Shown: positions 1 through 64,000 of the stretch, piece by piece
Numbering within the stretch: position 1 is the first letter of the stretch
How the letters are laid out: every line of letters begins with the position of its first letter
Assembly: GCF_032191835.1 (NCBI RefSeq)
Contig: NC_083226.1
Span: forward strand, 21,390,001 to 21,454,000
DNA length: 64,000 nt
DNA from: Heteronotia binoei
Taxonomy: Eukaryota
Direction: 5' to 3'
Notes under the pieces: model-generated
What the model saw: the letters and a program-made list of their open reading frames with translations, nothing else
What the model was told of the DNA's origin: nothing
The model's database searches: none
Made by a program: the position numbers and the translations under genes

Positions 1-452
1 ACTCCCTGCTCCTGGTGTGTCCTGGCAACCCTAATTGGGAGGCTGAGCCTGTTTTGCCCTATAGCCTCCAGTGGAGGCAAGCTTCAGCTTAAATAGAAGG
101 GGTATTTAAAATGAAGTTTGTTTTACAGATGTACTATGGTCATGAGGTAGGGTAGATGTCTTCTTTTTTAGAGAACATGTCCTCTTTTTTTGGTGTCTGT
201 CAGATTCAAACAAATCAGCTGTTTGAAGCAGTCAGTCGGGAAATATGTCCTCTTTTCTGCTTTCCAAAATATGATAACCCTACGTGAGGAGAATAGAGTC
301 TGTGCATTGAGAGGCACAAAACATCCATAGGACAACTGATTCAAAATCCTCATACCTGCCATCTATCATGGGGACTTGGTTACATGAAATAATGGTCACA
401 AACTGTCTGTATCTGTCCCTCAAACATTACCTTCTGGGACTCTCAGCCCCAG

Positions 453-720
453 GAGAGCCAGTCTGGTGTAGTGGTTAAGTGCATGGACTCTTATCTCAGA
501 GAACTGGATTTGATTCCTCACTCCTCCACTTGCAGCTGCTAGAATGGCCTTAGGTCAGCCACAGCTCTGCAGAGCTGTCCTTGAAAAGGCAGCTTCTGTG
601 AGAGCTCTCTCAGCCTCACCTACCTTACAGGGTGTTTGTGGGGGTGGAGGAGGAAGGTAAAGGAGATTGTGAGCCGCTCCGCGATTCAGAGTGAAGGATG
701 AGATATAAATCCAATATCTT
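453..720 (+). mobile_element. tRNA-derived SINE (Squam3-like, L2-type tail)
   Basis: Head GAGAGCCAGTCTGGTGTAGTGGTTAAG (box A) and GGATTTGATTCC (box B); tail GAGCCGC...GATATAAATCC shared with the L2 3' ends in this window; five further copies present. Confidence 0.85.
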
Positions 721-1424
721 TTTCTTCCAATGTCAACCATTTAACTACTATATTTGTGTATGTGCTTTAAAAAGAAAGTTTAAAGTTTTATAGTTTAACC
801 CAAGTCCTTAAAAAACAAGAGAGAGAAAATGATAGCTAAAACGAGAAGTTATATAATAATGTTTCAGTTATGACTGAAACAAATAGAAAACATGCAACTA
901 TGTTAAACCTCAGTTTCTTGGTTCCATAAGATCAGTAACCGCCTCCTCCCCCCCCCCAAAAAAAAGATCTTACGCTGCGAGGAAAATGGTTCGATGGAAG
1001 GGGCCACATTTACTACAGAAAAAAATGGGTACTCTACTAAACCACTGAATAATTGAAGTGGATGGGTTAATTTTTCCCTCAGAGCAAGAATTGAGTCTTG
1101 TCACCCTTCAGAACCATAAAGGCGATGGAGGTGAGTTCTTTTATGTGCAAATTCTTGTGTGCAGCAGTGAACGCTTCATGCAAGAATGCGTGGACAAGGG
1201 CCAATGGATATTAAGTAGCATTTTAGCAGAAATGCCCCTCATTCTTCCACTCAGCTGTGGTGGCGTAAAGGATTTGTTGCACAAACTGCCTTCCGTTCCA
1301 GGTGAAAGGAATTCAAGCAGTGAAAAACCCTCAATATTTGCCTGAGGCCTTGGAGAGCCGTCGCCTACCAGAATAGCCAACAATGGGATAGGCCTACATT
1401 CTTTAATGCAGAAGATTTTAAGAT

Positions 1425-1620
1425 ACAGTTAAAACCAGAGTCCTTTTTGTTAGGTTTAATGGACAATCAACTGGAAAAAAGTCATGGAACCTTGTTTTTA
1501 TATATGCCTATGGTAGCGAGAATGGCATGCACAGAAATGGAAATGTCTGGCAATATCTACGGTAAAAAAAGGGTTTGAGAAGATGGTGGACTATGCAGCT
1601 ATGACTAAATTTGTTAATTA
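1425..1620 (+). mobile_element. L1 LINE ORF2 C-terminal relic
   Basis: Degenerate translation KPESFLLGLMD...QKWK...KMVDYAAMTK matches the C-terminal pattern of squamate L1 ORF2. Confidence 0.55.
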
Positions 1621-1733
1621 ATTAATTAAATTGGATTTGTTAGGCCATCCTTCCCTGCAAGCAGGGCTCAGGGCAGCTTACAAAAACCCCAATAAATGGT
1701 TTAAATTAAAACCAAAGATAAAATACCTAAAAC

Positions 1734-1915
1734 CAGGGCTTTTTTTGTAGCAGGAACTCCTTTTCATATTAAGCCACACACCCCTGATGTAGCCAACCCT
1801 CCAAGAGCTTACAGTAGGCCCTGTACAGATAGGCCTGCAAGCTCTTGGAGGATTGGCTACATCAGGGGTGTGTGGCCTAATAGGCAAAGGAGTTCCTGCT
1901 ACAAAAAAAGCCCTG
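1734..1915. mobile_element. hAT-type MITE (CAGGGC TIR family)
   Basis: TIR CAGGGCTTTTTT/AAAAAAGCCCTG; perfect 8-bp TSD CCTAAAAC (1726-1733, 1916-1923); palindromic body. Confidence 0.9.
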
Positions 1916-2173
1916 CCTAAAACATATCAACAGATGAAGCAGTACACTTTCCAAGAAGGCATCGTACCCAGCTGAGGTCCATTCCTCCTCTTAGTGTGCC
2001 TTCCACTGGCTCCATCCCCCAAAGTTACAGGGATTTCTGGACCTGGAGCTGGCAGCCTTAGCTCCTGGGAATATGGAGATCCATGCATGTTTCATATTAA
2101 GCTGCTACAGTGGCGGGGGCCACAGCAGAGGTAAACTGAATAGCGCTAAAAAGCTGATCAATGCTCAAAACGT

Positions 2174-2453
2174 CATAAGAACATAAGAGAAGCCATGCTC
2201 GATCAGGCCAATGGCCCATCCAGTCCGTGTCACACAGTGGCCAAAAAACCCCAGTGCCATCAAGAGGTCCACCAGTGGGGCTAGAAGCCCTTCCACTGTG
2301 CCCTCCCCCAAGCACCAGAATACAGAGCATCACTGCCCCAGACAGAGAGTTCCAACGATAAGCTGTGGCTAATAGCCGCTGATGGACCTCTGTTCCATAT
2401 ACTTATCCATTCCCCTCTTGAAGCTGTCTGTGCTTGCAGCCGCCACCTCCTGT
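2174..2453 (-). mobile_element. CR1 LINE 3' fragment
   Basis: CATAAGAACATAAG tail repeat followed by the CR1 3' UTR sequence; same family as 33605-34246. Confidence 0.85.
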
Positions 2454-2619
2454 GTTGGCAAGGGCTTGCAATGAATGCAACCTCTTCTGCCATCATATTT
2501 GTCTTACCAAGTCATGGCCAAGTCAAGATTCCTGTGCCTTTGGTAGCTATAATGAAAGGATAACTTAAGCAGATGAAGTTTTTCTGGTATCTATATGGGA
2601 AGGAAAATTTTTGTTCACT

Positions 2620-2995
2620 TAACTTCAGCTAATTTTCGTTTGGGAAATTCCTGGAGATTTGGGGATGGTGCTTGGGAAGGTGAAGGAGTTTGGTGGAGGA
2701 AATGATGCCACTCTAGGACTTCTGCCCCTTTTAGATTCTAGTGGTACGCCACACAGTTGGCCCTTTGATGCCGCCATTTCCACCAGAGGAACTGATCTCT
2801 GTTGTCTGGAGATCAGTTGTAATCCCAGAAGAACTTCAGGCTCCCTTTTGAGGTTGGTAAACCTACCCATAACTGAACAACCAATGAGTCCTATGCTATC
2901 CTAGTCAGATTTCTGTTTGTTTGACTGGAACTGTATGGAAATGGGAGTTTCTGGAGAGATCTATCAGCAATCCTGTTCCCAGCTTCCTGCAATGA
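2620..2995 (+). repeat. partial paralogous copy of the TAS2R upstream region (matches ~14420-14685)
   Basis: Shared blocks such as GGTTGGTAAACCTACCCAT.ACTGAACAACCAA and TTGACTGGAACTGTATGGAAA. Confidence 0.8.
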
Positions 2996-3040
2996 GGCAG
3001 AATCTAATGAGCCAGTGTGGCTCTCATTTGTGCCACCCAC

Positions 3041-3209
3041 CAGAGCTTTTTTTTGTAGCAGGAACACCTTTGCATATTAGGCCACACACCCCTGATGTAG
3101 CCAATCCTCCTGGAGCTTACAGTAGGCCCTGTAAGCTCTGTGAGGATTGGCTACATCAGAGGGTGTGGCCTAATATGCAAAGGAGTTCCTGCTACTAAAA
3201 AAAGCCCTG
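3041..3209. mobile_element. hAT-type MITE (CAGGGC family)
   Basis: Same body as 1734-1915; imperfect TSD CCACCCAC/GTACCCAC. Confidence 0.85.
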
Positions 3210-6200
3210 GTACCCACACTGTATTTCCTAAATATTCTTCTGCTGTTTGTTTTCAGATTTATAGCATATTCATTTCAGCAAACATAATCTACGACTTTCT
3301 AACAATTCTTCTTTTTTTTAAGGCCCAGAACTGTCCCCAGTATTTTGCTATGTTGTGGGACCATGCAGGGTTTCACATTTCCTATTGCTTTTCTAATAAT
3401 GAGCCATTCTTCATTGTATTTTGTTGGTTAATTTTTTTTACCTCAGTCGAGGTTACAAAACCTTGCAGTTTTCAAAGTAGGCCTCAGTAAAGCTGTAGCA
3501 CCCTCTGCTGAGAATTAGTGCAATGAACCACTGAAGGGAATGCGTTCCTATCCTATTTAATTGGCTTAACTTTGAGAAACTCGAACCCTACTTAAGGAGG
3601 TCAGCTATTCCTGGCATATGTTATTTATTAAGCACTCACTCTTTGAAAGAGTAAGTGGGAGATAGAGATACATCACTATTCTTCTTTGTCATGTGCATGA
3701 AGTCACTGGCAAATATAAAGAAGCTTGAGATGTGACTGGAATTAAAGGGGATGGGCAAGAATTTATGTTCCTTCTTCATTTGCCACCCTGTGTCTAAGAA
3801 ATGCAAGGTGGCATACATGGTTCTGTCCTCTTCCCTTTTACCCTCAAAACAACCCTCTGAGGTATGTTAAGCTGAGAGAGTGTAACTAGCACAAGTGTCC
3901 CCTCCCACTCAGTCCACACTGTTCCTCAAAGACCTCCCAGAATGCTGCATTTTGGTGAACCCAGCAGGGTGAGAAATAACAACAATAGGGTTGAGGGGTG
4001 CTCAAAGTGAGAGGTAATAATAATACTAGGGTTGGGGAAGGGTCTCAAAGTGAATGGGCAATAGGCACAGGACAGATACTGGATGGAATTGAGACCTAGG
4101 TTTCCTGTCTCATTACCAATGCTGGTATCTCCGCTTCTACTACCCCTCTGCATATCACACTTAATCCAATCAAGCCTGCTGTTGCCATTTGGCATATGAA
4201 ATCACCTTTATAGAGTTTACATCTCCAGTAATTCACGTTACATTTTACCGCTCGCATGGCCTGGCCCAACAAAGTGATATTTATGTGAGATTCAGCCCTT
4301 ATAGCAAATGAGTTTGACACCTCTGGTGCTTCTTTTGTAACATTTCATCTGTTATTATGCTGAAACCATGGCAAAAAGAAGAAGAAGAAGAGTAATATGT
4401 TTTGGGCAGAACAACAAACCTCAATCATACCCTTATAAAAAGAGTATGGAAATGCCAACTTGCTGATATTAGGAAACAAATGGATTGTTGCACTTCCTTA
4501 GAGGGCTTTTTTTGTAGAAAAAACCCAGCAGGAACTTGTTTGCATTTCCCCCCCACTGGAAATTGGATTGGTACAATGTTCCACATTGGACACAGTTCTT
4601 TTCATTGGCAGTAACCTTTGCCTTCTTGTCAGCACACTCTACTGACCATTTTGCTGCCCCTTTCTGCACTTCCCCACCCCCCTGATCTGTAATATCTATT
4701 TTGAGATATAGAGATCAGAACTCAGCTCCGCCTAGTATTGCAAAAGCAGCTTCTCACTCTAGATTTATACCTAGATTGATGACACGATGGGTCCCTAAAA
4801 TTCCATTTCAATGCATTTTTGCACATCTTACTTAAGTATCAGACAGGAGCAGACTGAGAAGTCCAAATGGCCCTGGGGCAAGCCTAGCTGAGGAAACCCT
4901 GTGGTGCCACTACTACCAATGGGGAGTCACTCAGCCCAGTGGCAGAACAATGGGTGTTAGTTCACCCACTATTTCCTCCTGAAAACTGACCACAGTGTGG
5001 AAAAAGACAATTGATAAGCTGTCATCAGGCTGGTGATGAAGGTAGGGTTGTCAGGCTAGGCCTGGCCACCAGTATGTGTGTGTGTGGGTGCAGACATGAG
5101 GGATAGGAGGTCTCATCTGCCACTATGTCACTTCCAGGGGAGACCCAGAAGTAAAGTAAGGTAGCTCTAGGAATTCTCAAGAAAGCTACACTATGTTAAT
5201 TCTAGGTTTTCCCTGGAAGTGCTATGTCCAGGAAGTGACATAGCGACCCATGCAATGTCACTTTTGATTCCCCCCCGACCCCACAATTACTTTGAGTGGT
5301 GGTGGGCAACAGAAACAGGGAGGTATTCTCTGTCCCCACTAGGGGAATGGTAAACCCAGGTGAAGGTTCTAAAACAAGTGGCCTTCTGAGGTGCTGACAG
5401 GGTGGCTAGGGCTTGCCTCTGCTTGTTCCTGGCCACCAGTTGCCTTCCAGGGCAGTGATCCCTCAGGAAATTTCTCTATTCTGATATCATATTAGCACAG
5501 GCTGTTCCCAAAGAGAACTTAAGTTAAAAATGGAACAAATTGGGGTGTGAGGTTTCTTTGTACTATTTTCCACACTATTATGGAAATATAATCTTCTTGC
5601 TGGTTTTTTAAAAATTTACATACAATCAACATTAGATATGTGTCAAGCATTGTATCGTTATCCTCTATCATAGTATTTAGAATATAGAATTGTTACTAAC
5701 CCTGAATTAAACTTAGGCACATCAAAGTAGCAACCCCCAACTTTCTTCTTTTGCTTTTACTAACAAATGCAGGAATGTCCTCTTTGAAGATAAGACCTCT
5801 TGGGACTTGTTCTCAGGCTCAGCCAGGCCTGAACCTAGGATGTGCTAGTTGCAATATAGATAAGGAACCCAGTGTGTGAATTTCACACGTGCATGTAGAA
5901 TTGTTTATAGAACCTTTGATGTGCCATCTTAAAGCATGTATTCTAGTGTTACAGAGTATCAGTTCCAATTCTCAGCTCGAATGAGCCACATGGATTATCA
6001 ATAAACCAAACTTTGTTTCAAGATTCAAGGACTGGTTATTTTGAGATCTCATGCTTGACATTATGTAGGGTATGTCTGAAAAACCTCCAGTCTCCATACC
6101 TCTACATTTTCCTCATTTGTATATAATTGGGGCCAATTTGCACATTGCAGATTCCACATGTCGCTTCTCTCATATCTGTATAAAACAGAAAATCTCTATT

Positions 6201-6930
6201 TAATTTAATCCTGCTAACTGGTTTGGGGAATTCCTGGAGATTTGGGGGCAGTGCCTGGAGAGGGCTATGTGTTAAATCCACTGTTATTGTACAGCCAGGA
6301 ATCTCTATGAGGTAGCAGAGTTCACTAGGCTCATTCACATTCATTTTATTCATATTTCAAGATTCTTGGTACTGTGTGTGCGAGCAAGGATAGTAAGGTA
6401 CACAGAGTCACTAGTCACTTTCAAAACTAATAAGAGTCCTTTATTTGGGGAACTCCATTCTAGATAGTATAGACCAGAGATAGAGTTAGAATCTAATCTA
6501 ACTGCTAAGATGATACAACTTGGCAATGACACAAGCATCAACCACACCAGGCAAGTCGGGCAAAGAGTAGCTCACTTATTGGCTATGTGTGCAGGCTGGA
6601 AAGGCTGCAAACAGGGGGGAAACTGAGGGGGCCCATAGGCTATGGGCCCCCTATGGGCCCCCACACTATGGGTGAGGGGGCCCATAGACCAATGCCTACT
6701 TGGCCTAATTGTTAATCTGGCCCTGTGGGCTTCTTGTCTTCCCCTTGGGCTGTTTGCATACGCAGAAATAGCACAGGATGTTCTTATTTGCCTTGTTGGG
6801 AAGCTGCCTGTGCTAGTGTTACAGGAAGCAACAGGATTTTCACGTTTGTTAAACATAATAGTTCATAATAATAGGTGATATTGGACAAACATGAGGTTTT
6901 AGTCAACAAATCCCAAGTCATTTGAGAAGA

Positions 6931-7027
6931 CAGATGCAAACATTTTGAACATCTCTGTAAAGTGTGCAAATATGAAATATTAGAACAGGATATAGATCTA
7001 GTAAGCCAATCCTTTATAGATTTGCAT
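6931..7027 (+). promoter_or_regulatory. orphan copy of the TAS2R octamer module
   Basis: ATGCAAAC, GTGCAAAT and ATTTGCAT (7020-7027) in the same order and similar spacing as at 15420-15516. Confidence 0.6.
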
Positions 7028-7045
7028 TCAGCAGAGCCAACCCTT

Positions 7046-7259
7046 GAACATATGAACATATGAAGCTGCCTTATACTGAATCAGACCCTCATTCCATCAA
7101 AGTCAGTACTGTCTTCTCAGACTGGCAGCGGCTCTCCAGGGTCTCAAGCAGAGGTTTTTCACACCTATTTGCCTGGACCCTTTTTTGGAGATGCCAGGGA
7201 TTGAACCTGGGACCTTCTGCTTACCAAGCAGATGCTCTACCACTGAGCCACCGTCCCTC
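7046..7259 (-). mobile_element. tRNA-derived SINE with CR1-type tail
   Basis: Minus-strand head GGGACGGTGGCTCAGTGGTAGAGC...GGTTCAATCCC; tail (CATATGTT)n; TSD CCCTTGA(A); the empty site is present in unit B (CCAATCCTTGAAAGCAGC, ~15530). Confidence 0.9.
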
Positions 7260-7351
7260 CCCTTGAAAGCTGCTCCAGCCTCTTGAAGTGATTTTGTATT
7301 CCTACATAGGAGGTCCCAGAGTTCTTCTGTGGGGTGTTTACATTACTGAAG

Positions 7352-8520
7352 GTTGAACTGGACTAAACTGTGTCAGGAGGCATTTGATACTCTAAAACGC
7401 CTATTCACTAGCGAGCCGGTGCTAGTGCACCCCAACGAGCTCAAACCCTTTGTGGTCCAGTCATTGATAAAGTTCATGAACACCCCCGGGGCTCCCTGGA
7501 GCCCGAATGGCATCACCAGATATTCAAATTGCCCCATCAGTGTGTTGAACGCCGTCTTCCACTCATCCCCTCCTTTATCCTAACTCGGAAGTAGGCGTCG
7601 CGCAGGTCAAGTTTGGTAAATATCGACCCCTCCGATACTGCACTCAGCAAGTCTTTGATTAGGGGGATGGGGTAGGCATTTGACATGGAAATCCCGTTAA
7701 TCCCACGAAAATCAGTGCAAAGTCTCAGGCTCCCGTCCTTCTTCTTACGGAATAGGACTGGAGCGGCGTGCGGGGCCGTGGCCGGGCGAATGAAGCCCCG
7801 GTGCAGGTTTTTATCTAAGAACTTTCGCAGCTCCGCTTTCTCTGCCCTCCCCATCGAGTAGAGCTTTGCCTTGGGCAGGGACTGGCCAGGGATGAGTTCT
7901 ATGGCGCAGTCCGTGCTCTGGTGAGGCGGTAGCTCATCGGCCTCCGTCTCGCTGAACGCCCCTTTCAGGTCTCAGTACTCTTGGGGGATTGATTTGATTT
8001 CCTCTATAGTCACACACAATTTCTCATTTTTGGGGGGTGGTCGTGGTCCCCTCAGTTCTTGCCACAAGTGGGAGGTGCATCGTCTGTCGAGGAAATCGAT
8101 CGTGTGCTCCCCCCACTGTATGTCCGGTTGGTGCCGGGCCAGCCACCCCACCCCCAACACAATGTCGAATGAGCAGGAGGGGGCGACCACAAATACTTCC
8201 AAGTCCCAGTGGTCCTCTACGCCCATGGGAACCTCCTGGGTTTGCTCTATGCACGGCTCCCCCTTCATTCGGGTCCCGTCCATCTGCTCGAATTCGAGCG
8301 AATTTGAGCGGCCGGGGAAGTAACTCTTTGGTCAGTTCTAACATTTCCACTAGTCTGGGAGTTATGATTTCTCGAGTGCACCCCGAGTCTATGAGGGCTC
8401 TCGCGTGCACGAATCTTTTCAATCTCACATTTAACAAAGTCAAAGGGACAAACATCAGTTTCCCCGATATTCTCACCCGGGTGCTTTTGCAGCCATCCGC
8501 TACAAAGTAACTCACGCCGA
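7352..8520 (-). mobile_element. Ty3/gypsy LTR retrotransposon fragment (protease + N-terminal RT; short inverted RT-RNaseH tether at 7352-7460)
   Basis: Aspartic protease ALIDSG; RT motifs PVLFRKKKDGSLRLCTDFRGIN, FTKLDLRDAYF, EWKTAF..MPFGL; plus-strand [25 protein letters not shown]. Frameshifted; no YxDD region, integrase or LTR. Confidence 0.92.
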
Positions 8521-8863
8521 TAAGCCCCATAGGAATCAGTTTCAAAATGTCAGCAAAGGGTTCATTGAAGTTTCAAAATGATCAGACTTGTCTTTGTTCA
8601 AAAACATTGCCTGACACCCCGTTCCTGCCCTCCTCCTCATCTGTTCAATTCACAAAATCAGCATTGCTATCAGATGGCCATCCAGCCTCTGTTTAAAAAC
8701 CTCCAAGTAAGGAGAGCCCACCACCTCCCGAGGAAGCCTGTCCCACTGAGGAACTGCTCTGTCAGGAAGTTCTTCCTAATGTTAAGCCAAAAACTTTTGA
8801 TTTAATTTCAATCCGCTGGTTTCTGGTCTGACCTTCTGAGACAATTGAAAACAATTCTGTACC

Positions 8864-8880
8864 AAATTATAATAATAGTA

Positions 8881-8933
<53 letters not shown>

Positions 8934-8950
8934 TATTATTATTATTATTT
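8864..8950. repeat. (AAT/ATT)n microsatellite, tail of the L2
   Basis: Direct reading of the sequence. Confidence 0.95.
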
Positions 8951-10863
8951 TTAATTTATATCCCGCCCTCCCCGCCAAAGCAGGCTCAGGCGGCTCACGT
9001 AACATAAATACAGCATTACAGTAGTAAAATAATAAAACAAATAAAATACCCCAATTTACAATTATTACTCAGTTAAGCACTATAACATCAATAAAACAAA
9101 ATTTGGTGCTATGAATACAACATAGCTTTGCATAGTGATGGTATAATAATTCCACATTAAAAAGCCAGCTGGAAGAGGACGGTCTTACAGGCCCGGTGGA
9201 ACTGGTTAAGGTCCCGCAAGGCCCGTACCTCTTCTGGTAGCTGGTTCCACCAGCGGGGAGCTGTTACCGAGAAGGCCCTCTCTCTTGTTGTTTTCAATTT
9301 GACCTCCTTCAGCCCAGGGATTGTCAGCAGGTTTTGTGAGCTAGATCGAAGCATTCTCTGAGGAACATATGGGGAGAGACGGTCCTTAAGGTAGGCAGGT
9401 CCTCGGCCATATAGGGCTTTAAAGGTAGTAACCAGCACCTTGTAACGAATCCGGTACACAATTGGCAGCCAGTGCAGTTCCCGCATCCTAGGCTGCTCCC
9501 TGGATGTGCTCCTACAGCCTGGATGTGTTCCCGCAGCCTATGTGCTCCCACTTAGGGAGTCCCATTAACAGTCTGGCCGCTGTGTTCTGCACTAGCTGCA
9601 GTTTCCGGGTTCGGCACAGGGGCAGCCCCATGTAAAGGGCATTACAGTAGTCTAACCTTGAGGTGACTGTTGCCAGGTCATTGCGCTCCAGGAAAAGAGC
9701 CGACTGCCTCGCCCGTTTCAGATGAAAAAAGACGGATTTAGCAGTGGCTGCTATCTGGGCCTCCATTGACAAGGAAGGCTCCAGTAGCACCCCTAGGCTC
9801 TTGACCCTGCGCACTGTTTTCAGTGGCGCACCATCAAAGACCGGTAGGGGAATTTCCCTTCCTAGACCGCCACGGCCCAGGCACAGGAACTCTGTCTTCG
9901 CTGGATTCAACTTCAACCCACTCAGCCTGAGCCAGCCTGCCATGGTTTGCAGCACCCGGTCCAGATTTTCTGGGACATCGCCAGGCCAATCGTCCATCAG
10001 TAGATAGAGCCGGATGTCATCAGCGTACTGATGGTAACCCAGCCCATACCTCCGGGCAATCTGGGCAAGGGGGCGCATGTAGATGTTAAACAACATCGGG
10101 GAGAGCACCGCCCCTTGAGGCACCCCACAATTAAGTGGGTATTTCTGGAACAGCTCTCCCCCAATCTCCACTCTTTGTCCCCGACCATCCAGGAAAGAGG
10201 AAAGCCATTGTAAGGCCAGCCCCTGAATCCCTGCATCGGCAAGGCGGCAGGTCAGTAACTGGTGGTTGACCATATTGAATGCAGCTGATAGGTCTAACAA
10301 CAACAGTCCTGCTGAACCGCCTCGATCCAGGTGCCGCTGGAGATCATCCATGAGGGCGAAGAGTACTGTCTCCTTCCCATGGCCCGGGTGGGAGCTGGAC
10401 TGGTATGGATCTAAGGTGAAAGTGTCATCCAGGAAACTCTGCAGTTGTGGAGCCACTGCCCTCTCAATGATTTTACCCCAAAAGGGTAAATTTGAGACCG
10501 GACGATAATGTGCCAATTTGGTCGGGTCTGATGTAATCTTTTTTAGGAGGGGGTGGACCACTGCCTCTTTAAGAGGCATTGGAAAAAGACCCTCTGAGAG
10601 GGATCTATTTACGATGTCCGTATAGGACACCTAAGCTCCCTCTGGCAAGCTTTAATTAGCCAGGAGGGGCATGGGTCCAAATCACAAGTTGTAGGGTGTA
10701 CAGTAGAGAGAATTATGTCAACTTCCTCCAGGCTGAGTGTGTTGAAGCAATCCAAGATTGAACCAGAAGACAGGCACGGAGCCTCGAGTTCACTTACTGT
10801 ATCCAACATGGCGGGGAGGTCATGGCAGAGCGACGTGACCTTGTCTGCAAAAAATTTCGCAGA
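8864..10863 (-). mobile_element. L2-clade LINE, 5'-truncated (~2 kb), RT domain largely open
   Basis: ORF 9512-10630: YRPVSNLPF.GKIIER, LLLLDLSAAF..V.H, GVPQG.VLSP.LFNIY, YADD; C-terminus LHWLPI..RI.YK...LRSS; (AAT)n tail at 8864-8950. Confidence 0.95.
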
Positions 10864-12065
10864 CACATTTATATGACAGCCCTTTAGGTACTTGAAGATG
10901 GTGATCTTATCATCTCTCAATCATTTCATTTCCAGACTAAACATACCCAGTTCCTTCAGCCTTTCCTCAAAGGGTTTGGTCTCCAGACCCCTTGCCATCT
11001 TTGTTGCCCTCCACTGGACATGTTCTAGCTTGTCTATATCCTTTTTAAATTGTGGTACCCCCAAATGAACACAATACTCTGGGCGAGGTCTGACCAGAGC
11101 AAAGTAAAGCGATACCATCATCACTACACTTGATCTGGACACTATGCTTCTGTTAATACAGGCCAAGATCACATTGGCCATTTTAGCTACTGCATCACAC
11201 TGCTGACTCATGTTCAGTATATGGTCTACTAAGACCCCTATATCCTTTTTACGCATGCTACTGCCAAGACAAGTCTCTCCTATCCTATAATGATGCATTT
11301 GATTTTTCCTACTGAAATGCAGGATGGGAGAGACTTGTCTTGGCAGTAGTATGTGAAAAAGGAATGAGGGCATATTAGCCAGCAGGAAGTGACAAAAAAG
11401 TACCTATGTCCTCCAAGCTGAACAAAGTTTGGTTACTGTTCTGTAGACTTCATTGATTCTTCATTGATGAAGCTGTAAATGCAACAATTGGTCACCTGGA
11501 TCCGTTTAGATTGTCTACAGTGTTTTGGAGTTCTCAGGACTGAAGACAACAGATTGAAGAGGTTCTATGATTCCCATTGTTGTGGAGGATGGATTTATTT
11601 TTATTGTGACTTTGGTATCTATCATTTATGTCTATACTAAGTGGTTGTAGTCCAGTTCTTTTACTTGAAGGACTTTTAATTGTAAATGTTACTTGTTCAG
11701 ATGGTACTAGCAGGAAGTCTGAATTATTCATGTGTTGCATTTATTGTACACACAGCTGTATATTTCTATTATGAATTCAGGTTGTACTAACAATATAATT
11801 AAGGGGAGCATCATTCGTGGCATTGTGGGCCTATGCAGGGCTTTATATTTCCTACTGATTTTCTAATAATGAGCCAAACTTCACTGCATTTTGTTGGTAA
11901 ACAAAATATTTACCTCAGTTGAAGTTCTAGATTAGAACATCTCACTTTTCAAAGTTATTATGCTGAGGGCTCTGAAACTACGGCAGGAAAAAAAAAAGGA
12001 TTCTGGACAGAACAATAAGCCTCAATGGAAAGGTCAATGCAAAAGAACAGTGGCAGCACAATATA

Positions 12066-12455
12066 TGAAATACAAAAATACAGAAATACAAAATATTGTG
12101 CACAAACAAACAGTCTAAACTGGTGTATATAAAGTTCTATTATAATGAAATGAACAGCCCACAACAGTGGGCATACATTCATACAGAATAAATAGAAAAC
12201 AACAGTCTCAAAACAATACTCCAAGGAGGACCCCACACAGTCACAGAGTTTTCCAAAATGAGTACAAAGACTCAAAAGTACTCCTGCGGAACATTATTTT
12301 TGAGTCTTTGTACTCATTTTGGAAAACTCTGTGACTGTATGAATGTATGCCCACTGTTGTGGGCTGTTCATTTCATTATAATAGAACTTTATATACACCA
12401 GTTTAGACTGTTTGTTTGTGCACAATATTTTGTATTTCTGTATTTTTGTATTTCA
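12066..12455. repeat. ~390-bp near-perfect palindrome inside an insertion with a 15-bp direct repeat
   Basis: Arms 12066-12186 plus 12237-12277 are the reverse complement of 12298-12455; 20-nt loop; TCAATGGAAAGGTCA at 12022-12036 and 12453-12467. Confidence 0.9.
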
Positions 12456-14140
12456 ATGGAAAGGTCAGCTTGCTGAAATTAGAGGAAACAAATGGATTGC
12501 TGCACTTCCATATTTTTTGGGGGGTGATTTTGTATTAGGGAATCAATAGTCAATAAACATCTGTCTGCTTCCTCTGTCACCATCGCCGTCTTCTTCTTCG
12601 TCGTCGTCGTCATCATCATCATCATCAAAAATTTATAATCTGCTCTCCAGGAACCAGCTCAGAGTGGGTAACATCAATATGAAAAAAAAGATACAAGATT
12701 CTAAAAACAATAATAATACAAAATACAAGATTCTAAAAACAATAAACATTGCCTTCTTGTCAACACACTGACTGACCATGTTGGTGCCACACTTTCTGTA
12801 CTCCCCTGCCCCCCGGGCCCGTAATATCCATTTTGAGATGTGGTAATTAGGGAGTCAGCTCCGCACAATATTGCAAAAGCAGTCTCTCATCTGAGATTTA
12901 TGCAAAGGTGATATTCCCAGGCATTATTGCTCCCTAAAATTTTATTTCGATGTATTTTTTACACATCTCATTAAAAGTATCAGACAGGAGTAGACTGAGA
13001 AGTGTAAATGACCCTGGGACAAGCCTAGCCGAGCAACCCCTGTAGTTCCACTGCCACCAATGGACGGGGTCACCTCAGCTCAGTGACACAAACAATTGGT
13101 GATAGTTCACCCATTACTTCCTCCTGAAAACTGAACACTGTGTGGAAAAGGACAATTGGTAAGTTGTTACCAAGCTGCTAATGAAGATAGGGTACCAGCC
13201 AATCTTCCTTCTAAGCTGAGTTAGTGTGCACTAGCTCACAGATTTTTAGCCTCCAGCTCACACATTTTTGTCTTAACTCAGGAAGGATGACCTCAGAGCA
13301 CAATAATTTGTGCAGCAGCTCACAACTTTAATATCAGTAGATAACAAAATAGAATTTTTGCTCACAAGACTCTGCAGCTTCGAGGGAACATTGGTGCTAG
13401 CCTAGGCCTGGCCATTAGTGAGAAGTTTGGCGGCAGGGACATGAAGAATGGGAGGTCTTGTGTTCCACTGTGTGATTTCCAGGGGAGACCCAGAAGTAAA
13501 GTAGGGTAGCTCTAGGAATTTTCAGCGATTTTTAAAGCTGCGCCATGCCACTTACAGGTTTTTCCATAGTGGTCCATGCAATGTCACCTTTAAACATTTT
13601 TCTCCCACCACTACTCAGAGCGCTGGTGGGTGACAGAAACAAGGGGAGGCATTCTCAGGCCCACTGGGGGAATGGTAAACCCAGGTGAAGGTTCTAAACC
13701 AAGTGGCCCCCTAAGGTGCTGACAGGGTGGCTAGGACTGTCCTCTGCTTGCTCCTGGCCACCAGCTGCCTTCCAGGGCAGTGATCCCTCAGGAAATTTTC
13801 CAGTCCATTTTGGTATCCTATTAGCACAGGTGGTTCCCAAAGAGAAGTTTGGTTAAAAATAGAACAAACTGGGATGTGAGGTTTCTTTGTAATATTTTCC
13901 ACCCTATTATGGAAAAATAATCCTAGTGTGGATAAAAAAAAATTCCACATACTCCACTGTCATTAAATATACAGGGTACATCTTAAAAACCTCCATACCA
14001 CATATCTCTACTGTTTCCTCATTTTTATATAACTGGGGCCAAGCTGCATGTTACAAATTCCACATGGTAGATATGAGCTTCTCTCATATCTACCATTCAC
14101 TTAAATTCTGCTAACTCTGGCTTGGGGAATTCCTGGAGAA

Positions 14141-14420
14141 TTGAAGAAGAAGATATTGGATTTATATTCCGCCCTCCACTCCGAAGAGTCTCAGAGTGGC
14201 TCACAATCTCCTTTACCTTCCTCCCCCACAACAGACACCCTGTGAGGTGGGTGGGGCTGGAGAGGGCTCTCACAGCAGCTGCCCTTTTAAGGACAACCTC
14301 TGCCAGAGCTATGGCTGACCCAAGGCCATGCCAGCAGATGCAAGTGGAGGAGTGGGGAATCAAACCTGGTTCTCCCAGATAAGAGTCCGCACACTTAACC
14401 ACTACACCAAACTGGCTCTT
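14141..14420 (-). mobile_element. tRNA-derived SINE (Squam3-like)
   Basis: Reverse complement of the 453-720 family; absent from unit A. Confidence 0.85.
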
Positions 14421-15419
14421 CTATTGGAGGCATTTCCTGGGGAGGGCATAGTAGGGGAAGGGAGAGAGTTCAGTGGAGGATGTGATGTCACTCTAGGACT
14501 TCTATCCCTTTTAGATTCTAATGGTATGCCACTGAGTTCTTTTGAGGTTGGTAAACCTACCCATTACTGAACAACCAACAAGTCCTGTGCTATCCTGGTC
14601 AGATTTTTGTTGGTTTATTTGACTGGAACTGTATGGAAAGGGGAGTCTCTGGAGAGATTTATCAGCAGTCCTGTTCCCAGATGTACACAGCTGGACAATC
14701 AGAAGTCCTGTACAAAGGGATTAGCAATCACCCTGCTGCTGTGAATTCCTGGTGGCAACTCCATCTAGAAATACTGCAGTGGACAGATTCTGATATAGGG
14801 TTGCCATTCCCAAGTTCCGGGTGGGGAATTCCCTGATTTTTGAGGCTTCTTCCCACTGCCGACCAGCTGGCCAGTGGGGGAAACCCCGCCTCCAAGCAGT
14901 GAATTCACCATGCAATGTCTCTGGTAGATAACATCACATGGAAGTCACATTATTGTATTGGAATGTTGCATGGTATGCTTTGGTTTTTGGACAAAATTCT
15001 ATGGTTTGGTTCCAATTTTACCATGGAGTTTTGTCCAAAAACCCACAGCATCACCCCCAACATCACCGACATGATAATTTCACATTCAGGTGATGTCAGC
15101 ATGCCACGCAACAACACTGCCCACTCCTGGAACACCCCCCTTTCCCAATCTCCCCACTAGTTCAATGGTCCCACCTGGCAACATCAGGACTCTGATGTAG
15201 AAGAAGGTGGGCTTCCTGTCTTCCCATTGTGCAGTTTGCATAAGCAGAAATGGCACGGAATGTTCTTATTTGCCTTGTTGGAGAGCTGCCCATGCTAGTG
15301 TTACAGGAAGCAACAGACAGGCTTTTCACATTTGTTAAAAATAATAGTTAATAATAATAGATGGTATTGGGCAAACATGAGTTTTAAGTCAACAAATCCC
15401 AAGTCATTTGAGAAGACAG

Positions 15420-15516
15420 ATGCAAACATCATATTGAACATCTCTGCAGAGTGTGCAAATATGAAATATTAGAACGGGATATAGATCTAGTAAGCCAATC
15501 CTTTATAGATTTGCAT
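15420..15516 (+). promoter_or_regulatory. putative POU/octamer regulatory module upstream of TAS2R
   Basis: ATGCAAAC 15420, GTGCAAAT 15453, perfect ATTTGCAT 15509-15516; same arrangement upstream of every paralog. Confidence 0.6.
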
Positions 15517-15682
15517 TCAGCAGAGCCAATCCTTGAAAGCAGCTCCCACCTTTTCAAGTGCTTTTGCATTCCTAGGAGGTCATACAGTTCTGCTGTGGGG
15601 TGTTCACATTGCTGAAAGAACAGCATTGGTAAATGAGTGGACATCACAGCAGAGGAAACATTTTTCCTTTTTGCTCAGAAAG

Positions 15683-16711
15683 ATGGCATCTGCATTCTTC
15701 ACAATACTGTTTACGCTTCTGGTTATGGAAGTCCTCGTTGGAATGATAGCCAATGGGTTTATTCTCCTCATCAATTGCATCGACTGGTTCAGAAGTAGGA
15801 AATTATCCCCAGTTGACTTGATCCTGAGCTGTCTTGGCTTGTCCAGACTTGCATGGCAGGCAATAGGCTTACTGGATGCAACTCTGTTTTTCTTTTTTCT
15901 GGGCACCTATCTATCCAGTTCCATGCAGTTAATGTTTCCTATCTTGTTTATGTTTATGAACACAGTCAATATTTGGTTTGCCACCTGGCTGAGTGTTCTG
16001 TATTTTGTCAAGATCACCATTTTCTCCCACCCAGTTATCCTTCGGGTGAAGCAGAGATTCTCCAGGTTGGTCCCATGGCTGCTTCTGGGCTCATTTGTCT
16101 TTTCTGCTGTTTTTACTACGATTATTATCACAGGCTTGAACTATGACGCTAGGAGTTGCCATCGCTACAAATCACTTCTAAGCAACAGCAATGATTCACA
16201 AATTAAAACACCTCCCTTCTGTTGGTACTTTACCATTCTAGCTACTGCTCCCCATTTCATTGCAATCTTGATATTTGCGTCATCCACCATCTTGTTAATA
16301 GTCTCTCTGTGGAAACACACAAGGAGTGTGCAATGCAATGGAGTTGGCCCCAGAGATCTCAGCACTCAAGTTCATTTGACTGCCATCAAAGCTCTGGCTT
16401 CCTTCCTTATTCTGTACCTGTCCTGTTTTATAGCGATCATTTTGCAGTCACTAATCACCTGGCGGAAGAATCACACTTGGACTTCTGTGCTTTATCATAA
16501 CGTGACTGCGGCATATCCTTCTGGACATGCCATTATCCTGATATTAATTAACCCAAGACTGAAACAGGCATGGGTCAGAATGCTACAGCATTTAAACTGT
16601 TTGAGAGACTTAGGCTGGTTTCACACTGTGAAATTGACACGATTGTATCGCATTCAGAAAAAATCCACTAAAGTTTGCACCATTTCTGGGCAATCAGAGA
16701 GCTGCTGCTGA
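15683..16711 (+). CDS. TAS2R: bitter taste receptor type 2, open ORF 342 aa with MITE-derived C-terminal 32 aa
   Basis: TAS2R motifs GMIANGFI.LINCIDW, LSPVDLILSCLGLSRL, WFATWLSVLYFVKI..FSHP, LLIVSLWKH, HLTAIK, YPSGHAIILILINPRLKQAW; ECL2 N-glycosylation site NDS. The ATG aligns with paralog starts. Confidence 0.95.
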   Translation: MASAFFTILFTLLVMEVLVGMIANGFILLINCIDWFRSRKLSPVDLILSCLGLSRLAWQAIGLLDATLFFFFLGTYLSSSMQLMFPILFMFMNTVNIWFATWLSVLYFVKITIFSHPVILRVKQRFSRLVPWLLLGSFVFSAVFTTIIITGLNYDARSCHRYKSLLSNSNDSQIKTPPFCWYFTILATAPHFIAILIFASSTILLIVSLWKHTRSVQCNGVGPRDLSTQVHLTAIKALASFLILYLSCFIAIILQSLITWRKNHTWTSVLYHNVTAAYPSGHAIILILINPRLKQAWVRMLQHLNCLRDLGWFHTVKLTRLYRIQKKSTKVCTISGQSESCC

Positions 16712-17163
16712 AATGGCAGGATCCTGGCAGCGGTCAGTGATTGCCCATTTACACTGCTAGTCGAGTTCAACCACGGACCTGCTGCAGAAAGGGTTGTCTC
16801 TTTTAAAAAAGGCCCTGTGTGTGCACTCAGTTGGAGAAGCAGTGAAGCGCACCTCGGAGAGGGTGAGGGGTAACCCCCCTCCTCCCTCCCTTGCCAGAAA
16901 CGGCTTGGTGCAATCACACAGCTCTTCCACTTATGAACCGCCCTAGGGCATTCAGACAGCAGCTGATTATGCAACCTACATCCGATTCAGGGGGATGCTA
17001 CTGGGAAAATCCAGGTAGCTTTTTGAGGCAGATAGGAGGCGTCTGGAGACAGGGTTAGTGTGGGTGCAGCTCGGAGGGCAGATGTGCTCGTGTGATTGTG
17101 CACTTTTAATCCTTTATGGGAGGCAGGGCTAGGTCGGGGCAAATCTCTTGTGTGAAACCACCC
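16613..17163. mobile_element. PIF/Harbinger-type MITE inserted two codons before the ancestral TAS2R stop
   Basis: TIR GGCTGGTTTCACAC / GTGTGAAACCACCC (13/14); TTA TSD at 16610-16612 and 17164-17166. Confidence 0.9.
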
Positions 17164-17809
17164 TTACTGTCTTAGAACCTCTCAAGAGGCCATTGGGAGA
17201 AGATATGCTCTTGAGGAAGAAGGATCCTGAAAAATCGTTTGAGTACAATCCCCAAAGCAGGGGTGCTCTATCCATCAGATACACCTAGGCTATCACCTAG
17301 GGCACTAGAGGTAGAGGGGTACCCAAATCAACTTGGGGCCCATGTTATCTCAAGAAACCTTATTAATGGTATAGCTTCTTGAACAGAATAGGCCTGAGAA
17401 TTTACTTTTAGTTTTCAGATTTGCAAATGTATATGCTTCTTACAGTTTTAAGTTTTCTCTCGTTCCAGCCTTGAGGAAGGAATGAGAATTTTGGGGGTAT
17501 AAATTTTAGAGAGTCAAAGTTCCCTCTTTCATGAAGGGAGGTTTGACTCTTGAAAGCTTATCTTTTTGGTCTCTACAGTGCTACTGTACTTGAATCTAGC
17601 TGTTCTACCACAGAGCAACATGGTTATCCTCTGAAACAATCTCAAGAAAAATAATCTATGACTAAAATGAACATGCCTAGACTAAATCTTACAATAAGTA
17701 GAACTCAGTTCAAAACAATTATTCTTTGGAAGATGCCACTCAATGCTCAGTTTACATCATGGCAGAGGAAACAAATTAAAAGAAGAAAAAAAAGTGGAGG
17801 AAGAAGAGG

Positions 17810-18021
17810 AGGGGAAGAAGGAGATTGGATTTATACCCCACCTTTCACTCAGGGTCAGAGCTGCTTATAATCTCCTTCCTTTCCTCTCCTGACAACAAAC
17901 ACCCTGTGAGGCAGGTGGCGCTGAGAGAGCTCTGAGGCTAGCTGCATGTTGAGGAGTGGGGAATCAAACCCGCTTCTCCAGATTAGAGTTTGCCATTCTT
18001 AACCACTACTCGATGGCTCTC
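17810..18021 (-). mobile_element. tRNA-derived SINE (Squam3-like, shorter variant)
   Basis: Shares GGAGTGGGGAATCAAACCC and ATTGGATTTATACCCC with the other copies. Confidence 0.8.
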
Positions 18022-18225
18022 TTATTTAGATGTTTTGATACAGTTATGCGAGGGTCATGTAACTGGGCATTTATAATGTAGCCCTGACCTAGATAGCCCA
18101 AACTAGCCCAATCTCATCAAAACTCAGAAGCTAAAGAATAAGACTTAGAAATTTCGTAAGCATAAGACTTAGAAATTGTTAAATAATTTAAATAATATCT
18201 AGATTTTTAGAATGGTTCAAACTTA

Positions 18226-18491
18226 GGCCGTTTTCCCACAGAGCTTACCACGGAGCGACGTCCCTCTTCACCGCGCAGCGTCTGCGCGGATTTCCCACCA
18301 ACTGCTCTGCAGAACCAGGAAGTGCCGGACCTTTTGCATCGCAGATGTAAACCGCTAAAAACCAGTTTACGTTAGTGACGCAAAAGCCGCGGCTCTTCCT
18401 GGTTATGTGGAGCAGTTGGTGGGAAATCCGCGCAGACGCTGCGTGGTGAAGAGGGACATCGCTCCGCGGTAAGCTCTGTGGGAAAACGGCC
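18226..18491. mobile_element. fully palindromic Harbinger-type MITE (266 bp)
   Basis: GGCCGTTTTCCCACAGAGCTTACC...GGTAAGCTCTGTGGGAAAACGGCC; TTA TSD on both sides; CpG-rich, so probably young. Confidence 0.92.
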
Positions 18492-18524
18492 TTAGAGTGT
18501 AAAAATCTAACTGCAAAAGATGTA

Positions 18525-18842
18525 TCTTTATTAGTAGACTATCACAACTCAGAAAGTTCTTGTTTATTCCTCAATATTCCTCAATTGAGAATTCACCTCA
18601 ATATTGTAATAATGATGTTTTACTATCTGCTTTCACATTTGAAATTATTAAATAATGAAGACAATATAGATATTGAGGATGGATTAAATTTAGTGCAGGG
18701 ATTTCTCTAATTGTAAAAGATTGAATATTTTTATTATTAATAGAATATAGCAGAAAGTTCTTGTTTAGTCTTCTAAAGAGAGAACTCACCTCCAAATACT
18801 GTAATAATGACACTTTACTATCTGCTGTAACATTTGAAATTT
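18525..18842. repeat. diverged ~205-bp tandem duplication
   Basis: CAGAAAGTTCTTGTTTA...TTTACTATCTGCT...CATTTGAAATT occurs twice. Confidence 0.75.
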
Positions 18843-18914
18843 GTATTTTTATGAAAACAGTTGATTTTACTCGTTGTATGTAATTACTCATAATACTTGA
18901 AAATTACTGATGAA

Positions 18915-19222
18915 ATTAAGAAGAATTGAAGAATTGCAGATTTATACCCTGCCCTTCTCTTTGAATCAGAGACTCAGAGCAGCTTACAATCTCCTTATCT
19001 TCTCCCCTCACAACAAACATCCTGTGAGGTGGGGGGGGGCTGAGAGGGCTTTCACAGCACCTGCCCTTTCAAGGACAACCTCTGCGAGAGCTATGGCTAA
19101 CCCAAGGCCATTCCAGCAAGTGCAAGCGGAGGAGTGGGGAATCAAACCCGGTTCTCCCAGATAAAAGTCCATGCATTTAACCACTACACCAAACTGGCTC
19201 TCCACACCAAACTGGCTCTCCA
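18915..19222 (-). mobile_element. tRNA-derived SINE (Squam3-like)
   Basis: Same family; short head duplication CACCAAACTGGCTCTCC x2. Confidence 0.85.
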
Positions 19223-19349
19223 TTACATTTCCTCCTTCTCCTTCCCTTTCTTACCCCACCTTTCTCTCTCTCTCTCTTTTTTTTTTGGAAAAATAGAAAA
19301 CCCCATGACAGTCAGTGACAACTTGATGACAGAAAAAAAAAAAGCCACA

Positions 19350-19760
19350 CCCTAAAAGGGAAAACCCAGCTGGCTATCTCCGGACCAAAGGAGGCAAAAC
19401 TACAAAATACTCGCACACGGGCCTTCTCTATCGCAGCTCCACACCTATGGAACCAGCTCCCGGAAGAAGTGCGAGCCCTGCAGAGCCTTGACCAGTTCCG
19501 CAGGGCCTGCAAGACCACCCTTTTCAGGATGGCCTTTGCCGGCTGAGTGACTGATGTTAGGTGACTTCTATCACCATTATTTTATGAACAGAATTAGCAC
19601 CTGAAATCTATTTGTATTTGTATTCGTTTTAAATTGGAATGTTTTAAGACTAATGTGATTTTAAACCTTTGTATAATTATATGAATATGTTGTTAGCCGC
19701 CCTGAGCCCGCTTCGGCGGGGAGGGCGGGATATAAATAAAATGTTATTATTATTATTATT
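19350..19760 (+). mobile_element. L2 3' fragment
   Basis: RAFSIAAPHLWNQLPEEVRAL...FRRACKTTLFRMAF-like translation, GCCGCCCTGAGCC..GGGCGGGATATAAAT tail, (TTA)n. Confidence 0.88.
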
Positions 19761-19799
19761 GAATTGCTTAGATCTGGGTTGTGATGAGGCTAACTTATC

Positions 19800-20566
19800 C
19801 AGGGGTGTCAAACATGCGGTCCGGAGACCAGATCAGGCCCCCAGAGGGGTCCTATGAGGCAGTGGTGGACTGGGTCTGAAAATATTGGCTGCCAGGAGAC
19901 AAAGGGGGCCCACCCACAACTATGAGACTATCATTTAATTTTTATAAAAAATAAATAAAATATTCAAAAATACATCAGTGGAAAAAAGGTACAATTAAAA
20001 CTTTTGCAAAATAATTTTTAATTTTTTTTCATTAAAATAGTAATACAACGTAAATTTTAGTTGCATTTACAGTAATAATATTGGGACTTCTATTATATGT
20101 TCAAGCTACTAAAAGGTCATTACCATTTTTAACATATTGCCTAATGTTTAAGGGGGCCCACTTCATCAGGGACCCACTTGACATTGGGCAAGCTGACACC
20201 CTGGCCAGTCTGGCACTGCTATGAGGCCAATGAGCAAATCAAAAGTAGGTTTGCAACTTGCAGTTTCACACCTGAACAACACTTGAACAGTATTCTCAAA
20301 ATTGCTACAGCACAGACATTGTCTCCAGTTTTTGATGCAATAATTCAGAACAAACGGTGTCAGTTATCAGAAATCGTTAAATGAATAAAATATTGCAAGG
20401 GTGCTAATGTTTTAAGTGTGTTTTATTTTAAGTTTTAAAAAAAAAATCTTTGTGTTTGTCTGTGTCCGCTACCTGGCATTACAATTTATGACACCCATGG
20501 TCTGGCCCAACAAGGCCTTATTTATATCAGATCCGTCCCTCTTAACAAATGAATTCAACACCCCTG
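19800..20566. mobile_element. hAT-type MITE (CAGGGGTGT termini) containing a nested MITE
   Basis: Termini CAGGGGTGTCAAAC / CAACACCCCTG; no clean TSD seen. Confidence 0.7.
19860..20218. mobile_element. nested hAT-type MITE
   Basis: TIR CAGTGGTGGACTGG / CCAGTCTGGCACTG; perfect 8-bp TSD CTATGAGG. Confidence 0.88.
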
Positions 20567-21939
20567 AGATCTTTTCTGATCTTTTCAGTAACAATTAATT
20601 ACACATTTATTCAAAATCCAATTAAAATGCTTTAGTTTAATTTATTCAACAAAACTGATGAAGCCGATCCAATGATACCAGCTTTTCAATGTGGGCTAGT
20701 CACTTAGCAAGCAAACTATTTAATTGTTCAGTAAATTCTTAATATGTTGAATGAGCTTGATAAAGTGATACCAATTCCCCAGTGTCTGGTTTAAAGTCAT
20801 TCTGCCGGAGTCTTAAATCACCACATTCAGTAATCTGGAGTCAATTTGTTTTCTTGGAGAGAAGTTGGAAGGCCACACTAAAATTATGTTCCACCAAATA
20901 TGGGAATGCAACAAGCAACTTGTTAACCATTGTCTATAGTGCTGGATAATGACAAGAAATTTCCTTGTATAACCAAAACTTTTGTTAACATTTCTTAAAC
21001 TCTGGCTTCAGTTCAATGCCATTTTGTAGGTCAGTTCTTTCATTAACCCAGTTTCCCACAGAGTTACGCTTACATAATCTGGAAATATTAATATTGGGCA
21101 GACTGACAAAAATTACACTTATATAGCTGAAAAGCATATTTCATAATCAAGAGTTTCAGTAACTGAGAATGCAGGAATATAAATACCACACTCCCATATT
21201 GTTATGTTATGAATTTAGCAGCAGAAACTTTTTAAAATGACAAAGAAACAAAAACAAAAGCAATGACAACACCTTCTCAAAACTGATCTGCCTAGAGCTG
21301 TGGTGGGGTATTTATTAGAAATTCCAGTAGTTTCCACCGCTTTTCAGCACTATGCAGAGACAGAAAATTGGAGTACCATTTGCCAGCATCTAGGTTCTAG
21401 TCTCATCTATCATAAATAAGTGCACAATACTGTGAAAGGGACCCACATTGGCTATGGCCCTACATCAGTTCTAGTTAAAAAAAAAAAAAAGGAAGGGACA
21501 TAGGTAGCTCTAGGAATCACCAGAAATATTGTAGTTTTATCATAGAGTTTCTGGTGATCCCTAGAGCTACCTATGTCACATCTGAGGGTTTTGGGTTTTT
21601 TTGCTGGAAGTGACATGACACTGCAGCCAGTGTCACACCAGGGGTTATTTTTCACCTGTCATCATAAGTGTTTAAACTAACTAGATCTGTATACCCCCCA
21701 AACAATAATTCCTATGCACTTTATTTCTTCATTGTTAATCTTAATCTTTTGAAAAACAGAATCACTTCCACAATGTGTTAAATTCACATGGAACACAAGA
21801 ATTTCAGTTATTTTCCAGACTGATCTTACATCCACAGACTTAATACAATAATAATTGAATACCTTAATTGATTCTCTAGAAGGTTTTCTGGATATGTCAT
21901 GTAAACTACCATGTCATCAGTAAATACATTTATTTTATA

Positions 21940-22340
21940 TTTTATTTATTTTAAATATATATTGTCTATCTTTTTTTCCATATGGAGCTTAAGGTGGCTT
22001 ACAAACATAGATAAAATGGAATAAAATACATCAAAAACATAACATTTAAAATCACTACTCAGAACTCCTATTGAATTTAACCAAATGAAGAGTTGAATAA
22101 AACTGTCTTCAACTGCCTCCGAAAGATCGGAAGTGAGGGGACCAGGTATGCTTCCCTGGAGAGGTTGTTCTGGAATTGTGAGACTGCCACTTAAAAGGCC
22201 CTCTCTCATGTACCCAACAAGGAAGCTTCTTTGATTGATGGGACAGTCAGGAGGGTCTCTTCCTGTGATCTTAATTCCTGGGCAGAAACATATGGGGGAA
22301 GACAGTCCTTCTGGTCCCAGGTTATGTAGGGCTTTAATCT
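21940..22340 (-). mobile_element. older L2 3' fragment
   Basis: TTTATTT tail and a degenerate KALHNLGP...L/FRKQLKT-type region. Confidence 0.7.
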
Positions 22341-22657
22341 TCAAAACCAACAACTTGGTGTGATTCCTTGAACTGAGTGATCCCTTACAGCCACTCCCTG
22401 AATCTTAGTATCTTGTTGAATATATCTGGCCATAGGTTCTCACAAAATCACAAATAATAATACCGACGAAGGACAGCCTTGCTTAGTTTCATGGCATAAT
22501 TTTCTTAGTAAGTTGTCCATTGATGATCATTTTCACAGAACACATTCAATATATTATAATTATCCAGTCCTTAAAAACGCCGTTGAAACCAAAGTTCTCC
22601 AAGCAAAGGTTTTCTTCCAGCCCATCAAGGGTTTATTCAGTGTCTAATGACAAAATG

Positions 22658-22868
22658 GCCTTGACCTGGATAACCCAGACTAACCTAGTCTTGTCAGATT
22701 TCAGAAGCTAAGCATAGCTGGCTTTTTCTAGTATTTGGATGGGAGACCTTCTTGGAATATGAGGGTCACAATGTAGAGGCAGGCAATGGCAAATCACCAT
22801 GGATGTCTCTTGCCTTGAAAACCATATGGGGTCATCATAAATCAGCTGTGACTTGAGGGCAAAAAAAG
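22658..22868 (+). mobile_element. 5S rRNA-derived SINE with RTE/BovB-like tail
   Basis: CAGAAGCTAAGC (5S box A) and TTGGATGGGAGACC (box C), then a GGCAATGGCAAA.CACC tail also present in the Sauria-type SINE at 27291. Confidence 0.75.
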
Positions 22869-23489
22869 ATAAAATGATGGTTGGAATTTTCTTCACTTTG
22901 ACATTTATTAACATTTATTGATATTCAATATTTCTCATATGTTGCCTATCAGAAATTGGTCAAATGAAAAGTGTCTGATGGTAGATTTTAATCTGTTTGA
23001 TTTAATATATTTGATAGATTTAAATCTTTCCCTGTTTTGAGAATCAGTACAATTTTGCTTTCAATCCGTCTTCTAGGTAACATTTTTGATTCAAATATTA
23101 AAAGCCATTGTTAAGGGCCATGCAATTACGTAGGTCTACAAAGCACTGATAAAGCCCATCAATAATTGGAGCTTTATTCTTTTTAAAACTGTTTTATGGC
23201 TAGATCTACCTTTTCTCCTGCAATCTCTGTGTCCAATTTACCCATATTCTTGGATGATAATTTTGGAAGATTTCTTTTCTAAACAAAAGCAAAAACAAAA
23301 AACCCCACCTTTTGCTTTAGGTCATGGAGACGTAAATAATTCCTTGTAACATTGAACAAATTCTTACTGAATTTTATTATTATCTGCAGTAAATTTTCCT
23401 TCTCTCTTAACCGATTCTAGTATTTCTCACTTTTTTCTTAATTAGTCTATAGGACAACAGTTTCCCTGCTGTGTCACTTTTAAAAAAAA

Positions 23490-24434
23490 TTAAGATTGTG
23501 CTCCACTCAAATGGCATTTAAAGTGATGTAGCATCCTGACCCATGCCTGTTTTAGTTTGGGGTTAATTCGTATCAGGATAATGGCATGTCCAGAGCGACA
23601 AATAACACTCATATTGTTAAACAGCATAGATGGCCAAGTGTGCTTCTTATTACTCAAGGTTAGTATTGCTTGCAAAGTAATTGCTAGAAAACCAAACAGA
23701 TATAGAACAATGAAGGAAACTTGAACTTTAATGGCAGTCAGGTGAACTTGCGTGTTGAAATCCTTGACACCAGTTCCATTGTGTTGCATATGTCTTGTGT
23801 GCTTCCACATAGACGTTATTAGCAGGATGGATGATGACAAAAATATCAGAAAAGGAATGGAATCTGGGGCAGTAGCTAGAATATCCATGCTTCTACAGGA
23901 GTCAACCATTTTAGTTTTTGAATCATTGGTGCTCAAAAATGATTTGTAGGGGTTGCATTTGGACAAATCATTGTTCAAGCCTGCAAGTACAGTAATTGTC
24001 ATGATAGCAGAGAAGATGATTGAGCCCAGAAGCAACCACGGTATAAGTCTAGAGATTCTTTGCTTCATTTGGAGGAAAATAGGGTGGGAGAACATGGAGA
24101 TCTTTGCAAAGTAGAAAACACTTAGCCAGGTTGCAATCCAGATACTAGCAGTGTTTGTAAAAATCCAGACGATGGGAAGCAGTAAATACATGACATTCCA
24201 AATATGATTGCTTGGATAAAAGAAATGCAGAATTTCTTCCAGAATCACTACCATCAGCCACACAAGTCTGGACAAGCCAAGACAGGTCAGGATCAGGTCA
24301 GCTGGGGATAGTTTCCAGCTTTTGAACCAGTCAATGCAATTGGTTAGGACAATAAATCCATTTCCTACCATTCCAACGAGGGTTTCAATAGCCAGAAGTA
24401 TAAAACAAATTAATGTGAATAACGGAGCTTCCAT
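23490..24434 (-). CDS. TAS2R: bitter taste receptor type 2, open ORF 314 aa
   Basis: GMVGNGFIVLTNCIDW, LSPADLILTCLGLSRL, WIATWLSVFYFAKI.MFSHP, SMWKH, HLTAIK, SGHAIILI.INPKLKQAW; start taken at MEAPLF by alignment with paralogs. Confidence 0.93.
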   Translation of the reverse strand: MEAPLFTLICFILLAIETLVGMVGNGFIVLTNCIDWFKSWKLSPADLILTCLGLSRLVWLMVVILEEILHFFYPSNHIWNVMYLLLPIVWIFTNTASIWIATWLSVFYFAKISMFSHPIFLQMKQRISRLIPWLLLGSIIFSAIMTITVLAGLNNDLSKCNPYKSFLSTNDSKTKMVDSCRSMDILATAPDSIPFLIFLSSSILLITSMWKHTRHMQHNGTGVKDFNTQVHLTAIKVQVSFIVLYLFGFLAITLQAILTLSNKKHTWPSMLFNNMSVICRSGHAIILIRINPKLKQAWVRMLHHFKCHLSGAQS

Positions 24435-24571
24435 ATTTCTGAGTACAAAAGTTCTTCTGCAGTAATGCTCACTCTTTTCCTGATTATGTCCTTTCACAAG
24501 GCAATTCTACGACCTTCAGTGAAAAACAACTGGAGAGGCAGGAGCTATTTTCCAGTGTAGACTCATTTGAG

Positions 24572-24673
24572 AGGCAAATCTTTCCAAAAAAGGACTGGGT
24601 TCTGACATATATATCCTGTTCTAATATTTCGTATTTGCACATTTTGCAGAGATGCTAAAAACTATCTTTGCAT
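24572..24673 (-). promoter_or_regulatory. octamer module (proximal site degenerate AGGCAAAT)
   Basis: AGGCAAAT 24572, ATTTGCAC 24633, CTTTGCAT 24666. Confidence 0.5.
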
Positions 24674-24991
24674 CTGTTTTCACAAATCATGATGCACTAT
24701 TCTTTTGGGATTTGTTGATTTAAAATTATTTTTTTTTACGGATCAATCTGTAATTAATTATTATTAATTATCATTTTACTGCATTCTGCAGCAGATATCA
24801 TTTCTCATGTCTTCAAGGGCAACCTAATGTAGCATGTATTACAGAAAACCTGTCATTAGATTACAAAATCATGGATTATTGTGAATAAATCAAGGAAAGG
24901 AGGAAATTGGTGATCTAAATGCACCTGTTGGAAGGCTCCTGCTTTTCAACCAGCAAGGCTGCGTTCATGAGTACCCTCAAACTCTTAACCT

Positions 24992-25698
24992 CAGGGTCGG
25001 CTCACCCATTAGGCAAATTAGACATTTGCCTAGTGTGCCAGCAGAGTGGGGGCGCCAAATTCAGCCCTCCCCCCCCCAGCCTCCTCCTGCCTCCCTTCCT
25101 CACAATTTCAAAGCTCGGGAAGGGATGTTGGAGCACTGCACTCCCTGGGCTCTTTAAAGCGCCCCCGCTTATCAGCTGATTGGCGGGTAAAACTGCACTG
25201 GAGGCTTGCAGCTCCTATACTGCCCCTCTGGTGCAATCTTGATCAGTGCAGGGTTGAGGGGGCAGGCCAGCAGCAGTGGGAAGGATGAGCGAGATGCTGA
25301 AAGAGCGGCCACCACTACCTCTTTTTCCCTTCCTTTCCCTGCAATCCAGGGGAAGGAAAGGGGGAAGAGGCAGCAGCTGTGACTGCTCTTTCGATGGCTC
25401 ACTCGTCCTTCTGGCCACTGCTGCCCCCTCAATCTCACACTGATCATGATTGCACCAGAGGGCCAGCATAGGAGCTGTGAGCCTCCACCGCTGTTTTACC
25501 CACTGATCAGCTGATCAGTGTGGGAGGGCTTTTAAAGAGCCTGGGTAGTGCAGAACTCCACTGCCCCTTTTTGAGCATTGAAATTTTGAGGAAGGGAGAG
25601 AAGAGGAGGTGCTGCAGAGGGGTGGGGGGTGGTGCCATGGTGGGGGGCAGGGGATGGCAAGGTTGCCTGGGGCGCCATGTGCCCCAGGGCTGGCCCTG
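24992..25698. mobile_element. hAT-type non-autonomous element (~700 bp)
   Basis: TIR CAGGGTCGGC / GCTGGCCCTG; perfect TSD CTTAACCT; related to 54498-55133. Confidence 0.9.
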
Positions 25699-27290
25699 CT
25701 TAACCTGCTCTGCAGTTTCCACCACAAGTGATCCAAAGCAAAGTATCAGCATCCTGACCAGTATTACCCTTGTCTTGTTTGGATTCTTAGGATGTTCTGC
25801 CTTAGTTACATGACCACAGATTCAAAGTGCTGGATCAGAGCAGAGTCAGATGCACCTGCAGGCTTACATAATGAAATGTATAATGTACTGGGTCCCAATA
25901 CATAACAAAATACAAGCTGATTGTCACCTCCATCTTGATGACGTTCAGCTGCAGGACAAATCACAAGGAGCTCATTCTGCTCCTGTGGTCAGACAAAAAC
26001 ATTGAAACAATTATGAGATATTGCTTCTGTGGCAGAATGTGCCTGCTCTGGCCTGCAGGTGCTATTCCACCCTGCCCTCCTAGGTTTTTCTCAACACCTG
26101 GAGAGGCTTTTCTTCCACTCTTGGGTAGCCCACCAGCTCCTCCTGAACTTTGTATAGAATTGCGCACTGGGAGGGCCAGACTCACTGAGAGATGAAGCTT
26201 TTCTAAGTGTCATGAAAGGGAACTTTTGTAGTCAGTTTACTATACCCCCATGCCTTAGAACTCGGGGCAGCATAGGCTAATGCAGATATCTAACATAAAT
26301 GGGCCTTTAAGTGATGTGCAATCAGCTCAGGTAGTTCTATTCAGACATGCAGGGCTTCTGTTCATTCCTCACCAGACACAACCATGGAGGAACCTGATCG
26401 TTAGGTAAACTGTTCTAATGCATCTAGGTGAATTTGGATATGTTTGCTTGGATGATTACAACAGTCAAATAATTAGGTTTTTTCAACACTACATCGTCCA
26501 TCTATTGCTGCCAACTCCTATATCCATTTCCTTAAAAAGACTCTGAATATTCAGTAAGTATGTGTAAGTAAATTTGAATGTTATGAAGTGCACGTGTATA
26601 TTTTATCATGTCTATATGGTGTGCTTTATAACATTTGTAAAAATAATGGTTACATCTCAAATATACTCGCTTTATTTCAGAACTGATTATAAATGGCTTC
26701 ATAAAATTATTATATGCATACATGGGCAAGAAATTATTAGTAAAAATGACAAATAAAGAAATTATTCAGTAAAAATCTGCAAGAGTATTACTGACAGAAA
26801 TTCTGTTACGATGTAATATCCAATTGTTTTGTATTATTGCAATTAATAATATATTACACACAAAAATTTTAAATACTGTGATTTTTTTTTGCATTTTAAT
26901 AAAGAATTTTCAGTGATATATTAATATTTATCCTTGCAGTTTCAAAATCTGCCAGCTATAAGAGAAGATACCAATCTGGAAGAGTAAAATGGAAGAAGAA
27001 AGATCTTAGAGAAAGGTTTAATAATATCAACAAGTTCCTTGCTAAAATTTGTGATGGCAGCTCAATCTGCTCTCTAATTGGTGCTACAAATTCTAAAGAA
27101 AATAACATCAATGAACAATGAAAAGAGAAGGACCCTGTCAAAAATACAAATTCTATTAGAGCAAATTCTCAAAAAACAAATTCAGATTCTAAAGAAAGTA
27201 ACCTTGAACAACAGGAAAACTAGGGGTGTATATTTGTTTTAATTGGTATTCAACTTCTCCCTGGATAAAATGGTTGCTTTGTTAAGATGG

Positions 27291-27594
27291 CCCTGTGGCG
27301 CAGAGTGGTAAAGCAGCAGTACTGCAGTACTGTGGTCTGAACTCTCTGCTCACGACCTGAGTTTGATTCCGGTGGAAGCTGGATTCAGGTAGCCGGCTCA
27401 AGGTTGACTCAGCCTTCCATCCTTCTGAGGTCAATAAAATGAGTATCCAGCTTGCTGGGGGGAAAGTGTAGGTGACTGAGGAAGGCAATGGCAAACCACC
27501 CCGTAAAAACTCTGCTGTGAAAACATTGTGAAAGCAACGTCACCCCAGAGTCGGAAACCACTGGTGTTTACACAGGGGACCTTTCCTTTCCTTG
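27291..27594 (+). mobile_element. Sauria-type SINE
   Basis: GTGGCGCAGAGTGGTAAAGCAGCAGTACTGCAG head, GGTTGACTCAGCCTTCCATCC core, GGCAATGGCAAACCACC tail, (CCTTT)n end; 8-bp TSD TAAGATGG. Confidence 0.9.
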
Positions 27595-29003
27595 TAAGAT
27601 GGACTGCATGGCATTCTACCTGACTGGAGTTCCTCCCCTTCCTAAATCCCACTCTCCCAGGCTTCACTTTTCAATATCCAAAGATTCCCAAACCCAGAGT
27701 TGGCAAGCTTAGTCCCACAATCTCCAGCCAGATGTGTGCCTTGCAAATTCTGGCAACTCTCCTCTATCGTGATTATAATCCTGCTTCAGCTCCTGTTTGT
27801 ACCATACAGGGTTTTTTCCATCAGGAAGGCTTCTAGTCCCAGATCTTGACCAAGGGCACAGGGTATTTTCTACTCGAGTCAGCATTGACAATAAGCCCCT
27901 TCCCCCAAAACGGCACATTCCCTGGCCTATGAGCAGACACCCCTCCCTTGTTCCTAGACTTTGGGGCCTCCAGGCAATCTGGCAAACCTGTTAGGATTAC
28001 CAGGTCCCACTGGCTACTTGTGGGGAATGGAGAGATCTAGGTGGGAAACTCCTAGAGATTTTGGGATGAAGCCTAGGAAGGACAGGGACCTCAGTGGGGT
28101 AAAATATCTTAGAGTCCATCACTTCTGGGTGGCATCATCATATAGCCTTTCAGGCAAGTTGGGGGCAGGATTTCCCCTGCTGGTCAGGTGGCTGCTGGTG
28201 GAGAACTGTTCCCCCAAACCAGGTGGGGGTCTGGCAACCCTAGCCCAAGTCCCCCTCTTGGACTCCTTCCTAAAGCTTTTTCTCAGATCTGCCTCCCTTT
28301 GTAACCCTTTCCTTATGTCTCCTGTCTTCTCTAGCTTTGCCCCTTTCTTGGGTCTCTGCCTGCTCCTTTCCAAGGCCTTCCAAGAAGATCCAGAAATACG
28401 GATAGTCACGGCCAGTCCTATTGTAATAATAACTATCAATTTCATTCTGGCAACTACTTCCAGCATGGAAGCAGGGCCTTCTTTAATAGCTATTGGCAGC
28501 ACAGGGAAAATTCTTTCAAAATGGTGCATGTTGCTCTGTCATGTCTTTGATCAGTTCTCCACACAACATCGGTATCTAGCCAAGCAAACAGGGACAAAAG
28601 GGATGCAATTACTATGTAGAGTAGAAAGTAAGAAAGGCTACTGGGAAAACCTTGAGGACAGTCTCTAACATGGTATACCCCTGCTTTTCTGCCTTGCAAG
28701 GCATTTTTGCCATACCCTTCCCTAGGATCAGGAAAGCCGTACAGACTATCTGTTTTCTCTCTGACATTAGGACAGTTTAACCAATGATTGACAGAGGTTT
28801 CAGCATTGCTACTTTCAAGATATATAGGGAAGGAGTCAGGGATTTTGTAAAGCTCAACAAAATCTCTGTGGGATTATCATTGCTTCATGCTCACCATCAG
28901 AGCATGGGAGCCCATTAAAATGGAAAGCTTCAGGCAGACTGATAGGCATGATGCCCACATTGGAGGGGGCATGATTATGACCCAGATCAGCATCAGTTCC
29001 AAT

Positions 29004-29180
29004 CAGGACTGGATCTACATATTTTTTGAGTGGGAGCAAAATTAAAAAATTGCACCCCCTTATGGGCCATTATATCCTATGGTCCCATAGAATACAATGG
29101 ACTCCATACCCAATTTTTTGCCCCCCCCCATCAGTGCCTGGGGAAAGCACCCTCCTCTGCCCACCCTAGATCTGGCCCTG
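29004..29180. mobile_element. hAT-type MITE
   Basis: TIR CAGGACTGGATCTA / TAGATCTGGCCCTG; imperfect TSD. Confidence 0.75.
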
Positions 29181-29185
29181 GTTCC

Positions 29186-29570
29186 GTTCCAATCCAATCC
29201 AATCCAAGCCAAGCCAAGTCAAGCCAAGCCACATACTTTTATTGGCATAGAAATATAAAGTACAGCATAGCAAATTTACATAAAGTTTCATTTATAAAAA
29301 CCAGTCAAACATCAAGGAGGGGAGCTAATCTTTTGCTCCTTGATTGTTGTGGCAGTCAAAAGGTACTTTGCAACTAGACATGTGATAAGGGAACATTGGT
29401 CAGATAGTAGAAAGAAAACTAATTTCATCTCAGATAATCCATAAAGGTTAGACTGAATAGGTTTGATTATACAGTCCTCCACTTCCCCATAAAAATCACA
29501 GTGAAGTAAGACAAGGGCGATCGTTTCGTGCCTTCCATTACATGGGCAGCATCAGTTAGTACATCCCAGC
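29186..29570 (-). mobile_element. non-LTR retrotransposon 3' fragment with C-terminal Cys/His motif and pentanucleotide tail
   Basis: Minus translation CPCNGRHETIALVLLHCDFY...FLLSD...IT.LVAKYL; (CCAAT/CCAAG)n tail. Clade not determined. Confidence 0.6.
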
Positions 29571-32547
29571 TCAACCCATTTCCTTGGATGTGCTGTCTTT
29601 ATTTCGGGTATAAGCAGAAAAATTGTTTATGCCAAACAAGTCCAGGATTCCAACACTGAATTTATTGATGGCTGCTAGAATCTTGGTCACTCCATTGGGG
29701 AAAAAACCTCCAAAACTAACAGTTGAGATTGGTGAAGAAAAGTTTGGTATGTCATACAAATGAATCCTTATCTATGGGGAGGGGAGTGTATACACAAGAA
29801 ACTTCTATCCCAAAGAACAGTTCCTCCGAAATAGTCGCGAAGCACTTCAGGGCATGTGATGAATTCATAGATCTACTGGAGTCTAAGGTATTAGCACAAC
29901 TAAAATCAGAATTAAAAGATGCCAAATATTACAGAATCAGTATACATTCAACCCCTGATATTAGCCACACAGATCAATTAGCAACAGTTCTTTGTTATGT
30001 GCTTAAAAATGGAGAGGTGATCGGAAAATTTCTTAAATTTGTTTCTATTGAGCAGCATGATGGAAAATATTTATTTGATGTTTTATGTGACACTCTCAAA
30101 CAATATGATATAAATATTTTTAAAAATGTAGGTCCCAGTCATACAACAATGCCAGCAATAGGAGTGATACATTGGCATGCAAGCAAGATCGTGTGAAGTT
30201 AACAGTTTAGCCAAATGGATTCTTTGCATCACTCACAGTTTGAATTTGGTTGGTGTAGCTGCAGCAGAGTGTTAACCTCTTGGGCAACCACACAGCATTC
30301 AGAGTTGTAGGTTCCCAAAGCTATATGCACACAAGAAACCAGACCTTGCTAAAATAGATGAAGTTTTACTAAATAGAATAAAGGACAGAATAATACTAGG
30401 CAACACAGTCGCTACAATCTTGCAGCATAAAAATAAGAAAGCTAACTTATCTATCTAATGCATCAATACCTGGTATTAGATGGCACAACTTTAAAGTATC
30501 AAAGTCCAGGCTAGAGGTTCAAGCTTTTTCTGCGTAGCCATCCATAGCATAGTCAGAGCCACTCTCCTCTGGAATCATAAAGTTAATATGGCTTCCCTCT
30601 TGTCTATGGCTGAATTGTCTATGGCTTCCCTCTTGTCTTTTGCCATCTGACATCAGGTGGTCTTTCGAATCCAATCAGGGCATTTGCTCACTGGAACTCT
30701 CTAGAGGATTATGACATCACTCCTGTCTCCCCTTTCCATGCAGTTGACCATGGGTTACTCTGACAAGTCAATTACCACATTTTTGAATCCGGCCTTGAAA
30801 GAGATAAGGCTGGTGTAGACAAGGAGGCCCAGTTATAGGCACCCACAAGCCAGAGAAAGTCTACTAATATTCACATTAACCCTTGGGAGAAAACAGGGGT
30901 CTATATCTCACACAGATGGTTGCACGGATGCATCCTACAAACAATTTATACATTCTTTGCTGCCTCAGCACGAAGATGGACGAAATTAAAGGAGATGAAG
31001 AAGAAAGATTTAAATATTGTGCACAGCTTATCTGAAACGATGTGGTCAGCCACTAAAGCTTTTAATGAAAACTATATTGGAATTCATCAAGCTTTATTGA
31101 GTATAATTGAATGTGAGTGACAGCCATCTGCTACAGTTCATAAAGCAAAGGCTCTTTTGAAAAAGCATTCTCCATAAAATTCATATAATTAGTACAGCTT
31201 TACAGCAGCCCAGCACTGAATAAAGCACAATAATAACTCTTTACGACAGCCTTCTGTCTAATTTGCATACTATAGAAGATAAGTTTCACAAATTTGAGGA
31301 TTTAGCAAAGAAGACTTACACCAGAATCTGAAATCATAGAAGATTAGTAAAAATTAAATTATTTATGATGAAGTTAAAATTAACAGTGAAACTGGTAAAA
31401 GCGTAAATTTAAATTCAAAAGCTTCAGACAAATTCAGAACTCTGGTTTTAATATTATTATAAACAGGTTAATAACAAAATTGAGGAAAAGACTAGCTGCC
31501 TCTGAATTACTACATCTGGTTTAATTTTTTCTAGTTGACAGATCTATGCTTGAAGATGGAATTGTTTCTATAGAAAAAGCACTGGTTGAAATATACCCTA
31601 CAGATTTCTGTTTGGGGCCAAATGGAATAGATTTTTCTGGGCCTTAAACATCACAATTTTTTCTGAGGTGAGAAAAAAATTAAAACATTTTCTTCATCTC
31701 TAAAAGTTTTCTCTTTTTTAATGTTTTTAAAAATTCACGGGCCCCTAAAGAATTGTGGCCCATAGACATGGTGCCTACTGTGTGTAATTGATAAGTCAGC
31801 CTTGGTTGCAGGGTATGGAAAATAATGTTCAATGGAAGAAAAATGGCAAGAGTGGGACAGCCGGCTCGAGAGCAGGAAAGGTGGTATGATAGTGGGAAAG
31901 CCAGCACGAGAACAGGAAAGGTGGTGTGAGAGCAAGAAAGGTGGTTTGAGAGTGGGAAATCCAGCATGAAAGCAAGAAAGCTGGAATAAGAATGAAGAAT
32001 GCTTCTGCAAGTCAATTCAGTGCCCTCCAGGGCCCTAGGCAAAGGCCTAATTTGCCTAGTGGAAGGGCCGGCCTTGATTTCATCATTATGGTATACAAAG
32101 CACCAACTGTGTTCTTCTTGAACTCAGAAACACAGGTAACAGAAAGCTGAAGCTGAGGAAATCTTGAAAATGGATGATTAGAAAACAATATTATGTAGAT
32201 AATTCCAAAAACAGCACTCCTGTTTGGCAGCAAAGACAGAGAAAGAAGCCAACATGAATGGAGTCATAAATTTCATCACTTGTTCAGTCCATGCACGACA
32301 CAAAGGCTGCATCCCCACAAACACTTTACTGGGGGTAAACCCCAGTCAATGCAATGAGATTAACTTCTAAATCGCCCTGACCTGGGTGGCCCAGGATAAC
32401 CCATCTCAAAAGATCTTGGAAATTAAGAAGGGTTGGCCACAGCTAATACTGAGAAAGTCCAGAGGGAGCAACGCGGTACAATGTGGGTAGCCAATAAGTC
32501 AGAGTAAATTTAATATATCTGCTGATGGTTCCCATTATTGGTGGGTT

Positions 32548-33172
32548 TTAAGATGGTGCATCACTCACACAACATTTTAAGTGATGTATCATCCTGACCC
32601 ATGCTTGTTTCAGTTTGGGATTAATTAATATCAGGATAACAGCATGCCCAGAGGGATATACAGCACTCGTAGTTTCAAAAAACGCACTTCCAAGGGAGAT
32701 CAATTTTTCTATAAACCAGCAATGGCTGTAAAGTAATAACTACAAAAGTGGAGAAGTACAAAATAGCAAAGGAAGCCAGAGCTTTGATGGCACTTAAATG
32801 AAAGCTAATGTTGAGATCCTTGGTGCCGATTCCATTGTGTCGCAAATGTCTTACGTGTTTCCAAAGAGATATTATTAACAAGATGTGGATGACAAAAATA
32901 TCACAGATGGGATGACGTTTGGAGTAGTAACTACAATGAAAAGCAGCCTATACATGTGAAACGCTTCAGCTTCTGAAACATAGCTATTGTTCAAAAATAA
33001 TTTGTAGGAATTACAATTGGTTAAACTACTGCTTGATACTGTAGTAATAGTAATAATCATAGTAATAAAAGCAGTCAATGCAGCTGATGAGGACAATAAA
33101 TCCATTTGCTACCACTCCAATGAGGGTTTCCATGATGAGAAATGAAAAGCTGGTTATTGACGAGGTGTCCAT
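32548..33172 (-). pseudogene. TAS2R: TAS2R pseudogene (~320-bp internal deletion plus several frameshifts)
   Basis: MDTSSITSF...ANGFIVLISCID joins directly to the TM4 region; 1-2 bp indels in TM5, ECL3 and TM7. Confidence 0.93.
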
Positions 33173-33261
33173 CTTTCTGAGCGCAAAGGAAAGGAGTTTC
33201 TTCTGCTGCAATATTCACACTTTTCCTCAGCAGCACACAGCACAACGCTGGAGTCCCCTAG

Positions 33262-33397
33262 CAGGGGTGGCCAAAAGTAGCTCTCCAGATGTTTTTGCCT
33301 ACGACTCCCATAAGTCCCAGCCATTGGCCATGCTGGCTGGGGTTGATGGGTGTTGTAGGCAAAAAAACATCTGGAGAGCTACTGTTGGCCACCCCTG
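33262..33397. mobile_element. palindromic hAT-type MITE in the 5' flank of the pseudogene
   Basis: CAGGGGTGGCCAA...TTGGCCACCCCTG; absent from paralog flanks. Confidence 0.88.
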
Positions 33398-33457
33398 CTC
33401 TAGTTTAAGAACCCATCTGAGAGTTAGGAGCTATTTTCAAGTCCTGGCTCCATTAAA

Positions 33458-33558
33458 ATGCAAATTGTTGTGGAAAGGACTATGTTACTAAATCTGTGTC
33501 CCATTCTAGGATGTCACATTTGCACATTTGACATAGATGCTAAATATGATCTTTGCAT
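33458..33558 (-). promoter_or_regulatory. octamer module
   Basis: ATGCAAAT 33458, ATTTGCAC 33518, CTTTGCAT 33551. Confidence 0.55.
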
Positions 33559-33604
33559 CTGTTTCCACAGATGATGAAGTACTCTTCTTGTGGGATTTGT
33601 TGAT

Positions 33605-34246
33605 TAAGAACATAAGAGAAGCCATGTTGAATCAGGCCAATGGCCCAATCCAGTCCAACACTCTGTGTCACACAGTGGCCAAAAAAACCAGGTGCCATCA
33701 GGAGGTCCATCAGTGGTGCCAGGACATTAGAAGTCCTCACACTGTTGCCGCCCTCCCAGAGCACTAAGAATACAGAGCATAACTTGTCCCAGACAGAGAG
33801 TTTCAACAATACGCTGTGGCTAATAGCCACTGATGGACCTCTGCTCCATATGCTTATCCAAACCCCTCTTGAAGTTGTCTATGCTCATAGCTGCCACCAC
33901 CTCCTCTGGCAGTGAATTCCACGTGTTAATCACCCTTTGAGTGAAGAAGTACTTTCTTTTATCCGTTCTAATCCGACTGCTCAGCAATTTCATTGAATGG
34001 ACATGAGTTCTCGTATTGTGAGAAAGGGAGAAAAGTACTTTTTTCTCTGCCTTCTCCATCTCATGCATAATCTTGTAAATCTTGATCATGTCATCTGTCA
34101 GTCAACGTTTCTCCAATCTAAAGAGACCCAGGTGTTTTAACCTTTCTTCATAGGGAAAGTGTTCAACCCTTGAATCATTCTAGTTGCCCTTTTCTGGACT
34201 TTTTCCAATGCTAAAATATCTTTTTTTGAGGTGTGGTGACCAGAAT
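33605..34246 (-). mobile_element. CR1 LINE 3' fragment
   Basis: ORF 33820-34089 YKIMHEMEK.....FSLSHNTRT..H.MKL...RIRTDKRKYFFTQRVIN.WNSLP; TAAGAACATAAG tail. Confidence 0.93.
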
Positions 34247-35112
34247 TTTAAAGCATTATTTGCCAAATGCCATCAATTATTATTAATTCTATTGAAAGAA
34301 AGCCTTTTCTGTTGATCGATGGGCAGAGCAATCCAGTGCTGTATTGCATGGTCAGTGTGTCCATTAGGCAGTCTTAGGCAGCTGCCTGGAGCACAGCCTG
34401 GGTGGAGAGCACAGGTTTTGGCCCCCCATCCCACCCTTGCCCTTGGCAAGGAAAATTTACAAGCTTGGTGGTGGTGGCGCAGTTTGCACAGCACCCTCTG
34501 CCACTGATTGCTGTAGCTCAGGTTCCTGTGCCACACAGATTCAGCGCAGGAGGTGAAGTTATAGCAGTCGGCGGCGGGCACTGAACAAACCATACCACCA
34601 ATGCTAAGCTTACCCTCACTGGGGGCAAGGTTGGGGGGAGGAGGAGTGCACTGGGGTAGGGCAGGGAGGAACGCCTGACTCATGTCAGCACCCTATTGTG
34701 CTTGTGCCATGACAGTCCCAGCTGAGTAACTGGGGTGGTGTTAGTCCGTCCCCTATAGGGATAAGTTATAAGATATTTTCTATCCTCAAAAGAATTGTAC
34801 TTATTCGCTCACCCCACAATATCCCAACAACACATCTTTAGAATGAACTTAGATTGATTTTTCAATTATTAATTATTAGCCACATCTAAGGAGACAATAT
34901 AATGATCAAGGAGAGTATCACTTGTGTGTTTATGTATAATAAACAGAGCCTAGGTAAGGGGGCTATTTCGGTGGGACTGTAGTTCTTTATTTTGTTTACA
35001 ATGTATCGCAGAAAGCACCACAGCTGCAGTCATTATTATTCTTTCTGTTCTAACCTTCCCCACAAGTCATGGCAATGTATGAAATGGAGATGAAGAAGTA
35101 TACCTGAAAGTG

Positions 35113-35479
35113 AGATTTATTTATTTATTACATTAAGCTTATATCCCGCCCTCTCCGCGAGCGGACTCAGGGTGGCTCACAACATTACATTACTACCATT
35201 AAAACCAATAAAACATAATTACATATTTAAATTATTTAAAACCATTTCATGGTGCTGTATTAATACAGTACAATATAGGCGGTTCTGAAAATTCGGTGGA
35301 GACCACCAGTACTCTACATGGTGCTCTATATAATGTCCAGTGGCAGCTTTCTCTCAGTTAGATATCGAAGGCCTGTCGGAACAATTCGGTCTTACAGGCC
35401 CTGCAGAACGTAGGCAGATCCCGCAGGGCCCTTATGGCCTCTGGGAGAACATTCCAGAGTTCTGGCACTGCCACCGAAA
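35113..35479 (-). mobile_element. L2 3' fragment in the TAS2R 3' flank
   Basis: WNVLPEAIRALRDLPTFCRACKTELFRQAF; empty site in the paralog (GTGAAAGTGAGATGGATGCTC, ~51460). Confidence 0.88.
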
Positions 35480-35725
35480 ATGGATGCTCAAACTTAACCA
35501 CACAGTGGTCATTGATATTCAAATGGGAAATAACAGTGAATAAGAAAAAATATGCAGGATCCAAGACATCAATACACTTTGCAGAACAATTCAATGTGCC
35601 TTAAACACCAGGAGAACTTCCGGATGGATTGTTCCCAAGGGTTTTTCAGCTTCCCACTTCCACGAAAAAAAGTTCTTTCCTTTCCTTCTTTTGGGTAGGT
35701 TTTAAGATGGCATTTCACTCACATG

Positions 35726-35924
35726 CAGGGCTTTTTCTGTAGCAGGAACTCCATTGCAAATTAGGGCACACTCCCATGATGTAGCCAATCCTCCAAAAGC
35801 ACACTCCTCCATGATGTAGCCAATCCTCTTCTTACAGTGCCTACTGTAAGCTCTTGGAGCATTGGCTACATCAGGGGTGTGTGGCCTAATAGGCAAAGGA
35901 GTTCCTGCTACAAAAAAAGCCCTG
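35726..35924. mobile_element. hAT-type MITE (CAGGGC family) in the TAS2R C-tail
   Basis: TIRs; TSD CTCACATG/CTCGCATG. Confidence 0.92.
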
Positions 35925-35991
35925 CTCGCATGACATTTTAAGCGGTGAATCATTCTGACCCATGCTTGTTTCAGTTTAGGTTTATTATCAG

Positions 35992-36424
35992 TGTAGCGAA
36001 ACTAGAACAGAGAGGCAGAGCAGCCCCTTGGACTGTAGGCAGCAGAAAGAAGCACATCTGAATCATACAAGGAAGCCACTACAGCTGTCAATTGGGGAAC
36101 TAGGAGGGAGCCCAAGGGATTTAAACTGTGATCAAAGGGTAAGGGGCAGGCCTGCAGGGGTGGGAGAGAACCTTGGAGTCTGTTGAAGAAAACTGCAATT
36201 GGCACTCATCAGAGGCTGTAACAGAGACGGTGACCTGTCTGGTATTTCACCCCCTAAAGAAGGCTGCAGAACCTTGCAGGGACCGAATTGAAAGTAAGGA
36301 CTATAAGGGTCAGGGTTGGCATCCATGGGATTCAGTATAGGACTATGTCAAGTTGTTTCTGTATGCTTAGTAGTATACATTAAATGTCACCAGCAGCAAA
36401 TGTGGCCCAATTTCCTGAATTTTG
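35992..36424. mobile_element. unidentified ~430-bp insertion in TM7 (LTR-like start TGTAGCG)
   Basis: TAS2R coding sequence resumes on both sides; family unrecognised. Confidence 0.55.
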
Positions 36425-37489
36425 TTAGGATAACAGCATGCCCAGAGGGATACAAAGCACTCATAGTTAGAAAAAGTACAGCTGTCCAAGAGAGATCATT
36501 GCTTATCCAAACCTTTATTTCCTGTAAATTGAGGACTACAAAATTGGAAAGGTACAAAATAGCAAAGGAAGCCAGAGTTTTGATGGCAGCTAAGCGAATG
36601 CTGATCTGGAGATCCTTGGTGCTGATTCCATTGTGTTGCAAATGTCTTAATGTATTTTCACAGAGATATTATTAGCAAGATGGTGGATGACAAAAACATT
36701 AGAGAAAGAACGAAACCTGGAGCAGTAATGGCAATGAAGAGCTGCCAAAACAAGTGAGGCTTTTAAACTTCTGAATCATAGCTATTGTTTAAATGTAATT
36801 TGTAGGGATCACAGATGGTTAAGGCACTGCTCGATACTATGGTAATAGTAATAGCCACAGTCATAAAAGCAGAGAAGTCCACTGAGCCAAAAAGTAGCCA
36901 TGGGACCAGGCCAGAGAATCTTTGCTTCACTTGGGGGATAATTGGGTGGGAGAAAGTGGAAATCTTTACAAAGTGCTGAGCCAGGTGGCAAACAAGAAGT
37001 TGAAAATGTATGTAAAGAACACATCATGTTAAAAAAGAAATGATTCAATATAAAAATGTGGAGAAAAAAGGAAAGTGTAGTCACATCTAGAATCACTACT
37101 GCCTGCCATGTGAGTCTGGCCAAGCCAAGACAGGTCCGAATCATATCCATTGGAGAGGGTTTCCTGCTTCTGAACTAGTCAATGCAACCAATGAGGACAA
37201 TGAATCCCTTTGCTATCATTTGGACGAGGGTTTCCATGATGAGAAATGCAAAGCCGGTTATCGACAGCAATGTGGCTATCTTTATGAGCATAAGAGAGTT
37301 TGTTCTGCTGCGATATTCACACTTTCCATCAACAGCACACAGCACAACAAACCTTCCATTTAAGATCAGATCAGGGGGTTTGGAGCTATGTTCAAGTGCT
37401 GGTCCTGGATGCAAATCTTCCTAGGAAGGGCCATGTTACTAAATCTATGTCCTGTTTCTAGGATGTCATATTTACACATTTCCCCCTTC

Positions 37490-38490
37490 CCCCCCTTTTT
37501 TATTCTAAGCACATATAAGTTCCATACAAGAAAATCAACACACTAGCTCATTGAAGTACAAGTAAACCATCAGAACATTAATTTATTCAGACTTCAACAA
37601 AAGGGAAAAAGATAGATGGCCAAAGAACAACAACAACAACAAAACCCCTGTAAATTATATTGTTTGGAATGATATCCTGTTCAAACAAAAATTGCACTAA
37701 TGGGAACCAAGTTGCCACAAAATTATTGTAAATGAGAAAGTTTACGAAGTTGGTTATGGTGAAGATTACTGTTAGCACTCTGCAACCATACTCTGAGATG
37801 ATTGTGTAGTGCTAACAGTAATCTTCGCCATAACAAAATAAGACCAAATGCTACTAAACCAAGTATCAACATGGAGTGGCGAAGGATTTTTCCAATGAGT
37901 GGCAACTATTTCTTGCTAAAGAAAATAAAATAGAGATTAGCTCATTATGCTCTTTATATCCTACTGGGGTGGTTGGTATTAAAAAGTCTCAAGGAGGAAA
38001 TTCAGCATTACCCCTGTAATTAGAAAAATATATTGATGAACCTATTTCCAAAGAGACATGATGATTGGGCAAGACCTCCATATATGAAGTCACTTATTTG
38101 ACTACATTTCCTGGTGCAATGGGGGCGGGGGGAGTTTATTGAAATTCTATTAAGTTGAGTCAGTGGCAAAAACCAACGGATCATGATTTGTATTATTTAA
38201 ATTTTACAATAAAGATTGGAGACCTAAAGGAATGAGATTCCCAGTTTTTCCCCAGTCTTCTGCCTTAAGTCTATTCGAGAGATCTTGTTGCTGATTCTTT
38301 TGAAAGGGTAACATTTCAGAACTAATGTTTGTCAACAGAATTTTATATAACTTATAAATAAGACCTTTTGATTTTTCTTTAATGTCCATGAGAAGAAATT
38401 CAAATTCTGAGAGAAGTCGTGATAAAGCAATTTTTACTTGAGGTGAAGCCATGTTTTAGTTGTAGGTAACAAAACCAATTGACTATAGAA
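37490..38490 (-). mobile_element. L1 LINE 3' fragment
   Basis: Minus translation LIYKLYKILL..., HIWRSCP....WK, IVATHWKNP....W...IW...MAKIT, F...W.PL..FL; A-rich tail at ~37495. Confidence 0.85.
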
Positions 38491-39785
38491 CTTTTTTTCT
38501 ATAGAAGCACTGGTTGAAATGTACGCCACAGATTTCTGTTTTGGGCCAAATTGAATAGATTTTTGTGGGAATTTTTCTCTGAAGTGAGAAAAAAATTAAA
38601 ACATTTTCTTAAACCCTAAAAGTTCTTTTTTTGTCTTTTATATATATATTTTAAAAAAACCATGGGCCCCTAGAAGTATTGTGGGCCTTAGGCACTATGC
38701 CTACTGTGCCTAATGGATAAATCAGCCCTGGTTGCAGGGAGTAAAAAATAACATTCAATGGAAGAAAAATGGGAACAGCATGGATGGGATTTTCACTGAT
38801 CTGCACACCATTCCATCATCATGGTGTATGAAGTGTTAGGCCTGTGTTCTTCTCAAAAAGATCACAGAAATACAGGTAACAGAAAGCTGAAGCCAGCACA
38901 GGAGCACGAAAGGTGATGTGAGAGCAAGAAAGGCAGCACGAGAGCAGGAAAGTCGGCATGAGAGCGAGAAAGCTGGCACAAAAGCATGGAAGGCTTCTGC
39001 AAGTCAAGAGGGGGGTGCCCAATTCTGTGCCCCCCAGGGCCTGTGCCTTAGGCAAAGAAGAACCAGCCCTGATTCCATCATAATGGTATACAAAGTGCTA
39101 AGACTGTTTTCTTCTCAAATCACAGAAACACAGTTAACAGAAAGCTGAAGCTGAGGGAAATGTTGAAAGCGGATGGTTAGAAAACAATGCTACGTAGATT
39201 CTCCAAAACCAGCACTCCTATTGGACAGCAAAGACAGAGAAAGAAGTCGATGTGAAAGGAGCCATAAACTTCACCAGTTGTCCCATCCATGCAAGACACA
39301 AAGGCTGCATTCCCACAAACACTTTACTGCAGGTAAGCCCTAATAAATGCAATGAGATTAACTTCTAAGTAGCCCTGACCTGGGTGGCCCAGGCTAGCCC
39401 ATCTCATCAAATCTTGGAAGGTAACTAGGGTTGGCCCTGGCTAATATTTGGCTGACAGACCACTGAGGAAGACCAGAGGGAACTATGTGGCACGACATGA
39501 GTAGCCAGTAAGTCAGAATGACTTTAATATATCTGCTGAAGGTTCCCATTGTTGTGTTGAGTTGGACGTCAGGTTTGTAGACATGGGGGTTGTTGAGCTA
39601 CACAGAGGCCGCATATACTGCAGAAGTATACCCCAACCCCAATGCTGAGTATCTAAGCAGATGCACCTCAAGATGTGCCACATAATTTTTGGAGAATGTG
39701 GTTTTGTGCATGCATTTTGGCTGCTACACTGTTGTGATGGTGTTTCACAAGAGAATGTCCTCTTCCTTCATTCTTTTGGTAGGTT

Positions 39786-40733
39786 TCAAGACGGTACTTC
39801 ACTCGCACACCATTTTAAGTGATGCATCATCTTGATCCATGCCTCTTTCAGTTTGGGATTAATTCCTATCAGGATAACAGCATGCCCAGAGGGATACAGA
39901 ACACTCATCGTTTGAAATATCACAAATGTCCAGGAGTGATCAGTGTTTCTAGAAAACAGCATTGGCTGTAAACTGTTAGCTACAAAACTGGAGAGGTACA
40001 ACATAGCAAAGGAAGCCAGAGTTTTGATGGCACTTAAATGAACGCTGGTGTTGAGATCTTTGTTGCCGATTCCATTGTGTCGCAAATGTCTTATGTGCTT
40101 CCACAGGGACATTATTAACAAGATTGTGGATGATAAAACTATCACAGACGGAATGACGTTTGGAACAGTAACTGCAATGGAAAGCTGCTTACACTTGTGA
40201 AGCACTTCAACTTCTGAACCGTAGCTATTGTTTAAAAATAATTTGTAGGAATGACAACTGATAAAGCTACTGCTTGATGCTGCAATAATAGTAATAGTCA
40301 TAGCCATAAAAGCAGAGAAGGCCACTGAGCCCAGAAGCAGCCATGGGACCAGCCCAGAGAATCTTTGCTTCGCATGGAGGAAAACAGGGTGGGAGAAAGT
40401 GGTGATCTTGACAAAGTACAAAATGCTGAGCCAGGCGGCGAATGTAAGATTGACATGGCATGTGAAGAACCACGCCATGGTGATCATTAAATAGACATGA
40501 TTCAATACATAAGTGTGCAGAAAAAAGGAAAGTGTTGTCACATCCAGAATCACAACTGCCAGCCATGCAAGTCTGGCCAGGCCCAGGCAGGTCAGGATCA
40601 GGTTAGTTGGGGAGAGTTTCCTACTTCTGAACCAATCAATGCAGCCGATGAGGACAATAAACCCATTTGCTACCATTCCGACGAGGGTTTCCGTGATGAG
40701 AAGCGCAAAGCCAGTTATCGCTGAAGTGTCCAT
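39786..40733 (-). CDS. TAS2R: bitter taste receptor type 2, intact 315 aa (319 aa from the in-frame ATG at 40745)
   Basis: All TAS2R motifs present (GMVANGFIVL.GCIDW, LSPTNLILTCLGLARL, FSHP, SLWKH, YPSGHAVILI.INPKLK); NNS glycosylation site. Confidence 0.96.
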   Translation of the reverse strand: MDTSAITGFALLITETLVGMVANGFIVLIGCIDWFRSRKLSPTNLILTCLGLARLAWLAVVILDVTTLSFFLHTYVLNHVYLMITMAWFFTCHVNLTFAAWLSILYFVKITTFSHPVFLHAKQRFSGLVPWLLLGSVAFSAFMAMTITIIAASSSSFISCHSYKLFLNNSYGSEVEVLHKCKQLSIAVTVPNVIPSVIVLSSTILLIMSLWKHIRHLRHNGIGNKDLNTSVHLSAIKTLASFAMLYLSSFVANSLQPMLFSRNTDHSWTFVIFQTMSVLYPSGHAVILIGINPKLKEAWIKMMHHLKWCASEVPS

Positions 40734-40875
40734 CTTTCTGAGCATAAGAGAAATGAGTTTCTTCTGCTGGGATATTCAGCCTTTCCACCAACAGCACCCG
40801 GCACAACACTGGGGCCCTCTGCTTAAGAACTCATCTTGGAGTTAGGAGCTATTTTCAAGTCCTGACTCTGTTAAG

Positions 40876-40977
40876 ATGCAAATGTTCGTAGAAAGGACCA
40901 TGTTACTATATCTGTGTCCTGTTCTAGGATGTCACATTTGCACATTTGACATAGATGCTAAATATGATCTTTGCACC
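40876..40977 (-). promoter_or_regulatory. octamer module
   Basis: ATGCAAAT 40876-40883, ATTTGCAC 40936, CTTTGCAC ~40969. Confidence 0.6.
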
Positions 40978-41299
40978 TGTTTTCACAAATGATGATGTAC
41001 TTTTCTTGTGAGATTTGTTGAGTTTAAAGCATTGTTTGCCCAATGCCATCAATTATTAATTCTATTGAAGGAAAACCTTTTCTGTTGATTGATGGGCAGA
41101 GCTATCCAGTGCTGTGCTTGTGTCGTGAGAGCTGTCTGCTGTATAACTAGGGTGGCAGTAGTCCATTCTCTAGGGGCTAAGTTATGCAGTGGCCAACAGC
41201 CTATGTTGATGGGTTTGAAGTGTTTTCTGAGAAGAACTGAGAAGATCCATGGCAACTGCACCCCTGCAGTCAGTGGAGGCTTGTGGAGGTGGTGACACA

Positions 41300-42520
41300 A
41301 TGATGGACAGGGCAGCCAGAACCAATCAGAGGTCATATGGCAAGGGGATAGAGTCCACCATCCATCTCAGGGGATGGAGAGGGGCAGGCCAAAGGAGTTT
41401 TGCTTGTTTTCAGAGGTACTCTCCACCTCCCCTAAAATGACCAACTCCTATCAGAGATCCAAGCACCTGACAGTGGGGAGGAGGTTCAAGCTTTCCACCC
41501 ATGGGCATCCACAGCTGCCTCAAAGTCCACAAGGAGCACAGAGTCCCTGAAGGGCAGAAGGCGATAGATGTTTGGCATTGCCACTCTATGCATTTGTGGG
41601 TTTTCATTGCACAGTGATGGACAAACTTCCCAGTAGCCCAGCCCTACTGTCAAGGGCACTCTCGTACCACCCCTTCCAGTGACGGAGCAGGAGTGGGGGC
41701 TGCTAAGATGAGCTCAGATATGGGGGCATGCAACCTCAGCCTCAGATTCCCTAATTGCTTCCTCACTGGAGCAGAAATCATCTGGGACTGGAATGATTGT
41801 CATTCCACTCTGGGGGCTGTCATTCCACGCCCAGAGCTATCAGTGCCTAGGGACTGTCATTTGAATTCCATTCTACGTCCATCATTACTGCCATGCGTAG
41901 TGATGTACTGCAATGGAACCCACGCTAGCAATTTGGCATTTCTGGCTGCCCGTATATCCAATGAGCATTCAAGCTTCTTCCATTTTTTCCTAATGGACAG
42001 TCTTGTCTGCTGCCTTAGTCCCCTTTTGATGCACTCCTGGATGTCTCCACTGTCCCTTGAGACATCAGCAGCTCCTCCAGATGCCTGCCAGCTGCTGCCA
42101 AAGATGCAGAAACCCCCTCCGTGCCCCAGGAGAAAGCATCCTTCCCTTGCAGTAGGACTCGAGCTACTGCTCCTTGGTTGACCCAGAAAGAGCTCTGACT
42201 CCCCAGGTACAGCATCCAGGATCTGATATAGGTGCCCTCCTTTCTTATCAGTGCTCTCCCCACCCTGCTCCAAAGACATCAAGTCTGATTGTTGTATTAG
42301 CTCCTTTCCAACCATTGACTCCTGGGACCCCCATGATCCCCCTCTGTGATTACTTCAAAGAAGTCTTCCTCCGGCTGACAGAAGCCCCCCCCTTCCTAGA
42401 GCAGACACACAGTTATGGACTTCATTCATTCATTCATTCATTCATTCATTCATTCATTCATTCATTCATTCATTCATTCCCCTCTTTTCTCCCTAATGGG
42501 GAACCCAACTAACTTACCCC
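41300..42520. repeat. ~1.2-kb block shared by three units (also ~47395-48250, ~53190-54450)
   Basis: Shared AGAACCAATCAGAG, GGCCAAAGGAGTT..CTT.TTTTCAG, CAGAGTCCCTGAAGGG and TTGACTC.GGGGACC; possibly an old DIRS-like relic. Confidence 0.8.
42421..42480. repeat. (TTCA)n microsatellite
   Basis: Direct reading; only 2-3 units at the paralogous sites (~48035, ~54297). Confidence 0.95.
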
Positions 42521-42712
42521 TGGGGTGCAAAAGCAGAGGAAGGATCTCCCCACCCCTGCCCCGCACGTATCTTGGAGGCCCTGAGAGGTGCAGCAGCAGG
42601 GATTTCAGGTAACTGAAAGCTGAAACTGAGGGAAACCTTGAAAGTGGATGGTTAGAAAACAATGTTGCATAGATGTTCCAAAGACAGCACACCTGTTTGG
42701 CAGCAAAGACAG

Positions 42713-43088
42713 AAGAATAAGACATTGGATTTATATTCCACCCTCCCCTCAGTCTCAAAGCGGCTCACAATCTCCTTTATCTTCCTCCCCCACAACAAAC
42801 ACCCTGTGAGGTGGGTGGGGCTGAGAGGCTCTATCAGAAGCTGCCCTTTTAAGGACAAGCTCTGCTACAGCTATGGCTGACCCAAGGCCATTCCAGCAGG
42901 TGCAAGTGGAAGAGTGGGGAATCAAACCCGGTTCTCCCATATAAGAGTCCGCACACTCAACCACTACACCAAACTGCCGATGGCTGACCCAAGGCCATTC
43001 CAGCAGCTGCAAGGGGAGGAGTGGGGAATCAAACCTGGTTCTCCCAGATAAGAGTCCGCACACTCAACCACTACACCGAACTGGCTCA
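42713..43088 (-). mobile_element. tRNA-derived SINE with duplicated 5' half
   Basis: ATGGCTGACCCAAGGCCATTCCAGCAG...ACCACTACACC occurs twice in tandem. Confidence 0.88.
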
Positions 43089-43582
43089 CAACAGAGAAAG
43101 AAGCCTATGTGAAAGGAGGCATAAACCTCACCAGTTGTGCTGTCCATGTGCAAGACACAAAGGCTGCATTCCCACAAACACTTTCCTGGGGGTAAGCACC
43201 AATAATGCAATGAGATTAACTTCTAAGTCATCCCGACCTGGATGGCCCAGGATAGCTCATCTCAATAAATCTTGAAAACTAAGCAGGGTCAATCCTGCCT
43301 ATTATACGGCTGGCAGATCACCAAGAAAGTCTAGCGGGAGCAATGCGGTACAATGTGAGTAGCCAATAAGTCCGAGTGAGTTTAATATATCTGCTGACGG
43401 TTCCCATTGTTGTGCTGCGTTGGATTTCATGGGGGCTGTTGAGCTGCACAGAAGCAACATATTCTGCAGCCCCAATGCTGAGCATTTAAGCAGATGCAAC
43501 CCAAGAAGTATGACATAATCTTTGGAGAATGTGGTATAGTGTATATATTTTTAATGCTAAATTGTTAAGATGGTGTTTGGTT

Positions 43583-44524
43583 TCAAGATGGTGCTTCATT
43601 CACACCACATTTTAAGTGATGTATCATCTTGACCCATGCCTGTTTCAGTCTGGGATTAATTACTATCAGGATAACAGCATGCCCAGAGGGATACAGAGCA
43701 ATTATCGTTTGAAATATCGCAGATGTCCAGGAGCCATCAGTGTTTCCAAAAAACAGTATTGCCTCTGTACTGATACCTACAAAACTGGAGAGGTACAATA
43801 CAGCAAATGAAACCAGAGCTTTGATGGCACGTAAATGAACATTGGTGTTGAGATCCATGGTGCTGATTCCATCGTGTTGCAAATGTCTTATGTGCTTCCA
43901 AAGAGATACTATCAACAAGACAGTGAATGACAAAAATAACACAGATGGGATGACGTTTGGAACAGTAACTGCAATGAAAAGCCGCCAACACTTGTGAAGC
44001 ACTTCAGCGTCTGAACCATAACTATTGTTTAAAAATAATTTGGAGAAATCGCAAGTGATTAAGCTACTGCTTGATACTGCGAGAATAGTCATAGCCATAA
44101 AAGCAGAGAAGGCCACTGAGCCCAGAAGCAGCCATGGGACCAGCGCAGGGAATCTTTGCTTCGCATGGAGGAAAAGAGGGTGGGAGAATGTGGTAATCTT
44201 TACAAAGTAAAAAATGCTGAGCCAGGTGGCAAATGTAATGTTGACATTGTATATAAAGAACCACACCATGGTGATCATTAAATAGACATGATTCAATACA
44301 TAAGTGTGCAGAAAAAAGGAAAACGTAGTCACATCCAGAATCACTACTGCCAGCCATGCAAGTCTGGCCAAGCCAAGGCAGGTCAGGATCAGGTCAGTCG
44401 GGGAGAGTTTCTTACTTCTGAACCAATCAATGCAGCCGATGAGAACAATAAACCCATTTGCTACCATTCCAACGAGGGTTTCCATGATGAGAAGTGCAAA
44501 GCCAGTTATCGACAAAGTGTCCAT
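43583..44524 (-). CDS. TAS2R: bitter taste receptor type 2, intact 313 aa
   Basis: All TAS2R motifs present; closest in-window relative of the gene at 39786-40733. Confidence 0.96.
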   Translation of the reverse strand: MDTLSITGFALLIMETLVGMVANGFIVLIGCIDWFRSKKLSPTDLILTCLGLARLAWLAVVILDVTTFSFFLHTYVLNHVYLMITMVWFFIYNVNITFATWLSIFYFVKITTFSHPLFLHAKQRFPALVPWLLLGSVAFSAFMAMTILAVSSSSLITCDFSKLFLNNSYGSDAEVLHKCWRLFIAVTVPNVIPSVLFLSFTVLLIVSLWKHIRHLQHDGISTMDLNTNVHLRAIKALVSFAVLYLSSFVGISTEAILFFGNTDGSWTSAIFQTIIALYPSGHAVILIVINPRLKQAWVKMIHHLKCGVNEAPS

Positions 44525-44650
44525 CTTTCTGAGCGTAAGAGAAAAGAGTTTCTTCTGCTGGGATATTCAGCCTTTCCACCAACAGCACCCAGCACAACAC
44601 TGGGGCCATCTGGGAGTTAGGAGCTATTTTCAAGTTCTGGCTCTGTTAAG

Positions 44651-44752
44651 ATGCAAATCTTCCTGGAAAAGGATTATGTTACTAAATCTGTGTCCTGTTC
44701 TAGGATGTCACATTTGCACATTTGACATAGATGCTAAATATGACCTTTGCAT
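44651..44752 (-). promoter_or_regulatory. octamer module
   Basis: ATGCAAAT 44651, ATTTGCAC 44712, CTTTGCAT 44745. Confidence 0.6.
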
Positions 44753-44805
44753 CTGTATTCACAAATGATGTTCTACTATTCTTGTGGGATTAGTTGACTT
44801 TAAAG

Positions 44806-44975
44806 CAAAGGTCTTTTTGTAGAAAAATAGGTGGTGGAGCTCATGCAGGGATTGTTATGCAGCTGCACCTACTATTCAATGAACAAGGAGGTGGAATTCT
44901 CCGAAGGAGAAGGAGGAACCCTCAGAAAGGTTCAGGAGCTGTGCTCCTGAGAGCTCCCACTGAATTTGAGGCCTG
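44806..44975. mobile_element. hAT-type MITE
   Basis: Perfect 8-bp TSD CTTTAAAG (44798-44805, 44976-44983). Confidence 0.85.
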
Positions 44976-45929
44976 CTTTAAAGCACTGGGCGTTTTCGCA
45001 TTAGCGTTTACCCCGGAGTGGCATCCCATTTACCTCCAGATCTTTTGCTTGATTTCGCACATGTTGCTCCGTGGTCACGGTTTGATCCGTGGCTTCAGCA
45101 CTTTCACCGCGCCGTATCTGGAGGCACATGTTAGCGGAGTTTCCTAAAACCTGCGGATCCACTCCGCGGAGTTTGTTGTGGGAAACTCATCCCGTTCCGC
45201 ATCGACTGCTTTGGGGGCGGCACCCTCCTCTGCCTTTCAGTCCTCCCACTCCATCCCCCTGGGACGTGCAATGCAATGCAAATCATGTACGCTGCTGGCC
45301 TGGCCAATCATCAGCCGTATAACTTAGTAGTGTGTGTTCGTGGTGCTTCCGAAACGTGCCCGTCAGCCATTTTTTTCCTTCATTTTAGTTCCTTGAGTAA
45401 TAACGATATTTCACAGCTACGAAATCCCAAAATTTCAATGAATCAAGGAATCAATGAGGTGCCATACAGCATACACAACACATGCGTGATGCATTCCGTT
45501 AGATCGAAGTCTGAGGGCAGCATCCACAGCTTGTTTTGGGGAATCCTGCTTACTACTACTTCGATTGATATGCATCCTTCAGATCACACATAAGTTGATG
45601 GCAGTGGTCAGAAGCAAGTGTGCATCATTGCCGGTTAGGCGGTGCCTGCTGTTTTTTTCCGGCTACTTCTATTTGATTGCGTTACTGCGATATTTCGCAA
45701 CTACGGAATTTCATCATATCCTTGATGCAGCGTTATCATACATCAGGATCAATCCCTGTGGACATAAGTGTTGGGGGGGGGGGGCGGAATCTTGTGAGAA
45801 TTGCGACTGCTGTACAAGGATCTCCTTTCATGTGCATTAATGAGTTGGCGTCCGGCGTACAGGCACAAAAGCAAAACCTCCACTATGGAATAAAGACACG
45901 CCACAGTCTCATTAACCAGATTCTCCATT

Positions 45930-46587
45930 ATCAAAGATTTCAGGTTTTCACGGCTGGTAACATCATTAGGGTTTGTAGAATCTTTCGGGCTCAAGTGCCG
46001 TGTTCTACTGGAGAAAGTTTTCCTTCCAGATGTTTCGTTCTCAGCTGCGGAGAACATCCTCAGTGGTGTTGCAGCCAGAGCAGGTGCTCTGACCTTCTTG
46101 GCTGCTGTGCCGTTGAGTGGGGCCAGGGCTGCTGGAGAGCTGCTATTTCTAGGCTGGAGGGGGTGTGATGAAAGGGCAATTGGTTTGTGGAAATGCCCAT
46201 TGTTTGGTGGGGCTTCCTGGAAGGATAGTGATAAGGAAACTGACTGTTGAATGTGACCATTGTTCTGTGTTAATTGCTGGGAGGGCTGGAAGGGGTTTGA
46301 AGATAAGGAAGATGGTTGTTGACTGTGCTGATTGTTCTGTGGAATTTGCTGGTTGTTCTGAGACTTTCTGCAATTTATGGTCTGTAGGGTGTTTTGCAGA
46401 GCTGGGTACCAAGATTGGTGGATGAAAATGCCTTCTTTCTTTCTGTTAAAATTGTGCTGGTGTTTGTAAATCTCAATAGCTTCTCTGTTCAGGCAGGTAT
46501 GATAATGTGAGACCGTAGAAAGGACTTCAGTTCTTTCAGAGTGGATGACGTGGTCTCCTTCTTGAAGTGCATGTTCAGCTACAGCAC
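45930..46587 (-). mobile_element. Penelope-like retroelement 3' fragment (GIY-YIG C-terminus + pLTR)
   Basis: Open frame SAVAEHALQEGDHVIHSERTEVLS....HTCLNREAIEIYKHQHNFNRKKEG....SWYPAL; 9-bp TSD TTCTCCATT (45921-45929, 46588-46596). Confidence 0.9.
46026..46066 (-). ncRNA. minimal type I hammerhead ribozyme motif (Penelope pLTR)
   Basis: Minus strand CCA-CTGAGGA-T-GTTCTC cgcagct GAGAAC-GAAA-C-ATC-TGG: CUGANGA core, 6-bp stem II, GAAA, NUH triplet, 3-bp stem I. Confidence 0.75.
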
Positions 46588-47177
46588 TTCTCCATTGCGA
46601 ATGCTTCTGTCAATACATAAAGGGCTGTGGAGGATGCTACAGCTGCAGCCAATACTTAAGCATAAGCGGCACACGTGATGCGGTTTGCCCGCAAAAAAAA
46701 GGGGAAGGAACAGCGGTGTTACGTTGTTACGCAGTAACGCAACCAGCCATGCGCTTAAAAAAAATGATTGACAGGGCCTCGAAGTCAAGTCGATGCTAGT
46801 GCGAAAACAATTTGACGCAGGCTGCATGGAAACCGACTGCGCAAAAGAGAACATTGTGCAAAAATGGGGGAAATGGTCCGGACAGAATTCCTCCGCGGAA
46901 TAACGGTAGCAAACGCTAAGTGCAAAAATGCCCAATGCCATCAATTCGTATTGTACTTAAGGAAAAACTTTTCTGTCGATTGATTCCACAGGCAATCTTG
47001 TACCGTGCTTGTGCCATGAGTTCTGGCTGCAGTATAATGAGGGTGACACTAGTCCAGTCCCTATGAAAGTAAGTTACACAGCAGCCATGAGAGAACTTTG
47101 TGGGTTCACAGAAACTGGGGTAGCATCCATAGTGACTGTGCTGCTGCAGTCAGTAGAGGCTCATAGAAGTAGCAGCA

Positions 47178-47380
47178 CCAGGGCTTTTTTTTTTTAGCAG
47201 GAACGCACAGGAACACAGTTCCGGCTGGCCTGGTGTCAGGGTGTGTAGCCTAATGTACAAATGAGTTCCTGCTGGGCTTTTTTGTAGAAACAATGTGTGA
47301 AACAATGGTGTGAAACAATGGTGGCACCAGGGGGTGTGACCTAATATGCAAATGAGTTCGCTGGGCTTTTTTTTGGTAGA
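47178..47380. mobile_element. CAGGGC-family MITE variant
   Basis: CAGGGCTTTTTTT start; contains ATGCAAAT at 47346-47353. Confidence 0.75.
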
Positions 47381-48470
47381 AGCACTATGATGGAAAGGCT
47401 GTCAGAACCAATCAGAGGTCCTGTGGCAAAGGCACGGAGTCCAATGTCCATCTCGGATAGAGGGGAGAGAGGCAGACCAAAGGAGTTCTGCTTGTTTTCA
47501 GCAGCACCTCTCACCCCCTGAAAGGGACCACCTCCTGTTAGCAGACCCAGGTATCAGAGAGGAGGGAGTTTGAACTGTGCACTTCATGGGCATCCAGAAC
47601 TGCCTCAGTGCCCACACAGATTGCAGGGTCCCTGAAGGGAAGAAGGGGAAGGGGGTTTTCATTGCCACTCATGAGTTTCCAGGTGTCCTTTGTTCATCAA
47701 TGGGTGTGCTTCCCAGTAGCCCAGTTATGTTGCCGAGGGCATGTAGCATCCATGGTCTGACTCAGGTGCCTTCCTCCCCTACCAGTACCCTCTCCGCCCA
47801 CTCCAAAGACATTTATTCTGCTTGTTGCATTGGCTCCCCCCCAGCTGTTGACTCTGGGGACCTCCATGATTCACTGACCCTTTGTTGTTAGCCGCCCTGA
47901 GTCCGCTTGTGGAGAGGGCAGGATAGAAATTTAAATAAATAAATAAATAAATAGTGATATCTTCACATAAGTCTTCCACCTGTGTGACAGGAGCCCCCCC
48001 CCCCTCCTAGAGCAGACACACAGTCATGAGCTCCATTCATTCATGCTATTCAATTTCCTCCTTTCTCCCAGACGGGAAACCCAAGTGGCTTGCATTATTC
48101 TCCTCTCCTCCATTTTATGATGCTCACAACAGCTCCATGAGGTTAATTCCCTCCTTTCTCTCTGATGGGAAACCCAAGTGGCTTGCATTATTCGCCTCTC
48201 CTCCATTTTATGATGCTCACAACAGCCCCATGAGGCTGAGAGCGTGCACTTGGCCCAAATCCATCCACCTACCTCCCATGGCACAAGTCGGAATTGGAAT
48301 CTGGGTTTCCCAGACTCACACTCTAAGCACCCCACCAAGTTGGCTCATTCACTCACAGCACCCTCTGGCCCCTCTCCCCTTCACACAGCAGCCTGCAAGG
48401 TGAGGGAGGGAACCTGTTGATCTGTAAGCTTTGGAGGTCCTGCTGGGCCCCTGCTATGTTTGCAAGAGGA

Positions 48471-48650
48471 CCAGGGCTTTTTTTGTAGCAGGAACTCCTT
48501 TGCATATTAGGCCACTCACCCCTGATGTGGCCAGTTCCCCTGGAGCTTATGGTAGGTCCTGTACTAAGATCATTGTAAGCACTTGGGAGGATTGGCTGCA
48601 TCAGGGGTGGGTCGCCTAATATGCAAAGGAGTTCCTGCTACAAAAAAGCC
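48471..48650. mobile_element. hAT-type MITE (CAGGGC family)
   Basis: Same body as 1734-1915. Confidence 0.85.
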
Positions 48651-49850
48651 CCACAGAGGACCATGATCAGAAAAATCCACATCCACCCAAGGCACTCAAG
48701 AGCCATCCTTTTTGGACATGTCATTGGGCAGCCTTCAGGGAGAGTCACAGATGGGGTGGGGAGGGAGTGGAGCAGGGAGGAGTATGGAGTTCCTTCCATG
48801 CAGTTAGGACCAAACAGACAGAGGTACAGTTATGGCACAACACAGACTTTATTGAGCTGCAAACCATGGTGAGATGTGAAGACTTCATTTGCCACCTGGC
48901 TCCACGGGGAAGAGGACTGAGGATCTCTGGCACAGCATGCATCTAAGTGGGATGGAATGGCAGGTGGAACATGGAAGGGCTGGCCAGATGCAACGCTCTA
49001 GTCCAAGAGGAGGGTTGGGACAGCAGATGGAGCAGAATCTGGAGAGGAGAGGCAGGGCTAGTGTCATACAGCAAGGGACTGGGAAGGGCTTTCTACTGGT
49101 TGCCACCATTCCAGTAAGGGTCTGTAAGAAAGGGTCCAGAGCACCCGACCACCCCTGTCATCCTTGTATTATTTTATTTGTTTTTATTTTATTTTAGTAA
49201 ATTTCTATTCCGCCCATTCCCCGTAGGGTTCAGGGTGGAGTACAACATATCTCTCGGCTTGACTTTGCGAACGTTCCTGATTTAAAGCAGTATCAAATTA
49301 AGCCGCGCCCCAGTCGTCTCAACGCGGGACTCGAACGAGCTAACCACCATTCGCAGATGCTGACGTTTGGACAACCGCTTAAAATCCGACATGCTTCCGG
49401 CCTCCACTCGTGCTCGTAGTGAGATTTTATGAATGTCTGACCTCACCCAGAATCTCTTTTTCAGTCAGCTTTGGAGGTGCTATATTATGATCACTTTGCA
49501 ACTATATTCTAAGGGGAAGTCACCGGTGGGACGGGGAAGGAGTGGGGCAGGGAGGGGCATGGAGTGCTCATTGTGCAGTCAGGACCAAACGGTTGTGGTG
49601 TCAGGGTCTTGTTGCCTAGGGTGGGGGCTGTAAGGGCAACCTGGGGCTTCCAGACTCTGAGAAGGCAGGCCACCAGGTCCCTCTGCACACCCCATGCTGG
49701 CTGGGGGGGGGGGAGGGGGGCTGAGAAGTTGCCAACTTCTGCTGCTCCTTCCTAGGTTACCTTTCCCAGGGAGTGTCTTTTGAGATATCCTTGAGGCAAA
49801 GACTGTCGTCTCATCTGTTGGGGCTTCAGTCCAACCTTGCCTTCTTCCTG

Positions 49851-50150
49851 AGAGCCAGTTTGGTGTAGTGGTTAAGTGCACGGACTCTTATATGGGAGAA
49901 CTGGGTTTGATTCCCCATTCCTCCATTTGCACCTGCTGGATGGCCTTGGGTCAGTCGTAGTTTTCATAGGAGTTGTCCTTGAAAGGGCAGCTGCTGTAAG
50001 AGCTCTTTTAGCTCCACCTACCTCACAAGGTGTCTGTTGTAGGGAGGAGAAGGTAAAGGAGATTGTAAGCCACTCTGAGACTCTGAGTATTGGGTGGGAT
50101 ATAAATCCAATATCATTATCATCATCTTCTTCTCCTTCTCCTTCTTCTTC
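49851..50150 (+). mobile_element. tRNA-derived SINE (Squam3-like)
   Basis: GAGAGCCAGTTTGGTGTAGTGGTTAAG head; (TCA/TCT)n tail. Confidence 0.88.
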
Positions 50151-50696
50151 TTAGTGACCCAAACTGGGTGCCTCCCCCCACAGACAAAAAATCCTGCTAC
50201 GTGACTGGCTATGACCTAGGGGTTGGCTATTTTATATGGCCTCATGAATTTAGATCCCTATGATGACTTGTGCGTGTGATTATTATAGAATTATTATTTT
50301 CCTTCCAGATTTTCACTGCCATAGCCCAAGATGTTTTAGCTCTGAATATTTACCATTAGGGAGAAGGAAATAAGACATACCAAACCAGCACTATCTCTCC
50401 ATTTTTGGCAATTCTTTTTTTGCCAATGAACAAAAGGAAACATAGTCAGGGAGAAAAATATCCTCAGTAGCCGAAGGTTCTTGTAAAAGTACAATACTGA
50501 ACTCCGATATTCTCTAACCTCAAAGGAATTGTATTTATAAGCCCACCCCTGCAGTATCCCAAGAGCACATCTTTAGTATGAATTTAGATTGATTTTTGAG
50601 TCAGAAATTATTAGCCACATCAAAGGAGACAATATTGTGATCAAGGAGAGTATCACTTGTGTGCATGTATCCAAAATAAACAGAAACCAGTGATTG

Positions 50697-51112
50697 TTGG
50701 TTGTTAAAGTCAAGAACCCATTGCGCTATGATTATTTCCTTTCTTCCAATACGTTTTTGCCAGTAGACATGACATTCCTAAAACTTGGGACTATAGTTCT
50801 TATTTATTTCTTTACAACAGGAATGGCCAAACTTGCTTAGTGTAAGAGCCACACAGAATAAATATCAGATGTCTGAGAACCGCAAGACACAAATGGCAGA
50901 TGTTTGGTTGTTAAAGTCAAGAACCCATTGCGCTATGATTATTTCCTTTCTTCCAATACTGTTTTGCCAGTAGACATGACATTCCTAACACTTGGGACTA
51001 TAGTTCTTATTTATTTCTTTACAACAGGGATGGCCAAACTTGCTTAGTGTAAGAGCCACACAGAATAAACATCAGATGTCTGAGAGCCGCAAGACACAAA
51101 TGGCAGATGTTT
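50697..51112. repeat. recent 207-bp tandem duplication spanning a MITE left end
   Basis: TTAAAGTCAAGAACCC at 50704 and 50911; copies nearly identical. Confidence 0.92.
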
Positions 51113-51692
51113 GAGAGTCACAAAACGGAGGGAGAGGTAGAAAGAGAGCTACTTCAACTTTAAATGCATTCTCCAAGCTGCCAGCTGGCTTGGCTTGGAG
51201 AAGTGATTTAAAGAGAGAAATGCCTTCTCCAAGCTGGCCAACGGAGTGGTGGGGGCTTCAAGAGCCACACAATATGTGTGAAGGAGCCACATGTGGCTCC
51301 CGAGCCACGGTTTGGCCACCCCTCCTTTAGAATGTAGAAACTACCACAGCTAAAAGAGTCATTATTCTTTTTATTCTAACCTTCCCCAAACATTCAAAGT
51401 GTTTAAACTAGACAGTCACTGTCTGCGCTGTCTAAAATGGAGATGAGGAAGTATACGTGAAAGTGAGATGGATGCTCAAACTTAACTACACATTGGTATT
51501 CAAATGGAAAATAATAGTGAATAAGAAAAAAAACACATGCAGGATCCAAGACCTCAGTTCACTAGGAGGTTGTCTTTGCAAAGCAATTCAATGTGCCTTA
51601 AACCGTAGGAGAACTTCTGGATGGATTGTTCCCCAAGAGTTTTTCCGGTTCCTTCTTTCATAAAAGAATGTTCTCTCACTTTTTGGCAAGTT

Positions 51693-52640
51693 TTAAGATG
51701 GTGCTTCACTCATATGACATTTTAAGTGGTGTATCATTCTGACCCATGCCTGTTTCAGTTTGGGATTAATTAATATCAGGATAACAGCATGCCCAGAGGG
51801 ATACACAGTACTCATAATCTGAAAAATTCCAGCTGTCCAAGAGCTATCATTCCTTATCTGAACCAGTAATGATTGTATATTGATGGTTACAAAACTGGAG
51901 AGGTACAAAATAGCAAAGGACGCCAGAGCTTTGATGGCAGCTAAGTGAACGCTGGTGTTGAGGTCCTTGGTGCTGATTCCGTTGTGTCGCAAATGTCTTA
52001 TGTGCTTCCAAAGAGATATTATTAACAAGACTATAAATGACAGAAATATCACAGAAAGAATGAAACCTGGAGCAACAACTGCAATGAGAAGCTGCCAACA
52101 CAAGTGAGGCACTTTAACTTCTGAATTATAGCTATTGTTTAAATGTAATTTGAAGGGATCACAAATGGTTAAGGCACTGCTCGACACGGCGATAATAGCC
52201 ATTGTCATAGTCATAAAAACAGAGATGGCCACTGAGCCCAGAAGCAGCCATGGGACCAGCCCGGAGAATCTTTGCTTCACTTGGAGGAGAATTGGGTGGG
52301 AGAAGATGGCGATCTTGACAAAGTAAAAAATGCTCAGCCAGGTGGCAAAAAAGAGGCTGACAGTGTATGTAAAGAACCACATTGCGTAAAAAAGGAAAAA
52401 GAAATGCTTCAATGCAAAAGTGTGCAGAAAAAAGGTAAGCAGAGTCACATCTAGAATCACTATTCCCAGCCATGCGAGTCTGGTCAAGCTCAAGCAGGTC
52501 AAGATAAGGTCAGTCGGGGAGAGTTTCCTGCTTTTGTACCAGTTAATGCAGCCCATGAGGACAATAAACCCATTTGCTACCATTCCGATGAGGGTTTCTA
52601 TGATGACAAGTGCAAAGCTTGTTATCCATGAAGCGTCCAT
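51693..52640 (-). CDS. TAS2R: bitter taste receptor type 2, intact 315 aa
   Basis: All TAS2R motifs present; first ATG is at 52640 (the track start at 52652 is GTG). Confidence 0.96.
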   Translation of the reverse strand: MDASWITSFALVIIETLIGMVANGFIVLMGCINWYKSRKLSPTDLILTCLSLTRLAWLGIVILDVTLLTFFLHTFALKHFFFLFYAMWFFTYTVSLFFATWLSIFYFVKIAIFSHPILLQVKQRFSGLVPWLLLGSVAISVFMTMTMAIIAVSSSALTICDPFKLHLNNSYNSEVKVPHLCWQLLIAVVAPGFILSVIFLSFIVLLIISLWKHIRHLRHNGISTKDLNTSVHLAAIKALASFAILYLSSFVTINIQSLLVQIRNDSSWTAGIFQIMSTVYPSGHAVILILINPKLKQAWVRMIHHLKCHMSEAPS

Positions 52641-52782
52641 CTTTCTCAGCACAAGAGAAAACAGTTTCTTCTGCTGCGATATTCACACTTTCCCTCAACA
52701 GCACACAGCACAACACTGGGGCCCTTTGTTTAAGAACCCATCTGGGCGTTAGGAGCTATTTTCAAGTGCTGGCCCTGTGAAG

Positions 52783-52877
52783 ATGCAAATCTTTCTGAAA
52801 AGGACTATGTTACTAAATCCTGTTCTAGGATGTCATATTTGCACATTTGACATAGACCCTAAATATGATCTTTGCAT
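52783..52877 (-). promoter_or_regulatory. octamer module
   Basis: ATGCAAAT 52783, ATTTGCAC 52837, CTTTGCAT 52870. Confidence 0.6.
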
Positions 52878-54497
52878 CTGTTTTCACAAATGATGAAGTG
52901 CTCTTCTTGTGGGATTTGTTGACGTTAAAGCATTATTTGCCAAGTTCCACCCACTATTATTAATTGTATCGAAGGAAAAACCTTTCTCTTGATTGATAGG
53001 CAGAACAATCTAGTGCTGTGACAGCCCCCAGCTGCATAACTAGGGAGATGCTAGTCCATCCCCGATAGGATACGTTATGCAATGGCCAACAGACAAAGTC
53101 AGTTGGTTCATGGCGTTTTAAAAGCATAACTGGGGTACCATCCATCCTGACCACATCCCTGCAGTCAACGAAGGCTTTTGTAGGTGGTGGTACTATGATG
53201 GACAGGTCAGACAGAACCAATCAGAGTTCATGGGGCAAGGGGATGGAGTCTAGCATCCATCTCTGGCAGTCGGCAAAGAGGGACAGGCCAAAGGAGTTCT
53301 CCTTATTTTCAGCAATACCTTCCACCCCCCTAAAGGGACCAGCTCCTGTCAATGATCCAGGCACCTGACAGTAAGGAAGGGGTTCCAGGTTTCTGCCCCA
53401 CGGGCATCCACAGCTGTCTTAATGCCCATACAGAGCACAGAGTCCCTGAAGGGAAGAAGGGGGAGGGAGGTTGTCATTGCCACCTTACACAATTGGGGAT
53501 GTCCTTTCCTCAATGATGGGTGAGCTTCCCAGTTGGCCAGCCACATTGCTGAGGGCACTTCCTGCCAGTGGTGGAGCAGGAGAGGGGGGCCACTGAGATA
53601 TAGGGGCATGTAGCATCACACTCAGGTCCCAAATTGCCTCCTCAGTGGAGCAGAAGTTATCTGGGACTGGAATGACCATCATTTCACTTTGGGCGCTGTC
53701 ATTCCACTCCCAGAGCTATCCATACGCAGATACTGTCATTCAAAATCCATCGCCCACCCATCATTATTTCCTTGTGCAGTAAAGTACTGCAATGGAACCC
53801 ATGCAAGACACTGGGCATTTCTGGCTACCAGTATGGGCACTCAAGCTTCTCCCATTGTTCTCAATCGGCAGTCCTGTCAGTTACTTTAGGACATCCCCTC
53901 TTGATACTCTGGCTTCCTCAGAGTCCCTTGTGACATCCTCCATATTCCTGTAAGCTGCTCCACAGACAACCCCTCCATGCCCCAGAAGAAAGCATCCCTC
54001 CCTTACAGTAGGACTCAAGCTGCTGCTGCTTGGTTGACGCCCAAGGGTCCCAGCAAGGGCTCATACTCACTTGCTACAGCATCCAGGATTTGTCACAGGT
54101 GCTCTCCTCCCTTACCAGTGCTCTCCCTACCCAGCTCCCACCAAAGACATCAAGTCTGCCTGCTGCATTGCCTCCTCCCCAGCCGTTGACTCTGGGGACC
54201 CCATGATCCCCTAACCCTTCATTGATGCCTTCAAAAGTCTTCCCCTTGGGTGACAGAAGTCTCCACTTCTTAGAACAGACACAGCGTTATGGGCTCCATT
54301 CATTCCCTCTATTCATTCCCCTCCTTTCTCCCCAATGGGGCACCCAAATGGCTTGCATTGTTCTCCTCTCCTCCATTTTATGATACTCACAACTACCCTA
54401 TCAGGTTGGTTGGGCTGAGAGTGTGTAACTGGCCCAAATCTACCCTCCTATCTTGTCTGTTCTAGTGGTGAAAGCATCACAATAAGGTGTGTGTACC

Positions 54498-55133
54498 CAG
54501 GGCCTGCTCACCCACTAGGCAAACTAGGTTATGAATAGCCTAGGGCACCGAGAGGCGGGGGGTGGCAAATTGGGCTCTCGCCACCCCAGTGCCCCAGCGC
54601 TTAGCTTGCTTCCCTTCCCCCTGCCGTGGCCGCCACCCACCCACCCTCCAGGTGCGGGGTCCCCCCCCCCCGCCCACGCCCCCCCAGCACTCCGCTTACC
54701 TGCCCGCTGCTAAAAGTGGTGGTGCTTCACTCGCTCCCTTCCCCCTGCTCGCCGACTAAAAGTAAGCTTTGCCGACTTTGCAGCTCACGCCTGCGCGTTT
54801 TGTCTCTTAACAAAACATGCAGCCGTGGGCTGTGAAGTCGGCAACGCTTACTTTTAGCAGATGAGCAGGGGGAAGGGAGTGAAGTGGCAGTGGGCAGGTG
54901 AGCAGAGCACCGGGAGGGGGGGGGTGGGGGGGTGGGACACTGTGTGGGGGGCGGGGTGCCAGAATGTGGCATTAGAGCTGGTTCTGGCATTGCAATTGAC
55001 ATGTGGGGAAGGGAGGGAAGGGGCGCGGCGGGGAGGGGGCTTGGAGCTGCAGGGGGGAGCTGTGGGGGTGCTTTTGGGGGGGCGCCAGGCAGCAAGTCTG
55101 CCTAGGACACCCCAGGGTGTCGGGCCGGCCCTG
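54498..55133. mobile_element. hAT-type non-autonomous element
   Basis: TIR CAGGGCC.GC / GCCGGCCCTG; perfect TSD TGTGTACC. Confidence 0.9.
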
Positions 55134-55269
55134 TGTGTACCACTTCTTCATGGCAGAAAGATTGCACTAATTCCCTCTCTGCTCAAGCCTGGAGTCATAT
55201 TTGGAATTCCTTCACATTCAAATCCCCTAGCATCACTATTTGCATCCCGTTTTTCAAAACCCTGTCGCA

Positions 55270-55945
55270 CTAGTCTCTTGCTCCACAGAAATTACATTTT
55301 GCACAAAATATTCAATCCCCACTTTGCTGGAGAGGTTGTAAAGAAAATGGCACATACAGACATTGTTGGTGGTCTTGTTCTTATGTTTAAAATTAATCAT
55401 GACTCAAATTCATGATATTACTCATGTACAAGTTCCTCTCCGAATGGAAGCTCTACTATTGAATCATTGGCATCCCTATATGAATAACTCAACTAAGATG
55501 GAGCTAATAGAAACTCTCTGTGCAGCAGCTAGGACAGTTCTGGCAAGATATTGGAAAACGAATACAAAACCTACTCTCCTTGACTGACTCCTAAAGGTAC
55601 AGGAGTGCTGTATTACGGATAAATTATCAGATTCTCAGACTCGAGGTGTAACAGGCCTTTATACCTCAAAATTTGTGTCCCTTTGGTTTCCGTTCCTTGA
55701 ATTTCTAGCTCATAAACCAGAATTTGCATCAATCATGGATGCTATCAACATTGTTTACTAACTTTCTTATATATTTGAAATCCTATAGGTGAAGTTTTGA
55801 ATTTGCCAGGTATTTGCCTTTTATTTTTTTTCTGAATATTTTGATCCTATCTCTATGTATTTGTCTTCAGTCCTGGTTATTTCTAATTGTATTTGATTTA
55901 TTTATGTATGTATATATGTATTCATATTTCTTTCAATAAATATTG
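55270..55945 (+). mobile_element. L1 LINE 3' fragment
   Basis: LCAAARTVLARYWKT..KPTL.DW-like...DKL...KFVSLWFPFLEFL, then an AT-rich 3' UTR with AATAAA. Confidence 0.85.
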
Positions 55946-56544
55946 GTTGTTTTTCCTTTTAAAGGTGTATGTACAAATCCTTAGCCCAGTAAGTTTGGAT
56001 CCCTTGCCCTTGTTTACCTCTTTGGGTCAAGCCTCCAAAAGGTGGAGAATAGGGTTGCCAAGTCCAATTGAAGAAATATCTGGGGACTTTTGGGGTGGAG
56101 CCAGGAGACTTTGGGGGTGGAGCCAGGGGAAAGGTTGCGACAAGCATAATTGAACTCCGAGTTCTGGCCATCACATTTAAAGGGACCACACATCTTTTGT
56201 TTTAAAATAAATAAATCTTTATTAAAAGCGAAGATCTTTGACTTACAAATGCATAAGAAGAGCATAAAATGACATTGTCCAATTGCACCGCAAAAAATAG
56301 TCAAAAGAAATACTGCATAAAATAGCATGAACAGAGAAATAATAATTAAATACGAGGCAACCAAATAATACACCCAGAAATGTGCCTCTCAGACCTTAAA
56401 CAACTAATAATGAAGCCAAGAATGATGACTGCAGTTGGAAGGAAGAATACTGCCCTGGGGCAGATAGTGGGACATCAGAAAGACACCGTGCTGAAAAGGG
56501 GAACGTCAGAGCAGCATAGGGTGAGTGCGAAATCAGTCTGGGTT

Positions 56545-56613
56545 TTAAGATGGTGCTTCATTCACATGACATTTTAAGTGATGTATCATCCTGATCCATG
56601 CCTTTTTCAGTTT
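56545..56613 (-). pseudogene. TAS2R: isolated TAS2R 3' fragment (helix 8 + stop)
   Basis: Minus translation KLKKAWIRMIHHLKCHVNEAPS*; nothing upstream aligns to TM1-TM6. Confidence 0.85.
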
Positions 56614-57208
56614 GTGTCCCCCTTAGGTTTGGATTAATTTACATTTTCAAGCGAAAACAGGAAGCAAAACGCGGGCATTTCTGACCTCACCCCCTAACTA
56701 TCCAGTCCCTTCTTCTCACAGGTGCTCCTGAATCAGCACTCTGGCCTTGTGGTTCCTACGGAAACCGCCCAGGCCGGTGGAAAGAATCTTGGTAACTTGT
56801 TGCAAAGACAAGCAAGGCAGAAGGGAAAGCAAAGCAGTACAGTAATATAAAGATTCACACATTAACCATGGCAAGGCACTTGACATTAGCAAGAAGTTTT
56901 CTGTGGCACCTTGTAAAATCTGCCCGATAAGGGTGGCTTAAGCTTTTTACATGTGCTTATTGAGGACATTTGATAATAATTTTACTCCTCACACATTGCA
57001 TGTATAATATGTGGGAGTGAATTCTTCAGTCTTTCTTATTTACAGTTGCTGTGAACCTTGGTATGACTTGTTCTAATACAGTTGATATTAATGTTTTAAT
57101 ACAGATGATAAATACCAGGAAAATTTCAGGATGGATTGCTCCCCGAGGGTTTTTCAGGTTCCTTCTTTATCAAGAAAATGTCCTCTCTCTTTGTTCCTTT
57201 GATAGGTT

Positions 57209-58153
57209 TTAAGATGGTGGTTCACTCACATGACATTTTATGCGATGTATCATCCTGACCCATGCCTGTTTCAGTTTGGGATTGATTAATATCAGGATAA
57301 CAGCATGTCCAGAGGGATACGCAGCACTGATATTGTGGAAAAATACAGATGTCCAAGAACCATTGTTTCTTCTCCAATACAGTATTGTTTGTAAACTGAT
57401 GGCTAGCCAACAGGAGAGGTACAAAGCAGCAAAGGAAGCCAGAGCTTTGATGGCACTTAAATGAACATTGGTGTTGAGATCCCTGACTCCAATTCCATTG
57501 TGCTGCAAATGTCTTGTGTGCTTTCACAGAGATATTATTAACAAGATTGTGGATGACAAAAATATCACAGAAGGGATGAGATTTGGAATACTACGTGAAA
57601 TGACTAGTTCCATACAAGTGCGAGACTCCTGAATTTCTGAATCATAGCTATTATTCAAAAGTAATAAGTAGGGATCACAAATGGCTAAGTCACTGATAGG
57701 TCTTGCGAAGGCAATAATAGTAATCAAAGCAGAGAAAACTACTGAGGCAAGAAGCAGCCATGGGATCAGGCTTGAGAATCTTTGCTTCACTTGGAGGAAA
57801 AGAGGGTGGGAGAAGATGGCGATCTTTGTTAAATACCAAACACCAAGACAAGCAGCAAACCAAAGATTGACAGTTTCTGTAAAGGACCACAAGATAACAA
57901 CACTTAAATGTACCGGTTCCGTTAGATAGGTGTGAAGAAAAAAGGACAACATAGTTACATGCAGCATGACTAGTGCCTGCCACATTAATCTGGATAAGCC
58001 AAGACAGATCAGGATCAAGTCAGTGGGGGATAGTTTCTTGCTTCTGAACCAGTCAATGCAATTGATGAGGACAATAAATCCATTTGCTACTATCCCAACG
58101 AGGGTTTCCATGATGAGAAGCACAAAGCTAATTATCAAGAACAAGGTTGCCAT
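57209..58153 (-). pseudogene. TAS2R: TAS2R with a single premature stop (SLW to SL*, TGA 57524-57526), otherwise intact 314 codons
   Basis: ORFs 57524-58225 and 57209-57508 are in the same frame; all motifs intact. Confidence 0.93.
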
Positions 58154-58297
58154 CTCTCTAAGCCCAAAAGAAAAGTGTAGAGTTTCTTCTGCTGCGATAC
58201 TCACACTTTCCCTCCAGCGCAACACTGGGTCCCTCCGTTTATGAACACAAAAACATCAGGGTGGCAGGAGCTATTTTTGTGTGCTGGCTCTGGGAAG

Positions 58298-58397
58298 ATG
58301 CAAATCTTCCTGGAAAAGGCCATGTTACTAAATCTACGTTGTGTTCTAGGATGTCATATTTGCCCATTTTCATAGATAATAAAGATGAGCTTTGCAT
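58298..58397 (-). promoter_or_regulatory. octamer module
   Basis: ATGCAAAT 58298, ATTTGCCC ~58358, CTTTGCAT 58390. Confidence 0.55.
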
Positions 58398-58900
58398 CTG
58401 TTTTGTGCAAACAATGATGTACTATTCTTGTGGGATTTGTTGATGCAAAAGTCCTGTTCGCCAACTTCCATAAGTTATTGTTTATTATGATATTTATGGA
58501 AACGGCTTTCTATTGACTGATCTTCAGTGTAATCTTAAGCAGGGGGTGAAAGAGCTCAGGAACCAATCAGTCATTGTGTGGGGTATCTCAGAGGTCCCCT
58601 AGTATAAGTTGGACTTCTGATGGGGCAGCAGCCCTGCATCACCCCTCCACCTTTAACTGCTGTTGCAGCCCTGTGAAGGTGTTTCATCAGTGGATTAGTG
58701 GCATACATCCCTGTCCCAGAATGGAAGTGGGTGGGCCAGGAAGTAAAACTGGAAATTATTGGCTCTCTAGGGCGTTCAAGACTTTGAATGTTCCTCCTCT
58801 GTGGTAGATAGTTAAACCTTCAAAAAACAAACAAAAAATGTAGCCCATAGGTGCCCATGCCAACCCAAAAGTTCAGTGTTGTTCATTCTGGTGCAGTCAC

Positions 58901-59327
58901 TGTCGGCATAGAAAATAATGCCTGGTGAGGCATGAAGGAATGCAAACTGACAGCTGCTGTCAAATAGCTGTCAAGTCGATGGACTGAAGATGATCTGGCA
59001 TATGAGAACTGGTTCTGGCCAGATAGATGATGCAACAAGGTGAGGAGTGCAGAACTGACTCAGAATGACTCAGCTGTTTCCTCATTGGTTTAGCAATTAA
59101 CAACAAATGTATATAACTAGAACTGTGCTGAACCAACTACCCTCTCACTATTATTGATTGTCTGGCGGAGCGTTTTGTTGGAGAACTGTATATATTTGTA
59201 TAATAAACCTTATAAATAGTTTAAGAAGCACAGTGTGGAGTGGACTGTGTTGAACTATTCTTCATCGAGAGAACTGGCAGAGGCAAACACAGGCAGTTCA
59301 CAAATCTGCTACTTTTCTACACCAACA
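58901..59327 (+). mobile_element. 5' LTR of a Ty1/copia element
   Basis: TGTCGG...CCAACA termini; TATA-like stretch and AATAAA at ~59190-59210; followed by a PBS. Confidence 0.8.
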
Positions 59328-59328
59328 G

Positions 59329-59343
59329 GGTTAATGGCCCAGT
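59329..59343 (+). promoter_or_regulatory. copia-type primer binding site
   Basis: GGTTAATGGCCCAGT, 13/15 match to the GGTTATGGGCCCAGT half-tRNA-iMet PBS of copia elements. Confidence 0.65.
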
Positions 59344-59509
59344 CTGCCCAGTTTGCCCAGTCTGATCAGTTTGGAACCGTCTGCGGTGCTCCGTGAGTTG
59401 GCCTGCTGTGGAGTGTCAAGCCAGAGTGGACGTCTGCTACCGTGGTTGGTGTGCAGGAGTGGAGACTAGCTCGGAGAGGTTTGGAACAGTGGTGCTGAAG
59501 GTTTTCATC

Positions 59510-60950
59510 ATGGCTCTAATTGCAACAGCTCAGATAGTGGGAAAGCTCACCTCCACTAATTACAATGCGTGGGCTCTCCGCTTGGAGCATTATCTCAAAC
59601 GAGAAGGTTTATGGAAAATTGTCGAGTCGCCTCCAGACCAGCTGGATGAGGAGGACACTGCCAAGGATGAGAAGGCATTGGCAACAATAGTCCTGAGTGT
59701 GGGAGACGATCAACTGATACACCTAACCGATAAGCGCACATTGAAGGCTGCTTGGGACTCTTTGAGAGCAGTATATGTGCAAGTTACAGCAGGTTCATTT
59801 ATTGCACTTACCCAGCGGCTTTATAGAACTGTAATGAGACCGGGGGAGTCCGTTAGAGCACATCTGAATGCTCTCGCTGAATGCTGCAATGAGTTGGCTG
59901 AGAGAGGAAAAACTGTGTCAGAGGAAGATAAGGTTTATCTTATCCTGAGCTCGCTGTCGACAGAGTATAATATGCTAGTAACTGCTTTGGAGACGGTGGA
60001 GGCCAGCAAACTAACTTTGGAATATATTACCGGGCGTTTACTGGATGAGGAGCGTCATTTGCAGCAGTCTGGTTTATCAGCTTGGCAGCATACCGGACTG
60101 GGGGAGTCTGCAAAGCAGGAGGCCAGCAGGGAAGCGTCAGCCGGGAACCGACTTGGAGCAAAGCCGGAGGTTGCCCTACATGTAAAGAAATGTTTTCATT
60201 GTGGCTCTTTGAAGCACCTGAGGCGTGAGTGTCCTGAGGGGAAAGTCAGACAAAAGTATGGAGGCCGGTCTGCAGGAGCTGAGGGTTACTCAAATGCATC
60301 TCTTGTGGTGACTGACAACGCTGAGTCATCTGGAGTGTGGATTATTGACTCTGGTGCGTTGTAGATTTTTTGCAAGGATGAGAATTTACTGCAAAATAAA
60401 CATTCACCACAACGGCAAACTGTCTGCCTGGCTGATGGCAGCAGTTCAAAGGTACTCTGGCAGGGGTGTGTGGCTTTTCCCAACTTGTGTCACACATTTC
60501 CTGATGTTTTATGTGTGCCAGCTCTAGAGAATAACTTGCTAAGCGTGTCTGTGCTGGACAAAGTTGGATCTACTGTCACGTTCACTGATAACACCTGTAA
60601 GATAAGCAGAGATGGTGCAGAGCTTGGAACAGCTAAATTGCTAAATAATGTGTATGTGTTAGACACAAATACTATGACTGCTAAAACTGTATTAAATGTA
60701 CCACAACATGATAATTGCGTGCACCTTTGGCACAGAAGATTAGGGCATGCTAATTTTCATGCAATTGATAAAACACTGCAAATTGTGGGGAGAAATTGTG
60801 TGAAGGAATGTAAACAGTATTTAGACTGTGATGTGTGTAAGCATGCCAAAACAACTGCATTCCCGGTTGCACAGAGGAGTGACAGAGTAACGAATAAGCC
60901 CCTGGAATTAGTTCATGCCGACGTAATTGGGTCATTTGCCAATAGTCATT
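59510..60950 (+). mobile_element. Ty1/copia gag-PR-IN(start), 3'-truncated
   Basis: gag (LTSTNYNAWALRLEHYLKREGLW), zinc knuckle CFHCGSLKHLRREC, protease WIIDSGA, GAG-pre-integrase LWHRRLGH..CDVC, integrase PLELVHADV; one in-frame TAG at 60362; no RT, RNaseH or 3' LTR. Confidence 0.93.
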
Positions 60951-61004
60951 CAAACAATAGATTTGATAGTCATTCAAATAATAATAGAAGGTCCTCCAAT
61001 GCCT

Positions 61005-61230
61005 CACGGAATGAAGTGAGATTAACTACTAAGTAGCCCTGACCTGGGTGGCCCAAGCTAGCTCAATCTCATCAGATCTTGAAAGGTAAGAAGGGTTGGC
61101 CCTGGCTAATATTTGGCTGGCAGACCATTGAGGAAGTCCAGGGTCACAAGACAGAAGCAGGCGATGGCAAACCAACTCTCAACGTGTCTTATGCCAAAAA
61201 ACACATGGGGTTGGCTGCAACTTGATGGGA
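61005..61230 (+). repeat. TAS2R downstream block with 5S-SINE, gene missing
   Basis: GAGATTAACT.CTAAGTAGCCCTGACCTGGGTGGCCC as at 32355, 39355 and 43215. Confidence 0.85.
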
Positions 61231-63616
61231 AAAAAGAGAGAAAACTCCTTAAGATTTCTTTCTCATTATTTATATATTTTGCCTTTGTGTTATTGCGTGT
61301 GTGTGTGTGTATAAGAAACAGAATAGGTGATCACATTGTTGGTTCTTATAAACAAGTATTCAATCCACTATAAATGCTGCTTTCTTTCTATACTGTTTTG
61401 CCAGTAGACATGACATTCCTAACGCTTAGGGGACTCCAACTTTGTTCTGTTGCTTTAGGTCAACATGGCTCCCACCTGGACTTTGGAGCATAGTTCTGAT
61501 TTATTTTGTTTAGAATGGGTGTGTTCACACACACTATGGCTGGGCAGCATTTTAAGCCAACGTAGGGATGGCTCGCGGATGGGTTAAAAAATCAAGTCCA
61601 AACATGCACGTCTGCCTCCCATCCAGCTTCCGTACTCACCCCATTCTCTAGCATCTCTGAGGTGGCTTAAAAAGCTACCTTTGTGAAAGTGGTAGCAAAT
61701 CCTTCTGCTGTGCACCATCTGTCTTTCCAGGCATCTGAACACGGGAGTATGCAAGCAAGGCAGATTGGCGGTGTGAACCCATCAAACCTCTCTAGGCACT
61801 CATTGATATCATTAAAAAAAAAAAAACACTGTATGAGTGCATATGCACATGACCACCACTCCAATGTATGGAAAGAAAGAACCCAATCTGTGCCAAGGGG
61901 GTGGTGCACAACAGCTGTCTGACCTCACCAAAGCACCTCTCACACAGGAAAGGGGCAACTCGCGCAGAAGCGTCTGATGTGGATTCGACTGCTCCATTTT
62001 GAACTAGCCCAATTTGAGATACCTCCCATATGCCTGAAGCTGCTGCTCTGGACCCAGCCTAAAATAGGCAGTTTGCAACTGGATTTTTACAGTGTAAGAA
62101 TGATCACATCTACTTGCAAATTGTCACCGTATGAAAGCACCTTGTGTATCAGAAACATTGGCCCTTTCTACATACACAGCTTACTTCCGATTTGCACTGA
62201 AGTCAGTTGGGGTTTACTTTGAATGCTGTTCCTGCGTTCCACATCTTTTTCTCTCTCTCTCCAATTTTTATTGAGAATTGCAGTGTATATACTCTGGATA
62301 CCAATGAGAAAACCTGGGTACTGTTGTGGAGTTGGTTTCTCCTGATCGGTTAGTTTCACACTGAGTGTTTTTTTTTTAAATAGGAGATTATTCCAGCTGA
62401 ATTTACTGTGAGGTTACCATTAGTGTTCTCCACCCCCCCCCCTCACCAGTAGTGAAGGAATTTAACACTAATCTGGGATACCTGGAGGAAAAAACTCACT
62501 GGCAGGCACTGTTTGAAAAGTTTAGTGAGAGGAAAAGCCAACCACTTGGCTGGGTAGGAGGTGGTTCATGAGGGGGGAGGTGGTGCTTTGTAGCCTGAGC
62601 CCCCCATTGTTATTTAGAAATGAAATGACAAAAGGGGAAAACAAGGTGTTGAGATGGACCAGACTTTTTTTTTTTAAACAGGCTGCTACTGTCACACGGC
62701 AGGTTCCACAGCATGATCCTCATGTTTGAAATGTTTGCAGTCAGAGTCAATTTAAAAGGAAACATTCTCCCCCCCCCCAACCCTCCCCCCCAAACCAAAA
62801 TTGCCCAAGAGGGGAAAAAATCTTGCTGTTAAAAGCACTGCATCTTGACCAACTCACTGGCTATTTCTGTGAACAAGTCAGAAAAAGGCAACTACTTTCC
62901 TAATCTTCTATTTCCAAAGGCATCCCTAGTGCAAAGCTGACCAATAAGGAGAGACCAGCTTGCCAGCAAGAGGAGTGGAGGAAAAGTCCGAGGAAATATA
63001 TCTGCTTTTAAAGGCTTGGAAATCAACTAATAGGTGGATGGGGAAATACTCCTCCGGAAAACCACTCTTGGAAACTACAGAGATACAGTGGAGTGACAGC
63101 AGAATGCTTGAGAAAAGATGTGGAAGGAATTGAAAAATCTTATGGGAAGGTGAGGTGAGTGTGCAAGGGAATACAGAAGCAAGTTTTTGAAGTGATGGAG
63201 TTGGGAGGTGAGACCCGTGGTAAACACAAATGCAGAAAGGGCTGACCACAGCTAAAAGAATCATTATCATTCTTTTTGTTCTATCCTTCCCCTCTCACTC
63301 AGTATATTCACACTAACCAAGTCACAGAGATGTATGAAACAGAGATGCAGTTAAGAAGAATATTTGAAAGCAAGAAGGATGCTCCAACTTAACTACCCAG
63401 GAGTCATTGATATTCAGTAGCAAAACAGCAGTGAATAAAATAGTAATTTAAACAGGCAGGATCCATGACTTCAAGTCACTAGAAGGTTGTTTCACCAAAA
63501 CCATTGAATGTACCTTAGACAGCAGGAGAACTTCTGGAAGGATTGTTTCTCAAGGGTTTTTCAAGGCTCCTTCTTTCACAAGAGAATGTCCTCTCCCTTA
63601 GTTCTTTTGGTAAGTT

Positions 63617-64000
63617 TTAAGATGTGGCTTCACTCACATGGCATTTTTAGTGGGGTATCATTCTGACCCATGCCTGTTTCATTTTGGGATTAATCTCTTC
63701 CTTTGAGAACGCACGCATAGCTGGTCTTGAGGTCAAAAGGAGATTGAGGAAGAATCGCACTGCTACAGGACCAACCCTAAATCAGACTTTTCCCTGCAGC
63801 CGCTGTGGCCGGACCTGCCTGTCCCACATTGGTCTTGTCAGCCACCAGTGAGCCTGCAGCAAACGTGGACTATTGCACCCTTCTTAAATCTTCGTTCGCG
63901 AAGCCAAGCCGAGAGAGAGAGAGAGAAAGAGAGTATCTGGATAACAGCATGCCCAGAGGGATACACAGCACTCATAGTATGAAAAAGCACAGGTGTCCAA
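63617..64000 (-). pseudogene. TAS2R: TAS2R pseudogene, 3' part (continues beyond the window)
   Basis: YPSGHAVI.I [insertion] INPKMKQAWVRMIPH*KCHVSEATS*; RTE insertion plus a TAA nonsense codon. Confidence 0.9.
63695..63933 (+). mobile_element. RTE-clade LINE 3' fragment inserted in TAS2R TM7
   Basis: FPCSRCGRTCLSHIGLVSH zinc-finger-like C-terminus, CTTCGTTCGCGAAG hairpin, (GA)n tail. Confidence 0.85.

Follow-up and report, generated by a model that had tools for sequence, protein, structure and literature searches.

The promoters of the immunoglobulin V genes resemble those of the bitter taste receptor genes (TAS2R) described here in that the genes form a large tandem multigene family and every one of them carries an octamer of its own, some tens of base pairs 5' of a TATA box. 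The V-gene promoters are read by Oct-1/Oct-2 together with OCA-B, and the V-kappa promoters carry the octamer in the same inverted form, ATTTGCAT. Their cell specificity comes from the lineage-restricted OCA coactivator, which requires an adenine at position 5. The two systems differ in the genes, the cell type and the reader, the latter presumed to be POU2F3 with OCA-T for TAS2R. A conserved Oct-binding motif has also been described upstream of one taste receptor gene, TAS1R4 (Nishihara et al. 2023, Nat Ecol Evol; PMC10781636). As in TAS2R, the motif ATGCAAAT lies less than 300 bp upstream of the open reading frame and is conserved across distantly related vertebrates, geckos and an anole among them; the authors proposed Skn-1a/POU2F3 as the reader (PMC10781636). 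TAS1R4 is, however, a single-copy class-C receptor gene; Oct sites were not seen in other novel TAS1Rs, and TAS2R was not treated (PMC10781636). The TAS2Rs form a tandem family of dozens of class-T2R genes, in which both the orientation of the octamer and its TATA-like partner are fixed; the constraint on the octamer was measured against 4-fold sites. In contrast to the one published site for TAS1R4, we found no conserved Oct site reported for TAS2R in the literature.

The third related system comprises the POU2F3/OCA-T enhancers of tuft cells and tuft-like lung cancer, which require an octamer whose fifth base is adenine (PMC12755459), as is the case in the TAS2R sites. These enhancers were defined by ChIP in mammalian cells. 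TAS2Rs are markers of tuft and type II cells, and their transcriptional control was called poorly understood by a 2021 review and a 2023 study (PMC10239704). Our literature search returned no report that POU2F3/OCA-T target sites include TAS2R promoters, and no paper showing POU2F3-dependent expression or promoter occupancy at mammalian TAS2R.

The window analysed here is a stretch of 64,000 nucleotides from Heteronotia binoei chromosome contig C4. Eight TAS2R copies (A–H) have their 5' end inside it, together with one orphan promoter copy; the 5' end of a ninth, partial copy (63620-63999) lies outside. The genes are matched by Pfam PF05296 (TAS2R) with E values of 1e-39 to 1e-67. The features are listed below, site 1 and site 2 denoting two octamer-like sites upstream of the octamer.

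6934..7057, + strand: orphan promoter copy (duplicated gene A 5' region); site 1 ATGCAAAC 6934-6941, site 2 GTGCAAAT 6964-6971, octamer ATTTGCAT 7020-7027
15420..15546, + strand: gene A promoter module; site 1 ATGCAAAC 15420-15427, site 2 GTGCAAAT 15453-15460, octamer ATTTGCAT 15509-15516, TATA-like GAAAGCAGCTCC 15535-15546
15683..16711, + strand: TAS2R gene A CDS, open; ATG 15683
23490..24434, - strand: TAS2R gene B CDS, open; ATG 24434
24541..24673, - strand: gene B promoter module; site 1 24666-24673, site 2 24633-24640, 7/8 octamer ATTTGCCT 24572-24579, TATA-like GAAAATAGCTCC 24541-24552
33260..33399, unstranded: palindromic MITE, 140 bp, between the pseudogene C TATA-like box and ATG (33172); arms 37 nt, 97% complementary
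33427..33558, - strand: pseudogene C promoter module; site 1 33551-33558, site 2 33518-33525, octamer 33458-33465, TATA-like 33427-33438
37382..37477, - strand: pseudogene D promoter remnant; octamer 37409-37416, TATA-like 37382-37393, site 2 degenerate (GTGTAAAT) 37470-37477, site 1 lost
39786..40733, - strand: TAS2R gene E CDS, open
40845..40976, - strand: gene E promoter module; site 1 GTGCAAAG (6/8) 40969-40976, site 2 40936-40943, octamer 40876-40883, TATA-like 40845-40856
43583..44524, - strand: TAS2R gene F CDS, open; 313 aa, Pfam TAS2R
44620..44752, - strand: gene F promoter module; site 1 ATGCAAAG 44745-44752, site 2 GTGCAAAT 44712-44719, AGTAAC box 44678-44683, octamer 44651-44658, TATA-like 44620-44631
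51693..52640, - strand: TAS2R gene G CDS, open
52752..52877, - strand: gene G promoter module; site 1 52870-52877, site 2 52837-52844, octamer 52783-52790, TATA-like 52752-52763
57212..58153, - strand: TAS2R copy H, interrupted by one in-frame TGA; ATG 58153
58267..58397, - strand: gene H promoter module; site 1 ATGCAAAG 58390-58397, site 2 degenerate (GGGCAAAT), octamer 58298-58305, TATA-like AAAAATAGCTCC 58267-58278

No TAS2R coding sequence follows the orphan promoter copy, and a tRNA-like SINE lies nearby at 7186-7258. In pseudogene D the start codon has changed from ATG to ATA at 37279.

The nine octamers named in the preliminary description were all recovered: those at 7020, 15509, 33458, 37409, 40876, 44651, 52783 and 58298 are perfect (seven TAS2R copies and the orphan), and that of gene B at 24572 matches at seven of eight positions. 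Every perfect module octamer reads ATTTGCAT in gene orientation. The fixed upstream position that had been claimed also held, as the first base of the octamer lies 134-174 bp 5' of the ATG in all window modules except pseudogene C, where the distance is 293 bp because of the MITE insertion. The whole window contains 13 perfect octamers, compared with 5.2 expected from shuffles; eight of them fall within TAS2R upstream modules in a single orientation, and the remaining five correspond to the chance level.

Selective constraint was assessed by Fitch counts on the coding-sequence tree of 32 intact paralogs, with 4-fold sites as the neutral yardstick. Promoter columns changed 3.25 times on average and 4-fold sites 2.96 times, so that outside the conserved elements the promoter drifts at the neutral rate. 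The proximal octamer accumulated four changes in its eight columns versus 23.7 expected from 4-fold sites (P 8e-7), the lowest count of 280 8-column windows, which makes it the least-changing 8-mer of the whole promoter. In pairwise comparisons, promoter identity tracks 4-fold identity (0.62 vs 0.64 for the deepest paralog pairs), while octamer identity stays at 0.86-0.92. Between Heteronotia and Podarcis, identity is 0.56 at 4-fold sites, 0.566 in the promoter, 0.968 in the octamer and 0.887 in the TATA-like box. The proximal octamer is thus held by purifying selection. A functionless motif, carried along by tandem duplication or homogenised by gene conversion, would fit the youth of the paralogs, whose whole 250-bp promoter is still alignable and evolves at a mean rate equal to that of 4-fold sites. 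Our data already contradict this reading, which has next to no chance of being right: the eight octamer columns change about 6-fold less than their neighbours and 4-fold sites, and gene conversion is not expected to spare 8 bp selectively. The motif also occurs on three chromosomes and in six further genera, and it keeps its place in lineages whose proteins share 24-33% identity and whose upstream DNA cannot be aligned.

The distribution of the octamer was surveyed in 79 TAS2R genes of 11 species, each represented by one to seven genes apart from Heteronotia. A perfect octamer was present within -300..-1 in 58/79 genes, and in 56 of these 58 it read ATTTGCAT, at a median position of -165; matched control windows contained one in 3/77, 2/77, 3/78 and 2/79 cases. 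The octamer was found in 13 of 19 upstream clusters that BLAST could not align to each other (binomial P 5e-17), and an unbiased tally of 8-mers in one representative of each of the 19 clusters put ATTTGCAT first. Carriers include frog, turtle, anole, skink, lacertid and three geckos. In bird genes and one gecko subfamily, a recurrent G-to-A variant of the octamer, ATTTACAT, stands at the homologous place and follows the same AGTAAC-type box; EMSA has established ATGtAAAT as an Oct1/Oct2 site (PMC1800861). The gharial gene has a 7/8 octamer, and three intact gecko genes (L014, L019 and L025) lack a perfect one. Unlike the mammalian POU2F3/OCA-T enhancers, the one rodent gene sampled (Acomys, named taste receptor type 2 member 1) is without the motif, with no perfect octamer in 21 kb.

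Three elements make up the core of these promoters: the inverted octamer, an AGTAAC box before it and a TATA-like box after it. In amniotes the AGTAAC box is co-conserved and located 19-25 nt 5' of the octamer. The TATA-like box GAAAATAGCTCC starts 27-28 nt past the octamer start in the squamate main clade and is itself constrained (20 changes vs 35.5 expected, P 0.003; 32 paralogs, Fitch). In other sauropsids the box reads TATTAA or TATTTAA and lies at 29-35 nt, and in frog and bird genes it is TATAAA at 40-67 nt. The arrangement of a TATA element a few tens of base pairs 3' of an octamer is therefore present. In comparison with the immunoglobulin V promoters, the TATA-like box of the gecko TAS2Rs is a weak TATA, and we infer the transcription start, as well as the bound factor and the cell type. 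The conserved element would represent the TAS2R core promoter, with the inverted octamer followed about 20 bp further on by the weak TATA-like box. A TATA-like box at about -30 would put the octamer roughly at -55 to -65 from the predicted transcription start, which for gene F is expected near 44595-44605; immunoglobulin V-gene promoters have their octamer at a like distance. The whole promoter unit is copied at every tandem duplication, so that a new receptor gene is born with the same promoter.

The preliminary description had presented the octamer as one of three in a conserved module. The two further sites indeed occur at similar spacing, site 2 (GTGCAAAT) 54-61 bp and site 1 (ATGCAAAG/C) 86-94 bp upstream of the octamer, and are intact in most window copies, with degradation in D, E (site 1) and H (site 2). 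An obligatory module of three octamer-type sites, conserved as a unit and bound cooperatively by POU2F3, would account for these fixed distances (about -60 and about -93), for the same spacing in Paroedura, one Sphaerodactylus gene and all four Podarcis genes, for the perfect ATGCAAAT at site 2 in four gecko paralogs, and for the pairing of an upstream ATGCAAAT with the proximal ATTTGCAT in the deep lineages L038 and L043 and in Tiliqua. We nevertheless consider it improbable, as neither distal site is constrained above the neutral expectation: site 2 underwent 19 changes, not significantly fewer than the 23.7 expected, and about 22 were counted at site 1 (32 paralogs, Fitch). In the Heteronotia–Podarcis comparison, the distal sites rank 62nd and 24th among 261 windows. 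Even in copies retaining the distal block, site columns (0.856) are not significantly better conserved than neighbouring distal columns (0.795, P 0.16), and the block has been lost from about 15/45 main-clade copies whose open reading frames persist. The conservation claimed for the triple module thus stands for the proximal octamer and fails for the distal sites, which are no better conserved than neighbouring bases and often lost. They belong to a dispensable upstream block of about 60 bp, ancestral to the gecko–lacertid main clade, and are at most auxiliary. The conserved unit is one octamer with a TATA-like box, joined in amniotes by the AGTAAC box, and not a triple octamer.

The octamer suggests that a POU factor which binds this motif, probably POU2F3, controls the genes directly. 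The best explanation overall, to which we assign a probability of about 0.6, is a constrained octamer/TATA-like TAS2R core promoter read by a class-2 POU factor, most likely POU2F3; in taste and solitary chemosensory cells this would be POU2F3 (Skn-1a) with OCA-T coactivators. The genome encodes three class-2 POU genes with near-identical POU-specific exons. The POU2F3 ortholog is represented by an exon at C12:~12.13 Mb (30/33 residues identical to PDB 9pfn, POU2F3; E 4e-13 vs about 2e-5 for POU2F1/POU2F2). POU2AF1 is located at C12:9.01 Mb, and a query with its OCA-peptide exon matched only POU2AF1 itself in this genome, with no OCA-T1/OCA-T2 hit. The adenine at octamer position 5 that OCA-T binding requires (PMC12755459) is kept at every site, in ATGCAAAT, ATGCAAAG, GTGCAAAT and the variant ATGTAAAT. 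The open chromatin of type II taste cells in the mouse is enriched in POU motifs, and the same scATAC study interpreted POU2F3 as a possible repressor (PMC10239704).

A non-POU factor reading the slightly longer overlapping word G-ATTTGCAT-C/G might explain why a G before the octamer and a C or G after it are also often conserved. We know of no other factor for this word, the conserved core is exactly the 8-bp octamer, and ATTTACAT, the variant that recurs, has been documented as an Oct site, which leaves this possibility very small. The octamer is a generic sequence that does not tell POU2F3 apart from POU2F1, POU2F2 or other members of the POU family. The ubiquitous POU2F1 (Oct-1), which reads octamers in histone H2B and snRNA genes, or another POU factor could therefore occupy the constrained octamer, with taste specificity supplied by the AGTAAC box, distal enhancers or cluster-level chromatin. 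The near-identity of the POU-specific exons and the co-conservation of the AGTAAC box are in line with such a division of labour, and for the TAS2R clusters of mammals, roles of CTCF and of accessibility at the level of the cluster have been suggested (PMC10239704; 2021 review). However, mammalian TAS2R expression is confined to POU2F3-dependent cell types, a ubiquitous activator on a TATA promoter predicts broad expression unless the gene is otherwise silenced, and the TAS1R4 precedent was interpreted as Skn-1a. We regard control by POU2F1 or another such factor as rather unlikely, though a more serious competitor to POU2F3 than the other alternatives.

POU2F3 is a lineage master regulator, and we know of no direct receptor-gene targets established for it in taste cells. 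A single element of 8 bp that is measurably under selection and keeps its position before TAS2R genes from frog to gecko provides a concrete and cheaply testable hypothesis. More tentatively, and with somewhat less than even odds, the octamer and TATA core may be ancestral to tetrapod TAS2R (>350 million years) and constitute a direct cis-code through which POU2F3/OCA-T wires each duplicated bitter receptor into chemosensory cells; ATTTACAT in birds and one gecko subfamily, and the loss in the rodent, would then mark lineages shifted to another input or expression domain. The octamer promoter may serve as an annotation marker for TAS2R transcription units and help to tell which pseudogenes have decayed promoters. 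Because the promoter belongs to the duplication unit, the birth-and-death TAS2R family would keep its correct expression.

Nine TAS2R copies were found in the window by tblastn, the query being the intact 313-aa receptor of gene F (43583-44524); their identity was confirmed by Pfam and the ATG positions were assigned by homology.

TAS2R copies in the window
Gene A: ATG 15683, plus strand, open frame
Gene B: ATG 24434, minus strand, open frame
Copy C: 33172, broken
Copy D: 37279, broken, ATG mutated to ATA
Gene E: ATG 40733, minus strand, open frame
Gene F: ATG 44524, minus strand, open frame
Gene G: ATG 52640, minus strand, open frame
Copy H: 58153, broken, one TGA
3' fragment: window end

The whole-genome search (Heteronotia binoei, G000) gave 102 TAS2R matches, the majority in a 0.6-Mb cluster on C4, the contig that holds the window at 21390001-21454000, with smaller groups on contigs C1 and C3. 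Among the coding sequences of the main clade, that is the gecko paralogs related to the window genes (loci L001-L036), protein identity falls to 48% and 4-fold-site identity is still 0.64, which indicates that amino acids have changed quickly compared with silent positions as this clade expanded. The window also contains long retroelement ORFs at 9512-10630 (minus strand) and 59393-61036 (plus strand); one of the two regions is reverse-transcriptase-like, of LINE type, and the other holds two paired ORFs that are gag/integrase-like and include a CCHC knuckle, copia/Ty1 type by eye.

The POU-type 8-mer proximal to these genes (the octamer) occurs in perfect form 13 times in the window versus 5.2 times expected from shuffles. 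Eight of the 13 lie upstream of TAS2R copies or in the orphan unit, a promoter copy at 7020 with no TAS2R coding sequence downstream, and the remaining five correspond to chance level. The preliminary description had listed these eight sites accurately; all are perfect and read ATTTGCAT in gene orientation, and copy B has ATTTGCCT at the octamer place. The first base of the octamer is located 134-174 bp 5' of the ATG in the window copies, except in pseudogene C: there, insertion of a palindromic MITE of 140 bp (33260-33399; 37-nt arms, 97% complementary) in the 5' leader, between the promoter and the ATG, has lengthened the distance to 293 bp. The nine upstream regions share about 250 bp of homology in a MAFFT alignment, with the elements in the order ATGCAAAG/C, GTGCAAAT, AGTAAC, ATTTGCAT, GAAAATAGCTCC, GCTCAGAAAGATGG. 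A tRNA-Thr-like sequence (SINE) is present at 7186-7258, just 3' of the orphan promoter copy.

Fitch changes per column were counted on the coding-sequence tree of 32 intact main-clade paralogs, with the expectation derived from 4-fold sites.

Fitch changes in promoter elements of 32 intact main-clade paralogs
4-fold sites: 2.96 changes per column
Promoter as a whole: 3.25 changes per column
Octamer ATTTGCAT (8 columns): 4 observed, 23.7 expected, P 8e-7
TATA-like GAAAATAGCTCC: 20 observed, 35.5 expected, P 0.003
Pre-ATG block GCTCAGAAAGATGG: 25 observed, 41.5 expected, P 0.004
Distal site 2, GTGCAAAT: 19 observed, 23.7 expected, P 0.2
Distal site 1: about 22 observed, 23.7 expected, not significant

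The similar rates of the whole promoter and of 4-fold sites indicate that the promoter drifts like neutral DNA, and against this background the motif-versus-flank test bears out the claim that the proximal octamer is more conserved than its surroundings; its total is the lowest among 280 eight-column windows. Promoter identity tracks 4-fold identity, at 0.62 versus 0.64 in the deepest paralog pairs, and octamer identity stays at 0.86-0.92 across paralog pairs. A perfect octamer was present in 29 of 32 intact genes versus 4 of 7 pseudogenes (Fisher P 0.059), which is only suggestive of more common octamer loss in pseudogenes. L004, a TAS2R copy at G000:C4:21496322-21497266 that is interrupted by one TAA stop, retains neither octamer nor TATA-like box; a long (TA)n microsatellite and further foreign sequence stand in place of its promoter.

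The preliminary description had joined the proximal octamer with two distal octamer-like sites in a "triple-octamer" module. Sites 1 and 2 are found at -93 and -60 from the octamer, a spacing that is constant in roughly half of the main-clade gecko copies and that recurs in Paroedura, one Sphaerodactylus gene and all four Podarcis genes. The tree places Podarcis as sister to the whole set of main-clade genes of the gecko, so the distal block is ancestral to the gecko-lacertid clade. Between Heteronotia and Podarcis, the 4-fold mean and the promoter mean are both 0.56, and identity reaches 0.97 in the octamer, 0.77 in site 1 (rank 24/261) and 0.66 in site 2 (rank 62/261). Of the proposed module, the proximal octamer thus stands and the distal sites do not: in the 30 copies still aligning in the distal block, the site columns are conserved much like their neighbours (0.856 versus 0.795, P 0.16), and the block has been lost in about fifteen copies with open frames. 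Judged from these alignments, sites 1 and 2 appear to be a lineage-specific, dispensable addition to the promoter.

TAS2Rs that are 24-33% protein-identical to gene F occur on C1, C3 and elsewhere on C4, and in 8 of 9 such divergent gecko genes outside the C1 subfamily carrying the ATTTACAT variant the ATG is preceded, at 110-230 bp, by a perfect octamer. The comparison also took in TAS2R loci of ten further species, with few genes per outgroup.

Octamer upstream of TAS2R genes in other species
Paroedura: ATTTGCAT in 1/1 gene
Sphaerodactylus: ATTTGCAT in 3/3
Podarcis: ATTTGCAT in 4/4
Anolis sagrei: ATTTGCAT in 2/2
Tiliqua: ATTTGCAT in 3/3
Emys orbicularis (turtle): ATTTGCAT in 1/1
Pristimantis (frog): ATTTGCAT in 4/7, plus two 7/8 sites
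Gavialis (gharial): ATTTGCAA (7/8)
Tricholaema (barbet, bird; L057): ATTTACAT in 3/4

The whole 21-kb locus of Acomys (spiny mouse) contained no perfect octamer, a single rodent gene being too few to speak for mammals. Over 11 species, a perfect octamer lies at -300..-1 in 58 of 79 genes (median position -165; 56 of the 58 read ATTTGCAT), with a background rate of 0.026 per 300 bp; control windows of the same genes gave 3/77 (-900..-600), 2/77 (-1300..-1000), 3/78 (3' flank) and 2/79 (coding sequence). When the upstream regions were BLAST-clustered into 19 mutually unalignable families, the motif was found in 13 (binomial P 5e-17), and ATTTGCAT ranked first in an unbiased 8-mer count with one representative per family (11/19). 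Hitchhiking or gene conversion as the cause of octamer conservation was rejected on the basis of the Fitch counts, the pairwise identities, the independent families and the matched controls. The proximal octamer-TATA promoter is genuine and kept by selection, and TAS2R lineages as far apart as those of frog and gecko share it. Several deep lineages also carry a perfect ATGCAAAT, the other orientation of the octamer, which lies 50-90 bp 5' of the inverted ATTTGCAT and forms a convergent pair with it (L038 and L043 in gecko, two Tiliqua genes at L059, and L012, L017, L029 and L030).

Octamer-anchored comparison of all lineages revealed one more element in common: AGTAAC (or GTAAT/GTAAG) lies 19-25 nt 5' of the octamer. 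This box is present in the squamate main clade, the group of L039-42, Tiliqua and Emys, the gharial, L045, L043 and the gecko C1 subfamily; several lineages have the extended form AGTAAC-A/T-GAAT-C/A-C, and the bird genes have a looser match, GGTAAGG.

Positions of the AGTAAC box
Window: 33484-33489, 37435-37440, 40902-40907, 44678-44683, 52809-52814, 58324-58329
Other loci: L039, L041, L042, L044-L050, L055, L056, L059

On the other side of the octamer, a TATA-like element follows 27-35 nt downstream in sauropsids, and TATAAA 40-67 nt downstream in frog and bird genes. Immunoglobulin V promoters have the same octamer-then-TATA layout; the transcription start of the TAS2R genes here is a predicted one. 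ATTTACAT replaces ATTTGCAT in all six genes of the C1 subfamily (L044, L046-L050; G000:C1:16.28-16.33 Mb), and the shared upstream AGTAAC-type box places ATTTACAT of both this subfamily and the bird genes at a position homologous to the octamer. Orthology of the bird ATTTACAT genes with the gecko subfamily is not supported, as L040 and L043, both paralogs with a perfect octamer, are nearer to that subfamily in the tree; ATTTACAT thus probably represents two independent G-to-A changes, one in the gecko subfamily and one in the barbet. ATGtAAAT was shown by EMSA to be an Oct1/Oct2 site in the catfish IGH enhancer (PMC1800861).

The genome contains three class-2 POU loci, whose POU-specific exons score alike and do not separate POU2F1, POU2F2 and POU2F3. 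The linker/homeodomain exon discriminates where the POU-specific exon fails and assigns the locus at C12:~12.13 Mb to POU2F3: 30 of its 33 residues are identical to human POU2F3 (PDB 9pfn; E 4e-13, versus about 2e-5 for POU2F1/2). POU2AF1 (OCA-B) is encoded at G000:C12:9.009-9.019 Mb, ~3 Mb from POU2F3 (C12:~12.127-12.134 Mb). This proximity resembles the linkage of both genes on human 11q23. OCA-T genes were not located, the OCA-peptide exon of gecko POU2AF1 as the query matching only itself in the genome. The adenine at octamer position 5, required for OCA-T recruitment (PMC12755459), is present in all octamer sites here, and accessible chromatin of mouse type II taste cells is enriched for POU-type motifs (PMC10239704). 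The proximal octamer most probably serves as a site for a class-2 POU factor, POU2F3 being the leading candidate.

Nishihara et al. described ATGCAAAT as conserved upstream of TAS1R4, geckos included, and proposed Skn-1a/POU2F3 as its reader, although TAS2R was not treated in that study (PMC10781636). A full-text search of literature outside subscription journals found no report of a TAS2R octamer; an earlier description may exist. The transcriptional regulation of TAS2R genes is little understood, according to a review (PMC8529754), and the octamer-TATA promoter provides a directly testable handle on it.

Follow-up and report, generated by a model that had tools for sequence, protein, structure and literature searches.

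An old transposon insertion replaced the C-terminus of a TAS2R receptor in Heteronotia binoei, and the receptor has most likely stayed in use

A single-exon TAS2R gene in a large Heteronotia binoei cluster was hit by a 551-bp non-autonomous DNA transposon, which exchanged the natural C-terminus of the receptor for one encoded by the element. Transposons of this family make 3-bp duplications, and this copy inserted into the near-palindrome TTGAGAGAC-TTA-CTGTCTTAG, three codons short of the stop. With no intron in the gene and no poly(A) hexamer in the element, translation would pass from helix 8 directly into the left inverted repeat and reach a stop 32 codons on; the receptor would thereby lose its last two residues and gain a basic, Ser/Thr-rich and probably disordered cytoplasmic tail of 32 residues. 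Since the insertion is old, and the receptor ORF, its conserved residues and an upstream octamer module have remained intact ever since, the receptor most likely remained in use. We consider it probable, if well short of certain, that this is an old insertion into a receptor that is most likely still used, with the tail carried as a tolerated passenger rather than a selected module.

The anatomy of the insertion can be read directly from the window, by which we mean the whole 64-kb stretch of DNA that was analysed. The element is MITE-like, lies on the + strand at 16613-17163, and is bounded by 14-nt inverted repeats at 16613-16626 and 17150-17163 that match each other at 13 of 14 positions (GGCTGGTTTCACAC and GGGTGGTTTCACAC, the second end being the reverse complement of GGGTGGTTTCACAC). 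These two are the only matches to the inverted repeat in the 64 kb, against 0.06 expected by chance, and the element is the sole copy of its family within the window. On its left stands the target-site duplication TTA (16610-16612), which also serves as the last receptor codon (Leu), and on its right a perfectly matching TTA (17164-17166). Element frame 1 then supplies the 32-codon transposon-derived tail (16613-16708, + strand), by translation through the left inverted repeat, and the new stop, a TGA within the element at 16709-16711 (+ strand) that is also TGA in 24 of 26 family copies. Beyond the right-hand duplication lies the orphaned ancestral gene end, CTG TCT TAG (Leu-Ser-stop; 17167-17175, + strand), which aligns with the ends of paralogues and of two orthologue-like sequences. 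The insertion site is thus three codons short of the ancestral stop, still present at 17173-17175. The original prediction, that a transposon insertion had replaced the natural C-terminus of an open TAS2R, is borne out in its repeats, its TTA duplication and its coordinates.

The state of the gene before insertion can also be recovered. As had been proposed, taking out the element and one TTA restores GAC TTA CTG TCT TAG with a paralogue-type end and 3' flank: the rejoined sequence reads ..TGT TTG AGA GAC TTA CTG TCT TAG, followed by AACCTC. Its last 12 bases and flank align with intact paralogues (..CCA TCT TAA AACTT.. and ..CCG TCT TGA AACCT..), and the two orthologue-like gene ends align as well (CCA/CCG TCT TAA/TGA/TAG, with a shared 3' flank AACC...). 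The predicted ancestral form of 312 residues is therefore legible from alignment to the paralogue and orthologue ends; 310 of its residues are retained, the last being the Leu of the left TTA, and 32 are added. The reconstructed gene end is one codon shorter than in the paralogues and orthologues, a 3-nt gap that, in the alignment, is placed upstream of the insertion site and is not related to the insertion. The two orthologue-like sequences are Logan contigs, L013 from SRR13336339, which encodes the 314-aa protein P0003 (74% identical to the focal receptor), and L014 from SRR13336341, which encodes P0002 (75% identical). Both proteins finish ..PS-stop, without the insertion. Since both gene flanks of L013 align with the focal locus (JC distance 0.20 across 295 nt on the 5' side and 0.25 across 61 nt on the 3' side), the site in L013 is genuinely empty.

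The element belongs to a large family. The 2.63-Gb genome holds at least 1738 first-look candidates for membership, and 40 scored copies are full length and 83-87% identical to the focal element. Family copies are 530-554 bp long and carry stops in element frame 1 of the + strand, the sole frame translated. Among 31 copies examined with their flanks, all 31 have a 3-bp target duplication, and in 22 it is perfect: TGA four times, TCA three times, ATA, ATT and AAA twice each, and TTA, TTG, TCT, AGG, CCA, TTT, GTG, CTT and TGT once each. The duplications are biased towards T at the first base and A at the third, and pooled half-sites give an extended palindromic target, approximately CTGAGACWC-TNA-GWGTCTCAG, a motif that is inflated because 7-8 of 27 independent copies lie inside one and the same other repeat. 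The near-palindromic focal target matches this family target at 7 of 9 positions on each side, which plausibly explains the exact place at which the element landed in the end of the TAS2R gene.

Assignment of this family to a superfamily is less secure. The preferred target of maize PIF, CWC-TTA-GWG, is similar to the core of the family's motif; our literature search found no paper on a 9-bp palindromic target of PIF. Harbinger-type transposase remnants are abundant in the genome, with 696 PF13359 (DDE_Tnp_4) candidates in a profile scan. The focal inverted repeats, and similarity to the element, were absent from 29 DDE_Tnp_4 loci (15 with 1.5-kb flanks and 14 of 10 kb), a small sample of stretches of at most 10 kb in which the far ends of long elements may be missed. 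The element had been called a Harbinger MITE from the outset. With TTA/TAA in one of the 22 perfect duplications, namely the TTA of the focal copy, and with no matching inverted repeats at the 29 sampled transposase loci, that name is a reasonable guess but unproven, and the family departs from one defining feature, the TTA/TAA duplication.

The receptor itself is open along its whole length. On the ORF reading of the window, a 342-aa frame runs without internal stop from the ATG at 15683 to the TGA at 16709-16711, and its first 310 codons (15683-16612, + strand) are a single TAS2R-derived exon, as judged from the Pfam match, the orthologue-like proteins and a structure model. The match to the Pfam TAS2R family (PF05296) has an E-value of 9.4e-77 and 258.6 bits against a cut-off of 22.2, with residues 1-304 covering profile positions 1-302 of 303. 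Among solved structures, human TAS2R14 (8rql) matches best (E 3e-32, residues 8-304). An AlphaFold2 model of the 342-aa receptor built on 58 homologues (mean pLDDT 76) predicts transmembrane helices at residues 2-38, 43-72, 79-115, 117-155, 179-218, 226-260 and 265-289 and helix 8 at residues 291-311. The model and the full-domain Pfam match together agree with the expectation that all seven TMs and helix 8 are intact, and by these predictions the protein is a full-length TAS2R. It keeps all 15 invariant TAS2R columns, and of 63 columns with at least 85% conservation across 55 other sauropsid TAS2Rs it keeps 60, as do the orthologues. The three exceptions are W89F, a loss common to the orthologues; K292R, which is shared; and P194A, a private loss of a TM5 proline present in 96% of the other sauropsid TAS2Rs. 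The exact 342-aa sequence is present in NCBI, UniRef and nr, so the frame with its tail has already been annotated as a protein.

How long the receptor has carried the insertion can be estimated from the element and from the host gene. The focal copy is 10.2% divergent (90% identical) from a consensus of 26 copies, or 7.5% at non-CpG sites, values that sub-family structure may inflate; other family copies lie 4.0%-7.8% from the consensus at non-CpG sites. None of the 40 scored copies exceeds 87% pairwise identity to the focal element, from which a divergence of roughly 6.5% or more follows for the focal copy's own lineage. In the host gene, the focal TAS2R lineage has diverged by 0.093 at synonymous sites from the node that joins it to L013 and L014, and by about 0.08 as judged from the 5' flanks; the branches leading to L013 and L014 have roughly double its length. 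The divergence of the copy from its family consensus thus dates the insertion as old, at an estimated 6-10% neutral divergence, and it would have come early on the focal lineage, once the two species with the empty site had branched off.

Whether so old an insertion has left a working gene is the question on which the alternatives divide. We regard it as very improbable that the insertion arose in assembly, or that it is a rare allele private to the animal sequenced. The assembly does hold one copy of the locus, and no second allele or haplotig with an empty site was found in it (the nearest paralogue is 77% identical). A perfect 3-bp duplication, with the ancestral frame and flank exactly restorable, is nonetheless what transposition leaves behind and a mis-join does not. 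The focal copy is also one of a kind: it is no more than 87% identical to the scored copies and lies 7.5-10% from the consensus, which rules out a recent or collapsed copy. An insertion of such age would be expected to be fixed, against its being a private allele, and fixation in the species is most likely on these divergence values. A weightier objection is that the gene is dead or dying, its function abolished by the tail or by P194A, and its ORF open by chance in an unprocessed pseudogene that has yet to acquire a stop. Pseudogenes are common in the TAS2R cluster, and within the window the TAS2R loci at about 32.5, 36.4 and 57.2 kb are decayed, with stops. The focal lineage has accumulated 19 synonymous and 39 non-synonymous changes, giving a dN/dS of 0.62, which is nearly twice that of the two orthologues (0.33-0.35) and not significantly below 1 (one-sided P=0.06; contrast of non-synonymous to synonymous changes between the focal lineage and the orthologues, P=0.06); constraint on the receptor may, on these counts, have relaxed. 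Loss of the nearly universal TM5 proline points the same way. Set against this is the survival of the frame. We simulated neutral decay of a 930-nt ORF under the substitution and indel load of the element, counting an ORF as intact if it kept its start and gained no stop or frameshift, and found that it stayed intact with P=0.0001-0.009 at d=0.075-0.10, P=0.01-0.04 at d=0.05 and P=0.07-0.15 at d=0.03. Over the divergence of the element, chance survival thus has a probability of roughly 0.0001-0.04, which suggests that the receptor was kept under selection with its new tail, although this argument is weakened because the locus was picked for its open ORF. Retention of 60 of the 63 conserved residues, as in the orthologues, also argues against decay, as does the site of the insertion, which costs the protein just two residues at its very end, the least conserved ones, beyond helix 8. 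Less favourable to continued use is that private changes avoid conserved columns no more than weakly, falling there 2 times in 22 against 4.6 expected (P=0.12). The upstream octamer-like module (15420-15516, + strand), a candidate promoter element, is retained: ATGCAAAC at 15420, GTGCAAAT at 15453 and a perfect ATTTGCAT at 15509 repeat the arrangement of intact paralogues B, C and D, in which the first two sites are 33 nt apart and the perfect ATTTGCAT stands 134-174 nt before the ATG. This region is alignable with the orthologue contig L013, and the candidate module argues for regulated expression of the focal gene. The element contains no AATAAA or ATTAAA within its 551 bp, so any transcript would probably have to cross it entirely; the first such hexamer past the new stop, at 17775-17780 (+ strand), is a candidate poly(A) signal. 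An ORF still open after so old an insertion lends indirect support to the suggestion that the receptor may be functional; the gene is probably maintained, and we judge its death unlikely, though a possibility that deserves real weight.

If the receptor is still used, its tail might have been co-opted: a GRK/arrestin Ser/Thr cluster, palmitoylated Cys residues or both would alter desensitisation or trafficking, and selection in the Heteronotia lineage would have kept them. The composition of the tail lends itself to this idea, in that it is cytoplasmic and, exactly as first described, basic, Ser/Thr-rich and 32 residues long with a Cys-Cys end (8 Ser/Thr, 6 Lys/Arg and 3 Cys among the 32 residues, ending ..SESCC). 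It also holds one PxPxxP-type arrestin phospho-code pattern, TISGQS, although chance alone would be expected to yield such a match in a peptide rich in Ser/Thr. That a tail could have an effect is conceivable given that C-terminal Thr residues matter for the expression and function of human T2R4, according to PMC4880206, which cites Upadhyaya 2015. The receptor ORF has long been retained with the tail attached, and the 32-codon frame is open in the focal copy, whereas 20 of 26 independent copies stop at codon 22 with TGA. The TGC that replaces this stop in the focal copy is common to five other copies, three of them with TTG at codon 11, and may be a sub-family variant; the source element may already have had it. 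The 32-codon frame may thus have been inherited from the source element, or may reflect later loss of a stop (TGA to TGC, extending the tail from 21 to 32 residues).

The substitutions in the tail count against co-option. All six differences from the consensus in its 96 coding bases are non-synonymous and none is synonymous, a small sample with low power, and two of them are private to this copy (Pro to Arg at codon 13 and Asp to Glu at codon 29), so that the tail has 2-6 non-synonymous changes. Its mismatch rate does not differ from that of the rest of the element (6/99 versus 50/448, P=0.15). AlphaFold2 gives residues 312-342 a pLDDT of 40-50, a low-confidence prediction of disorder. The tail therefore carries no sign of selection or of a function of its own at the level of its substitutions, and the role foreseen for it finds no backing in differences that are all non-synonymous, a frame that stops at codon 22 in most copies, and predicted disorder. 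Lipidation of the terminal Cys-Cys fares no better. No Cys stands at -4 of the tail, as a CaaX box would need, and Rab-type CC/CXC prenylation requires a Rab fold recognised by REP; this receptor is a GPCR. Lipidation or phosphorylation of the tail is speculation, and we rate its co-option by selection as improbable, favouring instead an old insertion whose tail has probably been tolerated as a neutral passenger on a receptor still in use.

On this favoured reading, the locus offers a natural receptor that has apparently long lived with a foreign cytoplasmic tail of 32 residues, and whose ancestral 312-aa form is readable from the sequence. Little is understood of what TAS2R C-termini, which are short, contribute, and the 342-aa and 312-aa forms make a ready-made pair with which to ask how such tails affect surface expression and desensitisation. 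The locus shows, too, that a transposon strongly biased towards palindromic targets can strike the end of a reading frame and leave the gene alive. Otherwise it amounts to a single event, confined to one lineage and to one of at least 40 paralogues; it adds a further case of a process already known, read-through into an inserted element, and poses no challenge to current understanding. Were the tail co-opted after all, it would be a rare functional C-terminus donated by a MITE to a vertebrate chemosensory GPCR; in the literature we searched, no paper described a TAS2R tail derived from a transposon.

Genes are well known to gain lineage-specific C-termini by read-through into an inserted element, as reviewed in PMC7786948, and the focal gene resembles other genes with TE-derived 3' ends in that the insertion lies just before the stop and the ORF runs on to the first in-frame stop. 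It differs from accepted TE exaptations, in which the TE-derived residues show purifying selection or cross-species conservation; neither is seen in the focal tail, and the two orthologue-like sequences, L013 and L014, have no insertion at all. The element, for its part, shares with Tourist-like PIF/Harbinger MITEs such as mPing and mPIF a small, non-coding body, high copy number, short inverted repeats starting GG, a 3-bp duplication (TTA at the focal copy) and an extended palindromic target around that duplication. mPing inserts at TTA or TAA in 45 of 46 cases (PMC4561436), and this near-exclusive use of TTA/TAA contrasts with the variable duplication sequence of the focal family.

The receptor has the hallmarks of the TAS2Rs (PF05296), among which human TAS2R14, TAS2R46 and TAS2R4 have been solved: a single-exon ORF of about 310 residues, seven TM helices and helix 8, and motifs that include LSR in TM2, W..L..Y..KI in TM3, SLWKH in TM5 and NP(K/R)LK past TM7. 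Like them it sits in a tandem cluster, here of at least 40 paralogues. It departs from its sauropsid relatives in having Ala in place of the conserved TM5 Pro and, above all, in its end: whereas those relatives stop 7-8 residues past the helix-8 Cys (..PS-stop), the focal receptor adds 32 residues encoded by a transposon.

Five intact TAS2R open reading frames lie in the window, counting the focal bitter-taste receptor gene with its transposon-derived tail; the others occupy 23490-24497, 39786-40745, 43583-44524 and 51693-52652. Upstream of intact members of the cluster we find a recurrent octamer-like module, at 15420-15516 for the focal gene and in the corresponding place 5' of three paralogues (40733, 44524 and 52640), in which ATGCAAAx is followed 33 nt later by GTGCAAAT and then by a perfect ATTTGCAT located 134-174 nt 5' of the ATG. 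The module is also retained in L013, an orthologue-like contig with an empty insertion site. We propose this module as a candidate POU-factor promoter element.

Decayed TAS2R copies are also present at five loci, all on the minus strand: two with several stops or frameshifts (32551-33172 and 36426-37267), one (57212-58135) that spans the full length and contains just one in-frame stop, and two short 3' fragments (56548-56613 and 63620-63724). Separately, several NCBI-annotated H. binoei TAS2R proteins carry aberrant C-terminal sequences that diverge from the family directly after the NPKLKQ motif, or before it. Four of these (P0004, P0020, P0059 and P0069) are encoded on the same contig outside the window; another, P0037, is a 252-aa model (window 23646-24371) of a gene whose genomic open reading frame is actually full length. 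These C-termini look like products of gene-model splices or of further insertions, and annotation of the cluster would need manual curation.

The element family, sampled across the genome (copies among L002-L034) and at the focal insertion site (16601-17175), has an extended palindromic target, approximately CTGAGACWC-TNA-GWGTCTCAG, within which the sequence of the 3-bp duplication varies among copies. Seven or eight of the 27 independent copies share one site within another repeat, in either orientation, and this recurrence indicates either strong target specificity or a composite that has been co-amplified.

Other mobile elements are interspersed with the TAS2R genes. Judged by eye, a 372-aa reverse-transcriptase-like (LINE-type) frame on the minus strand (9512-10630) and a 323-aa gag-like frame with a CCHC zinc-knuckle motif on the plus strand (59393-60364) are retroelement remnants. 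Genome-wide, at least 696 candidate remnants of DDE_Tnp_4 (Harbinger-type) transposases were detected; many of them score identically and have an open frame of roughly 245 aa. On two other contigs, C5 and C15, a few possess long open frames of 443-566 aa, and these could be either intact transposases or HARBI1-like domesticated genes.

Follow-up and report, generated by a model that had tools for sequence, protein, structure and literature searches.

The window, that is, the whole 64,000-nucleotide stretch of the Heteronotia binoei genome analysed here, is occupied by a TAS2R gene cluster, in which a tblastn search with one receptor recovered eight TAS2R-like loci and two small fragments (Table 1). 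Five of these loci are open, one carries a single stop and two are decayed. All six readable genes matched the Pfam TAS2R family (PF05296) with E values of 1e-45 to 1e-77 and 155-261 bits vs. a cut-off of 22.2, and the window genes are paralogs with 52-78% identity in the tblastn comparison. The first of the open genes, W1, corresponds at 100% identity to database protein P0001.

Table 1. Features of the window (Cys1 and Cys2, codons of the two cysteines of the pair; X19 and X20, 19 and 20 residues between them)
Feature	Coordinates	Strand	Cys1	Cys2	Basis
W1, open TAS2R, 342 aa	15683-16711	+			ORF; Pfam TAS2R E 9e-77
W1 residues 153-182 (ECL2 with TM4 end and TM5 start)	16139-16230	+			sequence; AF2 secondary structure
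W1 Cys1 (C159)	16157-16159	+	TGC		codon reading; AF2 secondary structure
W1 Cys2 (C180)	16220-16222	+		TGT	codon reading; AF2 secondary structure; TAS2R14 alignment
W1 C-terminal extension past the usual TAS2R end	16610-16711				
W2, open TAS2R (X19)	23490-24434	-	23955-23957	23895-23897	ORF, Pfam
Pseudogene A (internal deletion, frameshifts, stops)	32551-33181	-	33013-33015, TGT, kept	32950-32952, TAT (Tyr)	tblastn, codon reading
Pseudogene B (frameshifts, stops)	36426-37264	-	36811-36813, TGT, kept	36748-36750, TTT (Phe)	tblastn, codon reading
W3, open TAS2R (X20)	39786-40745	-	40254-40256	40191-40193	ORF, Pfam
W4, open TAS2R (X20)	43583-44524	-	44051-44053	43988-43990	ORF, Pfam
W5, open TAS2R (X20)	51693-52652	-	52161-52163	52098-52100	ORF, Pfam
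Short TAS2R-like match, small C-terminal fragment	56548-56613	-			tblastn
W6, TAS2R with single in-frame stop (codon 213, 57524-57526) (X20)	57212-58162	-	57677-57679	57614-57616	tblastn, codon reading
Short TAS2R-like match reaching past the window end, probably a further gene	63934-63999	-			tblastn
372-aa ORF, translation resembling a retroelement reverse transcriptase	9512-10630	-			by eye
323-aa ORF with gag-like region and CCHC zinc-knuckle motif, probably an LTR retroelement, adjoining W6	59393-60364	+			

Codon reading bore out the central observation of the first-pass annotation, namely that two cysteines, Cys1 and Cys2, stand 19-20 residues apart across ECL2 in all five open genes as well as in the single-stop gene (Cys-X19-Cys in W2, Cys-X20-Cys in W1 and in W3 to W6). 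The spacer between them is highly variable, as had also been described, except for an N-x-S/T sequon lying between the two cysteines, which reads NDS in W1 and W2 and NNS in W3 to W6. In the alignment of the five open genes (W6 is outside it), Cys1 and Cys2 are the only extracellular cysteines, apart from C9 (TM1) in W2; that is, neither cysteine has another extracellular partner available. The annotation had further pointed out that the second cysteine is mutated in both decayed copies, which is correct (to Tyr and Phe codons, with Cys1 retained in both), and that Cys2 is lost only in such old pseudogenes, which is true inside the window but not beyond it, where annotated full-length gecko paralogs lack Cys2. 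We considered the losses in the pseudogenes as a sign of constraint on the pair and rejected them as such: there are two cases, both in highly diverged copies, and intact paralogs exist with the same Cys-to-Tyr state. Since annotated full-length gecko paralogs also lack Cys2 or both cysteines, the pseudogene substitutions are weak evidence of constraint. Neutral decay alone would be expected to produce two such losses.

The position of the two cysteines in the receptor fold was assessed on an AF2 model of W1, computed with the C-terminal extension trimmed and from a 106-sequence alignment. The model (mean pLDDT 83.9, pTM 0.75) has seven transmembrane helices and helix 8, in which TM4 spans residues 117-155 and a short helix (161-166) precedes TM5, whose first residue is 179; in ECL2 the pLDDT is just 59-73. 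Its top 20 Foldseek matches were all to TAS2R46, TAS2R4, TAS2R14 or TAS2R16 (E 1e-11 to 1e-7, TM-score 0.68-0.77). In this topology Cys1 (C159) lies four residues beyond the end of TM4 and Cys2 (C180) in the first turn of TM5, i.e., at the adjoining ends of the two helices. Pairwise alignment with human TAS2R14 places C159 at I156 and C180 at S176; F175 of TAS2R14 is 5.35 (PMC13095663), hence S176 is 5.36, and under the same numbering it adjoins residues that line the pocket entrance. The description of the pair as intra-ECL2 therefore needs amending in part, since Cys1 is in the loop but Cys2 strictly belongs to the first turn of TM5 (5.36).

W1 Q82 aligns to TAS2R14 F82 (3.25), which means that W1 has Gln, not Cys, at 3.25, and all five open window genes are free of cysteine at positions 62-90 (at or near 3.25). 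These genes agree with the statement, made for mammalian receptors in the first-pass annotation and for TAS2Rs in the literature (PMC13172528, PMC11574016, PMC11641376), that the class A TM3-ECL2 disulfide is lacking. At the sequence level the open window genes have two cysteines at the ends of ECL2 with no TM3 partner, as in an S1P1-type arrangement, and the class A-type pairing of a TM3 with an ECL2 cysteine is absent from them and seen only in other reptile paralogs.

To place the pair phylogenetically, we collected close homologues (120 by word search, 101 after removal of fragments) and computed a tree of these 101 and the five open window genes, with the ECL2 columns excluded. In this tree, 69 rows make up a squamate clade with strong support, with lacertids and the amphisbaenian Rhineura on one side vs. 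geckos on the other. Both cysteines are present in every lacertid row that spans both columns, and likewise in Rhineura. In the gecko part the pair is the majority state, from which there were roughly seven independent departures; about 18 of 40 gecko proteins have it. The pair has been retained on either side of this split in sequences that are only ~45-50% identical. Under parsimony in the same 69-sequence clade, C159 is the slowest ECL2 column (5 changes), and C180 changed 11 times, vs. a median of 17 for ECL2 and 23-31 at the residues flanking C180; the loop residues around the cysteines change 2-5 times more often than the pair itself.

Outside this clade the picture is different. An exhaustive profile search of the TAS2R family returned 1103 cluster representatives, and the 98 new full-length ones within the best 150 examined (mammals, amphibians, anoles, skinks and turtles included) do not have the C159/C180 pair, except for one divergent Gekko kuhli paralog, which belongs to another clade and whose pair looks convergent. 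ECL2 is free of any cysteine in 65 of 109 aligned TAS2Rs (the 98 representatives, W1 and 10 reference sequences). The suggestion that the pair is a lineage feature is thus upheld by alignment of squamate, bird and mammal receptors: apart from the Gekko kuhli paralog, the pair is confined to one gecko and lacertoid TAS2R clade. Cys1 has a wider distribution: turtles, alligator, skink and birds also have it, usually combined with Tyr or His in the Cys2 column. In the nearest outgroups (alligator, a turtle and a skink) the residue that goes with Cys1 in that column is Tyr or Asn. Because outgroups and birds carry it without Cys2, Cys1 is old in sauropsids; Cys2 is a derived partner, probably reached from Tyr by a one-step change. 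The aligned bird TAS2R40-like proteins (P0088-P0120) keep Cys1 and have a second cysteine five residues downstream, just ahead of the sequon, with His or Tyr at the Cys2 column in most of them.

The pair is not universal in its own clade. Among gecko paralogs that appear intact, some retain one cysteine only (P0007, P0013 and P0027) and others neither of the two (P0015, P0021, P0022 and P0030), which means that the pair is not indispensable. Four annotated full-length proteins of the window's own genome (P0020, P0027, P0033 and P0059) have Cys1 and Tyr in place of Cys2. In other paralogs a replacement partner is found, with the second cysteine slipped to position 178 (P0028) or 182 (P0006), or a cysteine at 170 (P0045). 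A gecko subclade with Tyr for Cys2 includes P0018, P0020, P0023, P0033 and P0059, three of which belong to the window's genome, and five of its six members have a new cysteine at W1 position 78, where ECL1 meets TM3 (about 3.21, a single turn above 3.25). This suggests that Cys1 swapped its partner in this subclade to one at the top of TM3, in what would be a class-A-like bridge. Finally, P0004 (Heteronotia) and P0010 have four ECL2 cysteines, at 159, 165, 169 and 180, a set compatible with two nested or crossed disulfides.

Cysteine counts over the extracellular zones (the N-terminus; ECL1 with the TM3 top; ECL2 with the tops of TM4 and TM5; and ECL3) were even in 56 of 64 sequences of the squamate clade. 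An additional extracellular cysteine was found in 8 of the 11 sequences with a single canonical cysteine vs. 3 of the 45 with both (Fisher 1.6e-5 with phylogeny ignored), and only about four independent compensations lie behind the former figure. Phylogeny-aware paired contrasts of Cys1 vs. Cys2 pointed the way the model predicts but were not significant (median p 1), being too few (4-5 on supported branches).

A similar bookkeeping was applied to a second squamate TAS2R clade, gathered with P0185 (P0185 and P0293-P0348) and made up of geckos, skinks, a cordylid, lacertids, anoles, Sceloporus and Pogona. Among its sequences without a cysteine at the top of TM3, 25 have two ECL2 cysteines, one has three, 10 have one and 10 have none; a single TM3-top cysteine occurs together with one ECL2 cysteine in 12 sequences, and three TM3-top cysteines with one in ECL2 in a further one. 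That is, all 13 sequences with a TM3-top cysteine have exactly one cysteine in ECL2 (Fisher 4e-6, uncorrected for phylogeny), and no sequence of this clade combines one or more TM3-top cysteines with zero or two in ECL2. The sequences with two ECL2 cysteines are mostly Cys-X15/16-Cys sequences of iguanians and lacertids. Paired contrasts of the TM3-top cysteine vs. the second ECL2 cysteine went in the expected direction but were too few and not significant (median p 0.5). The pattern of this second clade is relevant to the published claim that T2Rs as a family have no TM3-ECL2 disulfide. There are also turtle, skink and anole receptors, and other gecko paralogs, that combine a TM3-top cysteine (positions 76-82) with an ECL2 cysteine.

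We favor, with moderate confidence, the hypothesis of an intramolecular disulfide between C159 and C180, which would close the glycosylated ECL2 and act as a loop constraint of this squamate TAS2R clade. Such a bond would link the start of ECL2 (Cys1) with the first turn of TM5 (Cys2). The 19-20-residue loop, which bears the N-glycan, would thereby become a covalently closed ring at the pocket mouth, with its anchor on the top of TM5 beside the pocket entrance. It could substitute as loop constraint for the TM3-ECL2 tether that TAS2Rs are said to miss, with Cys1 as the older anchor and Cys2 as the partner gained by the window's clade, probably from an ancestral Tyr. By extrapolation from other GPCRs (PMC9442423, PMC8779880, PMC11641376), the bond might serve oxidative folding and surface delivery as well as the geometry of the pocket vestibule; we infer both the bond and its part in folding, delivery and the shape of the pocket entrance from the alignments and the model. 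The idea of the first-pass annotation that an intra-loop disulfide is a distinct feature of the lineage gains from the clade restriction, the parity of cysteines and the compensating cysteines; at the same time the feature is not indispensable, as the apparently intact paralogs without the pair make clear. Since the clade tolerates loss, slippage and exchange of partners, the bond is evidently not needed by every paralog.

Alternatively, it is possible that the two cysteines are conserved for their function without being bonded to each other, for instance as free thiols for metal or electrophile sensing or as the halves of intermolecular disulfides in receptor oligomers. The occurrence of Cys1 alone in turtle P0122, skink P0126, koala P0180 and a few gecko paralogs, and the stronger constraint on Cys1 than on Cys2, are what would be expected under this alternative. 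However, the strong bias toward even numbers and the compensating gains of a second cysteine favor intramolecular pairing, as does the mutual exclusion of the TM3-top cysteine and the second ECL2 cysteine in the second clade. Moreover, when two cysteines lie close to each other on the oxidising face of a membrane protein, they are as a rule bonded. Hence, we regard unpaired or intermolecular thiols as unlikely. A bond between Cys1 of the window receptors and a cysteine outside ECL2, i.e., a class-A-like TM3-ECL2 bridge with Cys2 incidental, has a precedent in the turtle, skink, anole and gecko paralogs with a cysteine at 76-82, but the alignment contradicts it outright for the five open genes, in which the stretch 62-90 is devoid of cysteine, and W1 has Gln at 3.25; we have rejected this candidate for the window genes and attach hardly any probability to it.

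It might also be that the pair has no specific role and is an inherited quirk of a young, fast-duplicating cluster, which looks conserved through kinship. The window genes are indeed paralogs of 52-78% identity, C180 gave way to other residues many times among geckos while the gene was kept, and the phylogeny-aware tests did not reach significance, all of which would fit such a scenario. Kinship, on the other hand, does not readily account for the persistence of the pair across the gecko vs. lacertid and amphisbaenian split at ~45-50% identity, for the 2-5 times more frequent change of the surrounding loop residues, or for the replacement cysteine that often accompanies the loss of the pair, and we consider this scenario quite unlikely. 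All three alternatives appear less likely than the C159-C180 disulfide.

Beyond the window's clade, the same sequence comparisons lead us to propose, more tentatively and at somewhat less than even confidence, that reptile TAS2Rs use ECL2 disulfides, at odds with the statement that T2Rs are without them across the family, and that an old anchor cysteine following TM4 pairs in them with clade-specific partners. Turtles, skinks and some geckos and anoles would use a cysteine at the TM3 top (a class-A-like bridge), iguanians and lacertids one that follows the anchor by 15-16 residues, birds one that follows it by five, and the window's clade the one at the TM5 top. Such partner switching would remodel the lid of the ligand pocket as the receptors diversify.

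These hypotheses matter since structural thinking about bitter receptors is based on human TAS2Rs, whose ECL2 is untethered and flexible (PMC13172528), a picture that reviews extend to the whole family (PMC11641376). The flexibility of ECL2 has been invoked to explain broad tuning. If a large lizard clade staples the loop and other reptile clades tether it to TM3, loop constraint would be a variable trait within the family and could be linked to the breadth of tuning, to folding and to expression at the surface. Cys-to-Ser mutants and reducing agents would then provide simple handles for studying the function of non-mammalian receptors, whose expression is often difficult. The broader pattern, with an old anchor cysteine and clade-specific partners, the TM3-top cysteine among them, is the more interesting lead; if confirmed, it would qualify the textbook generalisation that the T2R family lacks the TM3-ECL2 disulfide.

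Among known systems, the closest to the window receptors are the human class T receptors with solved structures, TAS2R14, TAS2R46, TAS2R4, TAS2R43 and TAS2R16, which share the Pfam family and the fold. Like the window receptors, human TAS2Rs have no cysteine at 3.25 and have a sequon in ECL2 (PMC13172528), and the family is reported to be without the C3.25-ECL2 bond and to have a flexible, glycosylated ECL2 (PMC13172528, PMC11574016, PMC13095663, PMC11641376). Unlike the window receptors, human TAS2Rs have no cysteine pair across ECL2: in pairwise alignments the two columns read Ile and Ser in TAS2R14, whose single ECL2 cysteine is unrelated, and Ala and Ile in TAS2R4. The class A C3.25-ECL2 disulfide is comparable to the proposed bond in being an extracellular bond that constrains ECL2 above the ligand pocket, and it is resembled by some reptile TAS2Rs outside the window that combine a TM3-top cysteine with a single ECL2 cysteine, whereas the open window receptors have no cysteine at or near 3.25.

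Disulfides within ECL2 have been described or proposed in other receptors. The lysophospholipid receptor S1P1 has an intra-ECL2 disulfide and no TM3-ECL2 bond (PMC8779880), and in this it is like the arrangement proposed here, a GPCR without the C3.25 bridge and with a disulfide inside ECL2. However, S1P1 is an unrelated class A lipid receptor whose bond is seen in a crystal structure, as opposed to the inferred bond of the window receptors, and the latter would bridge the full length of the loop, between a point shortly past TM4 and the first turn of TM5. For olfactory receptors, a C169-C189 bond within ECL2 has been proposed (PMC9442423). These are likewise chemosensory GPCRs, with two conserved ECL2 cysteines 19 residues apart and a proposed intra-loop bond, but of their three cysteines (C169, C179 and C189) C179 also keeps the canonical bond to TM3, and their loops are not homologous to that of TAS2Rs. 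In the literature on TAS2Rs that we covered, which is incomplete such that a prior description is possible, we found the absence of the TM3-ECL2 bond and no description of ECL2 cysteine pairs. The pair described here is therefore likely a known structural theme of GPCRs, met in a known receptor family, of which the TAS2R version is apparently new.
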